In this document: piece after piece, positions 1-64,000 of the stretch
How positions within the stretch are numbered: the first letter of the stretch is position 1
How the letters are laid out: each line of letters begins with the position of its first letter
Assembly: GCF_035084215.1 (NCBI RefSeq)
Contig: NC_090329.1
Location: 42,036,001 to 42,100,000 of the forward strand
Source of the DNA: Heptranchias perlo
Taxonomy: Eukaryota
DNA length: 64,000 nt
Direction of reading: 5' to 3'
Translations under genes and position numbers: made by a program
The notes under the pieces: generated by a model
Databases searched by the model: none
Told to the model about the DNA's origin: nothing
Seen by the model: the letters and a program-made list of their open reading frames with translations, nothing else

Positions 1-985
1 TTGGGAGGTGCTGAGGAGGAAGCCTTGGCGAGTTGCTGCAGTGCATCCTGTGGATGGTACGCACTGCAGCCACTGTGCGCCGGTGATGAAGGGAGTGAAT
101 GTTTAGGGTGGTGGATGGGGTGCCAATCAAGCGGACTGCTTTGTCCTGGATGGTGTCGAGCTTCTTGAGTCTTATTGGAGCTGCACTCATCCAGGCAAGT
201 GGAGAGTATTCCATCACACTCCTGACTTGTGCCTTGTAGATGGTGGAAAGGCTTTGGGGAGTCAGGAGGTGAGTCACTCGCCGCAGAATACCCAGCCTCT
301 GACCTGCTCTCGTAGCCACAGTATTTATATGGCTGGTCCAGTTAAGTTTCTGGTCAATGGTGACCCCCAGGATGTTGATGGTTGGGGATTCGGTGATTGT
401 AATGCCGTTGAATGTCAAGGGGAGGTGGTTGGACTCTCTTGTTGGAGATGGTCGTTGCTTGGCACTTGTCTGGCGTGAATGTTACTTGCCACTTATGAGC
501 CCAAGCCTGGATGTTGTCCAGGTCTTGCTGCATGCGGGCTCAGACGGCTTCATTATTTGAGGGGTTGCGAATGGAACTGAACACTGCGCAATCAGCGAAC
601 ATCCCCATTTCTGACCTTATGATGGAGAGAAGGTTATTGGTGAAGCAGCTGAAGATGGTTGGGCCTAGGACACTGCCCTGAGGAACTCATGCAGCAATGA
701 CCTGGGGCTGAGATGATTGGCCTCCAACAACCACTACCATCTTCCTTTGTGCTAGGTATGACTCCAGCCACTGGAGAGTTTTCCCCCTGATTCCCATTGA
801 CTTCAATTTTACTAGGGCTCCTTGGTGTCACACTCGGTCAAATGCTTCCTTGATGTCAAGGGAATTTACTCTCACCTCACCTCTGGAATTCAGCTCTTTT
901 GTCTATGTTTGGACCAAGGCTGTAATGAGGTCTGGAGCAGAGTGGTCCTGGCGGAACCCAAACTGAGCATCGGTGAGTAGTTTAT
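1..985 (-). mobile_element. Zenon-like CR1-clade LINE fragment (RT region, continues off the left edge)
   Basis: Minus-strand translation includes LLTDAQFGFRQDHSAPDLITALVQT. DNA is nearly colinear with 43074-44180. Confidence 0.9.
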
Positions 986-1049
986 TAGCATGCTCCGTGA
1001 ATTCAGATAAAGAGTCTTTAATTTTGACTTTAACCATTTTTTCCTGCTT

Positions 1050-2860
1050 TGACCTTACTTGTTTTTGCACTATTATTGGTAAACTCTCTCTCCCTTCCTG
1101 CCACACTCTGCTTATCTTTACCCAAGTCACTACACTGTTCTATTGTCTTAACTTTTCTCATTAGATTTCTAAATTGCCCCTCACCTGACCCCTCCCTCCC
1201 CTTTTTAGTTTAAAGCCCTATCTACAGCCTTAGTTATTCGATTCACCAGGACGCTGGTCCCAGCTCAGTTTAAGTGGAGCCTGCCCCATTGGAACAGTTC
1301 CCTCTTTCCCCAGTACTGGTGTCAGTGCTCCATGAATCGAAACCTTTGTCTCTCACACCACTCTTTGAGCCACGCATTTAACTCTGATCTCTTTGTCCCA
1401 AGGCCAATTTGCACGTGGCTCAGGCAGTAATTCAGAGATTATTACCTTTGGGGTTCTGCTTATTAATTTAGACCCTAGCTCCTCAAACTGTCTCAGCAGA
1501 ACCTCATTCTTAGTTTTACCTATGTAGTTGGTTCCTGCGTGGACCTTGACAACTGGATCCTCCTCCTCATGCTCCAAGTTCCTTTCCAGCCATGAGGAGA
1601 TGTCCTTAACCCTGGCACCAGACAGGCAACACATCCTTTGGGACTCTCGGTCGTGGCTGCAGAGAACAGTCTTTATCCCCCTGACTAAACTATCCCCTAC
1701 CACTACCATATTCCTTTTTACTCCCCCCACTTGAATGGCCCCCAGTACTACAGTGCTGTGGTCAGGTTGCCCATCCTCCCTGCAGTCTTTGATCTCATCC
1801 ATATAGGTAGCAGGTATCTCGTACCTGTTGGATAAGGTCAAGTGCTGGGTCCCCTTCCCTGCCCAACTCACAGTCATGCCCTTCTGCCCCTGACCACTGA
1901 ACGAGTCAAAACTACTACCTAATCTAGGTGACTGCCTCCTGGATCAAAGTGTCCAGGTAACTCTCCTCCTCCCAGATGCATCACAATATCTGCAGCTCAG
2001 ATTCCAACGCAACAATTCTGAGCTGAAATTCCTCGAGCCGCAGACACTTACTGCAGATATGATTGCCTGGGATCATGCTGCTCTCTACAAACTCCCATAT
2101 GCTGCAGTTACAACACACCACCTGCCCTGCCATTGCTTGTTGAACCAGAATTTATTTCCTTCATTAGAGCTTTTAATCTCTTGCTATTCTTAGTTTTATT
2201 AACTAATTAATCTAGTTTAAATTATTGATTTAAGCTGTTAGTTAAACCCTTGCCCTAACTTAGAGAGAAAAAAAACAGTAACACTCACCAACCATTCACC
2301 TACCTGCTGTCCTGTGATATCACACCTTGATCTTTTTCTCAGTCCCACTGAATTTATCCTGACAATTTATCACCTGCTCCAAGTGAGTTTAGGCCTTCGA
2401 TCCTCATCTTTTATTTACTTGCCTCTGCCACCCAGTCCTTGCCTTGACTGCTGTCAGAGCTCTTCCTGTCTTTTCACTGTCCTTCCCTCTCCCACCAAAT
2501 TCTCAAGTTTCTACTCTGTTCACAATGCACTCTGTGCTTCAGCAGATACCTTCGATTTTATACACCTTTTGAGAACAGCATTTGCATCTGCTCGATCAGC
2601 TTCCAGCTCACAGTAATTACCCTCTATTCAGACAATCACTTACAGCTAATTGATTGTTAACTGTTAACTGCCACTGACTTGCAGTTTCTGTTAACTGCTA
2701 CCTAACTTGCAGTGTCTTTTAAAGTTTTAAAGTTCCATATTAATTTTTAAACTAAATTTGAATTTCAATTCACCCACTACTTTAACAGAGTTTCCCCTCT
2801 CAGCAAATTCTCAAGTTTCCACTCTGTTTGCAATGCACTCCGTTCGTTCTGTGCTTCATC
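1050..2860 (-). mobile_element. CR1 LINE 5' portion (5'UTR and degenerate ORF1)
   Basis: Contains the ORF1 relic. The putative 5'UTR has a direct repeat (~2491-2540 vs ~2795-2860). Boundaries are approximate. Confidence 0.7.
1353..2133 (-). pseudogene. CR1 ORF1p relic: CxxC..CxxC zinc finger/leucine zipper plus SGNH/GDSL esterase domain
   Basis: From ATG 2133: MAGQVVCCNCSIWEF...HICSKCLRLEEFQLRIVALESELQIL*. Downstream frame: LSNRYE...VVVGDSLVRGI...CCLSGARVKDI...VHAGTN, the typical vertebrate CR1 ORF1 esterase motifs. Confidence 0.85.
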
Positions 2861-2899
2861 TCTGGGCTATTATTACCTTGACAACTCTGGTGAGGTCAT

Positions 2900-3235
2900 T
2901 GAACTATTTTTGGCATTGCAGCCATGTCCTGGGAACTAAGCTCCTGGCTTTGACCTCCTCAACAACCTCTTCGCCGTTGCCTCAGCCCATCTGCTGCTGA
3001 AAACCTCATCCATGCTTTTGTTACCTCCAGGCTCAACTATTCCAATGCTCTCCTGGCTGGCCTCCCATCTTCCACTCTCTGTAAATTTGAGCTCATTCAA
3101 AGCTCTGCTGCTCATACCCCGACTCGCACCAAATCCCGTTCACCCATCTCCCCTGTGCTCGCTGACCTACATTGGCTTCCAGTCCAGCAACGCCTCAAAT
3201 TTAAAATTCTTATCCCTGTGTTCAAATCCCTCCCT
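2900..3235 (+). mobile_element. L2 LINE fragment
   Basis: Homologous to ~52850-53120 (ETLIHAF/LDYSNALL/LHWLP-type region). Confidence 0.8.
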
Positions 3236-3949
3236 GAATAGTGTGGGTAACTCTAGATGCAGGCCTGAATCACTGTATTAAGGTTCTAGCCCATATTTAA
3301 TGTTTTGCCTGGAACCATGTGAACACCCCATTCAGCATGCCCCCGGCCCCCCCATGCACCCATTTATGAGCGCAATTGGATTTCTTGTCTATTAAGGTCT
3401 CATCATGAACTCTGCACTAAAAATATACTGTAAACATTAGAGAAAAATCCTTCCAAAGGCTTTTAAGAGCTCCTGTGCACATAGAGCTTCCCTGGGACCC
3501 ATTTGGAATGGGTCCAAAGAAAGCAATGCAGCAAACTAATGATAGAAAAGTGGGGAATTGCATCCCTGAAGACTCCACTGCCAATTCCACTCTGTCTGCT
3601 CCAGTTGCACTCCTGTTCTTCTGGTGTCCCAGGGAATCAGCCCTAAATTTTTCTGCAGGACCTTGAGGGATGAGTTCTAAATCCCAAAACACAGGTTCGT
3701 ATTTGGCTGACTTATATTTCTTTGAAAGCATCTGAATCTGGTCCAGTTCAAATTTAGAAATATGTCAGATGGCTTCCCCCTTTATTTAAAAGAATATCAC
3801 TATATAAGTACAGATGGATTAAACAGTCACAAACTCAGTCTTATATTTTCTGGTTTGAAATGTTTTTCTATTCCGACCTTGCAGATATGTATGGCCAAGG
3901 ATGATTTCCAATTATAGGTGTAGTTTATTGGTGATATAATGGTTTGTGT

Positions 3950-4506
3950 TTTTTTTATCATTCTTTGGGATGTGGGTGTCGCTGGCAAGGCTGGCATTTA
4001 TTGCCCATCCCTAGTTGCCCTGAGTGAGGGTAGTTAAGAGTCAATCTCGTGGTGTTGAACTGGAGAAACATAGGGGGTACTTTTAACTGTTGGCGTTTGT
4101 GTAAAATGGGAGATATCAGATTGGCCGCCCATTATACACCCTTCCCGATTTTCCGTTCCGATAACTTCAAAGGAAAGGAAAATAAGGAAAAGTGGATGAT
4201 GGGTGGCCAATCTGATATTGCTTATTTACACTATCGGCCAAAGTTAAAATGCCCCCATATAGGCCATACTGGGTAAGGTCAGCAGGTTTCCTTCCCTAAA
4301 GCACATTAGTGAACAGTTGGGTTTTTATGACAATTCAATGGCTTCATGGTCAGTTTTACTGATACTGTTTTTTTATTTCCAGATTTTTAAAACTGAATTC
4401 ATATTCTTGAACTACCATGGTGGAATTTGAATTTACATTCTACTGGATGATTAGTCATGGCCTTTAGATGACTAGACCAGTGACATAACTACTATACAAC
4501 CATACC
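3950..4506 (-). mobile_element. tRNA-headed SINE-like element with the Zenon-like LINE 3' tail (interrupted by a MITE)
   Basis: 3965-4021 matches the LINE 3' end at 42790-42843. 4260-4500 matches 6490-6710. Degenerate A/B boxes followed by CCA on the minus strand. Confidence 0.75.
4073..4256. mobile_element. Palindromic Harbinger-type MITE
   Basis: Ends GGGGGTACTTTTAAC / GTTAAAATGCCCCC, with long internal inverted arms. 3-bp TSD ATA/ATA; an empty-site analogue (cacatatagg) lies at ~6496. Confidence 0.85.
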
Positions 4507-4514
4507 CGATATGT

Positions 4515-6710
4515 TCTACTTTTTGTGGAGAGGATATTCTTGGGCAATTTTCGACATTGTCAGGTAAATGCCAGTGTTGTAGCTGTACTGGAATAGCTTA
4601 GTTAGAAGCACAGCTAGTTCTTGAGCACAGGTCTTCAGCACTACAGTTGGAATATTGTCGGGGCCTGTAGCTTTTACTGTGTTCAGTGCACTCAGCCGTT
4701 TAAGAACATAAGAACTAGGAGCAGGAGTAGGCCAATCGGCCCCTCGAGCCTGCTCCGCCATTCAATAAGATCATGGCTGATCTGATCCTAACCTCAAATC
4801 TAAATTCATGTCCAATTTCCTGCCCGCTCCCCGTAACCCCTAATTCCCTTTACTTCTAGGGAACTGTCTATTTCTGTTTTAAATTTATTTAATGATGTAG
4901 CTTCCACAGCTTCCTGGGGCAGCAAATTCCACAGACCTACTACCCTCTGAGTGAAGAAGTTTCTCCTCATCTCAGTTTTGAAAGAGCAGCCCCTTATTCT
5001 AAGATTATGCCCCCTAGTTCTAGTTTCACCCATCCTTGGATGCTCAGTTTTGAGCTGCTAGATCTGTTCCTAATCTATCCCACTTAGCACAGTGGTAGTG
5101 CTATCCTTTGATGTCACGTGGAGTGAATCAAATTGGCAAAAGGCTGACATCTGTGATGGTGAGGTCCTCAGGAGGAGGCCGAGAAGGATCATCCACTCGG
5201 CATTGCTGGCTGAAAATGGTTGAGAATACTTCAGCCTTGACTTTTGCACTCATGTGCTGGGCTCCACCATCATTGAGGATGGGGAGTTTCATGGGGCCTC
5301 CTCCTCTTGTTAGTTGCTTAATTGTCCACCACCATTCACGAGTGGATGTGGCAGAACTTTGACTTGATCCATTAGTTGTGGGATCGCTTAACACTGTCTA
5401 TAATATGTTGTTTCTGCTGTTTAGCATCGCATGTAGTCCTGTATTATACCTTCACCAGGTTGGCATCTCATTTTCAGGTACGCCTGATGTTACTCTCGGC
5501 ATGCTCTTCTGCATTCCTCATTGAACCAGGGTTGGTCATCTGGCTTCATGATAATGGAGGATTAAGGGATATAACTGGCCATGAGGTTACAGATTGTGTT
5601 GGAATAAAATTCTGCTGTAGGTAATGGCCCACAGTGCCTCATGGATGCTCAGTTTTGAGCTGCTAGATCTGTTCCTAATCTATCCCACTTAGCACAGTGG
5701 TAGTGCTATATGATACGTTGGAGGGTGTCCTCAGTGTGAAGATGGGACTGGTCTCCATAAGGACCAAGAGGTGGTCACTCCTACCAACGCTGTCATGAAG
5801 TGACGCATTTGCGACAGGTAGATTGGTGAGGACGAGGCCAAGGAGGTTAATCCCTCGTGTTGGTTCTCTCACCACATGCTGCAAGCCCCAATCTGGCAAC
5901 TATGTCCTTCAGGACTCGGCCAGCTTGGTCAGTGGTGGTACTACCGATTTATTATTGGTGATGGACATGGAAGTCCCCACCCAGAGTACATTCTTTTGCC
6001 CTTGCTACTCTCAGTGCTTCCACCAAGTGATGTTCAACATGGAGGAGTACTGACCCATCAGCTGAGGGATGGCAGCATGTGGTAATCAGCAGGAGGTTTC
6101 CTTACCCATGGTTGACCTGAAGCCATGAGACTTCATTGGTCTGGAGTCAATGTTGAGGACTTCCAGGGCCACTCATCACAACTGTGCCTCCAACTCTGAT
6201 GGGTCTCTCCTGCTGATAGGACTGGACATACCCCTGGATGGTGATGGAGGAGTGTGGTCATTGGCTGATAGGTATGATTCTACAAGTCTAGCAGCTGTTC
6301 CAACTTTGGCAGAAGTGTCCTGATGTTAGTAAAGAGGACTTTGCAGGATCAACTGTGCTGAGTGTGCCCTTGTCATGTCCTGATTCAGTGATTAAATTGC
6401 AGCCAAGTGGTCAGTCCATTCTTTTTTTATTCTTTCTAGCGGTATGAGTTACTTGCTATGCCATTTCGGAGGGCAGTTGGTGTGGGATTGGAGTCACATA
6501 TAGGGCAGACCTGGTAAGGATGGCAGATTTCCTTCCCTAAAGGGTATTAATGAGCCAATATGGGTTTTTATGATAATCCGTCAACTTTGTGGTCACTTTT
6601 ACTAATGCCAGCTTTTTATTTCCAGATTTTTTAAACAGAATTCAAATTCTCCAACTACTATGGTGGGATTTTAACTTGTCTTCCCTGGATTACTAGTCCA
6701 GTAACATAAC
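4515..6710 (-). mobile_element. Older Zenon-like LINE: tRNA-like 5' head, APE endonuclease and start of RT; interrupted by a CR1 at 4701-5036
   Basis: Homologous to 44290-45650 (LGLVLTNLPVANASLHDSVGRSDH; GPDNIPTVVLKTCA). The last ~15 bp of the head are displaced to ~7637-7650 by the 6711 element. Confidence 0.85.
4701..5036 (-). mobile_element. 5'-truncated CR1 (HER1-like) 3' end
   Basis: Translation TRGHNLRIRGCSFKTEMRRNFFTQRVVGLWNLLP. TTCTTATG-type octamer tail. Confidence 0.9.
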
Positions 6711-7636
6711 GACCCAGAAATTGCTGGTGCGATGCATCTTGCAGCGAGCGCTATGAATGGGAATTCTTACCTCACCCTTAAGATCGTATTATTTTTAAAG
6801 CGCCAAATGCTGGAAATGTGAAATGATAACGGTGCGGTGATGTCAAAGGAGCATCTGGAACCTTCTGAACGTTGGGTCCAATGGTCTATCTCTTTAACTA
6901 ATAAAATTTAAGGATAGAGAAAGAAACAGAGCGAACGTTGGAGAAGGGTAAATGAGAGTCCAATTAGCTAGAATTCTACTAGTAAAGGACACTTAAATCT
7001 GTCTGCCAGACGCATGTGAGAGGTGATACTGCTGTCAGGAGAGTCTGCAGTTCATCCATTCCATTTCCTAAACGAAGCAAAGAAATGGTAATGGTGGAGG
7101 GAATTCTAATTTAAAAGGAAGTGGAAGGGAAGGGCTACATCACCATAAATCAATCCTGCCGTGGAAGTTTAGAAATCAGAGAGGAATTTAATCTAAGAAA
7201 CAGAAATAAAGAGAAGGAATGAAAAAGATTGGATTAAGAGAGAGAGAATAAAGAGACAGAAAGGAAAAGTAAGAAAAAAATTTAAAATTTATAAAAACCT
7301 CTAGCAACAATTTATTACATGCATGAGTGAGACTCCATAATTTTAATTGTTCCTTTTCTGGGCCTCCAAGTGGTTTGTCAGGACTATAAATCATGTCATT
7401 AACAGTGTCCTTACGACATGAATTACCAGCCGTAAATGGCTGCAGATGAGTTTAATTTGTATTAATGGCATGAATCCAGCAATTTCATGACAAAACAGTG
7501 AGGAGGCTTATGGTGAGATGGTAAATTTTTTTTGGTTTGGTGTATTTCTTCTTCGCCACAAATTGCTGGGTTTTTTACACACTAATAACGGCGAGTGCTG
7601 TGAACTCGCCATTGTTTTTCCAGCAATTTCTGGGCC
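6711..7636. mobile_element. Non-autonomous Harbinger-type element
   Basis: TIRs GACCCAGAAATTGCTGG / CCAGCAATTTCTGGGCC; TSD AAC/AAC; homologous along its length to 26009-26570. Confidence 0.85.
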
Positions 7637-7778
7637 AACAACTATTCCATCTTCTGTTCTAATGTGGAAGATATACATCTCTTCCCTTCGTGATTTAGGA
7701 ATGCGTACACACCCAAGTCCCCGTGACTGTACTAGAGACAGTATGTGTCGGAGTCCCTGGTAACCTATTAAAATATAT

Positions 7779-7968
7779 GAGGGTAATTTTGACTTTGTGC
7801 GATGGTGAGAAACACGTGATAGTGAATCAGCAGTTTGTTTTACATCTCTCCCGATTTTGATTTCAATGGAAATAAAAAAATAGAAATAAAAATCGGGAGA
7901 GATGTAAAACAGGCTGTCAATTCACTATCACTCGTTATACACCATCACACAAAGTCAAAATTACCCCC
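7779..7968. mobile_element. Palindromic MITE
   Basis: GAGGGTAATTTTGACTTTGTG / CACAAAGTCAAAATTACCCCC, with near full-length inverted arms. Confidence 0.85.
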
Positions 7969-8046
7969 TCTTTCTCGGCCCAGCAACCAGCACTCATTAT
8001 GATCGCAAATGCTTAAAATGCAGTACAGTACTGTGGTCTCCCATCT

Positions 8047-8263
8047 GAATTCTACTAGTAAAGGACACTTAAAACTGTCTGCCAGACACGCGTGAGAAGT
8101 GATACTGCTGTCAGGAGAGTCTGCAGTTCATCCATTCCATTTCCTAAGCAAAGAAATGGTAATGGTGGAGGGAATTCTAATTAAAAAGGAAGTGGAAGGG
8201 AAGGGCTACATCACCATAAATCAATCCTGCCATAGAAGTTTAGAAGTCAGGGAGGAATTTAAT
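8047..8263 (+). repeat. ~220-bp segment duplicated in direct orientation at 6971-7192
   Basis: The two segments align with few substitutions and small indels. Confidence 0.95.
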
Positions 8264-10759
8264 ACACTGTAGAGCAGTCTTAATAGTTATTTTCCTGAGC
8301 AGGAAGATTGGACTGTACACAGGTGTCTGGTGCAACAATAGTTCTGCAGTTGTACAGTCTGCAGCAGAACAGCTGAGGTAATGTTGCGTTGGCTTATATG
8401 TTGTTTTTTTCCAGATGTACAACTCCCCATTATTCTGTAGCTGTTAGAGTTGAGAAAGATTTTTTTTTTAAATGTTGTATTCATGAATTTTCAGCATTCA
8501 TAAAGATACATAACATGCTGAAGGGAGGAAAGGAAACTAGGCCATAAAAATATTGGCTGGGGTGAACAATTCAACAATGAAAACTTATGCCGCAAAACCA
8601 AAAAGTTAACAGTGCCAACTTTATAGATTATCTGAAACACTCGCTAATCACCTGTGGCATTGCTCAGAGACTCTAACATCTGGAGCACTGTTGTGTTGTT
8701 CATTGCTAACCTGGACTGTCCCTTTAAGACCAGTGCTCAAATATTGCCACTGGGAATCCAGGCAGTTGTAACTGCTTAGAAATTGCTCTGACCAATTAGA
8801 AGTCAGTAATTTGCTTGTAAATTTCAGATTCCAGGTTCATTCCTTCCTGTTTTTTTGTAAGATTATTTTGCATCTGTAACAAACTGATATCCGAAGGTTG
8901 ATTTTCCTCCTCCCCCCTCACCTTGGCTGGACACTAGTCAGACAGGGCTCACTCAAAAATACGTTCCACTAGATATGACCTGAACTCATTTGGATTTGCA
9001 GATTCCGGTCTTTAACCAAGGCCAGATATTCCCCCAGCACAGGCCCAGCCCCAAGGCAGGGCCTTGAACCTGAAGATGGGGCAGAAATTCAACCATTGTT
9101 GCAGGCCTGAGAAACCAGCAGCCAGAAGGCTTCCAGTCCCAAGAAGCCACTGGGTACCTGTAGAAAAAAGGTGGCACTTACCATTTTAGGGCTCCATTGC
9201 CTTGCTGCCTGTGCCTTTCAGATCCTCCGATCGGAGTGTTGGGAGGAGGGAGGTGGGGGGGTTGCAAGGCCTCCTGCCAACTGCTTCCGTGAGGGAGGAA
9301 TCTTGGTCAGCAGGAAAGGTATTGGATGGACTGGGCTGTGAACTTCCTTAATGCTGGGAGGGAAGATTCTCTACAACTCAACGAATAGTCATACACTGTT
9401 TGCTCAGCCTCGGCACTTCCATCCACTATCAATAAATCTACTGCTCTTTGCCTTCTGTATTTGTCCATCACACTTCCGTTTCTTGTTCAGGGGTGTGGGA
9501 CCATATCTTGCTCAGCACGGGAATGGGGTTTGCGGGCTAAAATATTGCTGAGGGGATAAAATGTAGCTCAGTGGGGGTTAATATCTCACTTAGAGGAGCG
9601 ATATGTCTGCTCAGTGAATCCTCCTGATCTCTTGGACAGTTTATGGATTTCCAGTAGCATGATTTTTATCCAAAGGGTTGATGCTTGTGATTGCTGTGTG
9701 CTCAATGAGAAACTGTCACATGACCTTAGGTGCAGCTCCACTTTAATGAATTGGTCATGTAATGTTAAGCTTATGGCATCACCTACAGGTGCAATACCTT
9801 TAGCGTCTCGAGAAAATTAATTGTTTTTAATATAAAGCAGATCTAGTAGTGAATCTCCTACTGCATTGCTCATAGTAGCCCCGATTTTTACCCTGCCCGT
9901 CTGAAAGGTGGGCAGGGTAAATAATGGTAGAGCACTATAATTGCTGCATTGGTGAGGTGCTCCCACCCACTGCCATTTTAATCGGACACTTTTCGGGGGT
10001 GGCAGAGGCGCTCAGCGCAGGCAGGTGGGGTTCTCATGAATGTGGCGCAGATTGGGCTTTGGGGAATTAGGAAATTGGGCAGAGAACCCAATCGCCCAAT
10101 GCATACCCAGAATGTACTTCTGTGGGGGGAAATAAGGAAGGCGGACAAAGCCCTCACTAAAAGCAGGCGGCAGTTTCATTACAACGTTAAAATCATTCTC
10201 AATACAATGCAGACAAGCGCAGATGCACTTTCCCCTGATTTTCACTGAGAACGTGCTGTATGTTAGCCTTGTTCGTATAAGCCTATCCAAGGAGGGCCGT
10301 TTAGCACTGACAGGAAGTCAACATTTAAATGGGAGACCAATAATTCCAAGAGCTACAATTTGAAATTGTAACTTGAGTGCAGAGTTGTGATACAGGATAC
10401 AGGAAATTTTCACTGCTCTTTTTGTACAAGGTCATTTTTCTAGATTTTTGGACAAGAGTTTTGGCAAATATATTTTTAGTTGAATTATCTATATGGTTAC
10501 GTTTGGCAAGTTAGTGGTCCAGATGTGGAACCTCACTTGACAGGTCAGATGTACAATTGGGTTTAGAAATCAACATTTCCACTATGCAGCCTTTCCAATT
10601 TGTCAGTTACTGGAGCACTGACTTGAAAATTTACCCCATAATTTACAATATTGGAATCCATTATATTCCTGTTATTTGTAGGAAAGGGGAGGAGGAAAGG
10701 AGCAATGCCAGGCAAGTCAGTCTGTGATGAACTGCCAACACCCACTGTCATCTACGGAC

Positions 10760-11100
10760 CACTATCTGAGGGCACAAGCACAACTACCTTGCCATGTCTG
10801 CGGAAGATTCTCTTTGCAGGCAGTGACTAAGTTGTTCTCTGTCTTTCTAGAAACTGACCTTTACCAAATCTCTACCACAGGGATGGCATTGCCAGTGGCT
10901 GCCAAGATCATTACAGCTCTAAGCTTTCAAGCTTCCGGATTGCAGGGGGAGATCAGCAACACCAGTCAAGCTGTAGCTCATGAATGAATCAAGCAGGTGA
11001 CTGATATATTGTTCACCATGGAAAACAATTTAATCACTTTTCCCCATGGACAACTGGCAGCAGAATGAGAGGACATTCTCATATGGCTTCTATATGCCCC
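10760..11100 (+). pseudogene. Degenerate HARBI1-like transposase N-terminal fragment
   Basis: FSLQAVTKL...ALPVAAKIITALSFQASG...ISNTSQAVAHE*IKQVTD parallels AFPVAVKVTVALNFF...ISQYAVHWCIREVTD at ~48930-49060. Confidence 0.7.
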
Positions 11101-12635
11101 CTGCTGGCCCCTGGTCAAAACAGTTTACCTCCATCAACTGTAAAGGCTAACACTCCACGATCTGTCTCTCTCAGGAACGCCTCTAGCTCCCATTTGAAGG
11201 ACTGTAGGGAATCTATGCTCACCCCCGCTTAAGTAATCTGTCCCAGAGGGTATGTGTGCAGGAAGCTCTACAGGAAGCTCTGTCCCTGTCCCAAATGTTG
11301 TTTGCAAGTTATCATGCAATAGATGCTATAACATCTGTCTTGTGAAGCTATCTCCTCTGATGTGTGGCAGGGGCCACAAATGAAGGTCTGGGTAGTGATG
11401 GGTACAAACAAAAGTTGGGGGTAGCATTTGCACTTGCATTTGTTGGCCTCTATCGACCTCCTCGTTCTCATTTCAATCCTATGGTCCATTCGGCATCTTC
11501 AACAGAATACCCATCCTCACCACTTTGCATAGTGCAATTTAAATGGCAGCAGTAACCTGGAGTGATGAAGTATTGGCAAGAAAAAAGAAAGTAAAAATGT
11601 TGGATTCCCCAGCAAAACTAACTAATGCATGCAGTAAAATATAACAAAATATAATTAGAAAGGAAGCTAAAACGAAACAGAAGAGCATGCCTGTTTTTCT
11701 TCATAATTAGGAACACTCCAACAAAAAGTATGCAAACATGTGGCTTTGACATGCAATTTTTGAGAATGTGATTTCATTAATGAGTCTTTAATTGTGGAGA
11801 ACTGCAGGAATTCTGGCATTTTTCATTAGAAGAGAAATGTTGGAAGATTGAGTAAACCTTTCATCTACAAGGATCCTTCAACTCCTCAATTAATCTGGAT
11901 TGTGTGCCATTTAAGGTTCAAAGTTGCCATATTGAAGCCCAATGACATTCATCCATTTGCTACTGTTACAATCTTGTGATAGGATGCTTTACAGTCCAAG
12001 TTGCATATTTATTAATCTGCACATAGCAACGTGGAATGTTGAGATTACAAATATTTACAATGCCACAAGCGTCAGCCCAGAAACCTTCACTTTCCCAATG
12101 TTACATTCTCAGACTCTGGTCAGATAAAAGACTAATCTATAATTAAATGGGACTTTCCACAGTATTTGTCAGTGAATCAATACTGCATAGAAAAAATTCC
12201 GGTGTTTTACCAACTTTCACCCTGTCATCCTCAAATCTTACCTGTAATTTTAAATCTCTCATTGTATTTTTCACGTGTATCAAATCAAATAAGCAAGTAT
12301 GAAAAAAATCCTAATATAAAATAAGTTACAAGAATTAAGGGAAAATAAAGAAAAATTGGGCAGTACAAAATTATTTTTATTTCAATATCAACTAGTGAAA
12401 GAAACAAATAATTGACATTGTTCAGAACTAATACTTCTGACTACTAGGCTCCCTGTGTACTAGATTCTGTGTGACACTTCCTGAAATTTCATGGTCCTGG
12501 ACATACAGGCAAAAACATGCTCATGCTTGCTGTACACATGCACTGCAGAGCTCCTGGAATGGATAGCTAATGGGTTCTACTGAACAAATAGAGGCTTATA
12601 AGCCATGACTCGAAGAATTCTTCAAGAGGCAAATT

Positions 12636-12805
12636 GGGGGTGAAATTCAACTTCAGTGGGAGCACATAACCGGCAGTAGTAAATTGGCCATCTTACACCC
12701 TGCCAGTTTTATCCCTTTCCATTGACTTCAATCAGGCAGGGTGCATAACAGGCGGCCGATTCACCAGCACCCATTTTGCGCTGTCCTGAAGTTGAATTTC
12801 ATGCC
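12636..12805. mobile_element. Palindromic MITE (diverged)
   Basis: GGGGGTGAAATTCAACTTCAG / CTGAAGTTGAATTTCATGCC with inverted arms. Confidence 0.7.
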
Positions 12806-12973
12806 TGTTCTCTTTATCGCTGAGAAGAGGCAACCATTTGAACAATGCACATGCAAGCGATGCCGTGCCATCTCCATGAAACAGTAATACATTTCAGTGT
12901 GAATTAAATCAGTTTTCTACTATTTGGTAAACATAGAAAGTGGATGGCCGCGCAGTTTTCATTAAAGGAAATG

Positions 12974-13604
12974 GAGGCGATTTTCAACTGCCGGCTGCCC
13001 GTTTCTCGCCTGAGAAATGGACGGCCAGCAATTAAAAATCAAGGAGGGGGTTCCTTGGCCGCCCCATTGATGTGCAAGGCCCACTTGATGCAATTTTCAG
13101 GTGGTTCTGTTAATGGATGAGCAGCCTGCTCACCTGAAGCAGGTGACAGCCTGTTTAAATATGCAAATCTGGGTCCTATGCCAGTGGTAGGACCCTGATT
13201 GCAAATTTAAGGTACATACGCGTGGAGCGTGCATTATGCCTACTCCCCCCATTTGGCCCTGGTGCTAAGCGGCCTAACCAGGGGTCCTTAAAGGAACTGC
13301 CCAAGAAATGGCTAACAAAACATAATTATTTTATTTGGTGGGCCCAGGAGGAGCAGGAAAAACCCTGGCCTGCTGTCGGTTCATTCCAAATCCCCCCACT
13401 TGGCCTGACCGGCCGGTCAGATCAGCACGGGAGCCCGCATGCTTTCCCACCCTGCCACAACCGGCAGGCTGCAGCAGGATGTCCTCTTAGTGCCTGCAGC
13501 TCACCAGTGGCATGTTAAAAAGGCCTGGGCTTCAAAATGGCTTGGACCTCACTCCAGCACCAACAAGCTTAGTGCTCATTTTGGTGCTACTTGAAAATCA
13601 CCCC
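12974..13604 (+). mobile_element. Non-autonomous Harbinger-type element (related copy inverted at 26874-27469)
   Basis: Left end GAGGCGATTTTCAACTGCCGGCTGCC is close to the reverse complement of ~27444-27469. Right end TTGAAAATCACCCC. Confidence 0.6.
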
Positions 13605-14020
13605 TTATGGCTCCTGTTAAACTCTTTCCTCAGCTGTGAAAGCCTTTTTGAAGTCTTTGAAGTAAGTACTGAAATCAAAGTATTAATTTTGCCTAGTCCT
13701 ATTTGTGAGTGGGTCACTGACCTTCTCTTATGTACTCATAGATATGAAAACCTCACATAACCATTTGAATCTATTACTTTAGTTCTATCAGTTCCATGAC
13801 AACACCAAATAACTTGCAATTTGTAAATAACTGATTGCCAACATTAGGAGTGGTAAAGTAGGTAAAGCACGACATAACAAAATATTGGTTAACCACACTT
13901 TAATGCAACAAATATGTTTACGGATAAAAGAAAGTAAAAACATCTTTCAGCTTGTGACATCTAAACAAAAGTAGTCAGTGTTTTTTTTTAGAAACCTAGA
14001 TGAATGGCCAAGACCCATAG

Positions 14021-14330
14021 GCCTAGAAATTTGGCCATGCAATGCACGGTTTTTGGGTGCTAAATTGCCTCCTGAGCCTCCAATATGGCAGACAGGAAGT
14101 GGATACTTGTTATGAGCTGGAAATGCGTCGCCTGCCATGCCAAAAAATCGGTGTTCAGTGCCCGCGCCTAAAACAGGTGTTAGGCCCTTTGCAAATAAGG
14201 GGCCGAATGCCTGTTTGAGGCCCCCACTGTAAGATTGGTTTGCCCTGAAGACCAGGCCTGCGGGGAAGTACTAGATGGCTAGTACCCATGCTTTGTACTC
14301 CAGGAAAATTCAGAGCCTTCCGACCAGGAA
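14021..14330 (+). mobile_element. Harbinger end fragment or MITE
   Basis: First ~70 bp (GGCCTAGAAATTTGGCC...CAATATGGC) resemble the left end of the 48132 Harbinger. The right boundary is uncertain. Confidence 0.5.
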
Positions 14331-17300
14331 TGGAGAAAATGGGGAAAGAAAATAAATGATGAAAACCTATCTTCTTCTATGCTTTGACTGTTACAGTTTG
14401 CCCCGGTGAAGCATAAACAGAATGACCATGCACATTCTAAAACAAACAGTTCATGTCAAATATATTTTACCTCTTTTGTGTGTCGAAAGAGTCTCTTAAT
14501 GAGTAAGAGGCATAGAGGACAAAAGCTCTGGGGTGTGTTTGTTTTCAAGGTGTGCACAGAGATAGGTCAGAGGATGGGGAACATTAAGCTTTTGTATTCA
14601 TCGTGCTGAAATTAAAAATGGTATCATGGAAACGGCCTCAAATAACATCAAGTGGTTTATGTGTGTGTAGGATTCTATGGAATGTTATGTTACACTGAGT
14701 GATGTCATCGGATGGTGTTTTTTAGTTTAGCTTTGGTTAACCAAATATTGAGAGGTTTGTGTGCACGGAGTCCTGTTGGATATTAAGTGGTGTAAGAGAG
14801 CCGTTTGGCTTTCAGTCAAAATTCCTCCTCTTCCTGCTGGATGCTGCACAATGCTCGCTTGTATCTGAAAACAAGGTGGAGGATTGCTATTTGCCAGGAG
14901 CTTGCACATGGCCTATAAGGTTACATCGAAGATAAGACGATTCTGTTTGCGGTGTTGACGTCTATGCTCCCAGGCTTCCACTTTCCCATTGCGCTGACAG
15001 GGCTGATGGTAATGACATTATGCTGTAAAGTGACAGGCTCTATTTGCTCTGTGTCTGTGCAGTTCCTGAGGTGTTCTGGGAAGTTTGCCAATTTTTCTCT
15101 ACAAAGGCAGCTTCTCATTAGGATGAGCTTAGGTTGAGCAATTTCTTGGTATAAGAGACATGACTGTGATCATCCTTGCCACAAACTGGTTATGCAACTG
15201 CCTTAATAACTATAACACCTTCATTTTTCTTAAATTAGAAGGAGAACACAAAAGAAAGTTTGATTGGTAGCTGAAATGAAAATGTGCCCTTTCACTTTCT
15301 GCAAAGGGTCTTTTTGCAAATATTCAGAAGGCAGCTCAGTTACTGGAGACAAGAGGCTTTGGGCTCCCAGCCAGAGTGCTCAGGTTTGAATCCCAGTCTC
15401 CGCTGACGCTCAAACATGTCTGCCCTCTCTGGACAGCTTTTATCGGATCTCAGTCAGCCTCCCAGTGGTCCACATTGAGCGGAAGTACAATGCTCTGGTG
15501 CGCAGTGAGAGAAAACTATCAATCTCACGTTGCAGAAGTTCACCGCCTGTTGGTCACCTCCAGTGTGGTGTTGATGGTGATTTATAAAAGAAATTTGCCA
15601 TTACAGCACTCCCATGTATAAAGGCTATCACATATGAGAGAATTCCTGTTTTTAACATGGTAATTGGATAGCCTCATTCAGATGAGCAAGAAAACAGCCT
15701 GGCAAAACCTATGATTCCATAAGGTTTTGTGCCATGAAGAAAATACAGAGGCCTGGAACCCAGAAAACATGCACCGAGATCAGATTTTCTAAGAATTTTA
15801 AACTGCTATCATTTTAAAATAACAAAGGAAATAATATCAGAGATCTAAATGAACACTTGGCATGCAGCTGTTGTCTTATTAAGTGGGCCCAGATTTGCAG
15901 CATGTGACTAAAGCTAAGTAGGAGTTTAACATATTTTTGGTCAATTTTCTCCCCTTTCTGCTCCTTCTCTGAAGTATATTATGTATATGTTTGTTACAAT
16001 TTTCTGGTTTGCGTTAGATATTTTCTTGCATTCAGTGGTGCTGGTCACTCCCATAAGCTGTCTTATGTTCAGGGATATGCACCATATTTAATCATATGAT
16101 AGAATAACCCAGGGGGAGCAATAATTAGTTAAACCTTGTGATCTAAACTGGATATTGTGTCTTTCACATGTGCCCTCATTTGTGCTTCTCTAGTCTTTCA
16201 GTAGATTGACTGAAAACACTTTAGTGAGACGAGGACAGATATGAATCGTTATAATCAAAACTCACTTACTTCACTTAACTTCAAACCCTTCTTCGTGAAT
16301 ATGAAAAATGATAAACCACGCTGCCTTGCCCTGGGTTAGTGGGCTGACTATTTCTTGCTTCGATCAGTCGAGCATAGAAACAGACCAAGGCCTACAGTTA
16401 ACTGCCTTTCTTGCCTTTTTCTCAGAAGACCATCTTGACTGATCGACCTTGAACATGGGTTTTTCACTTTTTTGTTACTTGTGACAGCAGGAAGTGAATG
16501 TCTGTCTCTCCAAATTATTCCCCGCTCAGTGATTCACTGGTAGGCCTGTCAGTACAAACAGCTATTTTGCCTCCCACAAAAGCGGATTCTTAGCAGATAC
16601 TCCATTCTAGGTTCAAATGAATAAGTTATTCCAGAGAAAATGGCTGTCTGTGATTGTAGGAAGCATGAGATGAGATCACAAATTAACTATTGTCCCTGGT
16701 CATTGTGTAAACACATTTTCAATGTCAGGCACATTAACACTTAAATGCCTATTTGTCTCAGTGACTACGGCATATGGCCGCATCATGTTTTAGGATTTTT
16801 GACTACTTTCCACAGAAAGGATATGGAAAATAGTTATATTCAAATGTTTGATTTTTTTTTAAAGCAAAGTGTATTCACACAAATTTTAAAGAACAGAGCA
16901 CTGAGATGAAAGGTGGTTAAAATGCTAATGAACTAGGCATTCCCACAAAGACTGTAAACAATGCATAATTAAATAGCCTGCCTGGCAATTGATAAACACC
17001 TCACAACTATTGTGTTGCTGTGTTCTTGGTTCCAAGTGCTTGGCAGGAGATATCTGGCATAAGCTCTCCTGTTGGCCTGTGACGATAAAAGCAGAGACAG
17101 AAACACTCACTGACGGTCAGGTTATTAAAACAGAAAGTTGCAAGAGCAAGCCGTCACCAGGCTCAGAAGAATACAATGCAGGAGGATAGCTAGAAGTTAT
17201 GTGATTTAAGTGGAGTGCTCATTATTTTGTATTATTATGTGAAAATGAGTTGTACTGATCAAATTAAATGAGCCTGATCATAAACTGTTGCTCTGAACAT

Positions 17301-17586
17301 TCACTTGCTGTGAAATAAAACAGCTTAATGATTCATATTTGGCCTTGTCTTACCAAACGTTTTCTCGGTCTGCCTTCAAGAAGATTAAAGAGGTGCACAT
17401 GGGGACTCAGATTTAGATCACAAGTGGGCATTATTGTTACACCCCTGGGTTACCCTAGTTAGATATTGGGCAACACAAGCGTAAGACTCTCATACTGTTT
17501 ACAGAAGTGATAGCGCCGCTGTACCTGCGAGAACATCTAAGGCAAGACCCGAATTTATAACAGGAGAGTTCTAAACCTGTGTGAAT

Positions 17587-18040
17587 TACATAGAATTTAC
17601 AGCACAGAAACAGGCCATTCGGCCCAACTTGTCTACGCCGGTGTTTATACTCCACATGACCCTCCTCCCACCCTAATTCATCCAACCCTATCAGCATATC
17701 CTCTATTCCTTTCTCCCTCATGTGTTTATCTAGCTCCCCTTTTAATGCATCTACGCTATTCGCCTCAACCATTCCATGTGGTAGCATGTTCCACATTCTA
17801 ACTAGTATCTAGGTAAAGAGGTTTCTCCTGAATTCCTTATTGGATTTATTAGTGACTGTCTTATATTTTCAACCCCTAGTTTTGGTCTCCCCCACAAGTG
17901 GAAACATCTTCTCTACATCTACCCTATCAAACCCTTTCATAATCTCTCAGTTCTGGTATCATCCATGTAAATCTTTTTTTTACATCTTCTTCAGTACCTC
18001 TATATTCTTTTTGTAACATGGTGCACAGTACTGTAAGTGT
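17587..18040 (-). mobile_element. CR1 3' fragment
   Basis: Translation WNMLPHGMVEANSVDALKGELDKHM; 3'UTR motif gggccgaatggcctg. Confidence 0.85.
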
Positions 18041-18814
18041 GAACCTATTGTAATTTAAGCACATCACTTAAATGTAACTCATTTCGAAATGTTCATTTGT
18101 GGAAAGTGGCGAAAAAATCCCGAAATGTGAAAGTGTTAAACAAAAAATCAGGTTGAGTTTCATTTGTTTCCATCTTTTCTTACAATGTTCTTCACCAATG
18201 TATGTACAAGGAAATAGGAAAAGGCTGAAAAAAATGACAATGATCTGAGAGCAGTACAGACAAAATTGCCCCATTAATACCGCCGCAGCAGCAAGCAAGC
18301 AGTGGAGGAATGGAAAGGAAATAAACATATTTTTGACAAATTGAGCTTTGTTGAATGAGACAAAATTAGAATGGCTACAACTACCATCAATTAAACTACC
18401 ATTAATACAAATAGCCCGGAATTGAGCTGGATCCATGATTGATGTATGAACCGATTGTGGTTACAGGCAAATGACTATGTAATGGATCAGTTCACAGTTA
18501 TTAGCATTTTTTTGAACAAATGTTCTTAGATAAGATGTATTGTGGAACTGGAACCCTTTGTAAGTTAAGTCTTTTTGAACAAAACTTCTATAAAGGTACA
18601 ACCAACATTTTTCCACTGGTATTATTATTGCTAATTTTGTAAAACTTCTAATAATACTTGCATTTATATAGTGCCGATTTTTGTCTCACTACTGCCCCCT
18701 GACGCCTAAAAATGGGGCGGTAGCGGGACCAAAATTGCAAAAGAAAATGAACCAGTGACTTACTACTAGATGTCCACGCACTCCGACTTTGGGGCAGACC
18801 TTGGTTTAGACCAA

Positions 18815-19010
18815 GGCCAAGGCCTCATTGACTGTACACACATCACCCTGTGGGTTCCTTCACATGACCCCACTGCCTTTATGAATTACAAGGGTTTCCA
18901 CTCCGTAAATGTGCAACTGGTGTATGATCACCAGCAGCTCATCATGCTGGTCTGTGCCCGCTTTCTTGGCAGCTGCCATGATGTTTTCCTCTTGCGTCAA
19001 TCCTCTGTCT
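18815..19010 (+). pseudogene. HARBI1-like transposase catalytic-core fragment
   Basis: QGLIDCTHITL...FMNYKGFHSVNVQLVYDH...ARFLGSCHDVFLLRQS. Confidence 0.85.
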
Positions 19011-19480
19011 CACCCACAGGCAGGCATCACCTTGACCACATCGCATTGATCCAACCTATGACAATGAAGCACTTCCTCAACATTACAATGTAATCGACAC
19101 ACATTATATGCTCAGGTCCTGAGGTGAGGATTAAACCACCTCAGACATGCAGACACATGGCAGATGCAATATAATGCAGATAAGTGTGAAGTGACATGGA
19201 GAGGCAGTACAATCTAAATGGTACTATTTTGAGGGGGTGCAAGAACAGAGGGACCAGGGGGTGCATATTCACAAATCTTTGAAGGTGGCAAGGGAAGTTA
19301 ATAAGACAGTTAAGAAAGAGTATGGGATATTTGCTTTGTAAATAAGGGCATTGAATACATAAACAAGGAAGTCATGCTAAACCTTTACAAATCACTGATT
19401 AGGACTCAGTTGGAGTACTGTGTACAATTCAGGGCACCACACTTTAGGAAGGATGTCAAGGCCTTGGAGAGGGTACAGAG

Positions 19481-21110
19481 GAACTGGTCACGCCTCTAGC
19501 CAAACTGTTCCAGTACAGCTACAGCACTGGCATCTACCCGACAATGTGGAAAATTGCCCAGGTATGTCCTGTCCACAAAAAGCAGGACAAATCCAATCTG
19601 GCCAATTACCACCCCATTAGTCTACTCTCAATCATCAGCAAAGTGATGGAAGGTATCGTCGACAGTGCTATCAAGTGCCACTTACTCACCAATAACCTGC
19701 TCACTGATGCTGAGTTTGGGTTCCGCCAGGACCACTCGGCTCCAGACCTCATTACAGCCTTGGTCCAAACATGAACAAAAAAGCTGAATTCCAGACGTGA
19801 GGTGAGAGTGACTGCCCTTGACATCAAGGCAGCATTTGACCGAGTGTGGCACCAAGGAGCCCTAGTAAAATTGAAGTCAATGGGAATCAGGGGGAAAACT
19901 CTCCAGTGGCTGGAGTCATACCGAGCACGAAGGAAGATGGTCGTGGTTGTTGGAGGCCAATCATCTCAGCCCCAGGACATTGCTGCAGAAGTTCCTCAGG
20001 GCGGTGTCATCAATGACCTTCCCTCCATCTTAAGGTCAGAAATAGGGATGTTCACTGATGATTGCACAGTGTTCAGTTCCATTCGCAACCCCTCAGATAA
20101 TGAAGCTGTCCGAGCCAAATGAACAAGACCTGGACAGCATCCAGGCTTGGGTTGATAAGTGGCAAGTAACATTCGCACCAGACAAGTGCCAGGCAATGAC
20201 CATCTCCAACAAGAGAGAGTCTAACCACCTACCCTTGACATTCAACGGCATTACCATCGCCGAATCCCCCGCCATCAACATCCTGGGGGTCACCATTGAC
20301 CAGAAACTTAACTGGACCAGCCACATAAATATTATGGCTACAAGAGCAGGTCAGAGGCTGGGTATTCTGCATTGAGTGACTCACCTCCTGACTCCCCAAA
20401 GCCTTTCCATCATCTACAAGGTACAAGTCAGGAGTGTGATGGAATACTCTCCACTTGCTTGGATGAGTGCAGCTCCAACAACGCTCAAGAAGCTCGACAC
20501 CATCCAGGACAAAGCAGCCCACTTGATTGACACCCCATCCACCACCCTACACATTCACTCCCTTCACCACCGGCGCACCGTAGCTGCAGTGTGTACCATC
20601 CACAGGATGCACTGCAGCAACTTACCAAGGCTTCTTCGACAGCACCTCCCAAACCCACAACATCTACCACCTAGAAGGACAAGGGCAGCAGTCACATGGG
20701 AACAACACCACCTGTACGTTCCCCTCCAAGCCACACACCATCCCGACTTGGAAATAAATCACCGTTCCTTCATCGTCACTGGGTCAAAATCCTGGAACTT
20801 CCTACCTAACAGCATTGTGGGAGAACCTTCACCACATGGACTGCAGCAGTTCAAGAAGGCGGCTCACCACCAACTTCTCAAGGGCTGATGTGGAGATGCC
20901 GGTGATGGACTGGGGTTGACAATTGTAAACAATTTTACAACACCAAGTTATAGTCCAGCAATTTTATTTTAAATTCACAAGCTTGTGAATTTAAAATAAA
21001 ATTGCTGGACTATAACTTGGTGTTGTAAAATTGTTCTCAAGGGCTATTAGGGATGGGCAATAAATGCTGGCCTCGCCAGCAACGCCCACATCTCATGATC
21101 GAATAAAAAC
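19481..21110 (+). mobile_element. 5'-truncated Zenon-like LINE (RT through 3' tail)
   Basis: WKIAQVCPVHKK, PISLLSIISKVME, ALDIKAAFDRVWHQG, FTDD, YKVQVRSVMEY. Candidate TSD ACAGAGGA/ACAAAGGA. Confidence 0.92.
20887..21035. mobile_element. Short insertion containing a perfect 108-bp palindrome (putative Penelope-like element terminus)
   Basis: 20928-20981 is the exact reverse complement of 20982-21035. Flanking direct repeat TTCTCAAGGGCT at 20875-20886 and 21034-21045. The Penelope assignment is inference. Confidence 0.7.
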
Positions 21111-21573
21111 AAAGGAGGTTTACCAGGATGATACCAGGGATGAGGACCTTCAGTTATTTGGAGAGATTGGAGAAGTTGGGATTGTTCTTCTTAGAGCAGA
21201 GAAGGTTAAGGGGAAACCTAATAGAGGTATTCAAAATTATGTGGGGTTTTGATAGATCCAGTAGGGAGAAACAGTTTCCCCTGGCAATTGAGTCGGTAAC
21301 CAGAGGTCATAGATTTAAAATAATTGGCAAATGAACTAGAGGGGAAATGAGGAGACATTTTTTCACACAGAGGGTTGTTAAGATCTGGAATGCACTACCT
21401 GAAAGGGTGGTGGAAGCAGATTCAAAAGGCAAGTGGACATGTACTTGAAGAGGACTAATTTGCAGGGTTATGGGGAAATAGCTGGGGTGTGGGACTAAAA
21501 TGGACAGCTCTTTCAAAAAGCTGGCACAGGTACCTTGGGCCGAATGGTCTCCTTCTGTTTTGTAAGATTCTAT

Positions 21574-23145
21574 GGGCTTCATTTTAGCACCCGCTATCGG
21601 GTGCGTTCCTGGCGGGGGGGCTCCGAAAATCGGGGTATCCCGGAGCGGGTCCGGAGCCCGGCTCCAACCCGCCCACTTCCGGGTTCCCCACAGACGCGCC
21701 GACGTGCGCGCGCAGCCCCCGCATGTGGGAATCCCGCAGGCAATTATGTGAGGAGGGGTGGGATTTTACAAACAACTGGGACTGTTTCCCACACTGGGGG
21801 AAACACTCCCAGTTGAAATGGACGTGTTGCAGCTGTCAGCCTGTGGCAGCTGCAAAGGTCCATTTGACAGGTTGTGGGGGGGAGACCCTCACTCATTGCA
21901 GGAGGCCACTCTGTCACTTGGGACAAAGTTTGGTCTTCACCACCCTCCTCCTGACAAGAAAATTCACCAACTTGCACACTTACCCCGGAGTCCAGACACA
22001 TGTACCTACCTTGCGGACCCCCTCAGATGTACATCTTATGGATGGGGGCCGCATCCTTCCAGGGTGCCACCGGGGACATCACCGACGTCTCCACAAAAGA
22101 CCCCTGCAAATACACCTACACCACTCTGCAGTGACACAATGGGTGGCATCAGTTGTGGGTCTTCATTGTGATCCTCAGGAAAGGGCATTATTGCACAAAC
22201 CAGACAAGATTCGCGAAGACGTTACAGTAGTGGTGCCAATATAATATGTAATGTGAGTTGGTCAGAAATTCAATATAAGTAAAAACCATGACAAACCCTC
22301 AAACACCCTTGTGCATCCCCTTCATGCTCACGACACGTTTGCCTTACGCTGCCTACTGCACATATGTGATGCATGCCCTGTGGCTGCAACACAGGTATTG
22401 GCAGGTTGAGTGAGGCTGACTGTGAAAGAGATGCACGAGAGGGTGAGTATGAGATAGAGCCATGAGATTGTATGAGGATTGGGTTGAGTGGTACTGGCGG
22501 GATGAGTACTGGCGAGGTGAGTAAGTGCAGGTAAGATGAGGATGAGCTTTGAGTGGGTATGAGGGGTGATGTGACAGAGTAGTGTTGGCAGTGCAGAAGG
22601 AGATGTGGGGTGGGGGCGGTGATGTGGCAGATGGAATGTAGGGGAATGAGTAAGTGTACTCACTTTGGATGACCTACTTAGGTCATTGGAGCGACTCCTG
22701 CACTGTATGCAGGTGTGCGATATGTTGGTGCAGGTGACCTCCTCTGCCACCTTGAGCCAGGCCTTCCGGTGGCAGAGGCAGGCCGCTTCCTCCCGCCCGC
22801 CGGGGGGAAGATCTCTGTCCTCCCCCTCCTCCTCACCCCATCTAATGATACCTGGAGTGAGGCACCATTAAACCTGGGAGCAGCCTTGCCCCTGGGCTGC
22901 TCCATGCTGTAATTTTTTCTATTTGTTGCAGCATCTGTCAGTGGAGGACTGCCCCTTTAAATAGAGCTCCTCCAGCTGACAGACCTTACTGCGCATGCGC
23001 AGTCCGCCCGACGCGCAGATCAGCCGTGGGGAACCTGGAAGACCAGGTAAGTGGATCTAATTAGTCTGCGATCGCGTGAGGGGCAGACTGATTTCACCCA
23101 ATAGCCCCCCTGCCGCGAACACGCAGCCCTGGTAACATCGAGCCC
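21574..23145. mobile_element. Non-autonomous Harbinger derivative retaining a Myb/SANT exon but no transposase
   Basis: TIRs GGGCTTCATTTT / AACATCGAGCCC; TSD TAT/TAT inside the CR1 tail. The left subterminal region is homologous to 58476-58520. Confidence 0.85.
22663..22907 (-). pseudogene. Myb/SANT (trihelix) exon 1 relic with a frameshift
   Basis: MEQPRGKAAPRFNGASLQVSLDGVRRR...WLKVAEEV...CIQCRSRSNDLSRSSK, followed by donor gtgagt. Confidence 0.8.
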
Positions 23146-26008
23146 TATGATTCTAACCTCCTAACTCAGGTAAGCATACTTTAACTGAGCCAAACTGACA
23201 TGAAAATTGGAAAATAATGGAGTGGGGGACTTACCCAGTCCTTTCATGCCTCGATTTGACCAATTGCAATTTTATTGCAGTTGTCAGGGACACCTGCCCC
23301 AAGCCGGCGGGGTCCTCTTTAAATATACAGATCAGGCTCCAATCATAGCATCAGAACCCGACCTTCTACTTTAACCCAAGGCCTGAGCGGAGAGCAGTGG
23401 TGCCTTCCCCACTCAGTCCAAACCTGGCGGGAGATGCATCGAGAGCCAGAAGAGACACGGTCAGGTAAGTTTTAAAAATGTTTTTAAGAAACCTTGGGCC
23501 TCCCTTGCCCCAGGCTTCCCCCCTCTCCCGATTGAGATTATCTCTGGGACCCCTCCCCCCCACTTAACTGACTGCCGGGGACCATTCCCGGGAGCCCTGG
23601 CGACGGCCTCTTGTCGCCCGAATTCCCACTTCCACCTGCCGTCCGTGTAGGATTCCTAATTGAAAATGAGGCTCAGGAGTTAAAATCTCTCCAGGCCTCA
23701 ACATGCGAGTTTGTTGCTCGCCCAGGGCCTCTGCACACACCGATCCTGCCCTGACTTAAAATAGAGGCCATTGTTTCCATTATAACAAGAACCACTTGGC
23801 ATTATTTAAAATAAATAGGTTAACATTCCAAAAAAGTAGCAGATAAAATAATTTCATAAGAAAGTGTTAAACGTGAATACGCTAATATTTGAAGAGCCTA
23901 ATTTCATGGGATAAATATTTCATTAGAGGCTTTTAAAAACATGTAAAAGAAATGTTTTTTAAAGTAAGGTGTACCCTAACTGTTGAGGTCTACAGAAAGC
24001 TGAATGATTTTTCTCCCCTGACCTTCTCTCCATCCCTGCAGTCCGCACGCTGTTTAAATGCTCCCATGTGCTACCTTGAAAGTATAAATGCCTCAGCCAG
24101 ACATGAACTCATGGCTAATTTGTGGTATTTTGCAAAATTCATTTTGAATAATAAAGTCCACTTATACACAAAGTTCATTCTAAGTCCTTTAATTAGGTGT
24201 CTCATTTTTTGCAGTATGATTAAGCAGCATTACTTTATGAATGGTTCTGCAGGAAGGGACACACTTCTGAAAAATATTACCACTCTGAAGGTTAAAAAGA
24301 GATAAAATGGGTGGGTATAAAGACACTTTACGATTTGATTAGTAGATTTATTTCAATGTAGCTGGAAGCTGTGTGAGGGCGAATTCAGCTGCTGTCTGAT
24401 GTGGGTTTAGAATGCTTATGCTTTGATATATTCTTCAAATAAAATTTTTAAAGCAGAAATAATTTAAGTAATTAGAATGGTATGCCATGGAATTTCCATT
24501 GAAATTCAGAGACCGCGGGGATGACATCATTACATGTGGTGTAAATAGAGGATACACAACAAGACTTGGTGACTGATTTAAAAAATAATCCAATCAAATA
24601 GCTCATAAGCCACTCCACTTGATCAAATATCATGTTTGTACCAAACAATCACTCGTTGTACAAGCTTGTTTGGCTATTTTGCGATAAACAATTCCTATAT
24701 TGTCATGGAGACACAGGGCTGAGATCAATGTGGGAATGGGCTGGCTTCTCTATACATCCTGGAACACTAAAAAGTAGCTCTCAAAGTTACCATCTTTTTT
24801 ATTACCACAGTAATCTTGAAAAAATGGATACTATAACCTAAGATTAAATCATTGTAATCGATTTAAAACACTGACAGGAGGTAGGTAAGGCTTTAAAGCT
24901 GTCATCATTAGCTATGTGATAGTGTATGTCACCTAATGTATTGCCTTAATTTGAGGAGTCAAATAATGCCAGTTTCAGAAATAATTCACTGCAAATAAAG
25001 GATCAATATCCATTCCACACGTACGATATCAATTACAAATATGATTACCCTGGGTGTGTCTTTGTCTGTTTGTGTTGGAATACAGCAAAACAATAAAGGC
25101 ATAAGTATGAAGTGAGAGTAAGAATTAGAGACATAAAGAGAGACACAGAGTACATTTTACAAGTCAGCATTCCCAGTGCAAAGCTTGGTTAATGGGAGGG
25201 CAGGATGGACCATTGGGCAATGGAAGTCAGCAGGCCTGATTGTGGCCTTCCAATTCTTTAGTTAGAATTTAAGGACCGGAAAATTGAAGGTCGTGAATCA
25301 GGTGTATTGACCACTGCACATGATTGTTCGACTTGTCTCCCACTGAGTCAGATGGGAACGCTAACTCACAAAATTTACCCCAAAGAATGTGCACGTGTAT
25401 ATGTGGGAGAGAGAGAGTGCAGGCAGACAGGGCTAGCAGTGGCTGACCTGCAGACAGACTGCTACAATTCTTAACCAAGGTTCTGTCTGCTTGCTCATGT
25501 GAACATTAAAGCTGTAATTAGAAGATGGCAGGATTGTTATTCTGCAAGGATGAGATCAAATGGATCAAAAGACCATCTTCATCTGAATCTATCTTATCAC
25601 CTGCTGGCGATGTTTTCTATCTCTGTTCTTTAATAGTTGTCAGTGATTTATGTTTCTCTCTTTCTTTGTTTCATTTTATTATTTTGAATCTTTTCTTTGC
25701 TATTTTTATACATCCTACTCTTCCAGTTAATCTAATATTAGACGAGGAACAAATGGAAATTACCATGCTTCAGCCAACCCTGCTTTCACAAAAGTCGACT
25801 CATCTTTTCCTATATCTAATTTTGAATTTCAATTATCATTTATATAAGTATGGCAAGTTATTTTCAGAATCGTTAGAGAAAGAAACACAGTTAATGCTCC
25901 GATTTAGTCTATTGAATAGATGTGGCCGTATGAATTGTGTGAGGCAACAGAGGATCTTAGCAATATTATGACATTTTTCAGGCTATATATTGTCTTATAT
26001 ATTATATT

Positions 26009-26570
26009 GGCCCAGATTTTGCTGGAATGGGGCATCTCGTGACATGCCCTCTTAGTTACAGCTCTTCCCTCAACCTTCAGCTCAAAATTTTTTTGCCCCG
26101 TAACTTGCTGGAAGTGCGAGATGATAAAGGCACGGCGAGGACAACGGGGTATCTGGGACATTAGTGAATGACAGGACCGACAGTCTATCTCCTTAATCAA
26201 TGAGATTTAAGGATTGAGAAAGAAACAGAGGAATGATGGAGAAGGAGGGTGAATTAGAGTCAAATCATGTACAGAGAGAGAAATAATGAGAGAGAGAAAG
26301 GGAGAAAAGAGACAGAAAGGAAAAGTAAGATTTAAAAAAAATTTTTAACTATTAAAACTATTAAAAATATTTAACAACAATTTACTACCAGTGGGAATGA
26401 GACTCCACGGTTTAAATTGTTTCCTTTCTGGGATGGAGAGGTTGAGCGGCATTGCAGGAACATAAATCTCCTCACTAAAAAGGTACTTTCACAAATTGCT
26501 GGTCGATTTACACACTAATAACGGCGAGCGCCATTAAACTCATCATTATTTTGGCAGCAAATTCTGAGCC
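26009..26570. mobile_element. Non-autonomous Harbinger-type element (same family as 6711-7636)
   Basis: TIRs GGCCCAGATTTTGCTG / CAGCAAATTCTGAGCC; TSD ATT/ATT. Confidence 0.85.
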
Positions 26571-26873
26571 ATTGTCTTTATATTTTGTTGGATCCTTTGA
26601 GGAAGCAAGTACTTACTATTTCTCGGTTTAGTTACATATAATATATATATATATATCCTGGGCAACTTTTTGAGTGACCTCCAGCGATTCCTTTCAGATA
26701 CAAATGGTGGTGCGTATGTGGCATGTGCTCCATCCATTTATGAGATGACTCACCTCTGGACACTTGAAAGTGGCTCTGTAAAGAAAAGGGATCACTGCTT
26801 CCTAAGGTCACCTACATTGTATACTATGATATTGGTGACGCCGAACTTAAATTTCTAACTTTGGGACTCACTG

Positions 26874-27469
26874 GGGCCGATCTTCAAGTTCCAGCTGAAG
26901 CAGGTGTAATGTCGATGGAGCACCTGCTGCTGGTGTTGGGGAGGCCTGAGCTATTTTCGGTTTTGGCTGCCGCCGGTGAGCTGCGGGCACCAAACGGGCA
27001 CCTCCACTGCAGCTTGCCAGATGTGCGAGGGAGGGAAATCGCATCGGTTCCCACGCTGAGTCTGCCATCAGGTTGGGTTTGGGGGCCCGGGGTGATCCTG
27101 TTCCTCCTGACCATAGAAAATGATAAATTATACATTTCCTGGGCCACTTTCTGAGCAGCTTCCAGTGGTTCCTTTAAGGTACAAATGAGTGGCGTGTGTG
27201 TGGTTCACAATCCACCCATTTGTACCTGAAAACTGCAATCTGGGTCCTACAACCAGCGTAGGGCACCAATTTGCATATCTAAGCAGCCTTCCGCCTGTTT
27301 TAGATAAGTGGGCTATCCGCCCATTTACAAGCTCGCCTGAAAATTTCTTTCAGGCAGGCCTCAGGCATCAATGAGCTGGCTGGGGTCCTTATCCCCACCC
27401 ACCCCCCCCCCGCCTCTGATTTTCAAATGCCATCTATTTTTCAGGCAGCCGGCAGTTGAAATCCGGCCC
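26874..27469 (-). mobile_element. Non-autonomous Harbinger-type element (family of 12974-13604)
   Basis: Ends GGGGCCGATCTTCAAG / GTTGAAATCCGGCCC; terminal similarity to the 12974 element in opposite orientation. Confidence 0.6.
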
Positions 27470-28371
27470 GTTCCACAAATAGAAACACAACTAACGTTGG
27501 AAACCTCACATTGTTGAATGAACTTGCTTAGCAGTAAAAGTACCATGTTAATACATATTGATATTATTCAATGTTTGCCATGTCTGTGAGTCACAGAGCT
27601 GGAACTGGAACAAGCTTCATCAAAAACAATTGGCTGGGAGATTTGCTTTCCAAATCAAATGCCTGACTTTCACCAAATGGGAGTATTCAAGCACACATAA
27701 TAGTCCCAATTATAATTACAAACAAAATTACCATTGAGAGCCCCACAGTTATTCTAATACATTTCACAGCAGATTTGCAGCATAGCTGTTGAATAACAAA
27801 ATTAATCTCATATTTGAGGAGCGACCTATGCAACTCATTGCCACCTGTGATGTGAAGAAATGATTGGATTCCTATTATGTGTGGGAAGCTGGTTCCAGCT
27901 CAGTGACTCACTGACAGTGCAAACATAGAACAATATTAACATATGTTAACATTGTGCTTTTACTGCTTAGCACCAGGTGCAACATTGGAGCAGCAAATGC
28001 ATTCAACAGTAATAAGTTGGCAATCTGAATGTGTATTTTATATTGAATGCAATTTATATTTTATGTGTATATATATAATGACTGTGCCGTCTGCTGCAAG
28101 GACACCATGGGTTGGGCACTGTCTGTGGCAGTAATGATCATGTTTTCTTTTGCCGGCATCCTTCTAGGCATGCTGCAATGCTGCCCAATGAAAAAGACAA
28201 CTTGGAGTGGAAAGCAAGGCCACCATCATCCCTACTGCCTTATTCTTCACCAGTTCCACTTTGCCGTTCGTGAAACAAAGGTTGGACTGTTGAACCGTTG
28301 CATCATTTGGCCTCAGACTAAGTTTCCTGCCTCCCCATTAATGATGCCAAGCATTTTTGTTCGCCAAGCAT

Positions 28372-29847
28372 TTTAAAGGAAGAGAGAGAGGTAGAGAGGT
28401 GGAGAGATTTAGGAAGGGAATTCCAGAGCTTAGGGTCTAGGCAGCTGATGGCATGGCCGCCAATGGTGGAGCGATTAAAATTGGGGATGCGCAAGAGGCA
28501 AGAATTGGAGGAGCGCAGAGATCTCAGAGGGTTGTAGGGCTGGAGGAGGTTACAGGTAGGGAGGGGCAAGATCATGGAGGGAATAGAAAACAAGGATGAG
28601 AATTTTAAAATCGAGGCGTTCCCGGACAGGAAGCCAATGTAGGTCAGCAAGCATAGAAAAGCAGTATATGATTTAAATGGAGAGAGATTGCAGAACTCTG
28701 AGGTACAGAGGGATCTGGGTGTCCGAGTACATGAATCACAAAATGTTAGTATGCAGGTACAGCAAGTGATTAGGAAGGCAAATGGAATGTTGTAAGTTAT
28801 TGCAAGGGGAATGGAATATAAAAGTAGAGATGTTTTGCTACAGTTGTACAGGGCATTGGTGAGACCACATCTAGAATACTGTGTGCAGTTTTGGTCTCCT
28901 TATTTAAGAAAGGACATAATTGCTTTAGAGGCGGTTCAGAGAAGGTTCATTCGACTGATTCCTGGGATGAGGGGGTTATCTTATGAGGAAAGGTTGGACA
29001 AGTTGGACCTGTATACATTGAAGTTCAGAAGAATGAGAGGTGATCTTATTGAAACATATAAGATCCTGAGGGGACTAGAAGGGGTAGATGCTGAGAGGAT
29101 GTTTCCCCTTGTGGGAGAGACTAGAACTAGGGGCCACAGTTTAAAAATAAGGGGTCTCCCATTTAAGACGGAGATGAGGAGAATTTTTTTCTCTCAAAGG
29201 GTCGTGAGTCTGTGGAACTTCCTTCCCCAGAGAGTGGTGGAGGCAGGGTCATTGAATATTTTTAAGGCTGAGTTAGATAGATTCCTGATTAACAAGGGAG
29301 TCAAAGGTTATAGTAGGTAGACGGGAAAGTAGGGTTGAGGTCACAATCAGATCAGCCATGATCTTATCAAATGGCAGAGCAGACTCGAGGGGCCGAATGG
29401 CTCTTAATTCATATGTTTGTATGTTCGTACGTATATATGGGGTGATGGGTAAACAGGACTTGGTATGAGTTAGAATATGGACAGCAGAGTTTTGGATGAG
29501 CTCCAGTTCATAGAGGGTGGAAGATGGGAGGCCGGCCAGGAGAGCATTGGAATAGTCAAGTCCAGAGGTAACAAAGGCATGGATGAGGGTTTCAGCAGCA
29601 GATGGGCTGAGGCAGGGGCGGAGATGGGCGATGTTACAGAGGTGAAAGTAGGCTGCCTTGGTGATGGAGTGAACATGTGGTCGGAAGCTCATGTCAGGGT
29701 CAAATAGGACGCCAAGGTTGCAAACGATCTGGTTCAGCCTCAGGCAGTGGCCAGGGAGAGGGATGGAATCGATGGCTAGGGAACGGAATTTGTGGCAGGG
29801 ACTGAAGACAATGGCTTCGGGCTTCCCAGTATTTAGTTGGAGGAAAA
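28372..29847 (-). mobile_element. L2 LINE fragment interrupted by a CR1 (28657-29430)
   Basis: SFRPHVHSITKAAYFHLCNIAHLRPCLSPSAAETLIHAFVTSGLDYSNALL and KLWNSLP; homologous to 52630-53330. Confidence 0.9.
28657..29430 (+). mobile_element. CR1 (HER1-like) 3' portion
   Basis: ORF 28811-29320: LYRALVRPHLEYCVQFWSP...TRGHSLKI...FFSQRVVSLWN. TTCGTATG-type tail. Confidence 0.95.
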
Positions 29848-29999
29848 ATTTAGGTGTGATGAGCGCACTAGTGGTTGGAGTCGTGCTAATAACGGAGGCC
29901 AGATTGGAAAATCTACTACACTGAATACAATAAAAATATTAGACGGCTTTGTAATTACAACCAATAATTTTATCCCCCTACACGCTCATATACCTTTAA

Positions 30000-30405
30000 G
30001 AAAGAAAGAACATCTATTTATATAGCGCCTTTCATGCCTTCAGGACATCCCAAGAGTTTCACAGCTAATGAATCACTTTTGAAATGTTGTCATTGTTATT
30101 CTGCAGGCATATGTGGCAGCCAATTTGTGTACAGCAAGGTCCCACAAAAAGCAATGAGATGAATAACCACTTAATCTGTTTTGAATAGTGTCAGTTGAGA
30201 GATAAATGCTGGCAAGGACAACTCCCCAGCTCATCTTCAAATAGTCATGGATTTTTTATAAACTTGTTTTTAATGTGTCATCCAAAAGATGGCACCTCTG
30301 GTAATGATGCCCCACTCCCTCAGTACTGCACTCAAGTCCTGGAGTGGGGATTTTACCCATGACCTTCTAACTTAAACGCAAGAGCACTGAGCCAAAGCTG
30401 ATACT
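30000..30405 (-). mobile_element. DeuSINE (SacSINE1/AmnSINE1-like) with an L2-derived tail
   Basis: Deu-domain-like core (reverse complement CTTGCTGTACACAAATTGGCTGCC; CAGTACTGAGGGAGTG) and tail AAGGCGCTATATAAAT shared with the L2 end at ~53440. Confidence 0.75.
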
Positions 30406-31516
30406 TTAAGTGGCTCAATCCCTTTAAATTTACCCATCACCCATTGTGAACAGCTATTTAAGTAGCCCTTTAAGTGCTGCTTAAACACGATTTCCTGCTC
30501 CTCTGGCAAGCTCCCAATGTGATGCCCAAAATGGAGCCAGGAGTTCACCCACACTATGCAAATGAAGCTGACCCTAAGATTTAGGTGTGATGAGCATGCT
30601 AACGGTTGGAGTCATGCTAATAATGGAGGCCGGATTGGAAAATCTACTACCCCGAATCTAAACAGCACTGTTTCGTTATCAGAATACTGACGCTTTTGAG
30701 AAATCCAAAGAAAGTCCAAGTTACAAACAGTAAATCCAAGGCATAGAAATTGGAAAGGTTTTAGCCCCTAACAGTTCTTTGTTTATTCGGATATTACTGC
30801 GATTGAAATAATTTTAATAAAACTCCAGAGACCCTTTTTGGTTTTTTTAACAAAACATCCAACATTTTTAAAGAGGCTCATTTAGGTGTGTTTACATGAT
30901 AGACTATTTTAAAAACTGCAGAGGACATTCAGTACTTGGAAGTGTGTTGAGAACATAATACATGAAAGCTTAATTCATGTACCTTATATCTTCCTAAGAC
31001 TAAGCTTGTGTGAACTCTACATCTTCGTAAGATTTCCGTTCATTCTAAATCATTTGTTTACACTGTACAACTGCATGACTCACTCCATCAGCCATCTGTC
31101 CGTCGGCAGAGCATGTACATGTACTGTAATGTATTGTATTGTCAGCACCGTGGATGGATCAAGAACAATAGGCGAGGAAGGTAAGTGGTATTAGGTACAG
31201 GGCAGCTTCTAATCAGCTTTTGTCAACATCATCAGAATTTAGCCTACTTACCCGAGTTCTGCCCAGTTTTATTCTTACTGCTGCCTAGTGAAAATGCAAT
31301 TATGTAAGATGAGGATTATATAAATAGTAGAAAGGTCAAGGCTATTCAATACTTTAAAAAAAAATTGAACCCAATTTAAAGAAAAAACAAGTGCAAAAAG
31401 TGCAGGCAAACCTCAAGCATGTATTGCAACTTGTTTTTGGGGAACCACAGAACGATTATCTTCCCCTTTCCAGCCTAGTAATACTGAGATTAATTGTTGC
31501 ACCTCTCAAAGCACTA

Positions 31517-32115
31517 ATAGGAACATAGGAACAGGAGTAGGCCATTCAGCCCCTTGAGTCTGTTCCGCGATTTAATCAGATCATGGCTCATCTGTACCTC
31601 AACTCCATTTCCCCGCCTTTGATCCATATCCCCTGATACCCTTACCTAACAAAAGTCTATCTATTTCAGTCTTGAAAAATTTAAATTGACCCGGCATCCA
31701 CTGCCTTTGGAGGAGGTAATCCAGATTTTCACTACCCTTTGTGTGAAAAAGAGCTTCCTGATTTCAATCCTAAATGGCCTAGCTCTAATTTTAAGATTGT
31801 GCCCCCCTGTTCTGGATTCACTCACCAGAAGAAATAATTTCTCTATATCTACCCCATCGAATCCTTTTGTCATTTTAAATACCTTGATTAGATCACTCCT
31901 CAACCTTCTAAACTCAGGGCAATACAACCCACGTTTATGCATCTTGTCCTCATAATTGAACCCTTTACGCCCTGGTATCATCCAGCTGAATCTGTGCTGT
32001 ACCCCTTCCAAGGCCAATATATCCTTCCTGAGGTGAGATGCCCAAAACTGAATGGAATACTCCAGAGGGGTCTGACAACTGATTTGTACAACTGAAGCAT
32101 AACATCCCCACTTTT
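31517..32115 (-). mobile_element. CR1 3' fragment
   Basis: LEYSIQFWASHLRKDILALEGVQHRF...FFTQRVVKIW; TTCCTATG tail. Confidence 0.9.
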
Positions 32116-32149
32116 GGACCTCTCTCAAGGGTTCTCCTTGGCTGTGGAC

Positions 32150-33660
32150 CTGTCACTCATTCCATGCTGGACTGTGATTTTACAAATCCTTCATATATTG
32201 CTACAGGGATATCAGTGCTGCACTTCTGCAGAGTCTCTGCTATATCATGGACGGTGCTCTGAACATTCTCAAAGCATTGCATAAAGTGTTTTTGCTCTAT
32301 AGGCAGGCATCTAGTGTGCAGGGGGATATCTAGGCCTGGGCCTCTCTTTTGCTGATACCTGTTCCTCTACTGCCACCTCTATTTGCCCCTTCTGAGTTGT
32401 GCTGAGTGCTTCACCAATTGCTCCCTCCTAACCCTGACTAAGTGAACTCTCTGAGGTGGATGTATCTAAGCTGGCGCTTGTGCGTACAGGAGTGTGCAAT
32501 TGGTGCTTGTAGAGTAAACCAGCTTCCTGATGCCCTCCAGTGCCAGGTACAACATCTTGGAGGACCCCGGTGAAAGGTAAAAGGAAAACTATGTTGCGTG
32601 TATGAAATAGCTGGGCACAGAGGGGTAAAAATTCAGTTTCTCCATTGAGAGCACAAAATTGTAAAATTTCACACCTCAATTCCATTTTCTCTGGCCATTA
32701 AAATTCAATAAAAATCGAGAGCTAATGGTCCACTATTTTGCAATAACTAGAAATTCTACTCCAGAATTCCCAGACTAATACACTGATTACCGAACTACTG
32801 TTGTGCAGAATGAGCCTGGATCTTAGTGAGTGAGTGAGTTTCAAGGAGGTCCAAGAAGAAGTGAAGCAGAACACTTGCCTCATTGAACTGTCACAAAGCG
32901 GCCAAACTCTCTCTCACACATACTCTCATTCACCGCCACTCCAACTATTTGCAGGGCTGCCTTCGCATGTCAAGTCTCTAGAGGTTGGTAGGGCTGCCAC
33001 CAGTCCTTGGTATCTCCTTTAAAGCCAGACAATAGATTCAGGTGCTGGCATTTGGAGGAGCAGAGAGTGCCAGCCCAGTGTCCAGCCTATGCCTCACCTT
33101 GTGTGAGTGAATGACAAAGAAACATGCAACTAATTTCAGGTCCCAGTTTCAATTAGTACTACAGTATGCAAACATTAGGTGTGATGTTGGAAGCATGTTT
33201 AGATGTCAGCCACAAAGTTTGCCCAGCAGCGTTAGGAACATAAAAGTATAGCTGTGAAAGATATGAAAGATTGTCATTGCTTCCTGGCCCCTTTGCTGAT
33301 GCTGCACCATGCTTGGGGGCACAGCACTTACAGCATGCAGACTATGGCTAGACACTATATTCGGACTGGCAAAGTGTGGACACACTTACCTTGGCACTCT
33401 TCCTCAGGTCAGAGAACTGCTCATCCCATGACCTATGGCCGTAGGAGACAGCACTGACTTTATGAGCCACTTTCTGCCATGTTTGCTGCACATTGTGATG
33501 CAGAGGAGGGCTCCCTTCAGCCTCAAATGTGCCTATTCCTTTGTTGCACCTCCTACAGCAGACCATCTAAACTTTCTTCATCAAAGGGGACATTGCTGGC
33601 CCAATTCCTTTGTCCAATCTTCCATTGCTGGCAGATTTTATGGAGCCAATAGCTTGAAGT
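32150..33660 (-). pseudogene. Highly decayed Harbinger Myb/SANT gene region
   Basis: TWQKVAHKVSAVSYGHRSWDEQFSDLRKSAK followed by donor gtaagt near 33389. The downstream extent is a guess. Confidence 0.5.
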
Positions 33661-34205
33661 GAGAGATGTGGCCTGTTAAGTGCCACCACTCTTCAGATAG
33701 TTCATTCTCTATCAATTATAGTGGTCCCTCTGCGCTGGGAAAATGCACAAGGAACATATTCAAATAATATGCATTACTTGACCTCGCTGAATCCAGCATG
33801 GCCATCGTCTTGCTCCAGTAGTGCAGAGCTTCAGAAGAATGCAGCGGTCCTGGCACCATCTCAGCTTGGAACGCTGAACTGGCTCTATCTGTATTGCTTA
33901 GGATGAGCAGTTCTCTGAGCTGAGGAAGAGTGCCAAGGTAAGTGTGTCCACACTTTGCCAGTCCAAATATAGTGTCTAGCCATAGACTGCATGCTGTAAG
34001 TGCTGTGCCCCCAAGCATGGTGCAGCATCAGCAAAGGGGCCAGGAAGCAATGACAATCTTTCATATCTTTCACAGCTATACTTTTATGTTCCTAACGCTG
34101 CCGGGCAAACTTTGTGGCTGACATCTAAACACGCTCCTAATATCACACCTAATGTTTGCATGCTGTAGTACTAATTGAAACTGGGACCTGAAATTAGTTG
34201 CATGT
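33122..34205. repeat. 305-bp inverted repeat (33122-33426 / 33901-34205) with a 474-bp spacer
   Basis: About 9 mismatches by manual comparison. Near-identical ORFs on opposite strands (MKDMKDCHCFLAPLL...). Confidence 0.95.
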
Positions 34206-34359
34206 AAAGATTTTTCTTTTGCCAAATCAATATATTAGTCTGTAGCTCTATTTGTGTTAAAAACAGTTTTATTTAGTTGCGCTACATCGTAAGTCATTGA
34301 TCAATTTTCAATAGTCCTCGAGTGTTTGAACGATAGAAACTTTGTTGTTTTTGATATTT

Positions 34360-35347
34360 GGACCATTGCTTTTCTTGATATATATTAATGACTTGGACTT
34401 GAGTGTACAAGGCACAATTTCAAAATTTGCAGCTTGCACAAAACTTGGAAGTGTAGTGAATAGTGAAGAGTATAGTGATAGACTTCAAGAGGATATAGAC
34501 AGGCTGGTGGAATGGGCGGACACATGGCAGATGAAATTTAACGCAGAGAAGTGCGAAGTGATACATTTTGGTGGGAAGAATGAGGAGAGGCAATATAAAC
34601 TAAAGGGTACAAGTCTAAAGGGTGTGCAGGAACAGAGAGATCTGGGGGTATATGTGCACAGGTCATTGAAGGTGGCAGGGCAGGTTGAGAAAGCAGTTAA
34701 AAAAGCATACGGGATCCTGGGCTTTATAAATAGAGGCATAGAGTACAAAAGCAAGCAGCTTGTGATGAACCTTTTATAAAATACTAGTTTGGCCACAACT
34801 GAAGTATTGTGTCCAATTCTGGGCACTGCACTTTAGGAAGGATGTGAAGGCCTTAGAGAGATTGCAAAAAAGATTTACTAGAATGGTTCCAGGGATGAGG
34901 GACTTCAGTTACTTCAGTGGATGGACTGGAGAAGCTGGGGTTTTTCTCCTTAGAGCAGAGAAGGTTGAGAGGAGATTTGATAGAGGTGCTCAAAATTTTG
35001 GAGGGGGGGAGGGGTTCTAGACAGAGTAGATAGAGAGAAACTGTTCCCATTGGCAGAAGGGTCAAGAACGAGAGGACACAGATTTAAGGTGATTGGCAAA
35101 GAACCAAAGGCGACAATGAGGAAAATATTTTTTACGCAGCGAGTATGATCTGAAAAAGTGGTGGAGGCAGATTCAATCGCGGCTTTCAAAAGGGAATTGG
35201 ATAAGTACTTGAAGGAAAAAAACTTGCAGGGCTACGGGGAAAGGGCGGGGGAGTGGGACTAGCTGGATTGCTCTTGCAAAGAGCCGGCACGGGCTTGATG
35301 GGCCAAATTACCTCCTTCTGTGCTGTAACCATTCTATGATTCTATGA
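34360..35347 (+). mobile_element. CR1 LINE 3' portion
   Basis: GPLLFLIYINDLD...ISKFA...WQMKFNAEKCEVIHFG; TTCTATGA tail. Confidence 0.93.
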
Positions 35348-35657
35348 TGACCTCAAAAATAATCCCTTTGGATTTTGTGCTTAGAAACGCATTTTGTAAT
35401 TTTGTGAATTGTTTCTCAAACGCATTTGCAGCCATTGTGGAGAGTTTAGGTTTCTGCCATGTGCCTGTAATGAAGCCATTTTAATCTCTTTTTTGCTTGT
35501 TTGGAATAGGAGGGAAAATCTAACTTTCACATAACAAACACCTTAACTCTAGTAGTTAAGGCAGAAGTGTCTTCCCCTCACAACCTGCAGGATAACCCTC
35601 CTCCACCTCAGTCTGCTTATGAAAACTGCCATCTAACTGTGAACACAGCAAAAGCAT

Positions 35658-35834
35658 GGGGTAATTTTAACTTTTGGCGATATTGTAAGACGAACGATAT
35701 CGGTTCAACCGCCCGTTATACATCTCGTCTGATTTTCCATTCTGCCTTAGAAAGGAAAATCGAGTGGGGTGTATAACGGACAGCCTATCCGCTAGCGTCC
35801 GTTTTACAATATTGACAAAAGTTAAAATTACCCC
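35658..35834. mobile_element. Palindromic MITE
   Basis: GGGGTAATTTTAACTTTTG / CAAAAGTTAAAATTACCCC with inverted arms. Confidence 0.85.
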
Positions 35835-36684
35835 ACACTTTTGCGAAAAGTCTGAACAGTGACATTCTGAAATGCCATTCCGGGACACTATAAATGAACA
35901 GCCCTCTTTCCTATTTATGATGTTACTGAACGTGAACTTTATGATTTCGCTATAGGGAGAGTTCCAGACAGAACAGGGCCAATATATCCTTTGCTCAATG
36001 CTCCATGTGCACCAGTTCCTGAAGAAAATGGGTTGAGACCTGTAACACCAGGTCTCCATCCCAGTGGTACGTGATGTGCATTCATGGCTGGGAGGAGCGG
36101 GCGACAGAAACTCCTGCTTGAAACAGGCCAGAGGTTCATTATCATACTTAAATAACACGTGAACCCTTTTTTGACATCTCCCATGTCTTTTTACACCCTT
36201 TACGCCAGGTCGATAGCAATTGGAAACAATGTCCCCTTTACCTGGGTAGATAGATTGAAAGGGCCAAATTCATGGTTCTTTTAGCAGTTTTGAAGCCATT
36301 TCTGTTTTCTTTTCTCCTGGGACTTAGCTTCTCATGTGCTTTATAGTTTTCCAAGGAAGCTGAGATGACACTAAAATTATATGTATATATGTGTGTCTCA
36401 TAGGTGAAAAGTCTGTTTTCATCATTGCCAAATCAAAGCAAGTTCTATACACCAACCTAGATTTCCTGATCAGGATTGGTAAAAGTGGGCAGAGATTGTA
36501 ATGACAGATTTCTTCTCCAGTTCCTGTGAGTGGGGAACACAGGCTTTGGAACTGCCCGTCTTAAACAGGTGGCAACTTTATTTGTCATTTCCCAATATTG
36601 GGGTGTACATATCGTTGCTAGATCACACGAAATGGCACCCAGAGTTGCTAGGTAATAGTGAATATATGGAAGACCATGTGTTTT

Positions 36685-36817
36685 TGTTAGTTAAGGGTAT
36701 TAAGTATCACGGAACCAAGGTGGGTAGATGGAGTTAAGATACAGATCAGCCATGATCTAATTGAATGGCGGAACAGGCTTGAGGGGCTGAATGGCCTACA
36801 CCTGTTCCTATGTTCCT
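36685..36817 (+). mobile_element. Very short CR1 3' end
   Basis: AGATCAGCCATGATCT...GGCTGAATGGCCTAC...TTCCTATGTTCCTA tail. Confidence 0.85.
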
Positions 36818-39264
36818 AAAGGATACAGTAATGTTAAAGTAAGTGTATTTTAGTCATTTTTAAAAAAAGTTTTTAATTTTTCCTCACAAACCATCATAGC
36901 AGGAAATAGCAATTTTTTTTTAGAACAGGCTGGCCTTTCTGGCTTGAGTTTGTCTCTTCCTTTAAGTTAGCATTTCCCAGTACTCAAAACTGCAGAAAAC
37001 CTCACGTCTCAGTCTGTCCTTTCTCCGACAATCTTCAGACTTTTAAAAGCCATGATTCACATCACCTAGTCACGAGCTCTTGATTTAAGTCAACTCTCCT
37101 ACTTTTTTCACCTTCACTTAGGTTTGGCAATAGAAAATCTAAGCCTGGCCAGAACTGAGTCAACAATAACTTTTTAATAGGTTATTTGGCATGTTTACAA
37201 AGAAAAAAACATTTAGTAGATTACATGCACCGAGCAGATCCAGTGTCTATAACTTGGAAGATAAATGATTCTACAAGTGCATCATTTGATTAGATTCTGA
37301 TTCCCAAATGTTCCTGCTGTATTAAGGCATTATAACAATGTAATAACCAGACCTACAATTGAACCAGTGGTGATTTATTGAAACAGAATGGTAAATGTCC
37401 CCAAGGTGAAAACAGGATGTCGGTTACTTTACTTTCCACCATATTATGATTGTCTGTGTTTTTACTTTCATTTCAAATTTCCTTATGTTTAATGATTATA
37501 GTTGAGAAAACATCTTGTTAATGTTATTTTCTATTTGCAGCAATGTCCCTACGTTTTCTATTTTATGCAGCTTTTCTACTACTTTTCAAATTCAACTTCT
37601 AAACCTCATTTGAGTCAGCACTCTTCCAAGGAGAGGATTTTTCTAAGTAGTGCTCACATTTCTGAATTAGTAATGAATGATAAAATTTGCAATTTATATT
37701 CAGTCCCAGTTTTCACATTAGGTAACGATTTTGGTTATGGTAACACAATATATTACTTTATTTGAATTTTTATTGTAATTTAATGCAAACACTCACACAA
37801 CTTGAACATAAACGAGATTATAAGCCATCTGGCTGTCTTACTGGTGTTTGAGTCCTATTACAAGGAATGCACTCACATTATCAATATTACTTGTAGCAGA
37901 GATGCTGGTGCTGCAGACGAAAGCTTGGATCCATACTGCCACCTACTGTCCATTATTGTCAATGGTCCTGTACCATGGGAGGTGGTAAAATTCTTTGAAC
38001 ACTAATGCACTTCAGAAATCTATGTACAGTGGAAATTTATAGTGAGAAAAGCTATTGAACCAAGCGTTTCAAAGAAATTCCTTCAATTTACTTTTCAGGG
38101 AGCAATGAAAGCTGTGCAAGGATCCTCAACAGCTGGTAAAATCTAGAATGATAGCAAATGAAAGTTACGTTGCCGCAGTAAAATCAAGGGGATTAAATTA
38201 TTTCATAACTAATAATGAGAGCAATATACATCCAGTTTACATCGGTTTCTGACTTATGTTTCAGTCATGGTAGATTTCTGTTATTTTTATAATTTACTTT
38301 AAATCCTGGATATCTGAAATAAAAATAGAAAATGCTGGAAAGGCACAGCAGGTCTGTCAGGATCAGAACTCAGATACTGACAACCCTGTTGTGTATCTCC
38401 GATGCCTCAGATATTTTTATAAAATCCTGTGTATATACACTTTGAATTGGCATTTTTTGTAGTTGTTAAAATCCAGCACTGAGGACCAGGTATGGAATGT
38501 ACATAACCCTGCCAAGGTCATTGAGTGTGTTGTAATACATGTCAGGCATGAACTCTGTTTCTGTGAGGATGTCGGAGAGAGAGACTAATCCAATAACCTA
38601 ATTTTCCTGGTTGGGAGTAAATGATTGAAATCGTTGGCACACAGTTGGGCTCAGTAGTGATAATGGGAACTATTCAGCTAAATAAGAATATTACAATTCA
38701 TAACTATGTACCTGTCTTCATTATTTGAAGACTTCCTAATTCATATGACTTTGGATTAACTACAATGGCCCAATGTTTGAGTGTATACGCAAAACATTAC
38801 AATCCCATTCTGCACTTGCACGCCACCATTTTCCGTGTTTCATAATCACATTGCGAGGTATTTTTGTTGAGGATCATACCAGATTACAACCTCAAGTACA
38901 TGAATTGTGCTAATTTAATTCATTCAATACCTAAATCTAGTCTATAGGCACCAGAAGGTCAATAGGTTATCTGACACCCTCTCTGTGGGGAAGAAAGTGT
39001 CTATCCCACTTGGTACCTGTCAGCTGATACTGGAAACTTAAGTTTTACAGAGAATCACCGACATGAATCATCATTCTATTACTGTATTCCAATCCATATA
39101 CAAAAAAAAGCAAACCTGGGAGATCACCAGCCACATTAACACCAAGTCCTTCACCTATAGTAAGTCAGGAAGAGATTCCATGATATCAGAAGAAAGCAAA
39201 ACAAAATATAACTTACAATCGATAGGGAAGCAAAACCACAGATGATCAAAGTGTTGATTATTAA

Positions 39265-39508
39265 AAATTCATTCTCAGGGTATGGGCGTCGCTAGCATGG
39301 CCAGCATTTATTGCCTATGCCTAGTTGCCCTTGAGAAAGTGATGGTGGTCTTTCTAGTTGAACCACTTCAGTCCATGTGGTGAAGGTACTTCCACAACGC
39401 TGTTAGGTAGTGAGTTCCAAGGTTTTCACCCAGCGACAATGAAGGAACGACGATCTATGTTCAAGTCAGGATGGTGTGTGACTTGGAAGTGATGGTGTTC
39501 CCATATGT
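39265..39508 (-). mobile_element. Zenon-like LINE 3' end fragment
   Basis: Homologous to 42790-43030. Confidence 0.85.
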
Positions 39509-42500
39509 ACCAAAGAAGCTGATATGGATTGTTTGGCCTGAAAAGTCTGAAGTAGCTGAGGCAGTGTTATGTATGGAGATCAGTGAGCCTGCCTTCCAGC
39601 TGAACATATCAGAACATTCATGCTCTGCTCACAATGCCACAGCAACCAGGCAAACATCTCTAAATAAACTTTCTGATAATACAAATTTGCTAAGTGGAAA
39701 ATTTAGAGGCAGGATGGAAGGTAATGGAACACAAGTGCTATGTGCACTACATTAGGCTCCGTCACCTTCCATCCTGCCTCAAAACTTTCCACTCATTGCA
39801 TTTGTGTCAGAAAATTTGTTTTTATAGGGGCCAGGAGGCTCACTTCCTGTTTGTTAAGGTACTAAAGTCACTGCTGTGCTAATTTGTTTAAAATCATTTA
39901 TTAAATCTGACAAATATTTGGTATCATGGGAATGTTGAAAAAAAACATCAGCAGTCCCACAGATTCATGGATGTAACAAGCTGATGCAGGCCCAGGACCC
40001 AGTGGTCAATTAGACATGTAGACTAGATCTTAAAACAAGGGACATTTATTCACCAACATTGTGCCTTTACTTACAGCAATGAACCAGACCACACTAGTTA
40101 TTACTTTCCAGCCATCCTCTCACCAACCAAGCCATTTCCCTGCCTTTTATTCTTACAGGCTGGGAGTCCTCCCTGATTAAAGGCAATTAAGGTCAATGAT
40201 TTCTTAAAGCTATACCACCTTTTATATAACTTCTTAAAGTTGTATCCCTTTCTTGGATATATAGCTCTCAACGTCCTATGGCTTACATATCGTCCCGCTC
40301 TCACTCTGTTACAATGGAGATATCCATCTCAAAGATCTCCATGTCTGAGTTGGATACCTAGATCTTGGAGATATGTACCTCCACTTCTAACATCCACAAT
40401 CTGCTGAATCAGTGTTAGCTGAAGTGGAAATCTTGCTGATTCAGGGACTGAGCAACATAGGGGTATTGATCCTCAATCTTCTGAGTGCTGTTACATCTAA
40501 CATTGGAACATAGAAATTTCAGCCCTCTGGGGGGTGGATTTCAGCTATAGTTGTGGGCAGAGAGGGGGTCAAAATTTTGACTGGAACCTGGTTCTGCTGG
40601 GCTTCTGCCCCCTCTAAGTTACCCCACAAATTCTGCCCCCGGTGGAGGAGGGCAGATGTATCTTCTGCCCACCCCATTTATGTCCCAGAAGCATTTTGGG
40701 AGTTAGTTCCGGGGACTGTTTATAATCTAATGGCTACCTACTGTTCCTTGTGTGGAATAATTAAAACATGTTTCCCTTTGGTCCATTGAACGTTTAGAGC
40801 TCCTCCCATGGAGCAGCCAGGTACAGTTCCAAGCTTCCAGCAGCAGAGCAGGACACGTGGCCCACCTTTTGGGATCAGGTCCAGGCAAGGCCTAAGCAGT
40901 GGACTGCAGTCCCGCTCTGCTACTTGTCCATCTCCTCTTAAAGATCTGCGGAATTTGTAGGCCAGGATCTTGTTTTCTAGAAGGTCTACAGTTAGGGCCA
41001 CGAAGGAAACATGTCGAGCCTACCATAACAGAAGGTTTTGTTTATCTTCTAGATGCATAGTGTTCTGCTCTCAGATATATCAGGGGGCAGCCAAGAGGAG
41101 AGGCACACCACTTGTTCACAGAGCTGCAGAGGAAGGCCGTTGGTACCTATGTACGCCAGCAGCCTGTCTCTGATATCACACAGCCCTGATCACTTTTATT
41201 CTGGTACCTCACAGTGATAGTTTAAGACGCTCCACCGTGGAGTGTTGCTGATATCGTGACCATTCCACTAGTGGCACTGGTACCAGAAAGTGAACACAAA
41301 GGATAGCAACACAGACACATACTCACAGGTTTAGAACAAGTACATTGTTTGAAAAGAGGAGACCATACACACTGTGGGCACATATTTCATATTGTTTATT
41401 TGGTCGCCTTTGCTTGTACTTCAACTATACATGTACTTCTGATTAGGCACAGGGTCACAGTAGATTTGCAAAGGGAAACTGTTGTTGGTGTAGCAAAAGG
41501 AGCTGTTGATTGATTGTGCCTGTAATTGTAATGGACAAGCCTGTTCTCTGCTTCCTATAGTTGCTGGGTTGTTATGATGTGTGACGTGATATCAGCTAGA
41601 TTGATATATGATATTTTTTTACCTTGGCATGGGAGATTCCTTTTAGTGAAATGGGTGGTAATGGCATTTTTCTGAATCTTTCATTCAGCCCACCCCTCAA
41701 TGAAAGAATGGCGGCAGCTATGATATGACAAACATCAGTGTTGCTGTGCTTCTGCTGAGTTTGGAAAAGACTTCAAGCCCTTCATGCTACTACCGATCTG
41801 CACTTAAAGGTGGCAGGTCGATAGGCTACTTAAGCGTCTGAAAAAGGCAATGGTGCCTGCTTAATTGAATCCTCTTCCCCCCTCCTCTCCCGTTAAAGAG
41901 CTTATCTGGTATTTTTTTCTGATAGCTTCAGCAACCTATTTCTAACATCAGAAACAGGCATTGAATTCTTTTACTGTCTGTCCCAATGAAGAATCATATT
42001 GACCCATGTAATATGGCAAATTCTATTTGATTGGAACTGTAGGGAATCCTTATTTCCTATGATTCTTGGAACTGGACGAATAGTCAAGTGAAGAAAGTCA
42101 CCCTCACTCACAGTAGTTTCGTTAATCAAAAGTAATTATTTAATGATGTTATCATTCATACGAGGATTCATGAAGCAAAATCAAAAAGTACATATGACTT
42201 TCCTGTATAAGATCCCATTATACACTTAATAATTTGCAACATTATTATGTAATAACTTAACAATTCATACACACATCAGGTAAATCATTAAATACATATA
42301 ACCTTAAACCAAGGATTTTTCTCATTGAGGCCCGAAGGTTGATCAATGTTTCAGTCTACGAGCTTCTCTTCTTCTTCTGCAATGTTCAACTGCAGTGTGC
42401 GTGGTGGTTCCTTTTGACTGTCATGTGGTGAAGAGACTGTTCTTCTCTCAAAGTCGTCCTTTTATATTGTTCTTACCAATAGGACGTAGGATTGAAGCAT

Positions 42501-42774
42501 GTTACTCTTTTTGTCCAAATGCTCCCTATTGCTATGCCTCAATTATTAACATACACCGATGATTGACAGATTAGGCTTTGATCAGATGATTGGAGAAAAG
42601 GCCATGTGCTTAAACCATGGAATGTAAAAGGTCCCTTTACTGTCTCTGTTTACAGCCTTTCATGGAGAGATAGCTCCTTTCATTTCTACACCCAGACATT
42701 TTTAATGGTCTTGACGTCTCCAATTTTGATTGCCTCAGTGGTTCCAAATCCATTCCTTATACCATTTGACCATA

Positions 42775-45652
42775 TTTTTTTTAGTTCACGGGATGTGGGC
42801 GTCGCTGGCGAGGCCAGCATTTATTGCCCATCCCTAATTGCCCTTGAGAAGGTGGTGGTGAGCCGCCTTCTTGAACCGCTGCAGTCCGTGTGGTGATGGT
42901 TCTCCCACAGTGCTGTTAGGAAGGGAGTTCCAAGATTTTGACCCAGCGACAATGAAGGAACGGCGATATATTTCCAAGTCGGGATGGTGTGTGACTTGGA
43001 GGGGAACGTGCAGGTGGTGGTGTTCCCATATGCCTGCTGCTCTTGTCCTTCTAGATGGTAGAGGTCGCGGGTTTGGGAGGTGCTGTCGAAGAAGCCTTGG
43101 CGAGTTGCTGCAGTGCATCCTGTGGATGGTACACACTGCAGCCACAGTGTGCCGGTGGTGAAGGGAGTGAATGTTTAGGGTGGTGGATGGGGTGCCAATC
43201 AAGCGGGCTGCTTTATCTTGGATGGTGTCGAGCTTCTTGAGTGTTGTTGGAGCTGCACTCATCCAAGCAAGTGGAGAGTATTCCATCACACTCCTGACTT
43301 GTGCTTTGTAGATGGTGGAAAGGCTTTGGGGCGTCAGGAGGTGAGTCACTCGCCGCAGAATACCCAGCCTCTGACCTGCTCTCGTAGCCACAGTATTTAT
43401 ATGGCTTGTCCAGTTAAGTTTCTGGTCAATGGTGACCCCCCCCAGGATGTTGATGGTAGGGGATTCGGCGATCGTAATGCCGTTGAATGTCAAGGGGAGG
43501 TGGTTAGACTCTCTCTTGTTGGAGATGGTCATTGCCTGGCACTTACCTGGCACGAATGTTATTTGCCACTTATGAGCCCAAGCCTGGATGTTGTCCAGGT
43601 CGCTGCATGCGGGCTCGGACTGCTTCATTATTTGAGGGGTTGCGAATGGAACTGAACACTGTGCAGTCATCAGCGAACATCCCCATTTCTGACCTTATGA
43701 TTGAGGGAAGGTCATTGACGAAGCAGCTGAAGATGGTTGGGCCTAGGACACTGCCCTGAGGAACTCCTGCAGCAATGTTCTGGGGCTGAGATGATTGGCC
43801 TCCAACAACCACTACCATCTACATTGTCGGGTAGATGCCAGTGTTGTAGCTGTACTGGAACAGCTTGGCTAGAGGCGCAGCTAGTTCTGGAGCACAAGTC
43901 TTCAGCACTATAGCCAGGATGTTGTTGGGGCCCATAGCCTTTGCTGTATTCAGGTATGACTCCAGCCACTGGAGAGTTTTCCCCCTGATTCCCATTGACT
44001 TCAATTTTACTAGAGCTCCTTGGTGCCACACTCGGTCAAATGCTGCCTTGATGTCAAGGGCAGTCACTCTCACCTCACCTCTGGAATTCAGCTCTTTTGT
44101 CCATGTTTGGACCAAGGCTGTAATGAGGTCTGGAGCCGAGTGGTCCTGGCGGAACCCAAACTGAGCATCGGTGAGCAGGTTATTGGTGAGTAAGTGCCAC
44201 TTGATAGCACTGTCGACGACACCTTCCATCACTTTGCTGATGATTGAGAGTAGACTAATGGGGCGGTAATTGGCCGGATTGGATTTGTCCTGCTTTTTGT
44301 GGACAGGACATACATGGGCAATTTTCCACATTGTCGGGTAGATGCCAGTGTTGTAGCTGTACTGGAACAGCTTGGCTAGAGGCGCAGCTAGTTCTGGAGC
44401 ACAAGTCTTCAGCACTACAGCCGGGATGTTGTCGGGGCCCATAGCCTTTGTTGTATCCAGTGCACTCAGCCGTTTCTTAATATCACGTGGAGTGAATCGA
44501 ATTGGCCGAAGGCTGGCTTCCGTGATGGTGGGGATATCGGGAGGAGGCCAAGATGGATCATCCACTCGGCACTTCTGGCTGAAGATGGTTGCAAATGCTT
44601 TAGCCTTGTCTTTTGCACTCACGTGCTGGACTCCGCCGTCATTGAGGATGGGGATGTTTCCAGAGCCTCCTCCTCCCGTTGGTTGTTTAATTGTCTACCA
44701 CCATTCACGACTGGATGTGGCAGGACTGCAGAGCTGTGATCTGATCCGTTGGTTGTGGAATCGCTTAGCTCTGTCTATAGGATGTTACTTCCACTGTTTA
44801 GCATGCATGTAGTCCTGAGTTGTAGCTTCACCAGTTTGGCACCTCATTTTTAGGTATGCCTGGTGCTGCTCCTGGCATGCTCTCCTACACTCCTCATTGA
44901 ACCAGGGTTGATCCCCTGGCTTGTTGGTAATGGTAGAGTGAGGAATATGCCGGGCCATGAGGTTACAGATTGTGCAGGAATACAATTCTGCTGCTGCTGA
45001 TGGCCCACAGCGCCTCATGGATGCCCAGTTTTGAGCTGCTAGATCTGTTCTGAATCTATCTCATTTAGCACGGTGGTAGTGCCACACAACACGTTGGATA
45101 GTGTCCTCAGTGCGAAGACGTGACTTCATCTCCACGAGGACTGGGCGGTGGTCACTCCTACCAATACTGTCATGGACAGATGCATTTGCGACAGGTAGAT
45201 TGGTGAGGACGAGGTCAAGTAAGTTTTTCCCTCGTGTTGGTTCGCTCACCACCTGCCGCAGGCCCAGTCTGGCAGTTATGTCCTTCAGGACTCGGCCAGC
45301 TCGGTCAGTAGTGGTGCTACTGAGCCACTCTTGGTGATGGACATTGAAGTCCCCCACCCAGAGTACATTTTGCGCCCTTGCTACCCTCAGTGCTTCCTCC
45401 AAGTGGTGCTCAACATGGAGGAGGACTGATTCATCAGCTGAGGGAGGGCGGTAGGTGGTAATCAGATGAAGGTTTCCTTGCCCATGTTTGACCTGATGCC
45501 ATGAGATTTCATGGGGTCCAGAGTCAATGTTGAGGACTCCCAGGGCCACTCCCTCCTGACTGTATATCACTGTACCGCCACCTCTGGTGGGCCTGTCCTG
45601 CCGGTGGGACAGGACATACCCAGGGATGGTGATGGAAGAGTCTGGGACGTTG
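42775..45652 (-). mobile_element. Zenon-like CR1-clade LINE, 5'-truncated within the endonuclease; ORF disrupted
   Basis: APE motifs (RGGGTVIY, YRPPS, VGDFN, PTRGKNLLDLVLTN, SDH); RT motifs (RPISLL, AQFGFR, LDIKAAFDRVWH, GVPQGSVLGP, FADD); C-terminus YKAQVRSVMEY; A-rich tail. Confidence 0.95.
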
Positions 45653-46349
45653 CTGGAAGAAATACTATTTGATGTTTTACAAATCCAAGTTCTTTGAACA
45701 AATTTCCGGATAGGAGTGAGAGGCCCATACCTTTTTACACCTATCATTGCTTTCCCAATCTGAAGCCTTTGATGTGTACTCTTGTTGCCTTCTCTTACAT
45801 TACCCCCTGCTGTGTTGAAAAGTCTATGTGTTTTAAAAGTCTAACAACCCTCCAAGCTCATCTTTATCCATCTAGCTTATTTATCTAATGATCTCGATAT
45901 CTATCCGCACAGTACAATGTCTTCGATCCCAAAACTCACTCTCCAATGCCATCAGAGTCACTGAGGGAAAAGCAGGATTTGCGAGAACACAGTTTACCAC
46001 ATTATTGTGTTTGCAAGTTTTCAAATGACTTTGTTTAAAAGGGGCACAGTTAACCCTTTCCTTCAAATGTCTTTTATTAAAGGGATTATGAACCCCACAG
46101 AACATTTTCCAACATTGGAATCCCAAACAATACATTTAATTTTTTAAAGAAAGAACTCAAACTGATGATGTTCATTTATGGATCTTTTGTTCTTCCTGGT
46201 GACAGCCAACATAAACTAAATATTCTAAGATATTTTCTTAATGAATTTTCACTCCCAGTGACTGTGAGAACTCCCCTGCTCTTCATCACTGAGAGCACAT
46301 CTCAGGAATTCAGGTGCAGAGGTCAGCAGCCCCGCAGCATTTTATGTCC

Positions 46350-46585
46350 AGGCACTATTTCGAAGAAGAGCAGGGGAGTTCTTACAGTGTTCTGACCTCA
46401 GCCAACATCAATAAAAAAAAACAAATGATCTGGTCATTATCTCATTGCTGTCTGTGGAACCTTGCTGTGCCCAAATTGGCTGCCGCGTTTGCCTACATTA
46501 CAACAGTCACTACACTTCAACATTGGCTGTAAAGTGCTTTGGGACGTCTTGAAGGCGCTATATAAATACTAGTCTTTCTTTCTTT
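46350..46585 (+). mobile_element. DeuSINE 3' portion
   Basis: GGCACTATTTCGAAGAAGAGCAGGGGAGTT...CTTGCTGTGCCCAAATTGGCTGCCGCGTTT...GGCGCTATATAAAT with a (CTTT)n tail. Confidence 0.8.
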
Positions 46586-48650
46586 CGCAGGGTCACTAAC
46601 CTCAGGAGTGGAAGGTATCAGTCTTCCTCCCAGTTGCAGACACATGTTGATTTGCATGAACATTAGTTATGGTGTTTCTGGCCCATTTTTCTTAATTTTT
46701 TTTGTTTTATTTTCCTGTTGCACTTAGGTACCCATGTATTTTAGTAGCAATTATTTAATCCCCCCCGAACACCATTACTGCCATCAGTGGGTTTCCCAAT
46801 GGGAATCCATCTATCTGAGGTGCTTGGTAGAAGAAGATGACCATCAAAGGGATGTCAGACAAGTCAGGCTGTTTGAGAGGCACTGTATGCCCACCTGCCA
46901 ATACCTGCCTACCAGCTTCTGCAGATAGAGGTGAACATAGCTCACATTGGCAGATGATTAGTGCATGCAGCAGTTGTGATAGTGGCTCCAGTGGAACAGA
47001 TACTTGTTAAGACCTGACTGTTTTTTCAGAAGCCAATTATTGCCAATCATGCTTTTTGTGGTATTGCATGAAAAAAGACATGCTAGGTGATCATCAACCA
47101 GCAAATCTTTGATTAGCACTACCTACCAATATGCCACCACTATTACTCACAGACATTGTCTGGAAATAGGTGCCTTCAGAGGTCTTGATCAGTACAGAGT
47201 ATGATTCCCACTATGATTGTGCACGCATAACATTCTAAAGTAATTCATAACTTTTATTTCACTCTATGTGAAAGTAAAGGTATCTTTGGCTATTTTCAAT
47301 ATTTCTGTTAGATCAAAATATTGTCCCCAAATTTTCTTGGGATGGGCTACCAGTATAAGAAGGGCAGGCGGGACAGGCAGGGCAGGAAATAGGGTGGGAC
47401 CCCGTAATGCTGGCTCTCCGCCTCAAAGAGAGGGCCACGGGGATTTCACCTGGGGGCAGGCGTGAGCGGTTGTTGCCCCCCCCCCCCCCTCGCGGCCTGA
47501 CGTATTACAAGGAGATCAAATCCATTAGAATTTCTGTTAGCACCACCTCCTGTGCCCCCAGTGTACTGTAACCCGGCAAGATACAAGCATACATTATATT
47601 GCAAAGGCGGAAGTGGGGTCCACAAGACTGTTCTCGGCCGGGTTAGAACACGCCAATACTGAACTTCTAGCCCCAGTGAAATCAGTCCTCTTATATAAAG
47701 GGGCCAAGTTCACATGCTCTATTGATGCCAGGTTTTCTGGCCCATTCTGCGTATTCAAAGCTCTCGCATTTTACTTATTTTAAATCAATGTCACTAATGT
47801 TCAGTCACTTTTTTGTTTGAACAAGATAAGATTAGAGATGACTGTTGATCAATGAATAAACAGTTAATGCCTTTGTATGACATTCCTCTGTTCATTATTT
47901 TAACAGACGTGTTGATCCATTTACAATAATCATTAAATGTTTGCTGATATCCCCAACAGTAGTTTCTAAATATAATCTCTACCTGCGTCTCACTGGAAAT
48001 AAGAATCCCTGGTTAATTTGTTTCAATGGATCCACAATACAGGAGTCATTTACCAACTTTGCACTCCCAGCAGGGAGTCCCACCCACTGGGAGCACATAT
48101 TAGAAATTCCTCTGCACTCTACCGAATTATGGGGCTAGAAATTGGGCCGTATAGAGCCCGTTGTTTCGGCGCTACGTGGTCTCCCGAAGTGTCAAGATGG
48201 CGTCTTGGCTGCGCACACACATTTCCAGCGTGACATGTGCCATATGCCATCTTGGTATAGGAGTTAGCGCGTGCGCAAATACCGAACACCTGCAGCATGT
48301 AAAGTAGGGAGAAAATGCGCACAATCAGTGTGCAACGCTGATTTAAAGTGATAGACACCATTTTGGGACTTAACGTTCAACTCAATGCACAGTCTTAATC
48401 ACGCACACCTGAACATGTCTTAGACGGCCTGGAGGACCCCCCCCACCACCAGTGCTATTTAAAGGGACCATGCAGGTGTTGCAGGTTAGATGCTGGATTA
48501 TTGCTTCTGGCTGCTGGTGGAACAGGAAGTGTTTTTTGAAGCTTCCTATACTTATTAAGAGTTGCTACAGTACATTTGAGAGTGGTTTGACAGGTAATGC
48601 CTTATGGTTCAGAAAGTTACATCCGTGGTTGAACAACATTCCTGGCAACA

Positions 48651-49838
48651 ATGGGCAGTCTGCTAGGGCTCCCGCTGGGCATTGAGCACGATTCGGAGCA
48701 TGCAGAGAGGCCACGCACAGTGGGTCAAGCTGAGAGGAAAGGGAGGAGGAGGAGGCACAGGGCACTGAGCAGGAGGCCCTATCCAATGAGGGCCTTCCGG
48801 GACCAATTCTCTTACCTCAACATGAGCGAGGAGGATTGCATCTGATGTCTGAGGTTCACCAAGGAAGCCGTCACCGAGATCTGTCAACTGCTGCGGCTAC
48901 AACTGCAATCTCAGAGCAGGGCAAGGACAGCGTTTCCTGTGGCTGTGAAGGTAACGGTGGCGCTGAACTTCTTCGGCTCATGATCATTTCAGGCCTCTGC
49001 TGGCGACATGTGCAACATCTCGCAGTATGCAGTGCACTGGTGCATAAGAGAGGTCACAGACGCACTGTATGAGATGAGGAACAGGTTCATCACCTTCACT
49101 CTCGACAGAGACAATCAGAACGAGTGAGCATGGGGGTTCGCCCGCATTGCTGGCTTCCCCATGGTGCAGGATGCCATTGACTGCACGCACATTGCCCTGC
49201 GTGCCCCGCACATCAACTTGGCTATCCTCGTCAACCGAAAGGGCGTCCACTCCCTGGACGTGCAGCTGGTGTGCGACCACACGCATCGAATCATGGAGGT
49301 CGATGCCAACTACCCTGGGAGCAGTCACGACGGCTTCCTTATGCGGCAGCCCAACGTGCCAGCTATCTTTCACCCAGTTTGGCAAGTCAAAGGCTGGCTA
49401 CTGGGCGACAAGGTCTATCCCCTCACACCGTGACTCATGACACCAGTCAGGAATCCACGTACATGTGCACAGCAGGCCTTTAATGAGAGCCATGCTGCCA
49501 CACGCAACATAATGGAGCACACCATAGGCCTCCTCAAACAACGCTTCTGCTGCCTGGACCGGTCTGGAGGAGCCCTGCAGTTCACCCCTGTGCTGGTGGA
49601 CAGATTGGTGGTGGTCTGCTGCATGCTGCACAACCTCGCCATCATAAGGGATCAGTCCTTGCCAACGATGATCGAAGAAGATCCTGAGCCAGAGGTGGAG
49701 GAGGGGGAAGAGGCTGAGGGTCAGGAAGTGGAGGAACCGGAGGAGGAAGTGGAGGAAGATGCAAGGGTACAACAGGGAACACACGCCTTGTCTGCAAGGG
49801 CTCTGCGTACTCGCCTGATCCGTGCCCGCAATCAATAA
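48651..49838 (+). pseudogene. HARBI1-like DDE transposase: 395 codons, no frameshift, four in-frame TGA stops
   Basis: ORFs at 48651, 49161 and 49437 share one frame. Motifs AIDCTH, NRKGVHS, YPGSSHD, LLGDKVYP, MEHTIGLLKQRF, CCMLHN, then an acidic tail. Stops at 48843, 48981, 49125, 49431. Confidence 0.95.
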
Positions 49839-50039
49839 TGTGAACTACATCCCCCAACTCACCGACTGTCCTACACTCCCCACCTGTCCGCTCCCACATG
49901 ACAATCAAATCTCCCTCCATCTGATTGCACATTGGTTTTCCTCTCAGCTCATCGCACAAATAAAAACCACCACCAAATGCAAATTCCAAGTCACATTTAT
50001 CAATGAATAAATAAGATTAGGGAAACAGAACAGAGCTAT

Positions 50040-51545
50040 TCACCCTTGTGCATTCCTTAGTTCCTGTTGTTCATGTGCCTTTACCTTTCCTGGTGCTACT
50101 ACAAGGTGCTTCCCCAGTGGGAGGCTGCTGGCCTTCAATTGAGGAGACTGCAGATGGCCTTGAGAGGATGACCTCAAGCATCTCTGGGCCAAGAGGGCCC
50201 GGCTTCAGACTGCACCATCTCAGCACAGGCTGCAGCAGTCTTGCCTGGCTGGCTGACAGGCAACAACAAGGGCACTGACAGACTGGCAGGGGTGGGAGCA
50301 GGAATGCTGTAATTCTGAGAGAGGGCAACAAGGCCACTGCCACTCTCCCGGGGCGGTGTCTCAGCAACCCTGGTGATCAGCTGGAGAACGGATTGCTGGA
50401 GTGCTGTGATGTCCTGGAAGTCCCGTTCCACAGTCCCCAGAGCCATGATAGCAGCAGTCTGAGCTTCCATTGCAGCAGTCTGAGCTGGCATCTGTGATAT
50501 CCGTTCCCCCCGCCCCGGCTCCTGCGCACTTGTGCTCGGTGTCTCACCATGTGCAGATCCCTCCTCTAACCTAACCTCTAAAGGACGCGCAGTGTCAGTC
50601 TCTGAGCTGGTGGAAGCAAGTGTGAGATCGAGTGATGGTGTGACTTCAGTGTCCCCCTCCTCCTCCTCCTTCTCCTCCTCCTCCTCGGACGGTGCCGCCA
50701 GGTGTTCTTGAGTATCTGCAATGACAAAGGGAAACAGGTTGAATTGTGGAGCGGGAAGAGGAGCAAATAAGACGTGCGTGCCGACAGCATCTGCAGCACA
50801 TGAATCAGAAAAGATTATGGGAGGAGGAAGATGTGGGAAACGAGAAGGAGCATTAGATATGCAGAGACCCCCTTCATCGGGGACCTCTAGCACGGCGTGT
50901 GGTCACTGCTGCAGCGACGGCCCGGCCAACGATCTGAAGCACCGTCTCCTCCAAGGGGGTGAGGATGTGTAGACGTGCCTGCCCACCCTCAGGTCCTTCC
51001 TGCTGTCGGTTGTTATGCGCAACCTTCTCCTGCAAGACAGAGGACAGTGTGTCAGTGAGTATCCTGCAAGGTGTCTAGCTGGTGTGCCTGTCATGGAAGA
51101 ATAGCTGCCAATGTGTGTGACCTGTGAGTGGTGGTTGTGTGGCCCGCAAGTGTGGTGCTATGTGTGGGTGAGATGCAGCATGCTGAGTGCAGCATTGCGT
51201 ATGGATGGGCAGTGTTTGGTGGGTGGGTGACAGGGAGTGTGATGTGTGGAGCAGTGGTGCATTTGGTAGGATGTGCCACTTGCATTCACTCACCTTGACC
51301 ACTCGTGTCAAATCGTTGAACTTCTTTCGGCACTGCACCCATGTGCGTGGTGCCATGCTCCTGGCATTGACATCCTGGGCCACAGCCTGCCAATGCCTGT
51401 TGAGCTGGAGTCTGGAGGGTCTCCTGCCACCCTGCGGGTACATGCTGGCCCTCGTTTCGTCAACCCCCTCCACCAGGGCCTCCAGTTCATCATCCGAGAA
51501 TCGTGGGGCTAGCTCTCGCGCCAGTTCTGCCATCCTTGCAACCAT
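50040..51545 (-). pseudogene. Harbinger Myb/SANT DNA-binding protein gene, 3 exons
   Basis: Exon 1 51545-51294 (APRFSDDELEALVEGV...WQAVAQDVNA...RTWVQCRKKFNDL, donor gtgagt). Exon 2 from 51029 (EKVAHNNRQQ...LTPLEETVL). Exon 3 from 50715 (acidic), apparently internally deleted. Confidence 0.88.
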
Positions 51546-52144
51546 CTTTCCCTCCTCCTAGTGGACTGTGCATGTCCCATTTAAAATGTGCACCTGCACC
51601 TTTAAGAGGTGCTATTAACCCACACCCAATGGCTCCTACGCAGGCAGCACGTGAAATTCGGCTTCCTCATTTTCCATGCAGCCTCTCAGCAGCACGGCTA
51701 GCGCTGACTGTACGGAGGTCTCATGGTATGTAGCAGGCAGCTCAAAATTCACGTGCTGCCTGCGTAGAGGCCATCGGGTGCGGGTTAATAGCAGATCACA
51801 CAACCCACACCCGACAGTAGGCCTTATCGAATTTTTCTCCCTCCATGTTCTCTTGGCAGGTGAGGCTCCCTGGTGGAAAGGTGAAGACAGAAAAATGACC
51901 CCTTTTAAGACATTGCTTTTCCAATAAAAATCTGATAAATTTTTAGTGGTGGGACCTGAGTCGTGATACTTAACTTGCCTGGATTTGTGCGAGAATAGGC
52001 TTGGAAGTTTAAATGCCCCATCTGTTTTAGGAGTTTGGGGTTAGAAAGTTACTACCTCTGTTTAAGATGCTTAGTAGTTAATGCTTTGAATCTGCATTGT
52101 ACAGTACTAGTGATGAACATTGTCGTGTTTGTATGAAGTTCACA

Positions 52145-53482
52145 ATTTTTGAATCCCTCCCATCAGGTTTCTGCCCCTGTCACAGCCCTGAAACGGTCCT
52201 TATCAAAGTCACAAATGACATCCTATGTGACCGTGACCATGGTAAACTATCCCTCCTCGTACTTCTCGCCCTGTCTGCAGCCTTTAACATGGTTGACCAC
52301 AACATACTCCTCCAATGCCTCTCCTCCGCCGTCCAGCTGGGTGAGACTGCCCTCGCCTCGTTCCATTCTTATCTATCCAGTGGTAACCAAAGAATCACCT
52401 GCAATGGCTTCTCTTCCTGCTCCCACACCGTTACCTCTAGAGTCCCCCAAGGATCTATCCTTGGCCACCTCATATTTCTCATCTACATGCTGTCCCTCAG
52501 CAACATCATCCAAAAACACAATGTCAGATTCCACATGTACGCTGACGACACCCAGCTCTACCTCACCACCACCTCTCTCAACCTTTCCACTGTCTCTGAT
52601 TTGTCACACTGCTTGTCCGAGATGGGCAAAAATTTCCTCCATCTAAATATTAGGAAGACCGAAGCCATTGTCTTTGGTCCCCGCTGCAAACTCCATTCCC
52701 TAGCCACCAGCTCCATCCCTCTCCCTGGCCACTGTCTGAGGCTGAACCAGGCCGTTCGCAACCTTGGCATCCTATTTGACCCAGAGATGAGCTTCCGACC
52801 ACATATCTGCTCCATCACCAAGACCGCCTTCCTACACCTCCGCAGTATCGGCCGTCTCCGTCCCTGCCTCAGCTCATCTGCTACTGAAACCCTCATGCAT
52901 GCCTTTTGTTATATCTAAATTTGACTATTCCAATGCTCTTCTGGCCAGCCTCCCATCTTCCACCCTCCATAAACTTGAGCTCATCCAAAACTCTGCTGCC
53001 CGTATCCTAACTCGCACCAAGTCCCGTTCTCCCTTCATCCCTGTGTTCGCTGACTTACATTGGCTCCTGGTCTGGGAATGCCTTGATTTTAAAATTCTCA
53101 TCCTTGTTTTTAAATCTCTCCATGGCCTTCCTATCTCTTTGATCTCCTCCAGCCCTACAACCCTCTGAGATCTCTGTGCTCCTCCAACTCTTGCCTCTTG
53201 CGCATCCCTGATTTTAATCCATTCACCATTGGCAGCTGTGCCTTCAGCTGCCTAGGCCCTAAGCTCTGGAATTCCCTCCCTAAACCTCTCCGCTTCTCTG
53301 CCTCTTTCTCCTCCTTTCAGACGCTCCTTAAAACCTACCTCTTTGACCAAGTCTGTCCTAATATCTCCTTATGTGGCTCGGTGTCAAATTTTTTTAGTAA
53401 CGCTCCTGTGAAATGCCTTTGGACGTTTTACTACATTAAAGGCGCTATATAAATGCAAGTTGTTGTTGTTTGTTGTTGTTGT
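52145..53482 (+). mobile_element. L2 LINE 3' portion (RT)
   Basis: HSPETVLIKVTND, LSAAFNMVDH, VPQGSILG, YADDTQLY; (TTG)n tail. Confidence 0.95.
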
Positions 53483-54552
53483 TTAATCAAAGCATTAACC
53501 CATTGAACTAACATCATTGTTAACTTTGAATTTTAAACACACACAGTGACACGTCTGTTACTGATATCACATAGCACTATTGCAATCCCTACATGAAAAA
53601 TAGAAATGATCCAGTCTTGACACTTCCTGTTGTATCAGTGCAATGTTGTGGTTCCTGCATCATTTTCAAAGCCTTTAAGGCAATACCTAATGCATAATAA
53701 CAACACCAAACTCTGTGAAATTTAGACTTATTAGCATCAACCCTTCTGGCTTTAATTACAAGCCCCGGTAAACATACAATTGTTTCATTTTTTTTCTTGA
53801 GGTTATTGCTGATCATCTACTTTAAAAATGGATTTACTGAGATGTCTATTTTAATGCTGCTTCAAATATTTAGGACAATTTACATTATATGAAAATATAC
53901 TGTCCTACCGTATGTTTTTACGTGAGCTAATTACCCTGAAAGCATTTGAAAGTTATGATAGTGGTTTAATTTATAACAATCATAAATGAGTAAAGTAAAA
54001 TATCAATATCTTTTAAAAAATAAAATGTTTTTGTTTATTGAAAACTAGCATGGATGGTTTAGGTGTTCCAACACATGCTAAGCTCATTTACTATAGAAAC
54101 ACTACAGGTAGGATTTATAGCAATGAAAATTTTCAGCAGTTTATTGTAGAATCAGATGCAGCTTTCCTTTAATATTTGTTAGAACAAGTAGTACTCTTGA
54201 GACATCTACAATGACAATATTACTTCATTCCACTTGACATTCTGGTTGAGGGGTTTGATAAATATTTACTTATCTTTGTTTCCATGACAGTATTTAAGCG
54301 ATTGTGACAATGTGGATAGGAAGTTGGTTAAAGGACAGAAAATAGACGGTAGTGATTAAAGGATGTTTTTCAGACTGAAGGAATGTAAACAGCAGTGTTC
54401 CCCAGGGATCAGTGTTAGGATCCTTGCTCTTCTCTCTCTCTATAGGACTTATGCCTTAATTTTTACTAAGCCAATCCCAATTATGGAATCAACATTTAGA
54501 GACCAATCAAGAGGATTATTTCTGATGTCTGAGGGTTGATTTTGGAGTGATT

Positions 54553-54997
54553 AACATACGAACATATGAATTAGGAGCAGGAGTAGGCCATTCGGCCCCT
54601 CGAGCCTGCTCTGCCATTTGATAAGATTATGGCTGACCTAAACCATAGCATACAAGGCTACAGACCAAATGCTGGAATATGGGATTAGAGTAGACAGGGC
54701 TGATGGCCGGCGCGGACACGATGGGCCGAAGGGCCTCTATCCGTGCTGTATAACTCTATGACTCTATAGTCTGGAACTCACTGTCTGATTGTGACCTCAG
54801 CCCTAATTTCCCGTCTACCTACTATAACCTTTGACTCCCTTGTTAATCAGGAATATACCTAACTCAGCCTTAAAAATATTCAATGACCCTGCCTCCACCG
54901 TTCTCTGGGGAAGGGAGTTCCACAGACTCACGACCCTCTGAGAGAAAAAATTTCTCCTCATCTCCGTCTTAAATGGGAGACCCCTTATTTTTAAATG
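54553..54997 (-). mobile_element. CR1 (HER1-like) 3' end carrying an internal opposite-strand CR1 3'-end insertion
   Basis: LKIRGLPFKTEMRRNFFSQRVVSLWNSLP; near-identical to 29140-29430; insertion at ~54641-54785. Confidence 0.9.
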
Positions 54998-55287
54998 GGG
55001 CCCCCTGTTCTTGAATTGCTTCAGTTGGGAGGCAGGTGGAGCGAGCGCGTTACCCACCTGAAGGAAGTGATCGGTGGCCTGAACCATTTTCATGGTTGGA
55101 CCTCATTTGAATTCCATTGCCAACCGGTTTGGAGCAGCTCTCCATTTGGGGAGGGCAGAAAATCCAACGGCTCCTCTGTGGAGCCCAACCGTCCCTGGTA
55201 GGTTAAGGAACGGATGGGGGGGCGGAGGGGGGGGGGGTTGGGATATGATTGTGAGGGAGCATTAATGTTACTCCTGTCCCAACAAAA

Positions 55288-56984
55288 GTCATTTAGAGTC
55301 TGTTTTCACTATGGAGAAGGACGATGTAGACATAGAAATACGGCAGGGGGACTGTGATATACTCGAACATATTAACATCGAGCGGGAGGAGGTATTGGCG
55401 GTTTTAGCAGGCCTAAAAATGGATAAATCCCCAGGCCCGGACGAAATGTATCCCAGGCTACTGTGTGAGGCAAAGGAGGAGATTGCGGGGGCTCTGACAC
55501 ATATATTCAGAACCTCTCTGGCCACAGGGGATGTGCCAGAGGACTGGAGAACCGCTAATGTAATACCATTATTCAAGAAGGGGAGTAGGGAAAAACCGGG
55601 GAACTACAGGCCAGTGAGCCTAACATCAGTGGTAGGAAAATTATTGGAAAAAATTCTGAAGGACAAAATTAGTCTCCACTTGGAGAAGCAAGGATTAATC
55701 AGGGATAGTCAACATGGCTTTGTCAAGGGAAGATCATGTCTGACTAATTTGATTGAATTTTTTGAGGGGGTGACTAGGCGTGTGGATGAGGGTAACGCAG
55801 TGGATTTCAGTAAGGCCTTCGATAAAGTCCCCCACAGGAGACTGGTCAAGAAGGTACGAGCCCATGGAATCCAGGGTGCCTTGGCACTTTGGATACAAAA
55901 CTGGCTTAGTGGCAGAAGGCAGAGGGTGATGGTCAAAGGTTGTTTTTGTGACTGGAAGCCTGTGGCCAGTGGGGTACCACAGGGATCGGTGCTGGGTCCC
56001 TTGCTGTTTGTGGTCTACATTAATGACTTGGATATGAATGTAAAAGGTATGATCAGTAAGTTCGCTGATGATACAAAGATTGGTAGGGTGGTAAATAGTG
56101 AGGAGGATAGCCTCAGTCTGCAGGACGATATAGATGGGTTGGTCAGATGGACGGAACAGTGGCAAATGGAATTTAACCCGGAAAAGTGCGAGGTGATGCA
56201 CTTTGGAGGGACTAACAAGGCAAGGGAATACACAATGAATGGGAGGACCCTAGGCAAGACAGAGGGTCTTGGTGTGCAAGTTCACAGATCCCTGAAGGCG
56301 GCGGAACAGGTAGATAAGGTGGTAAAGAAGGCATATGGGATACTTGCCTTTATTAGCCGAGGCATAGAATATAAGAGCAAGGAGGTTATGATGGAGCTGT
56401 ATAAAACACTGGTTAGGCCACAGCTGGAGTACTGTGTGCAGTTCCGGTCGCCACACTACAGGAAGGATGTGATCGCTTTGGAGAGGGTGCAGAGGAGATT
56501 CACCAGGATGTTACCAGGGCTGGAGCGCTTCAGCTATGAAGAGAGACTGGGAAGATTGGGTTTGTTTTCCTTGGAGCAGAGGAGGCTGAGGGGGGACATG
56601 ATTGAGGTGTACAAAATTATGAGGGGCACAGATAGGATGGATACTAAGGAGCTTTTTCCCTTCATTGAGGGTTCTATAACAAGGGGACATAGATTCAAGG
56701 TAAAAGGCGGGAGGTTTAGAGGGGATTTGAGAAAGAACTTTTTCACCCAGAGGGTGGTTGGAGTCTGGAACTCACTACCTGAAAGGGTTGTGGAGGCAGG
56801 AACCCTCACAACATTCAAGAAGCATTTGGATGAGCACTTGAAATGCCATAGCATACAAGGCTACGGACCAAATGCTGGAATATGGGATTAGAGTAGACAG
56901 GGCTGATGGCCGGCGCGGACATGATGGGCCGAAGGGCCTCTATCCGTGCTGTATGACTCTATGACTCTATGACTCTATGACTCT
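55288..56984 (+). mobile_element. Young 5'-truncated CR1 LINE
   Basis: Open RT frame and (GACTCTAT)n tail. Appears inserted in a MITE-like sequence spanning ~55010-57272. Confidence 0.95.
55311..56891 (+). CDS. CR1 ORF2 partial (reverse transcriptase and C-terminus, 526 aa, no endonuclease)
   Basis: KSPGPD, NYRPVSLTS, QHGF, DFSKAFD, GVPQGSVLGP, FADD, LVRPQLEYC. Probably a non-functional retrocopy. Confidence 0.85.
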   Translation: MEKDDVDIEIRQGDCDILEHINIEREEVLAVLAGLKMDKSPGPDEMYPRLLCEAKEEIAGALTHIFRTSLATGDVPEDWRTANVIPLFKKGSREKPGNYRPVSLTSVVGKLLEKILKDKISLHLEKQGLIRDSQHGFVKGRSCLTNLIEFFEGVTRRVDEGNAVDFSKAFDKVPHRRLVKKVRAHGIQGALALWIQNWLSGRRQRVMVKGCFCDWKPVASGVPQGSVLGPLLFVVYINDLDMNVKGMISKFADDTKIGRVVNSEEDSLSLQDDIDGLVRWTEQWQMEFNPEKCEVMHFGGTNKAREYTMNGRTLGKTEGLGVQVHRSLKAAEQVDKVVKKAYGILAFISRGIEYKSKEVMMELYKTLVRPQLEYCVQFRSPHYRKDVIALERVQRRFTRMLPGLERFSYEERLGRLGLFSLEQRRLRGDMIEVYKIMRGTDRMDTKELFPFIEGSITRGHRFKVKGGRFRGDLRKNFFTQRVVGVWNSLPERVVEAGTLTTFKKHLDEHLKCHSIQGYGPNAGIWD

Positions 56985-57348
56985 TTCTCTTACCTTTCTT
57001 GAGTGTCCTGCAGCTGGTTAAGGATCACTTGGTTAGGCTGCTCTACGCCAAGTACCAACTGGGGCCCTATTGACATCATAGGACCCTGATTTGAATGGAC
57101 TAACAAGGCTACTGCCCATTTACATTAAGAACCTGTGCTGCACATTTCAAGGCCTTCACCAAAATGGTGATGACCCAGACATCGATGGGAATGGGGCAGG
57201 AAGTGCTGTGTTGGCATTTTCATCGCATAAGCGCCCCGTTCCCACCGGAAGGAGGAGGATAAAATTCGTCACCGTGGGTCCTTTCCAAGGTGTCATTCAG
57301 CTGCAAAAACATATGTCAGAAACTATGGCAGAAATTCTGCAAACTCGA

Positions 57349-57822
57349 GGGGGTGGATTTCCAGCACAGTTTTGGCGAGAGAGGCCTTGCAATTCAGGAT
57401 AGAACCCGCGTCTGTCAGGTTTCAACCCCATTTCAACTGCCTAAGAAATCCTAACTGAAGGATGGGCGAGTGGGTGCTTCGTCTACCTGCCTTCCCTATT
57501 TCTAGGCAGCAGTTTGGGAGTGTGCCGGGAGGTATTCCCAGGCCTCCCTGGGAAATTTAACATCGGCGGCCAATAAGCCCAATGAGACCTAAATCTGCTG
57601 AGAGCAGGGGTAGCTCCCATTCTGGGCCGAGTGCGAATCCTGGGGGTAGCCAGTCCAAAAGTAATCAATCCCAGGGAGGCAAATGTTCAGCCCAAGCCGG
57701 GCCTCTGGCTTCCCCTCTCAGACTGGCAGGGTGCTACGCCTACTTCTGCTGCATCTGTGAATCAGGTGTCCCTGTTGTGCAACTACGGTCGTGGGCATCC
57801 ATCCGATTATTAAAATTACCCC
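57349..57822. mobile_element. Probable Harbinger-type MITE
   Basis: Ends GGGGGTGGATTT / TTAAAATTACCCC resemble other MITE termini in the window. Confidence 0.45.
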
Positions 57823-58944
57823 GTTTCTGGGACATGAGATGGAGTCAGTGGTAGGCCAAAGCAGCGGGAGAAAGCGCTGCCCTGCCACACCTCCACGAGC
57901 GAAATGATGCTGCTGAATTTGTACATTCAGTTGTTAGTTAGTTGATGAAGGACAGGACTGCAATTACATGCTAGACTTCTTTCCTTTTTTGCTAGTGCTC
58001 AGGCCGTGACCAAAACACCGATGACAAGACCCCATCTGCTTTAAGGCTTTTCCTACTCGTTCATTTTCTTTTCCACAGGATCTATAGTAAGTTACTTTGT
58101 TCCTCTGGAGAGATATGATTCAGCCCCAGCTGAGCAGGCAGTGGTCAAACTCATCCTTCTGGTAACACGAGGATGTATAGGCCCTGTGTCTGAGTTTCAG
58201 TTTTTGCAGGAATGCAGTATGGAACTGTTTGTTTTACAGAATGTCGTAGTGTGGTTTACAATAACCAACATTCCTAGAGTAAGTACGCAGGTAAGGAGCA
58301 AGTGAGGGAAGATAGATGGGGGGGTAAAGGGTAGGGATATGTTAAACCTGATGAGGGCAAGGTCAAGAACTTAGCGAGTGGAATCCTATTCCGGTGCTTC
58401 AGACATATTGGGATAAATTTTAACCCGCAAGAGCGGATGGGCGGGGGCGGGTGGGCACTGAAAATAGTCAGTTTTCGGAGCGGGACCTCATTCCGGCTCC
58501 AACGTGCCTACTTCCGGGTTTGACCCTGATGCATTTGAATGCGTGTGCACTTCTGACACCCGGAAGTCCCTCTGGCATTCAAAGCCGCGGGCTGATGTAC
58601 AAAGGGCCAATATAGGTATTTAAAGTACTTAATACGATTAACTTTTCGTGTATTGAGTTACACAATCCATTTTAACTTCTCCTGAACATGTTTCCAGTGG
58701 CCTCTGAAACACACCATGGAAACGGAGGTGAGTTGCAACTGACCCTCATTTGAACCTTTAAACCAGTGATTGACACAAGTGAATAAAAGGTGAGTTTTTG
58801 CAGCAGGGCAATCAGTTCTCTCAGACAAACCTTTGGCTGGGAGTTCTTTGTGTTTAGACTGAGATTTCTCTGTTCACACTCAGAATTCGTGTGTTCACAC
58901 ATATTTACCTACATTTTGGACCCCCTCAAACTGACAACATCAGG

Positions 58945-59942
58945 ATGGGGGCGCAATGAATCTATTCAACAGTACATCTGAGGAGGAGGCACATCACCGT
59001 CCACGGCAGGCACAGCGTGCAGTTCTGGGAGTTGCAGATGCACAAGACAGAAATGTGCCACAAGGATCTGGAGAAGAGCAGAGAGGGGTCCAACGGAGGG
59101 GCTGAGGTCACAGGAGGCACTACCCATGTGTGAGGGTGTACAGGCAGAGGCTGAGTTTCCTGGAACTCTCTGAGGAGCAGTTCCTATGCAGGCTCAGATT
59201 GAGCCGCAGACACCTGCAGGCTCCTTCACGCAGATCTGCTCCCGACTGGGCCTGGTGGCCACGCATTGCCTGTCACACTCAAAGTCACCACTGCCCTCAA
59301 TTTTTTCACCTCCAGATCTTTCCAGGGCGCCACCGGTAACATCATCAGGATCTCAGTCATCTGCGCATAAGTGTATACGACAGGTCACGGATGGCTTGTT
59401 TGCCAAGGCATCCGACTACATCATCTTCCTCTACGATGACATCAGCCAGACTGAGAGGGCAGTGGGTTTCCATTCTCTGGCTGGGTTCCCACAAGTGCAG
59501 GGCACAATTGATTGCACACACGTAGCAATCTGAGGACCTGTATATGAACCAGGAATGTTCATCAACCAAAAGGGATTTAATTCCATCAATGCACAGCTGG
59601 TTTGCCACCACCAGAGGAGGTTTCTGCAGGTGTGTGCCAAATTCCCTGGCAGCTGCCATGATTGCTTCATTTCATCCCAACCCTCTTCCACACACAAGAC
59701 AGACTTAAGGGCTGGCTCTTTGGAGCGTCCTGCACAACATCACTCAGCAGAGTGGGTTACAGGTGGAGGAGCTCGAATGCGGTCATGAAGCATCCTCATC
59801 AGCCCAAAACATAGACGAAGATGATGAGGAGGAGGAGGAGGAGAAGGAGGAGGACAAAGATGGGGAACCCATCACCAGAGCAGCGGGGCACATGGCTGCT
59901 CGTGATGCCAGAGAGTCACTCATATCAAACAGGTTCTCATAA
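58945..59942 (+). pseudogene. HARBI1-like transposase relic (frameshifts and deletions)
   Basis: RVYRQRLSFLELSEEQFLCRLRLS; AGFPQVQGTIDCTHVAI; FINQKGFNSINAQLVC; KFPGSCHD; acidic tail. Confidence 0.9.
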
Positions 59943-60279
59943 GGAGATCTGCAAACTGAAGACAGTGAACTACTCGGACTGCCTAGAATAACCACCACCA
60001 AGAGCCACTCCCACCCCCCAACCCGCCCCCCCACCCCCCCCCCCCCCCACCGGCCCAGATTGCACAAAACAGTCCTTCAACCACACATACACCCATTGTA
60101 AACGTGTCCACTGGGTGACATCAAGTCTTGTCGTTCGTGAAGAAGCAAATGAAAGGACGATTTCACAAAAGGGACTCAAGATGTGGCAGTGATGGTGACA
60201 ATTATAACATTTAATGTACATGTAAGAAAGAACAAATATAAATGAAAAACATGACATTTAGTCAGACACTCTTGTGCAT

Positions 60280-62093
60280 AGCCTTGGTGATTACAAAACT
60301 TTAGCCTTCCTCTTCCTACTGCTTCTATGTGGTGCAACCCCTGTGGCTTCAGCAGAGGTAGTGGCAGGTTGCTCAGGTCTCTGCCCTGACTGCTGAGATG
60401 CTCTCTGGATTTCGGAGCACGTAAGATCCCCCCCCCCCAACAAAGACTACTCCACCTGCATCTGTGCAGGGGCAGACTCGGCCATCGGAAGAGGAGACAG
60501 CATTGTGGGTACTGGTTGAGAGGGGGGACAACAGGTGAGACGTGGAAGCGCATTGAGTGGCGTTCCCACTTCCATGTTCCTTTTCGCCATCATCCCTCTC
60601 CCGGGCTGCGCAACATCACTCCCACCACTCTGCTGGACAACAGCTTGGAGCAGATCTGTGATGCATTCTAAGGCCACGGGCTAAAGTATCTGTCTGCCTG
60701 TTTAAAGCAGCAGACATGTTGGCATCCAAAGTCCGCACGGCTGTTGTCATGGCCTGAATGGACTCATTTGTGAGCCGTGCTTCAAGCTTAATGGAGGCTT
60801 CCATTCTCTCCATCGCAGACATTCCCACAATTACCTGTGCCACCATTCCACTAATGCTGGAGGTGGACTCCTCCATCCTCTCCGCTATGGTGGAGAGTGT
60901 GCATGGCATGTTTTCCAGTACCTCGCAAAGGTGCAGCTGTACCTCCATCATTCTCACTCTCAACATTGGCCCCCGGGGTTCAGCATCTGAGTCCAACTGA
61001 GCGGAGCTTGGAGACGAGTGCGCTCCCTGATGCGGACCCTCCACAGCTGCCCCTGCCTCCAGGGTCTGCTCGTCCTCACTTGTGAGTGGTGAATCACCAG
61101 ATGACAACCCAACTATCTGCCTAACAGTACCCATCAAAGTGCCGGTTTCTGCACTGGTGCATGGCTGAATATGATGTGACAGTGGCCCCTCAGAGGTATG
61201 GAGCTCCTCTGTGGAATCGCCTTCTTCCATGGCGCCTGCCTCCTCATCAATCCTTGAAGGCCCTGAAAGAGAACATAAAGCAATATTAACAATCATCGCA
61301 GAAGTTAGTTTGCAATGAGCATTCTGAGGTGTGCAACAAGTCAATCATTGATATCATTAATTCATGATGTGTGTGAAGGATGCTAAAGTTCTGTCACCAG
61401 ACATTTGCGGGGTGCCAGTCTCGCCAGCCAGGCATTCAACTGAGCTCCAATGCCTCCTCTTCCGCCTCTGTCAGGGGCACTATTTGTGGTGATCCCCCCT
61501 CCAGTCCTACTCCTCTCCCATACATTTTGCTCTCTATTCTCCTACAAGGTGTGAGTGAGTGAAGGTGACGTGGTCACCCGATGGATGCATTGCTTTGGGT
61601 GAGGCTGACAATGAAACAGCTGCATCAGAGGGTGACTATCAGACAGATTCATCATATTACATCAGGATTGGGGTGAGTGGGAGCGGTGGGTTCACAAATG
61701 GGGAGATGAGGAAGTGCACAGAAGGTGAAGGTAAGTTGATAATGAGACTTAAGTTGGTGTTAGGAGTGATGTGATGGAGTAGGCTTAGCAAGACAGAGTG
61801 AGAGGAGGGATAATGGACACCACAGGATGGAGGTGAATCAGTAACTGTACTCACTTTTCCTGACCTGGTTAGGTCATTAAATCGCTTCCTGCATTGTACC
61901 CACAACCTTGCCACCGTGCTCCTGCTGCTCAGCTCCTCTGCCACCTTGAGCCAGACCTTCTTGGTAGCAGAGGCAGGGCACTCCTCTGATCAGCTGAGTA
62001 CAATCTATCCCTCCTGCTCCTCACACCAGCCAGTAGCAACTGAAGTGAAGAGTCATTGAAGCAGGAGGCTGGCTTACTCCTGTGATACTGCAT
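60280..62093 (-). pseudogene. Harbinger Myb/SANT gene relic, 3 exons
   Basis: Exon 1 62093-61855 (MQYHRSKPASCFNDSSLQLLL...WLKVAEELSS...WVQCRKRFNDLTRSGK, donor gtgagt). Exon 2 ENREQNVWERSRTGGGSPQIVPLTEAEEEAL. Exon 3 has a coiled-coil-like stretch (ORF 60616-61344). Confidence 0.85.
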
Positions 62094-63659
62094 CTCTGCA
62101 CATTCCTCCTTTCTCCCTCAAAACCCATGTTTGTAATGGCCCTTTAAGCACTCCAGTTCGCAACACATCATTCGGGTATGCAATACACCAACTGCGCAGC
62201 TTAGAGACGCAACATCTGAAAGTTACATTAAGGGCCTTCAGATGAGTCCCAATCGCTCGAGCTGACGCATGGAATATTTTTCCGGATTTCCCACGCAGCT
62301 ATACACCCGCCCCCACCCGAGTTCCAGCCGCCATGTTGAAATTATGTCCATTTTCACTTAAATAAATTGGAAGGCCATAATGAGCCTTGTGCACTTGTGT
62401 ATAAAGGCTTCAAACACGCACTGCATGGGCCTATTGCATTATTACTGCTCGGTATACAGGCTAGGAGAAGGCCTCAGACCTCTGTGCTCAAAATTACAGG
62501 CCCACCAGTGTGTCAGATGAGTCATTGCGTTACCGTTTGTTTGCTTTAGTTCTCAGATATTTTACTTATAAATAGTTTAAAAACTGTCTTTATTCCTGTG
62601 TTCAATTTTGGAGCACTACAGCGTTCTCAATTGATCTTCACGAGGTGGGAGTGCTATACTGTGAGTCCAGCAATTTTGGATTTCAGCATTACACTAGTAC
62701 TGGCTCATAATAACATGTTATTTCACGATAATCCCCCCCATTGGTAGTCCTTTTATACTCTCACATGTTGCATCAGAAGGAAATGGCTCAGTGAACTGAA
62801 TGACCCTGGTCTCTGGTGCAAAATCTCCCTTGCAACGAGATTAAATGTTTTTAATGTTATGTCAAAGAAAGGATTAAACCTTTCCTTCTTTCAAATATTT
62901 TGGCTTAGATTTCTTGCTCATTTTGGTTGCAGCATCAGTGTTATTTGGGCGGTGAGGGGAGGAATTTTGGAGGAACCTGTTTCCACTCCTGGCTCTGGTT
63001 CTGCTCAGTTTCTTCATTCTTGATGAAAGGGGCAAGCACTTCTTCAATCCACCTCACCTCTGTGCTGATGTAGTACTTGGAGGCGGGGCTGGTGGGAAGC
63101 TGGCTTCTCCTAGAAGCTCCGTCTGTTCCGCCCGGAGTAAGTCGCCTGCGATACATCATCAGAGGTCAAAGAAGCAGCCATTTAGGCCAGAGCCGCCTCG
63201 GTCCCTGTAACAGGATGGCAAGGTGCCATTCTGGAATCCCGCTGTTCCCGGAAACGGGTGCCCCAGTAGTGCTGGGAATGGTATGGGCACCTGCTCAGTT
63301 CATGCAAAGGATTCTGTCGCTGGAATTTGGGACAGGGTCAAGGCCAGTGCAGATGGGCCGGTGGAATTGCCGACCCCGGCCTTGCTCACGACAGCCCCCT
63401 TATCCATTGCTATTGTGCCTGATTTTGGGTGGAACACCAAAGGAAAATCCATCCCTTAGGATCAACAGGATACTCATAGCCAAGCCTGTCCTAATCTACA
63501 CACCACAAACCTGCACTCTCCAGCAAGGGTCGGTACATAACAATCAGGAATGCATCCCCAACTCACCGCATACGTGTCTGCTGCCAGTTTTATGGCGGCA
63601 GGTTGCCTGGCGTGTCTGTGTCCTGTCTTGGAGAGGTGGGACACTTCATTATAATATTT

Positions 63660-64000
63660 AAATCAGTCTCCCACAGTGCAGTTGGGAGCCTGAATTAAAT
63701 TTAGCAGCTGTCGGCTGGTTTCCCAGAGCTTGGGAAACCCAACAGCGAAATGGAGGCGAGAGTTACTGGCTCCAGCAGGTTAGTGCTTTTTATAGCACTC
63801 CTTGTGGGCCAGGGGGAGCAGGAGTTCTCCCCCCCAGTCCCTTAAGGGAGCCTTTGGCCTCCCACCCCCACCAAACCCCGATCTCTCCCGATTGCCAGGG
63901 ACTGTTCCTAATGGTCCCTGGCTGTGGCCTCCTGCCGCTGGTTTTCCCGCCCAGCAGCCGAACAGTCTGTGAATCAAGCCGGCTGCCAGGCAGGAAATGG
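63660..64000 (+). mobile_element. Probable non-autonomous DNA-transposon sequence running off the right edge
   Basis: GTGGGCCAGGGGGAGCAGGA motif and surroundings resemble ~13335-13360. No terminus is visible. Confidence 0.4.

Follow-up and report, generated by a model that had tools for sequence, protein, structure and literature searches.

LINEs are regarded as RNA polymerase II (Pol II) units and SINEs as RNA polymerase III (Pol III) units put together from separate parts. Within the available text of PMC5786205, bipartite SINEs are found in the RTE and Vingi clades only. Elasmobranch Zenon LINEs have been catalogued by Stuart et al. 2026 (PMC13343379) as the consensuses SquAca_Zenon-1/2/3, CarCar, ScyCan, RhiTyp and HypSab_Zenon-1, whose species codes we take to denote white shark, whale shark, catshark, stingray and, for three consensuses, spiny dogfish. 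These consensuses measure 2,886-3,314 nt; Zenons are without ORF1 and end in poly-A, the shark Zenons were new to repeat databases, and near-full-length copies number from hundreds to over 2,000 per genome, a few of them with an intact ORF (table in PMC13343379). The Zenon family, the absence of ORF1 and the head-plus-tail Zenon deletion forms of moths, which are without a Pol III head, are already known, and the word tRNA has 0 occurrences in the text and searchable supplement of PMC13343379. Here we describe, in a 64-kb stretch of repeat-rich eukaryotic DNA (the window), a decayed Zenon LINE joined to a short element that shares its head and carries a Zenon tail.

Layout of the focal LINE

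The focal LINE was found to run on the minus strand from ~7659 to 4508 as a decayed copy comprising head, leader, endonuclease and the start of the reverse transcriptase (RT). The first bases of its head lie at 7637..7659 (minus strand; 5' limit approximate), include an A-box-like motif at 7649-7639 and match the head of the short element at 11 of 15 anchored positions. A MITE-like DNA element (6711..7636, no strand assigned, 926 nt) with 17-bp terminal inverted repeats (16/17) and a 3-bp target duplication interrupts the head where the A box ends; it contains a nested 222-nt repeat (6971-7192) and has a relative near 26010-26570 (73-80%). Past this insertion the head continues at 7637, where 6 of 9 anchored positions beyond the duplication matched, as they did at 1% of positions in the window.

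The remainder of the head, and the leader, occupy 6343..6710 (minus strand), with an anticodon-arm-like hairpin at 6701-6685 and a B-box-like motif at 6676-6666, and the endonuclease motif starts at 6342 on the minus strand. Once the 926-nt insertion at the A box was discounted, the leader came to ~390 nt and held no ORF1, which bore out the earlier note's claim that the LINE had no room for an ORF1 upstream of an endonuclease start placed at ~6340. The window leader holds five ATGs, all of them out of frame with the endonuclease.

The decayed endonuclease and start of the RT (4508..6342, minus strand; 3' part absent) were 82% identical over 1,173 nt to a copy at 44477-45645, and among named proteins the endonuclease came closest to one of the horn shark Heterodontus francisci (75% across half of the query). 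Within this ORF lies the 3' fragment of another LINE family (4701..5032, minus strand; matching 29112-29401 and 54557-55011), presumably of CR1 type as judged from its C-terminus, and adjoining it an exact 68-nt duplicate of 5642-5709 (5037..5104, minus strand). The focal LINE lacks a 3' end; its homology stops at 4508, the short element starts at 4507, and similarity comparison within the window found no LINE sequence beyond the short element.

The best-kept of the other Zenon copies (42775..45645, minus strand) is 5'-truncated inside the endonuclease, its frames matching Pfam Exo_endo_phos_2 (E 1e-15) and RVT_1 (E 7e-18), and was used for the terminator analysis below. Two further copies are 5'-truncated, one with a tail (19481..21113, plus strand; 89-97% to 42775-44384) and one cut by the window edge (1..986, minus strand; 94-96%), and a 3' end stands alone at 39269..39507 (minus strand; 80%). 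The Zenon tail folds as a stem-loop (z -2.6), which is the likely RT recognition site and is common to the short form.

Family assignment and fixation of the head

A motif from the window leader retrieved the Zenon rows of Supplementary Table 2 of PMC13343379. Like the published family, the LINE has a single ORF with AP endonuclease and RT (by Pfam on the sister copy) and no ORF1 in its 390-nt leader, its leader matches a published consensus by eye over 400 nt, and oligo-A stands on 3 of 4 Zenon tails, the focal LINE having no 3' end to compare. Because its leader matches the shark and ray Zenon consensuses, the focal LINE is, on sequence grounds, an elasmobranch Zenon element, a decayed copy of an abundant shark and ray family; the missing ORF1 is a known Zenon trait and no surprise. 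Together with the horn shark match of the endonuclease, the leader match places the host among the elasmobranchs.

As only one of the five window copies, the focal one, reaches the 5' end, fixation of the head was judged from the published consensuses. In the first 400 nt available for each, head, body and linker were seen by eye at the 5' start of all 7 elasmobranch Zenon consensuses (5 species), and the head was absent from the two hagfish and one coelacanth Zenon (0/3). The earlier note's reading of a single-ORF LINE with a fixed head, and of a short element made of head plus tail, was thus supported, all 7 published consensuses being headed and none having an ORF1; full-length copies that were headless or carried an ORF1 were looked for and did not appear among the five-species elasmobranch consensuses. 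P0001, a protein model from a sixth species (Heterodontus), runs by eye from this leader on into the endonuclease. By tblastn the leader part of P0001 gave weak segments only (9/15 at 6383-6339), and protein searches with its leader-endonuclease junction returned P0001 alone or no match.

Contigs from four sequencing runs of four organisms covered both head and ORF over 5900-6900, depth there not being equal to copy number. At the A-rich linker (6410-6443), which is strongly diverged from the published consensuses (by eye), coverage was very low at 80% likeness, and the one crossing piece among the matches listed was identical to the window. Further copies with flanks were found neither in viral contigs (one chance match, L003) nor in prokaryote genomes, and a metagenome search gave two distant LINEs (31-36% identity) with no tRNA or B box. 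One metagenome LINE (L001) was rejected as a relative, having a long upstream ORF and belonging to another family.

tRNA-like features of the head

The B-box-like motif AGTTAAAATCC at 6676 and the A-box-like motif at 7649 of the focal LINE each matched 9 of 11 positions of the respective box consensus, and both boxes of the short copy matched 8 of 11 positions of the same consensuses. The hairpin at 6701-6685 has a perfect 5-bp stem and a 7-nt CT-NNN-AA loop, and was one of 2 such hairpins on both window strands. The layout of the head, in which an extra arm precedes the B box, may be most like that of a serine-type tRNA.

ARAGORN called 0 tRNAs across the 64-kb window, Rfam gave no tRNA match for either window head even at E values up to 10, and the window heads were no better folded than shuffles (z 0.8 and -0.6). 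The tRNA-like label given to the head by the earlier note accordingly rests on motifs, the A- and B-box-like sequences and the hairpin standing and a tRNA call by ARAGORN or Rfam not being obtained. The comparison of the head with tRNAs that it had proposed gave no tRNA from Rfam or ARAGORN on the decayed window heads and an exact B box in three consensuses. This exact 11-nt B box had 3 occurrences, each in a shark Zenon, in the searchable text of the PMC13343379 supplement, which covers at least 910 CR1-group rows and, for each consensus, the first 400 nt. Both boxes were better matched in the published consensuses than in the window copies. Judged from these motifs, the head is likely to be tRNA-derived.

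The short element

The short element lies on the minus strand in two parts. Its 5' part (4257..4507) carries the full head from the family's first base, the start being judged by eye against SquAca_Zenon-1, and contains a second hairpin arm, which the focal LINE copy is without; its 3' part (3951..4072) carries ~40 nt of further leader, a breakpoint near 4030-4020, the Zenon tail, AATAAA and oligo-A. Between them stands a palindromic MITE (4073..4256, no strand assigned, 184 nt, 3-bp target duplication) with relatives at 7781-7966 and 35648-35844; Rfam miRNA matches in the region are palindromic MITEs, all far under the gathering score. Over 206 nt the LINE leader (6497-6698) was 76% identical to the short element (4256-4456; E 7e-35), and the short-element tail (3967-4021) matched a LINE tail (42790-42844) at 91% over 55 nt and two further tails at 83-86%.

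With the MITE removed, the short element (4507-3951) equals the first 290-310 nt of the leader plus the LINE tail, the last ~100 nt of the leader being absent. It then consists solely of LINE 5' and 3' ends, as in a SIDE, and has a LINE-derived 3' tail as in a SINE2 (83-91% to three Zenon tails). The earlier note had described an element at 3950-4506 in which the head was joined directly to the tail; the common head and tail held, and the direct join did not, the 184-nt MITE standing between them and the leader end being missing. A few bases are common to both sides of the breakpoint, no target-site duplication was evident around the short element, and it was the single short-type copy in the 64-kb window, among two heads. 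The short element is likely an internally deleted LINE form that kept the putative promoter and the tail.

Since a full short element is fused to the LINE 5' half and no continuation follows it, the junction of that 5' half with a short element that is complete from its first base is most likely to reflect a template switch during one insertion; insertion of the short element followed by deletion is the alternative.

The short element was also considered as a SacSINE1 Deu-SINE fused to an L2, and this was rejected, as none of three Deu motifs occurred in 3950-7650 with up to 3 mismatches; the comparison was at motif level, with three motifs from a printed alignment and not the full SacSINE1 consensus. 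Elsewhere in the window, two of the three Deu motifs matched at 30220-30295 and 46269-46380, which are likely Deu-SINE copies.

Depletion of Pol III terminator-like motifs

T4 is a stop signal for Pol III and TVTTT a moderate one, both being minimal terminators in the available text of PMC8466645. On the coding strand of copy 42783-45645 (internal duplicate removed, 2,727 nt), T4 or TVTTT, the latter pattern having been picked after the T3 deficit was known, occurred 0 times against 6.2 expected (5 of 5,000 shuffles as low), compared with 21 on the opposite strand of the same 2,727 nt. Control LINEs were not depleted (CR1, 22 in 3,319 nt; L2, 15 in 1,930 nt). In copy 42783-45645, runs of at least three T numbered 4 where 17.5 were expected (none of 20,000 shuffles had so few) and T4 numbered 0 against 3.4 (566 of 20,000 shuffles), with A runs at the expected level. 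Under synonymous-codon shuffling T3 remained depleted (5 against 11.5, P 0.002; controls CR1 P 0.48 and L2 P 0.71), and T4 singly was not significant by dinucleotide (P 0.21) or synonymous (P 0.20) shuffles.

Two overlapping younger Zenon copies also had 0 T4 or TVTTT (P 0.02 and 0.08, non-independent), the depletion signal being drawn from three younger, mutually overlapping and non-independent copies. No such depletion was seen in the focal copy (5 against 6.5 expected) or the short element (2 against 2.2), as would be compatible with decay after insertion. The longest T4-free stretch on either window strand (3,192 nt) spans copy 42783-45645. The T-run depletion is a real signal, yet one not specific to Pol III.

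Proposed mechanism and rival explanations

The anatomy described above (leader family identity, a head that five species have fixed, endonuclease and RT domains with no ORF1, common head and tail, and younger copies free of T4 and TVTTT on the coding strand) is close to certain. Our best explanation of it, held with modest confidence, is that a single-ORF Zenon LINE may carry its tRNA-type head as a Pol III promoter and have given rise to the short form by internal deletion. From the head, together with a coding strand free of terminator-like motifs, Pol III transcription of the coding LINE may reasonably be proposed, at evenly balanced chances.

The head would have been gained before the shark/ray split, replacing an older 5' UTR, and would serve as the internal promoter for an entire 3.3-kb RNA; TFIIIC would be recruited by the two boxes, A and B, and Pol III would read through the T-run-purged body and stop in the flanking DNA. 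Translation of the uncapped RNA into the endonuclease-RT protein would be cap-independent or start at a non-AUG codon; a cap-independent route would fit since the leader ATGs are out of frame, as is the conserved AUG in the stingray consensus (by eye). Once bound to the tail stem-loop, this protein would reverse-transcribe the RNA by target priming, and deletion between head and tail would give a ready-made SINE in one step. The whole chain, of an abundant autonomous LINE family retained since the shark-ray ancestor, transcribed end to end by Pol III, with a terminator-purged 3-kb ORF, an uncapped mRNA and a SINE born by a single deletion, is put forward tentatively, at somewhat less than an even chance.

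Transcription by Pol III is preferred to transcription by Pol II with a repurposed head at about an even call, and Pol II is the main rival. The head would then be a fixed, repurposed 5' UTR acting as a TFIIIC-bound insulator or enhancer or as an RNA structure or translation element, with Pol III confined to the short forms, a reading that we regard as possible but doubtful. LINEs are generally Pol II transcripts (available text of PMC5786205), Zenons are poly-A tailed and AATAAA was present in all four tails examined, although this signal fits Pol II or Pol III equally; the Squalus and stingray consensuses also have imperfect B boxes (by eye). Against these points, three consensuses retain both the A and the B box in perfect form, and Pol II transcription predicts no strand-specific loss of T4 and TVTTT over the whole ORF, a loss that avoidance of splice acceptors or of premature polyadenylation could mimic.

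The direction of exchange may also have been the reverse, an older SINE, made up of a tRNA head, a body and a Zenon tail, having passed the first two of these to the LINE through a template switch. The short element would then descend from the donor and be no deletion product; this is rather unlikely, and compatible with either polymerase. SINE-LINE module exchange by template switch is known (available text of PMC4824008 and PMC5499810), the join at 4508/4507 resembles one, and headless Zenons are present outside elasmobranchs. However, Zenons repeatedly spawn head-plus-tail deletion forms (available text of PMC6740152), and the short copy has the doubled hairpin arm of the Squalus-type consensus, which the consensuses of the other four species are without (by eye), so that it appears to track a lineage-specific LINE variant. 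That the short element is a one-off internally deleted LINE copy, with no SINE family behind it, we consider unlikely: it is alone in 64 kb, shows no evident target-site duplication and is not separated from long forms by the sequencing-run contigs, but it retains the exact first base and the tail, both ends needed for mobility, and has a few shared bases at its breakpoint. A one-off insertion of a SINE upstream of an ordinary LINE would accord with one window copy in five reaching the 5' end, yet the same head-leader join recurs in all seven published consensuses of five species, and over-extension of these consensuses into a common SINE is countered by the shared linker into the ORF, leaving this reading extremely improbable.

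Under the preferred Pol III reading, a LINE with a built-in tRNA-type head would be a one-step route to SINE birth and, if true, a natural Pol III mRNA of ~3 kb would exist and the usual divide between LINE and SINE would be erased. If Pol II drives Zenon, the finding reduces to a conserved 5' module, hitherto unremarked, in a family that was catalogued recently.

Comparison with known systems

SINE pieces were reportedly noted in the 5' ends of BovB LINEs by Walsh et al. in 2013, a possible precedent. No report of a tRNA-headed autonomous LINE was found in the open literature covered, which includes the available text of PMC3747384, PMC4824008, PMC7245038, PMC11481361 and PMC6685494; Repbase, Dfam and subscription papers may contain one. 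The elasmobranch Zenon LINEs of PMC13343379 have the same head and leader (by eye), a length of 2.9-3.3 kb, a single endonuclease-RT ORF, no ORF1 and an A tail, and that paper is silent on the head, a short partner and terminator avoidance in these Zenons.

ZenoSINEs (PMC6685494) and the bivalve CR1-Zenon-tailed SINEs (PMC11481361) are likewise carried by Zenon, the tail alone being reported as common in the available text. The Deu-SINEs SacSINE1/LmeSINE1, with an L2-2_CM tail, resemble the short element as tRNA-headed shark SINEs with a tail common to a CR1-group LINE, but as far as the available text of PMC5499810 goes their sharing with a LINE is reported for the tail only, and 3950-7650 is without Deu motifs. 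The Persaeus SIDE of Lepidoptera likewise derives from a Zenon LINE whose interior was deleted, leaving its 5' and 3' ends, and in the available text of PMC6740152 is without tRNA homology or a Pol III promoter, whereas the shared 5' end at this locus is a head of putative tRNA type. The bipartite SINEs of RTE and Vingi carry both LINE ends, as here (Kojima 2018, PMC5786205); in the available text of that paper the tRNA head is on the deleted form alone, whereas at this locus the tRNA-type head is on the autonomous LINE.

Junction and translation start of the Zenon LINE

The homology of the focal LINE, a decayed minus-strand Zenon element, was found to end at 4508, directly abutting the first base (4507) of the short element that joins the same head to a Zenon tail, and no LINE 3' half was present in the window after the short element's oligo-A. 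The two are a candidate for a template-switch chimera that would have been inserted as a single unit. No AUG in the endonuclease frame was found in the Zenon leader (window 6343-6500) and, by-eye, the conserved AUG past the A-rich linker of the stingray consensus HypSab_Zenon-1 (PMC13343379) appears to be out of frame, together hinting that the endonuclease ORF is initiated by non-AUG or frameshift means.

In the best-kept Zenon copy (42775..45645, minus strand), approximately 130 nt of RT is replaced by a 136-nt internal duplicate (43818-43953) of 44325-44460. In the Heterodontus francisci gene model P0001, sequence from the Zenon leader and endonuclease is fused with a pair of immunoglobulin V-type domains, which is probably an annotation artefact.

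Other repeats in the window

Further long stretches free of T4 (four-T) runs, of 1.3-1.8 kb and non-Zenon, were observed at 48316-51669 and 59301-62123.

A MITE-like family with 17-bp TIRs and a 3-bp duplication, which we take to be Harbinger-like, is represented at 6711-7636 and ~26010-26570, with the former copy containing a 222-nt repeat that recurs at 8047-8263 (93%). Members of a palindromic MITE family of 185-195 nt (4073-4256, 7781-7966 and 35648-35844) gave pre-miRNA-like hairpin scores, under Rfam gathering thresholds. The inverted repeat at 33122-34205 (305 nt, 97% complementary, spacing 474 nt) is a young DNA-transposon-like element.

Within 46269-46584, the Deu motif occurs twice, at 46269 and 46365, in inverted orientation. 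The sequences at 29998-30295 and 46269-46584 are likely to be true Deu-SINE copies of the SacSINE1 type, with an L2-type tail.

Follow-up and report, generated by a model that had tools for sequence, protein, structure and literature searches.

Locally templated insertions in a transposon-rich window of Heptranchias perlo: a known repair scar whose common donor side probably reflects LINE strand and chance

Introduction

Four short stretches in a 64,000-nt window of the Heptranchias perlo genome (the window is the whole stretch of DNA analyzed here) recur in the same orientation 0.5-1.1 kb further to the right. The initial annotation saw in them a possibly directional patch-repair signature, and the locus raises the question of whether such a process is new and whether it has a direction.

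Repair-mediated duplications, in which a TE is interrupted by a copy of DNA from less than 5 kb away, are described by Pace et al. (2009; PMC2671141), with 824 human cases and others in mammals, chicken and zebrafish. The inserts are at least 50 bp long, averaging 162 bp at an average spacing of 1.2 kb; they vary in age and include two-donor chimeras, and their junctions show microhomology of 2-9, deletions of 1-15 and filler of 1-68 (PMC2671141). As this class was recognized by the same criterion of TE interruption, the process can hardly be called under-described: the window pairs are a known mutational scar, catalogued in vertebrates since 2009. Most likely, they arose during the patching of broken DNA or of a retrotransposon caught halfway through its insertion. 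We consider it likely that the four pairs are locally templated insertions and that their common side reflects LINE strand and chance, not a directional process.

The same orientation of the copies is also covered already by the "doublets" of Thomas et al. from 2004. These are short, local, non-tandem duplications, reportedly collected as exact matches of 25-100 bp with no donor assignment; they are reported to have a spacing of about 1 kb, with most pairs sharing a strand.

Results

Local pairs and their background in the window

Self-comparison of the window confirmed the direct pairs (n = 4) at 5037/5642, 6971/8047, 29848/30579 and 43821/44328, here called E1 to E4, and reproduced their starts and spacings. 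The pairs, their hosts, the junction letters and the LINE strands were read directly from the letters of the window. The list that placed all donors to the right was incomplete, as it lacked a direct pair 2.2 kb apart (E5), two older pairs and the inverted E6, whose donor is on the left. The older pairs are as follows:

2483/2792: 45/53 identical, direction unassigned, outside the polarity count
26641/27123: 63/79 identical, direction unassigned, outside the polarity count

TIR pairs and palindromes were likewise excluded from the polarity count. The window is transposon-rich and consists mostly of TE sequence. An Rfam search of it gave no match, and no convincing host-gene domain was found among the 31 ORFs scanned.

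Strong self-matches were defined as non-overlapping, at least 50 bp long and at least 85% identical. At spacings of 0.3-1.2 kb we found 5 of the 31 such matches against 0.86 expected (P = 0.0015; the band was set post hoc and the matches are non-independent), i.e., within the window there are more close matches than a null of dispersed repeats predicts. Exact 14-mer direct matches formed 18 clusters at 40-5000 bp vs. 1-6 per band in five further 5-kb bands, and inverted ones numbered 13 at 40-5000 bp vs. 4-21 in the further bands. The 14-mer matches 29440/30429 (inverted) and 43726/44578 were treated as chance. At 76-80% identity, 4256/6497 and 39272/42785 were rejected as local copies, regarded as ordinary dispersed ones and kept out of the polarity count.

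Donor and recipient are separated by 375-2079 bp across all six events. E1, E2, E4 and E5 split a TE whose parts are contiguous in another copy, which includes three of the four original pairs; E3 only caps its host, and the host of E6 is undefined. The proposal that the left copy is the derived one holds for E1, E2 and E4, where comparison with another copy of the host TE shows the host carrying on past both ends of the insert, and is likely for E3, where the call is weaker because the copy caps a truncated LINE end. Neither a poly(A) tail nor a TSD was seen on the copied pieces of E1-E4 and E6, while E5, which ends at a LINE 3' tail, is ambiguous. The E1-E5 junctions show putative overlaps (2-4 nt), filler (3-6 nt) and one 11-bp deletion. 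The idea of events of different ages was upheld: the insertions are locally templated, differ in age and have repair-type junctions.

Two copies abut LINE 5' breaks

E1 (5036/5037) and E3 (29848-29851) abut the 5' break of a LINE, and E2, E4 and E6 do not. The features of E1 are:

4508..6257, minus strand: older LINE, host of E1, split at 4701/5108
4702..5036, minus strand: nested 5'-truncated LINE, 3' end left and 5' break right
5037..5104, plus strand: E1 derived copy, 68 bp, abutting the LINE 5' break and followed by 3-nt filler
5642..5709, plus strand: E1 donor, in place in the host LINE and collinear with 45018-45085

The host matches 44282-45645 at 82-86% on both sides of the break. In paralogous high-depth contigs, 4701 is followed by a single C and then by 5108, and by comparison with them the block of LINE piece, copy and filler replaces about one host base. 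The nested LINE piece, which we take to be of CR1 type, is a reverse match to the element at 29112-29401, called plus-strand by tblastn with an RVT_1-bearing ORF. Copy and donor, spaced 605 bp apart, are identical at 68/68 positions. The donor differs from the 45018 paralogue at 8/68 sites and the copy shares these 8, so the diagnostic sites point to a local origin of E1. Paralogous LINE contigs fit as far as 5039, which suggests a 3-nt overlap at the LINE junction.

Insertion of LINE and copy in one event is favored by the clean host site but strained by the perfect identity. The LINE piece shows 3/84 to 10/114 differences from relatives in another organism among the matches listed, and zero mismatches in E1 would have P = 0.03 at 5% and 0.0008 at 10% pairwise divergence. 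Given this identity, LINE and copy can have been inserted together only if the LINE belongs to a younger sub-family or if gene conversion followed.

The features of E3 are:

28367..29851, minus strand: LINE fragment, 5' break right, 3' end missing
29848..29926, plus strand: 79-bp derived copy of E3, which caps the LINE 5' break
30579..30657, plus strand: E3 donor, the only other copy within the window

The LINE fragment, presumably of L2 type, is an 83-85% reverse match to the RVT_1-bearing element 52082-53452, and a plus-strand LINE is nested in it at 28657-29438. Alignment to the 52-kb copy reveals a 4-nt junction overlap (ATTT) at 29848-29851. Copy and donor are identical at 69/79 positions with a spacing of 731 bp, and the 10/79 differences fit the age of the LINE, which diverges from its paralogue by 15-17%. 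Since this LINE lacks its 3' end, E3 could also stem from a later deletion-repair.

These junctions bear on whether the four pairs might be independent double-strand-break patches (SDSA or polymerase-theta type), unrelated to LINE integration and with a side set by pure chance. The identity of E1 appears younger than the adjoining LINE, E2 needs no LINE, TE hosts are expected by default because the window is mostly TE, and p = 0.125 for four of four is not small, all of which would suit such patches. However, E1 and E3 begin exactly at LINE 5' breaks, two coincidences that are unlikely for random breaks, and the E1 host resumes about one base from the LINE insertion site. We consider independent patches rather unlikely.

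A copy in a MITE-like element, and read data

E2 involves the following features:

6713..7634, no strand: MITE-like non-coding element with terminal inverted repeats, host of E2
6971..7192, plus strand: E2 derived copy, 222 bp, no LINE involved
8047..8263, plus strand: E2 donor, single-copy DNA

The host has 15-bp inverted ends (6713-6727/7620-7634), and its second copy at 26010-26575 is without the insert. CTA flanks E2 on both sides, with little or no host loss, and copy and donor are 93.2% identical with one 5-bp indel and a spacing of 1076 bp. E2 is likely a simple repair-mediated duplication that arose where the MITE was broken.

Reads were checked for positions 4000-9000, covering E1 and E2, in four of 20 listed runs, all of them contigs; runs X1 and X4 come from a single sample, on which the assembly itself may be based, and are non-independent. 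Depth was 36 (X1) and 4 (X4) in the E2 recipient bin 7006-7172 vs. thousands to millions over TEs, and 18-20 in the donor bins 8008-8341, and a third copy is absent from the window. Among the matches listed for this region, no contig spans the E1 or E2 recipient junction, as might be expected if the pairs, above all the 100%-identical E1, were assembly artefacts. We find this extremely improbable, as separate X1 contigs lie over the E2 recipient (7023-7174) and donor (7939-8128), E2-E6 differ from their donors mostly by transitions, like aged copies (E3-E6 counted), and a misjoin would hardly be expected to leave an insertion site as clean as that of E1.

Copies of LINE and Harbinger-like DNA

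E4, E5 and E6 comprise the following features:

42775..45645, minus strand: younger LINE that is both host and donor of E4, with frames for reverse transcriptase and endonuclease
43821..43953, plus strand: E4 derived copy, 133 bp, in place of about 11 bp of LINE
44328..44460, plus strand: presumed E4 donor, in the same LINE
54637..54783, plus strand: E5, 6-nt filler, 125-bp LINE 3' end and 15-bp second piece
56762..56970, plus strand: E5 candidate donor(s), young LINE with a 541-aa open frame
33901..34205, plus strand: E6 derived copy of 305 bp in inverted orientation, with a left-hand donor
33122..33426, minus strand: E6 donor, in one unbroken stretch with the Myb/SANT exon of a Harbinger-like element

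The E4 LINE gives RVT_1 and Exo_endo_phos_2 hits and is 89-97% identical to copies at 1-986 and 19491-21109, both of which lack the insert. The right junction has a 2-nt overlap (AG). Copy and presumed donor, spaced 507 bp apart, are identical at 128/133 positions with five transitions, and these 5/133 differences fit the age of the LINE (3-6% between family copies). The diagnostic-site test found no shared-derived site linking E4 to its neighbor.

E5 splits a minus-strand LINE with no loss. Its pair 54643-54767/56846-56970 is identical at 122/125 positions at a distance of 2.2 kb, and its 15-mer has exactly one further occurrence in the window, at 56762. E5 is ambiguous between a local patch and a retroposed copy.

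E6 matches the reverse of 33122-33426 at 296/305 positions (97%) and carries no more of the Myb/SANT exon than its last 16 codons; the window has no third copy. The donor exon was recognized by Myb_DNA-bind_5 (E = 6.5e-4, short of the curated cut-off), by BLASTP to the 51-kb Myb ORF (E = 2e-6) and by tblastn (33515-33384).

E3, E4 and E5 might instead be dispersed or retroposed repeat pieces that lie near a relative by chance, E4 perhaps inherited from a source LINE in which the duplication was already present. The donors of E4 and E5 belong to young LINEs of high copy number, the end of E5 coincides with a LINE 3' tail, E4 shares no derived site with its neighbor and the identity of E3 falls within the range of dispersed copies. 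Set against this are the short-distance excess of matches, the eight donor-specific sites shared by E1, the two-copy state of E2 and the lack of a third copy of E3 or E6 in the window, and we judge the explanation unlikely.

The common donor side

Right-side donors in four of four pairs correspond to p = 0.125, and five of six, with E5 and E6 included, to p = 0.22. E1 and E3 are at the 5' ends of minus-strand LINEs and E4 is inside one, so LINE strand likely sets the donor side of these three. The four pairs are thus non-independent. The window holds 8 plus- and 11 minus-strand LINE pieces, which makes three minus-strand hosts unremarkable. LINE strand leaves the donor side of E2 and E6 unexplained.

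A regional process that follows replication-fork or transcription direction over tens of kilobases would also give a common side, as in the four original pairs and in 5/5 direct copies if E5 is local. The human table of PMC2671141, in the parts available, contains two three-event same-side clusters, on chr17 and chr7. However, its donors lie upstream of the recipient in 421 and downstream in 403 cases (n = 824), and neighboring events have the same donor side in only 10/20 (<=64 kb), 12/32 (<=100 kb), 31/71 (<=300 kb) and 105/212 (<=1 Mb). For the intronic rows of table parts 1-4, the donor is 3' of the acceptor in the sense of transcription in 59/107, given the assumed gene strands (PMC2671141). 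This re-count shows donor side without regional coordination there, although as a null for polarity it comes from primates, a different lineage from Heptranchias perlo. Donor side is recorded in the table, but a word search of the available PMC2671141 text found it analyzed nowhere. With the left donor of the inverted E6 in the same window, no host gene found among the 31 ORFs and no human side bias or concordance, the directional claim fails; a regional process is very unlikely, and a common donor side is probably not a rule.

Discussion

The junctions in the window are within the ranges of repair-mediated duplications, the sizes and spacings agree with the proximal class of these, and all six events have a donor more than 50 bp and less than 5 kb away (PMC2671141). 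Only one other copy of the donor exists for E2 and, within the window, for E3 and E6, whereas the donors of E1, E4 and E5 lie in repeats, which the PMC2671141 filter drops as a stated limit of the method. Because the filter also needs TE on both sides, E2 alone would be countable. At the rates given there (0.08-0.65 per Mb of TE), a window would be expected to hold no more than 0.04 events, and the species listed include no cartilaginous fish (PMC2671141). The density of local copies in this one window looks high. Our literature search, with most subscription papers outside it, found no paper on templated insertions at TEs in sharks.

LINE 5' junctions are a separate documented source of templated filler. 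L2-clade LINEs often carry extra 5' nucleotides templated from the flanks (Yamaguchi, Kajikawa, Okada; PMC4245944, PMC4760211). E1 and E3 resemble these L2/CR1 extras in their flank-copied filler, truncated LINE, short overlaps and little target loss. However, the published extras are described as several nucleotides long (PMC4245944, PMC4760211), while E1 and E3 measure 68-79 bp and come from 0.6-0.7 kb away, their templates being found in the 5'-side flank at distances of 605 and 731 bp. For L1, too, there are reports of insertions that carry extra DNA copied from close to the target (PMC11702581). There a retrotransposon insertion is joined to a copy of nearby DNA, but these human cases are from cell models and have TSDs and poly(A), whereas the window holds non-L1 LINEs as germline fossils with almost no TSD. 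The initial patch-repair reading is thus borne out in its local templating and repair-type junctions, but it missed the LINE 5' junctions at two of the four pairs.

In the general scheme, a free DNA end would copy 68-222 bases from 0.5-1.1 kb away and then rejoin. E1 and E3 may represent bridges formed as the 5' ends of minus-strand LINEs were joined to the target. Here, the LINE cDNA would grow rightwards from the left flank, leave its RNA, anneal by 3-4 nt to the right-hand flank, copy a short tract and rejoin the break end. This geometry would yield a direct copy with its donor on the 5' side of the LINE, here the right. E4 could be the same kind of jump within one minus-strand LINE, during or soon after insertion. 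We infer the annealing steps, their timing and the enzyme, perhaps the reverse transcriptase itself, perhaps a repair polymerase of the host.

Long-range bridges at LINE 5' ends may be frequent in this lineage. It would be a bolder claim, and one we think improbable, that CR1/L2-type insertions here often end by a bridge copying 50-150 bp from 0.5-1 kb in the 5' flank. If the bridge reading is true, a strict rule of direct copies with the donor on the 5' side of the LINE would follow, the density of local duplications would be far above the mammalian and zebrafish figures, and much of the ~1-kb "doublet" class there would stem from LINE integration as a main source.

Collectively, the window offers tidy examples of a known scar in a lineage outside the 2009 survey, with no function implied. 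If the LINE-strand rule and the density were to extend genome-wide, such fossil junctions would show how LINE 5' ends are joined in the germline, still a poorly understood step, and how far the flank is opened (~1 kb).

Local direct copies

Four direct pairs had been singled out in the initial annotation as templated duplications, each with an inserted copy and a nearby donor, and self-BLAST recovered all four:

5037-5104, copy of donor 5642-5709 (E1); direct, 68/68 identical
6971-7192, copy of donor 8047-8263 (E2); direct, 222 bp, 93.2% identity
29848-29926, copy of donor 30579-30657 (E3); direct, 69/79 identical
43821-43953, copy of donor 44328-44460 (E4); direct, 128/133 identical

Among 31 non-overlapping self-matches (≥50 bp, ≥85% identity), five are spaced by 0.3-1.2 kb, a band set post hoc, against 0.86 expected (P=0.0015). 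The fifth is an inverted pair that had not been listed. Direct exact 14-mer matches spaced by up to 5 kb fall into 18 clusters, compared to 1-6 per band in five further bands. Local copying is therefore real and exceeds the dispersed-repeat background in this window. Two other direct pairs were seen: 26641-26720/27123-27202 (63/79, ~480 bp apart) is older and is either one more local duplication or a decayed MITE fragment; 2483-2535/2792-2843 (45/53, 309 bp apart) probably represents internal repeats of a LINE 5' region. Both stand outside the donor-side count.

Transposable element setting

The window is animal DNA rich in TEs. A domain scan of ORFs identified reverse-transcriptase and endonuclease frames of LINEs, and DDE_Tnp_4 and Myb/SANT frames belonging to Harbinger-like elements; among the 31 ORFs scanned there was no convincing host gene, and Rfam gave no match within the window. 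Elements with inverted ends are numerous (self-BLAST and 14-mer matches). Of the 19 merged LINE intervals, 11 are on the minus strand. The LINEs are probably of CR1 and L2 type, and the repeat content looks shark-like. Individual features include:

48900-51800, 21570-23140, 58400-62100 and 33100-33900, Harbinger-like elements whose DDE_Tnp_4 and Myb/SANT frames have decayed to varying degrees
4073-4256, 7781-7966, 35648-35844, 12641-12801, 39662-39821 and 27525-27972, short MITE-like elements with inverted ends, alike in several
19149-21574, nested LINEs: an older plus-strand element into which a plus-strand LINE of a different family (19491-21109) has inserted
20888-21035, ~150-bp insert in a LINE 3' end, lying between the two units of a 12-bp direct repeat; its last 108 bp (20928-21035) form a perfect palindrome and may be the folded-back end of a small element
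15280-15621 (+), 113-aa frame with a weak Pfam PH_FT_C match (E=0.003, below cut-off), taken as chance

Anatomy of the individual events

In E1, an older minus-strand LINE is broken at 4701/5108 by a block consisting of a 335-bp 5'-truncated minus-strand LINE, the 68-bp copy and a 3-nt filler, in that order. Since paralogous contigs join 4701 and 5108 with a single C between, this 406-bp block replaced ~1 base. All 8 sites that distinguish the donor from the paralogue at 45018 are present in the copy, which was therefore templated by its local neighbour. Paralogous LINE contigs fit 3 bases into the copy, and the sequence suggests a short overlap at this junction. Among the matches listed, relatives in another organism depart from the LINE piece at 3/84 to 10/114 sites, and zero mismatches in E1 have P=0.13, 0.03 and 0.0008 at 3, 5 and 10% divergence. 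A perfect copy adjoining a diverged LINE piece counts against the two being a single event.

The E3 copy caps a minus-strand LINE at its 5' break via a 4-nt overlap, and the copy's divergence (10/79) is similar to that between the LINE and its paralogue (83-85% identity). This LINE has no 3' end; a short direct repeat at its left junction (28344-28374) looks like a microhomology-type deletion scar.

In E4, a 133-bp piece stands in place of ~11 bp of a minus-strand LINE; its presumed source is in the same element, 507 bp further on, and the right junction has a 2-nt overlap. Both other LINE copies in the window lack the insert. Copy and donor differ by five transitions, matching the 3-6% spread of the family, so E4 may be as old as the LINE insertion itself. 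No diagnostic site ties the copy to this neighbour. The copy is in frame with the LINE reverse-transcriptase at the right junction (43819-44694, minus strand; open to 291 aa, then a stop), a joint expected one time in three by chance.

The E2 host is an element with 15-bp inverted ends that carries the 222-bp copy; the other copy of this element, at 26 kb, has no such insert. In two sequencing runs of the matching organism, depth is 18-20 over the donor, i.e., single-copy, and 36 and 4 in the recipient bin, compared to thousands to millions over TEs. Given these low depths, E2 is not a mobile element. Aligned over the donor (7939-8245), one contig from one of the runs shows five gap letters, a hint of a heterozygous 5-bp indel; it may represent a donor haplotype retaining 5 bp present in the recipient.

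Two cases were missing from the initial annotation:

54637-54783, insert splitting a minus-strand LINE without loss, candidate donor(s) 56762-56970 (E5)
33901-34205, inverted copy of 33122-33426, 296/305 identical (E6)

The E5 insert consists of a 6-nt filler, a 125-bp LINE 3' end (122/125 identical to 56846-56970) and a 15-mer that occurs once more, at 56762. Either local patching in two pieces or retroposition could account for E5, the latter because the copied piece ends at the natural tail of the LINE. A young plus-strand LINE lies at 55266-56984; its RVT_1 frame runs uninterrupted for 541 aa, and its tail is an 8-bp tandem. For E6, only the left copy continues into the Myb/SANT exon, while the right one holds the last 16 codons only; the donor therefore lies to the left, and the copy is inverted.

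Donor side

The shared position of the donors, on the right in all four listed pairs, had been read as possibly directional. This is not supported, as neither 4/4 (p=0.125) nor 5/6 (p=0.22) departs from chance and neighbouring human events are not concordant. Our re-tally of all 824 rows of Table S1 of Pace et al. (2009; PMC2671141), which matches the footer exactly, gives 421 upstream and 403 downstream donors. Adjacent events share the donor side in 10/20 cases within 64 kb, 12/32 within 100 kb, 31/71 within 300 kb and 105/212 within 1 Mb. In genic rows of table parts 1-4, with presumed gene strands, the donor is 3' in 59/107 (p=0.33). Two same-side clusters of three (chr17 and chr7) occur, as chance allows. 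These primate data lower the likelihood of a directional process in the Heptranchias lineage.

Proposed mechanism

In the established TPRT model, as outlined in PMC4760211, priming of first-strand cDNA takes place at the left flank for a minus-strand LINE, and the cDNA extends rightwards. The cDNA could detach from its RNA, pair by a few bases with the exposed right-hand flank, copy a short tract of it and rejoin the break end, which would leave a direct copy with its donor on the right. E1 and E3 have the anatomy of such a jump, and E4 that of a like jump internal to the element; three of the four events are thus linked to minus-strand LINEs. E2 and E6 are ordinary break patches, with donors on opposite sides. 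We infer the annealing steps, timing and polymerase of the jump. The most far-reaching reading, that this lineage often bridges LINE 5' ends over long range under a strand rule, seems unlikely.

Relation to known classes

The annotation had proposed an under-described process, but the pairs fall in a known kind. By the same criterion, a TE interrupted by a copy of DNA <5 kb away, Pace et al. (2009; PMC2671141) report 824 human duplications with a mean length of 162 bp and a mean spacing of 1.2 kb, with a peak that they flag as a possible TE-marker artefact; they count 80 in zebrafish and 6 in chicken, and connect such duplications with the doublets described by Thomas et al. (2004). E1 and E3 are also alike in kind to the templated 5' extras of L2-clade LINEs, although the accounts in PMC4245944 and PMC4760211 describe these as short, and to templated genomic DNA at L1 insertions (PMC11702581).

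The rates of Pace et al. correspond to ≤0.04 cases per window, compared to one strictly comparable case here (E2 alone passes their full filter) and 4-6 in a wider sense, in a window picked for this feature and with filters that differ from theirs. No paper on templated insertions in sharks was found in the literature searched. A slow substitution rate, as in sharks, would keep old copies visible. Given the selection, the filters and this possibility, the high density is a lead and not a result. The copies in this shark window are real, new examples of an already known class.

Follow-up and report, generated by a model that had tools for sequence, protein, structure and literature searches.

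An exact copy of flanking DNA at the 5′ junction of a CR1 retrocopy in Heptranchias perlo

Within the 64,000-nucleotide stretch of Heptranchias perlo DNA analyzed here (the window), a 5′-truncated CR1 retrocopy is separated from its resumed target by a 68-bp patch that is an exact, same-strand copy of DNA in the CR1's own 5′ flank, and that probably arose by DNA-templated synthesis while the CR1 5′ end was being joined to the chromosome. The patch is a known kind of repair scar, the flank-derived 5′ extra nucleotides of LINEs, of which the reach to the donor is only a mildly unusual trait.

The target is an old LINE of the endonuclease-reverse transcriptase type that aligns in two pieces to a paralog at 44282-45645, whose ORFs match the Pfam families PF14529/PF03372 (Exo_endo_phos_2) and PF00078 (RVT_1). 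Between the two pieces lies a gap of 406 bp, so that the locus reads, from left to right, left target, minus-strand CR1 3′ fragment, (T)GGA overlap, patch, CCT, and right target (Table 1). The names CR1, for this fragment, and L2, for other pieces of the window, are putative and go by repeat motifs (for CR1, the C-terminal motifs). A Pfam scan of 4702-5040 returned no families; the ORF2 C-terminal motifs and short-repeat 3′ tail of this fragment recur in other pieces of the window.

Table 1. Coordinates of the features at the CR1 insertion
Feature	Position	Strand	Details
Host LINE (old, endonuclease-RT type), segment that follows the insertion in its own sense direction	4508..4701	-	85.6% to 44282-44475; tblastn to the window's own RT ORF
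Young 5′-truncated CR1 3′ fragment (ORF2 C-terminus, 3′ UTR, short repeat tail)	4702..5040	-	stop-free frame 4809-5057; tblastn to other window CR1 pieces
Microhomology (T)GGA, 3-4 nt	5037..5040	.	common to CR1 family continuation and donor start
Patch	5037..5104	+	68 bp (about 64 nt excluding the microhomology), same-strand copy of 5642-5709
Filler CCT, 3 nt	5105..5107	.	replaces the single C of the family empty site; paralog alignment, family contigs
Old host LINE, piece on the CR1 5′ flank, holding the donor	5108..6257	-	82.2% to 44477-45645
Donor	5642..5709	+	inside host LINE, 534-601 bp from the resumed target end; position collinear with paralog

Both edges of the patch could be defined by comparison with family members. 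CR1 family contigs in runs X5 and X6 have a loose-end consensus at 5034 and run past it with TGGA at 5037-5040, a CR1 paralog in the window (29085-29135) has GGA at the corresponding place, and the donor itself starts with TGGA; the last nucleotides of the CR1 fragment are therefore common to the patch over 3 to 4 nt, an overlap with a chance of 0.016 for at least 4 nt and about 0.05 for at least 3 nt (the latter by hand with the same formula). At the other edge, family contigs in run X1 have a lone C separating 4701 from 5108, so the insertion made no target-site duplication and lost at most 1 bp (0 to 1); none was found in the paralog alignment or the family contigs. The preliminary description had set the patch exactly between CR1 and host LINE, and the position stands, but the edges carry the CCT filler and the short CR1 overlap. 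No same-strand local template for the filler plus its flank was found within 4001-7000, a 7-mer on the opposite strand at 4168 and 6844 is at chance level, and the 4-nt TGAT that occurs both near the end of the donor and near the restart of the target is 3 nt out of register, and we gave it no weight. The 602-nt flank folds as DNA at −80.1 kcal/mol, a value computed without a shuffle control and not used as evidence.

Patch and donor agree at 68 of 68 positions at an offset of 605 bp, as first described, with 0 bases of extension on either side. Searching both strands of the window with up to 30 mismatches allowed to the 68-mer returned three sites only, at 5037 (0 mismatches), 5642 (0), and 45018 (8). 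By comparison, the longest direct exact match at most 2 kb apart was 12 to 15 bp in all 20 first-order Markov simulations of 64 kb. In the alignment to the paralog near 45 kb, the donor is collinear and the patch is not.

The patch had also been said to carry variants of the local copy that the younger family member near 45018-45085 lacks, and the wider family bears this out. At position 5675 the donor has a C, as does the patch at the corresponding position 5070, while T is read in 99.7% of the X1 family depth and 99.2 to 100% in three other runs (four of four runs); this is the only one of the eight donor-paralog differences among the rows listed (40 of 53). The presence of this near-private C in the patch makes a distant family copy an unlikely source. 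The 45-kb copy differs from the host LINE by 15.7% (179 of 1,143 aligned bases; 14 to 16% overall) and from its own peers by 3.0 to 5.1%, which identifies it as a younger family member. These all-copies comparisons were made on family contigs from sequencing runs, at least 90% alike.

By sequence divergence, the patch appears far younger than the host LINE and of an age compatible with the CR1. At 38 places in the X1 contigs, 32 of which are listed, at least 10% of the depth reads another letter. The listed places divide into 29 in the host and 3 over the 335 bp of the CR1; two of the latter differ as the majority, and the CR1 total is at most 9 of 335. Divergence of the CR1 from alike family contigs is thus 0.6 to 0.9%, with a ceiling of 2.7%, figures biased low for CR1 and host both by the use of contigs at least 90% alike. 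The probability of 0 differences in 68 bp is 0.44, 0.29, and 0.025 at CR1 divergences of 0.6, 0.9, and 2.7%, respectively, and 3e-6 at the host-like 9% per lineage. Because the CR1 is young, the host old, and the patch free of divergence, patch and CR1 fit a single event. The zero divergence also rules out an old rearrangement dating from the host LINE's own insertion. In addition, the target resumes within 1 bp of its stop, for which a later unrelated event would need a chance match. No empty or intermediate allele of the locus was seen; the empty-site joints are paralogs (depth 2603, versus 14 to 20 for unique pieces). Runs X5, X6, and X8, from other organisms (share 0.13 to 0.14), gave paralog matches only and no orthologous site. 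Together, the near-private C, zero divergence, young CR1, and target loss of 0 to 1 bp favor the original proposal that the patch was copied from neighboring DNA during integration.

Since the patch continues the CR1 plus strand with plus-strand 5642-5709, the template was the minus strand of the 5′ flank or RNA of that sense. With DNA as the template, target-primed reverse transcription would have started from 4701/4702 and the plus strand been made rightwards, while the right-hand end was resected or opened over about 600 nt. The 3′ end of the cDNA could then have paired by 3 to 4 nt at 5642-5645 and been extended by about 64 nt. Fixing the end at the donor would leave a 534-bp target-site deletion, so the cDNA end was presumably released, aborting that deletion, and then end-joined with short filler to the true end at 5108. 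A mirror route would give the same, indistinguishable product: here the end of the flank would move backwards, be extended over 5709 to 5642, and pair within the cDNA, which is trimmed.

The enzyme is not nameable from the sequence. Within the DNA-templated reading, our judgment favors a host repair polymerase, acting in a step like synthesis-dependent strand annealing (SDSA) or in annealing end-joining, at a little under even chances; ORF2p jumping onto DNA is a less likely candidate, and canonical polymerase theta trails it slightly. A host pathway is indicated because comparable direct copies of nearby DNA, with filler or a small deletion, such as 6971-7192, occur in the window without a retrocopy. 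The polymerase-theta-type end joining suggested in the preliminary description fits poorly in its textbook form, which according to PMC7165422 leaves scars of 3 to 30 bp, with first-round synthesis rarely above 10 bp and templates typically within 30 bp. Several points count against the DNA-templated reading as a whole. The donor is much farther away than the templates of human tumor L1 insertions (within 15 bp) or polymerase-theta scars (within about 30 bp), a minus-direction transcript of the locus would give the same patch orientation, no contig among those listed bridges the 5′ junction, the divergence figures are biased low, and the empty-site joints come from paralogs.

In one alternative the template was RNA: the CR1 reverse transcriptase would have moved onto a nascent transcript running through the old host LINE in the minus direction and copied about 64 nt of it, and the product would then have been joined. 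We consider this improbable, even though the patch has the orientation expected from reverse transcribing minus-strand RNA, a switch could reach 600 nt without long resection, and one L1 co-insertion of a local precursor mRNA is reported in 10.1101/2022.05.18.492429. Against it, no host-gene exon that would point to transcription was seen in the 144 of 261 low-repeat ORFs scanned (967-42559), where the sole Pfam pass was a piece of DDE transposase; the donor is confined to the 5′ flank, for which templating by DNA is on record; and nearby patches exist without any retrocopy. Among the runs listed, no RNA run had more than a small share, and these runs were left out of the evidence.

A somewhat smaller chance attaches to two separate origins, either a repair-mediated duplication closely preceding or following the arrival of the CR1 at this site, or capture of both CR1 and patch at a pre-existing break (endonuclease independent). 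Such a history would account for the missing target-site duplication, typically 3 to 5 bp in the CR1/L2 clades according to PMC4245944, and patch size and donor distance fit the duplications of Pace et al. 2009, others of which occur in the window. It requires, however, either two events at one base or a break repaired by the very steps of the DNA-templated reading, and the CR1 3′ tail is intact, while the microhomology ties the CR1 directly to the donor start.

Misassembly of the locus is, on structural grounds, unlikely, and we rate it marginally below the two-origin history. The specific artifact would be a tandem merger of two haplotypes, one with an empty host LINE and one with the CR1 joined to 5642 across a 534-bp target deletion, for which 100% identity is what one would expect. 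Contig evidence comes mainly from run X1, possibly the source sample and thus not independent, which contains four exact pieces of the locus among those listed (4200-4297, 4572-4654, 4625-4727, and 6145-6500). One X1 contig extends over the 3′ junction but reaches only 26 letters into the CR1, short of the 31-letter rule, and none crosses the 5′ junction or covers 5037-5108 among the eight X1 pieces listed (there being 269,632 further pieces); the best runs contain only 0.58 of the sampled words. On the other side, the window has no N, the join at 5104-5108 with its filler offers an assembler no usable overlap, and no joint of 5036-5040 to 5642-5646 stands among the 15 joints listed (of which there are 411 more). 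The 3′ junction contig has a depth of 14.2, versus 16 to 19.6 for three unique exact pieces, weakly favoring full over half depth, and older, diverged copies of the same layout in the window could not be artifacts of this type. Finally, a source in another host-LINE family member elsewhere in the genome, copied as RNA or DNA and matching the neighbor by coincidence, is very improbable: the family is very abundant, its depth over the donor summing to more than 100,000, and about 0.3% of the X1 depth at 5675 is not T, above what two copies would give, but the sole other window copy (45018-45085) differs at 8 of 68 positions, the longest listed X5 pieces over 5624-5706, from other organisms, differ at 6 to 8 of about 80 bases, and the only known perfect match is 605 bp away.

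Self-comparison of the window (at least 25 bp, at least 80% identity, within 5 kb) listed 11 pairs, 6 of them direct, and besides the patch three direct pairs look like older local captures over 0.5 to 1.1 kb. The largest is a 222-bp direct copy at 6971-7192 from 8047-8263 (93% identical, 1,076 bp away), which interrupts an element whose paralog at 26063-26571 is without it; with filler on both sides, a small deletion, and no retrocopy, it resembles a textbook repair-mediated duplication. A 136-bp direct copy at 43818-43953 from 44325-44460 (95.6% identical with 90 bp exact, 507 bp away) replaces about 11 bp in the RT region of the younger LINE. No diagnostic site for its local origin was found; it is about as old as its LINE copy and could reflect either a later patch left by repair or a jump and return along the RNA of the element itself. 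The third, a direct copy of about 80 bp at 29848-29926 versus 30579-30657 (87%, 731 bp), begins right at the 5′ end of an L2 piece on the minus strand and has the layout of the patch at an older age, its identity being near the L2's own 85% to its paralog; it is a candidate only, since any deletion also makes an apparent 5′ end.

Of the two remaining direct pairs, one is formed by CR1 tails and the other, 53 bp long, lies at 2483 and 2792 in the probable 5′ UTR of a decayed 5′ part of a CR1-type element. This element, at about 990-2900 (minus strand), adjoins a host-family LINE at 986, has no Pfam match, and contains putative ORF1-like zinc-finger and esterase-like motifs. Other features of the window were noted alongside. 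A short insert at 20885-21035, inside a LINE 3′ end and flanked by a 12-bp near-identical direct repeat, ends in a perfect 108-bp palindrome (20928-21035) and looks like a foldback at a retrocopy 5′ end. The inverted pair 33122-33426 and 33901-34205 (305 bp, 97% identity, separated by about 475 bp) may be flanked by a 5-bp repeat and represents either a local duplication in inverted orientation or long terminal inverted repeats. At 54640-54783, a 125-bp CR1 3′ end nested in another CR1 is 97.6% like the CR1 end at 56846-56970, and the roughly 15 bases that follow its tail recur in the same CR1 near 56763, some 80 bp upstream of the fragment. An ORF piece at 18770-19090 (plus strand) matches DDE_Tnp_4 (PF13359, E 2.5e-12) and is a DNA-transposon remnant.

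Counting LINE 5′ ends gives a limited measure of frequency. Local copies start within 2 bp of 2 of the 15 usable approximate ends, compared with 9 of 150 random 120-bp tiles in which a local match falls at any position, two long pairs accounting for most of these; the census began with 16 windows, of which the CR1 at 36682-36818 was dropped as set inside an element, and several others are alignment ends rather than proven junctions. Only 6971-7192 could pass the filters of Pace et al. 2009, and one such event per 64 kb at the highest density of that study has a probability of about 0.04, too thin on one event for an excess of local duplications to be claimed. Still, four such copies occur in 64 kb, two starting at LINE 5′ ends and all with the donor on the right-hand side. 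It is conceivable, but in our view doubtful, that a single long-reach pathway serves this genome at LINE 5′ junctions and ordinary breaks alike, copying 50 to 220 bp in direct orientation from 0.5 to 1.1 kb into the flank as aborted target-site deletions, at a density far above that reported for other vertebrates. Were this true genome-wide, retrotransposon junctions in this lineage would form a dated archive of resection lengths in the germline.

Flank-templated LINE 5′ junctions are already in the literature (PMC4245944, PMC4760211), a precedent absent from the preliminary description. In the zebrafish elements ZfL2-1 and ZfL2-2 (Kajikawa 2012, as cited in PMC4245944, PMC4760211, and PMC2666801), 5′ extra nucleotides are templated from flanking DNA; these sources put extra nucleotides on about 40 to 50% of ZfL2-2 elements, a large share synthesized from flanking sequence, and PMC2666801 favors a template jump. 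The junction described here is alike in having extra sequence (5041-5107) between a truncated LINE 5′ end and the target at 5108, a flank match of 68/68, and microhomology of 3 to 4 nt, and L2 and CR1 are related clades; unlike ZfL2, the element is an endogenous CR1 of another lineage, and the donor lies 534 to 601 bp from the end. A search for flank-templated LINE junctions in sharks or cartilaginous fish found nothing relevant, most subscription journals lying outside it.

Human L1 offers a second comparison. In tumors, 22 templated cases occur among about 3,600 insertions, typically under 250 bp (10.1101/2024.08.27.596794), and PMC11702581 has three L1 templated-insertion cases in an experimental set, a later version arguing that L1-made ends are resected by up to 10 kb. 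Genomic DNA near the site is copied in, as at the CR1, and an SDSA-like model is proposed there, but L1 templates are close to the site and L1 target-site duplications long, neither of which is the case here. The templated insertions (TINS) of polymerase theta share the direct-repeat class, microhomology priming on the other resected end, and a second join; PMC7165422 gives direct orientation as the mark left when one end is extended on the other end after its resection. Unlike them, the CR1 patch has about 64 nt in one run from more than 530 bp away. Our reading is unchanged by PMC11371274 and PMC11724301, which report mainly inverted or foldback products, or by PMC13376730, on cancer rearrangements.

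In length and distance, the patch is closer to repair-mediated duplications than to typical polymerase-theta scars. The study of Pace et al. 2009 (PMC2671141) found 824 such duplications in the human genome as inserts of at least 50 bp in interrupted TEs with a donor within 5 kb, and gives a median length of 147 bp, an apparent distance peak near 1.2 kb, microhomology of 2 to 9 nt, deletions of 1 to 15 nt, and filler; the "doublets" of Thomas et al., as cited there, are comparable. Here, too, an insert of over 50 bp without polyA has its donor between 50 bp and 5 kb away, with microhomology and 3-nt filler. In contrast to the cases of Pace et al., which are without a retrocopy and have single-copy donors, a CR1 shares the break and the donor belongs to a repeat family, and because the pipeline, as described there, removed nested insertions and multi-copy donors, this event would escape its count. 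It works like a repair-mediated duplication without being filed as one.

As a single event, one more flank-templated LINE 5′ junction carries little weight. Judging from it, the 5′ flank may open by about 600 nt during CR1 integration and still be kept, and donor distance and side across CR1 and L2 5′ ends genome-wide would bear on which enzyme and template finish LINE integration. Its main value is as a clean natural example bridging the 5′ extra nucleotides of LINEs and kilobase-range repair-mediated duplications.
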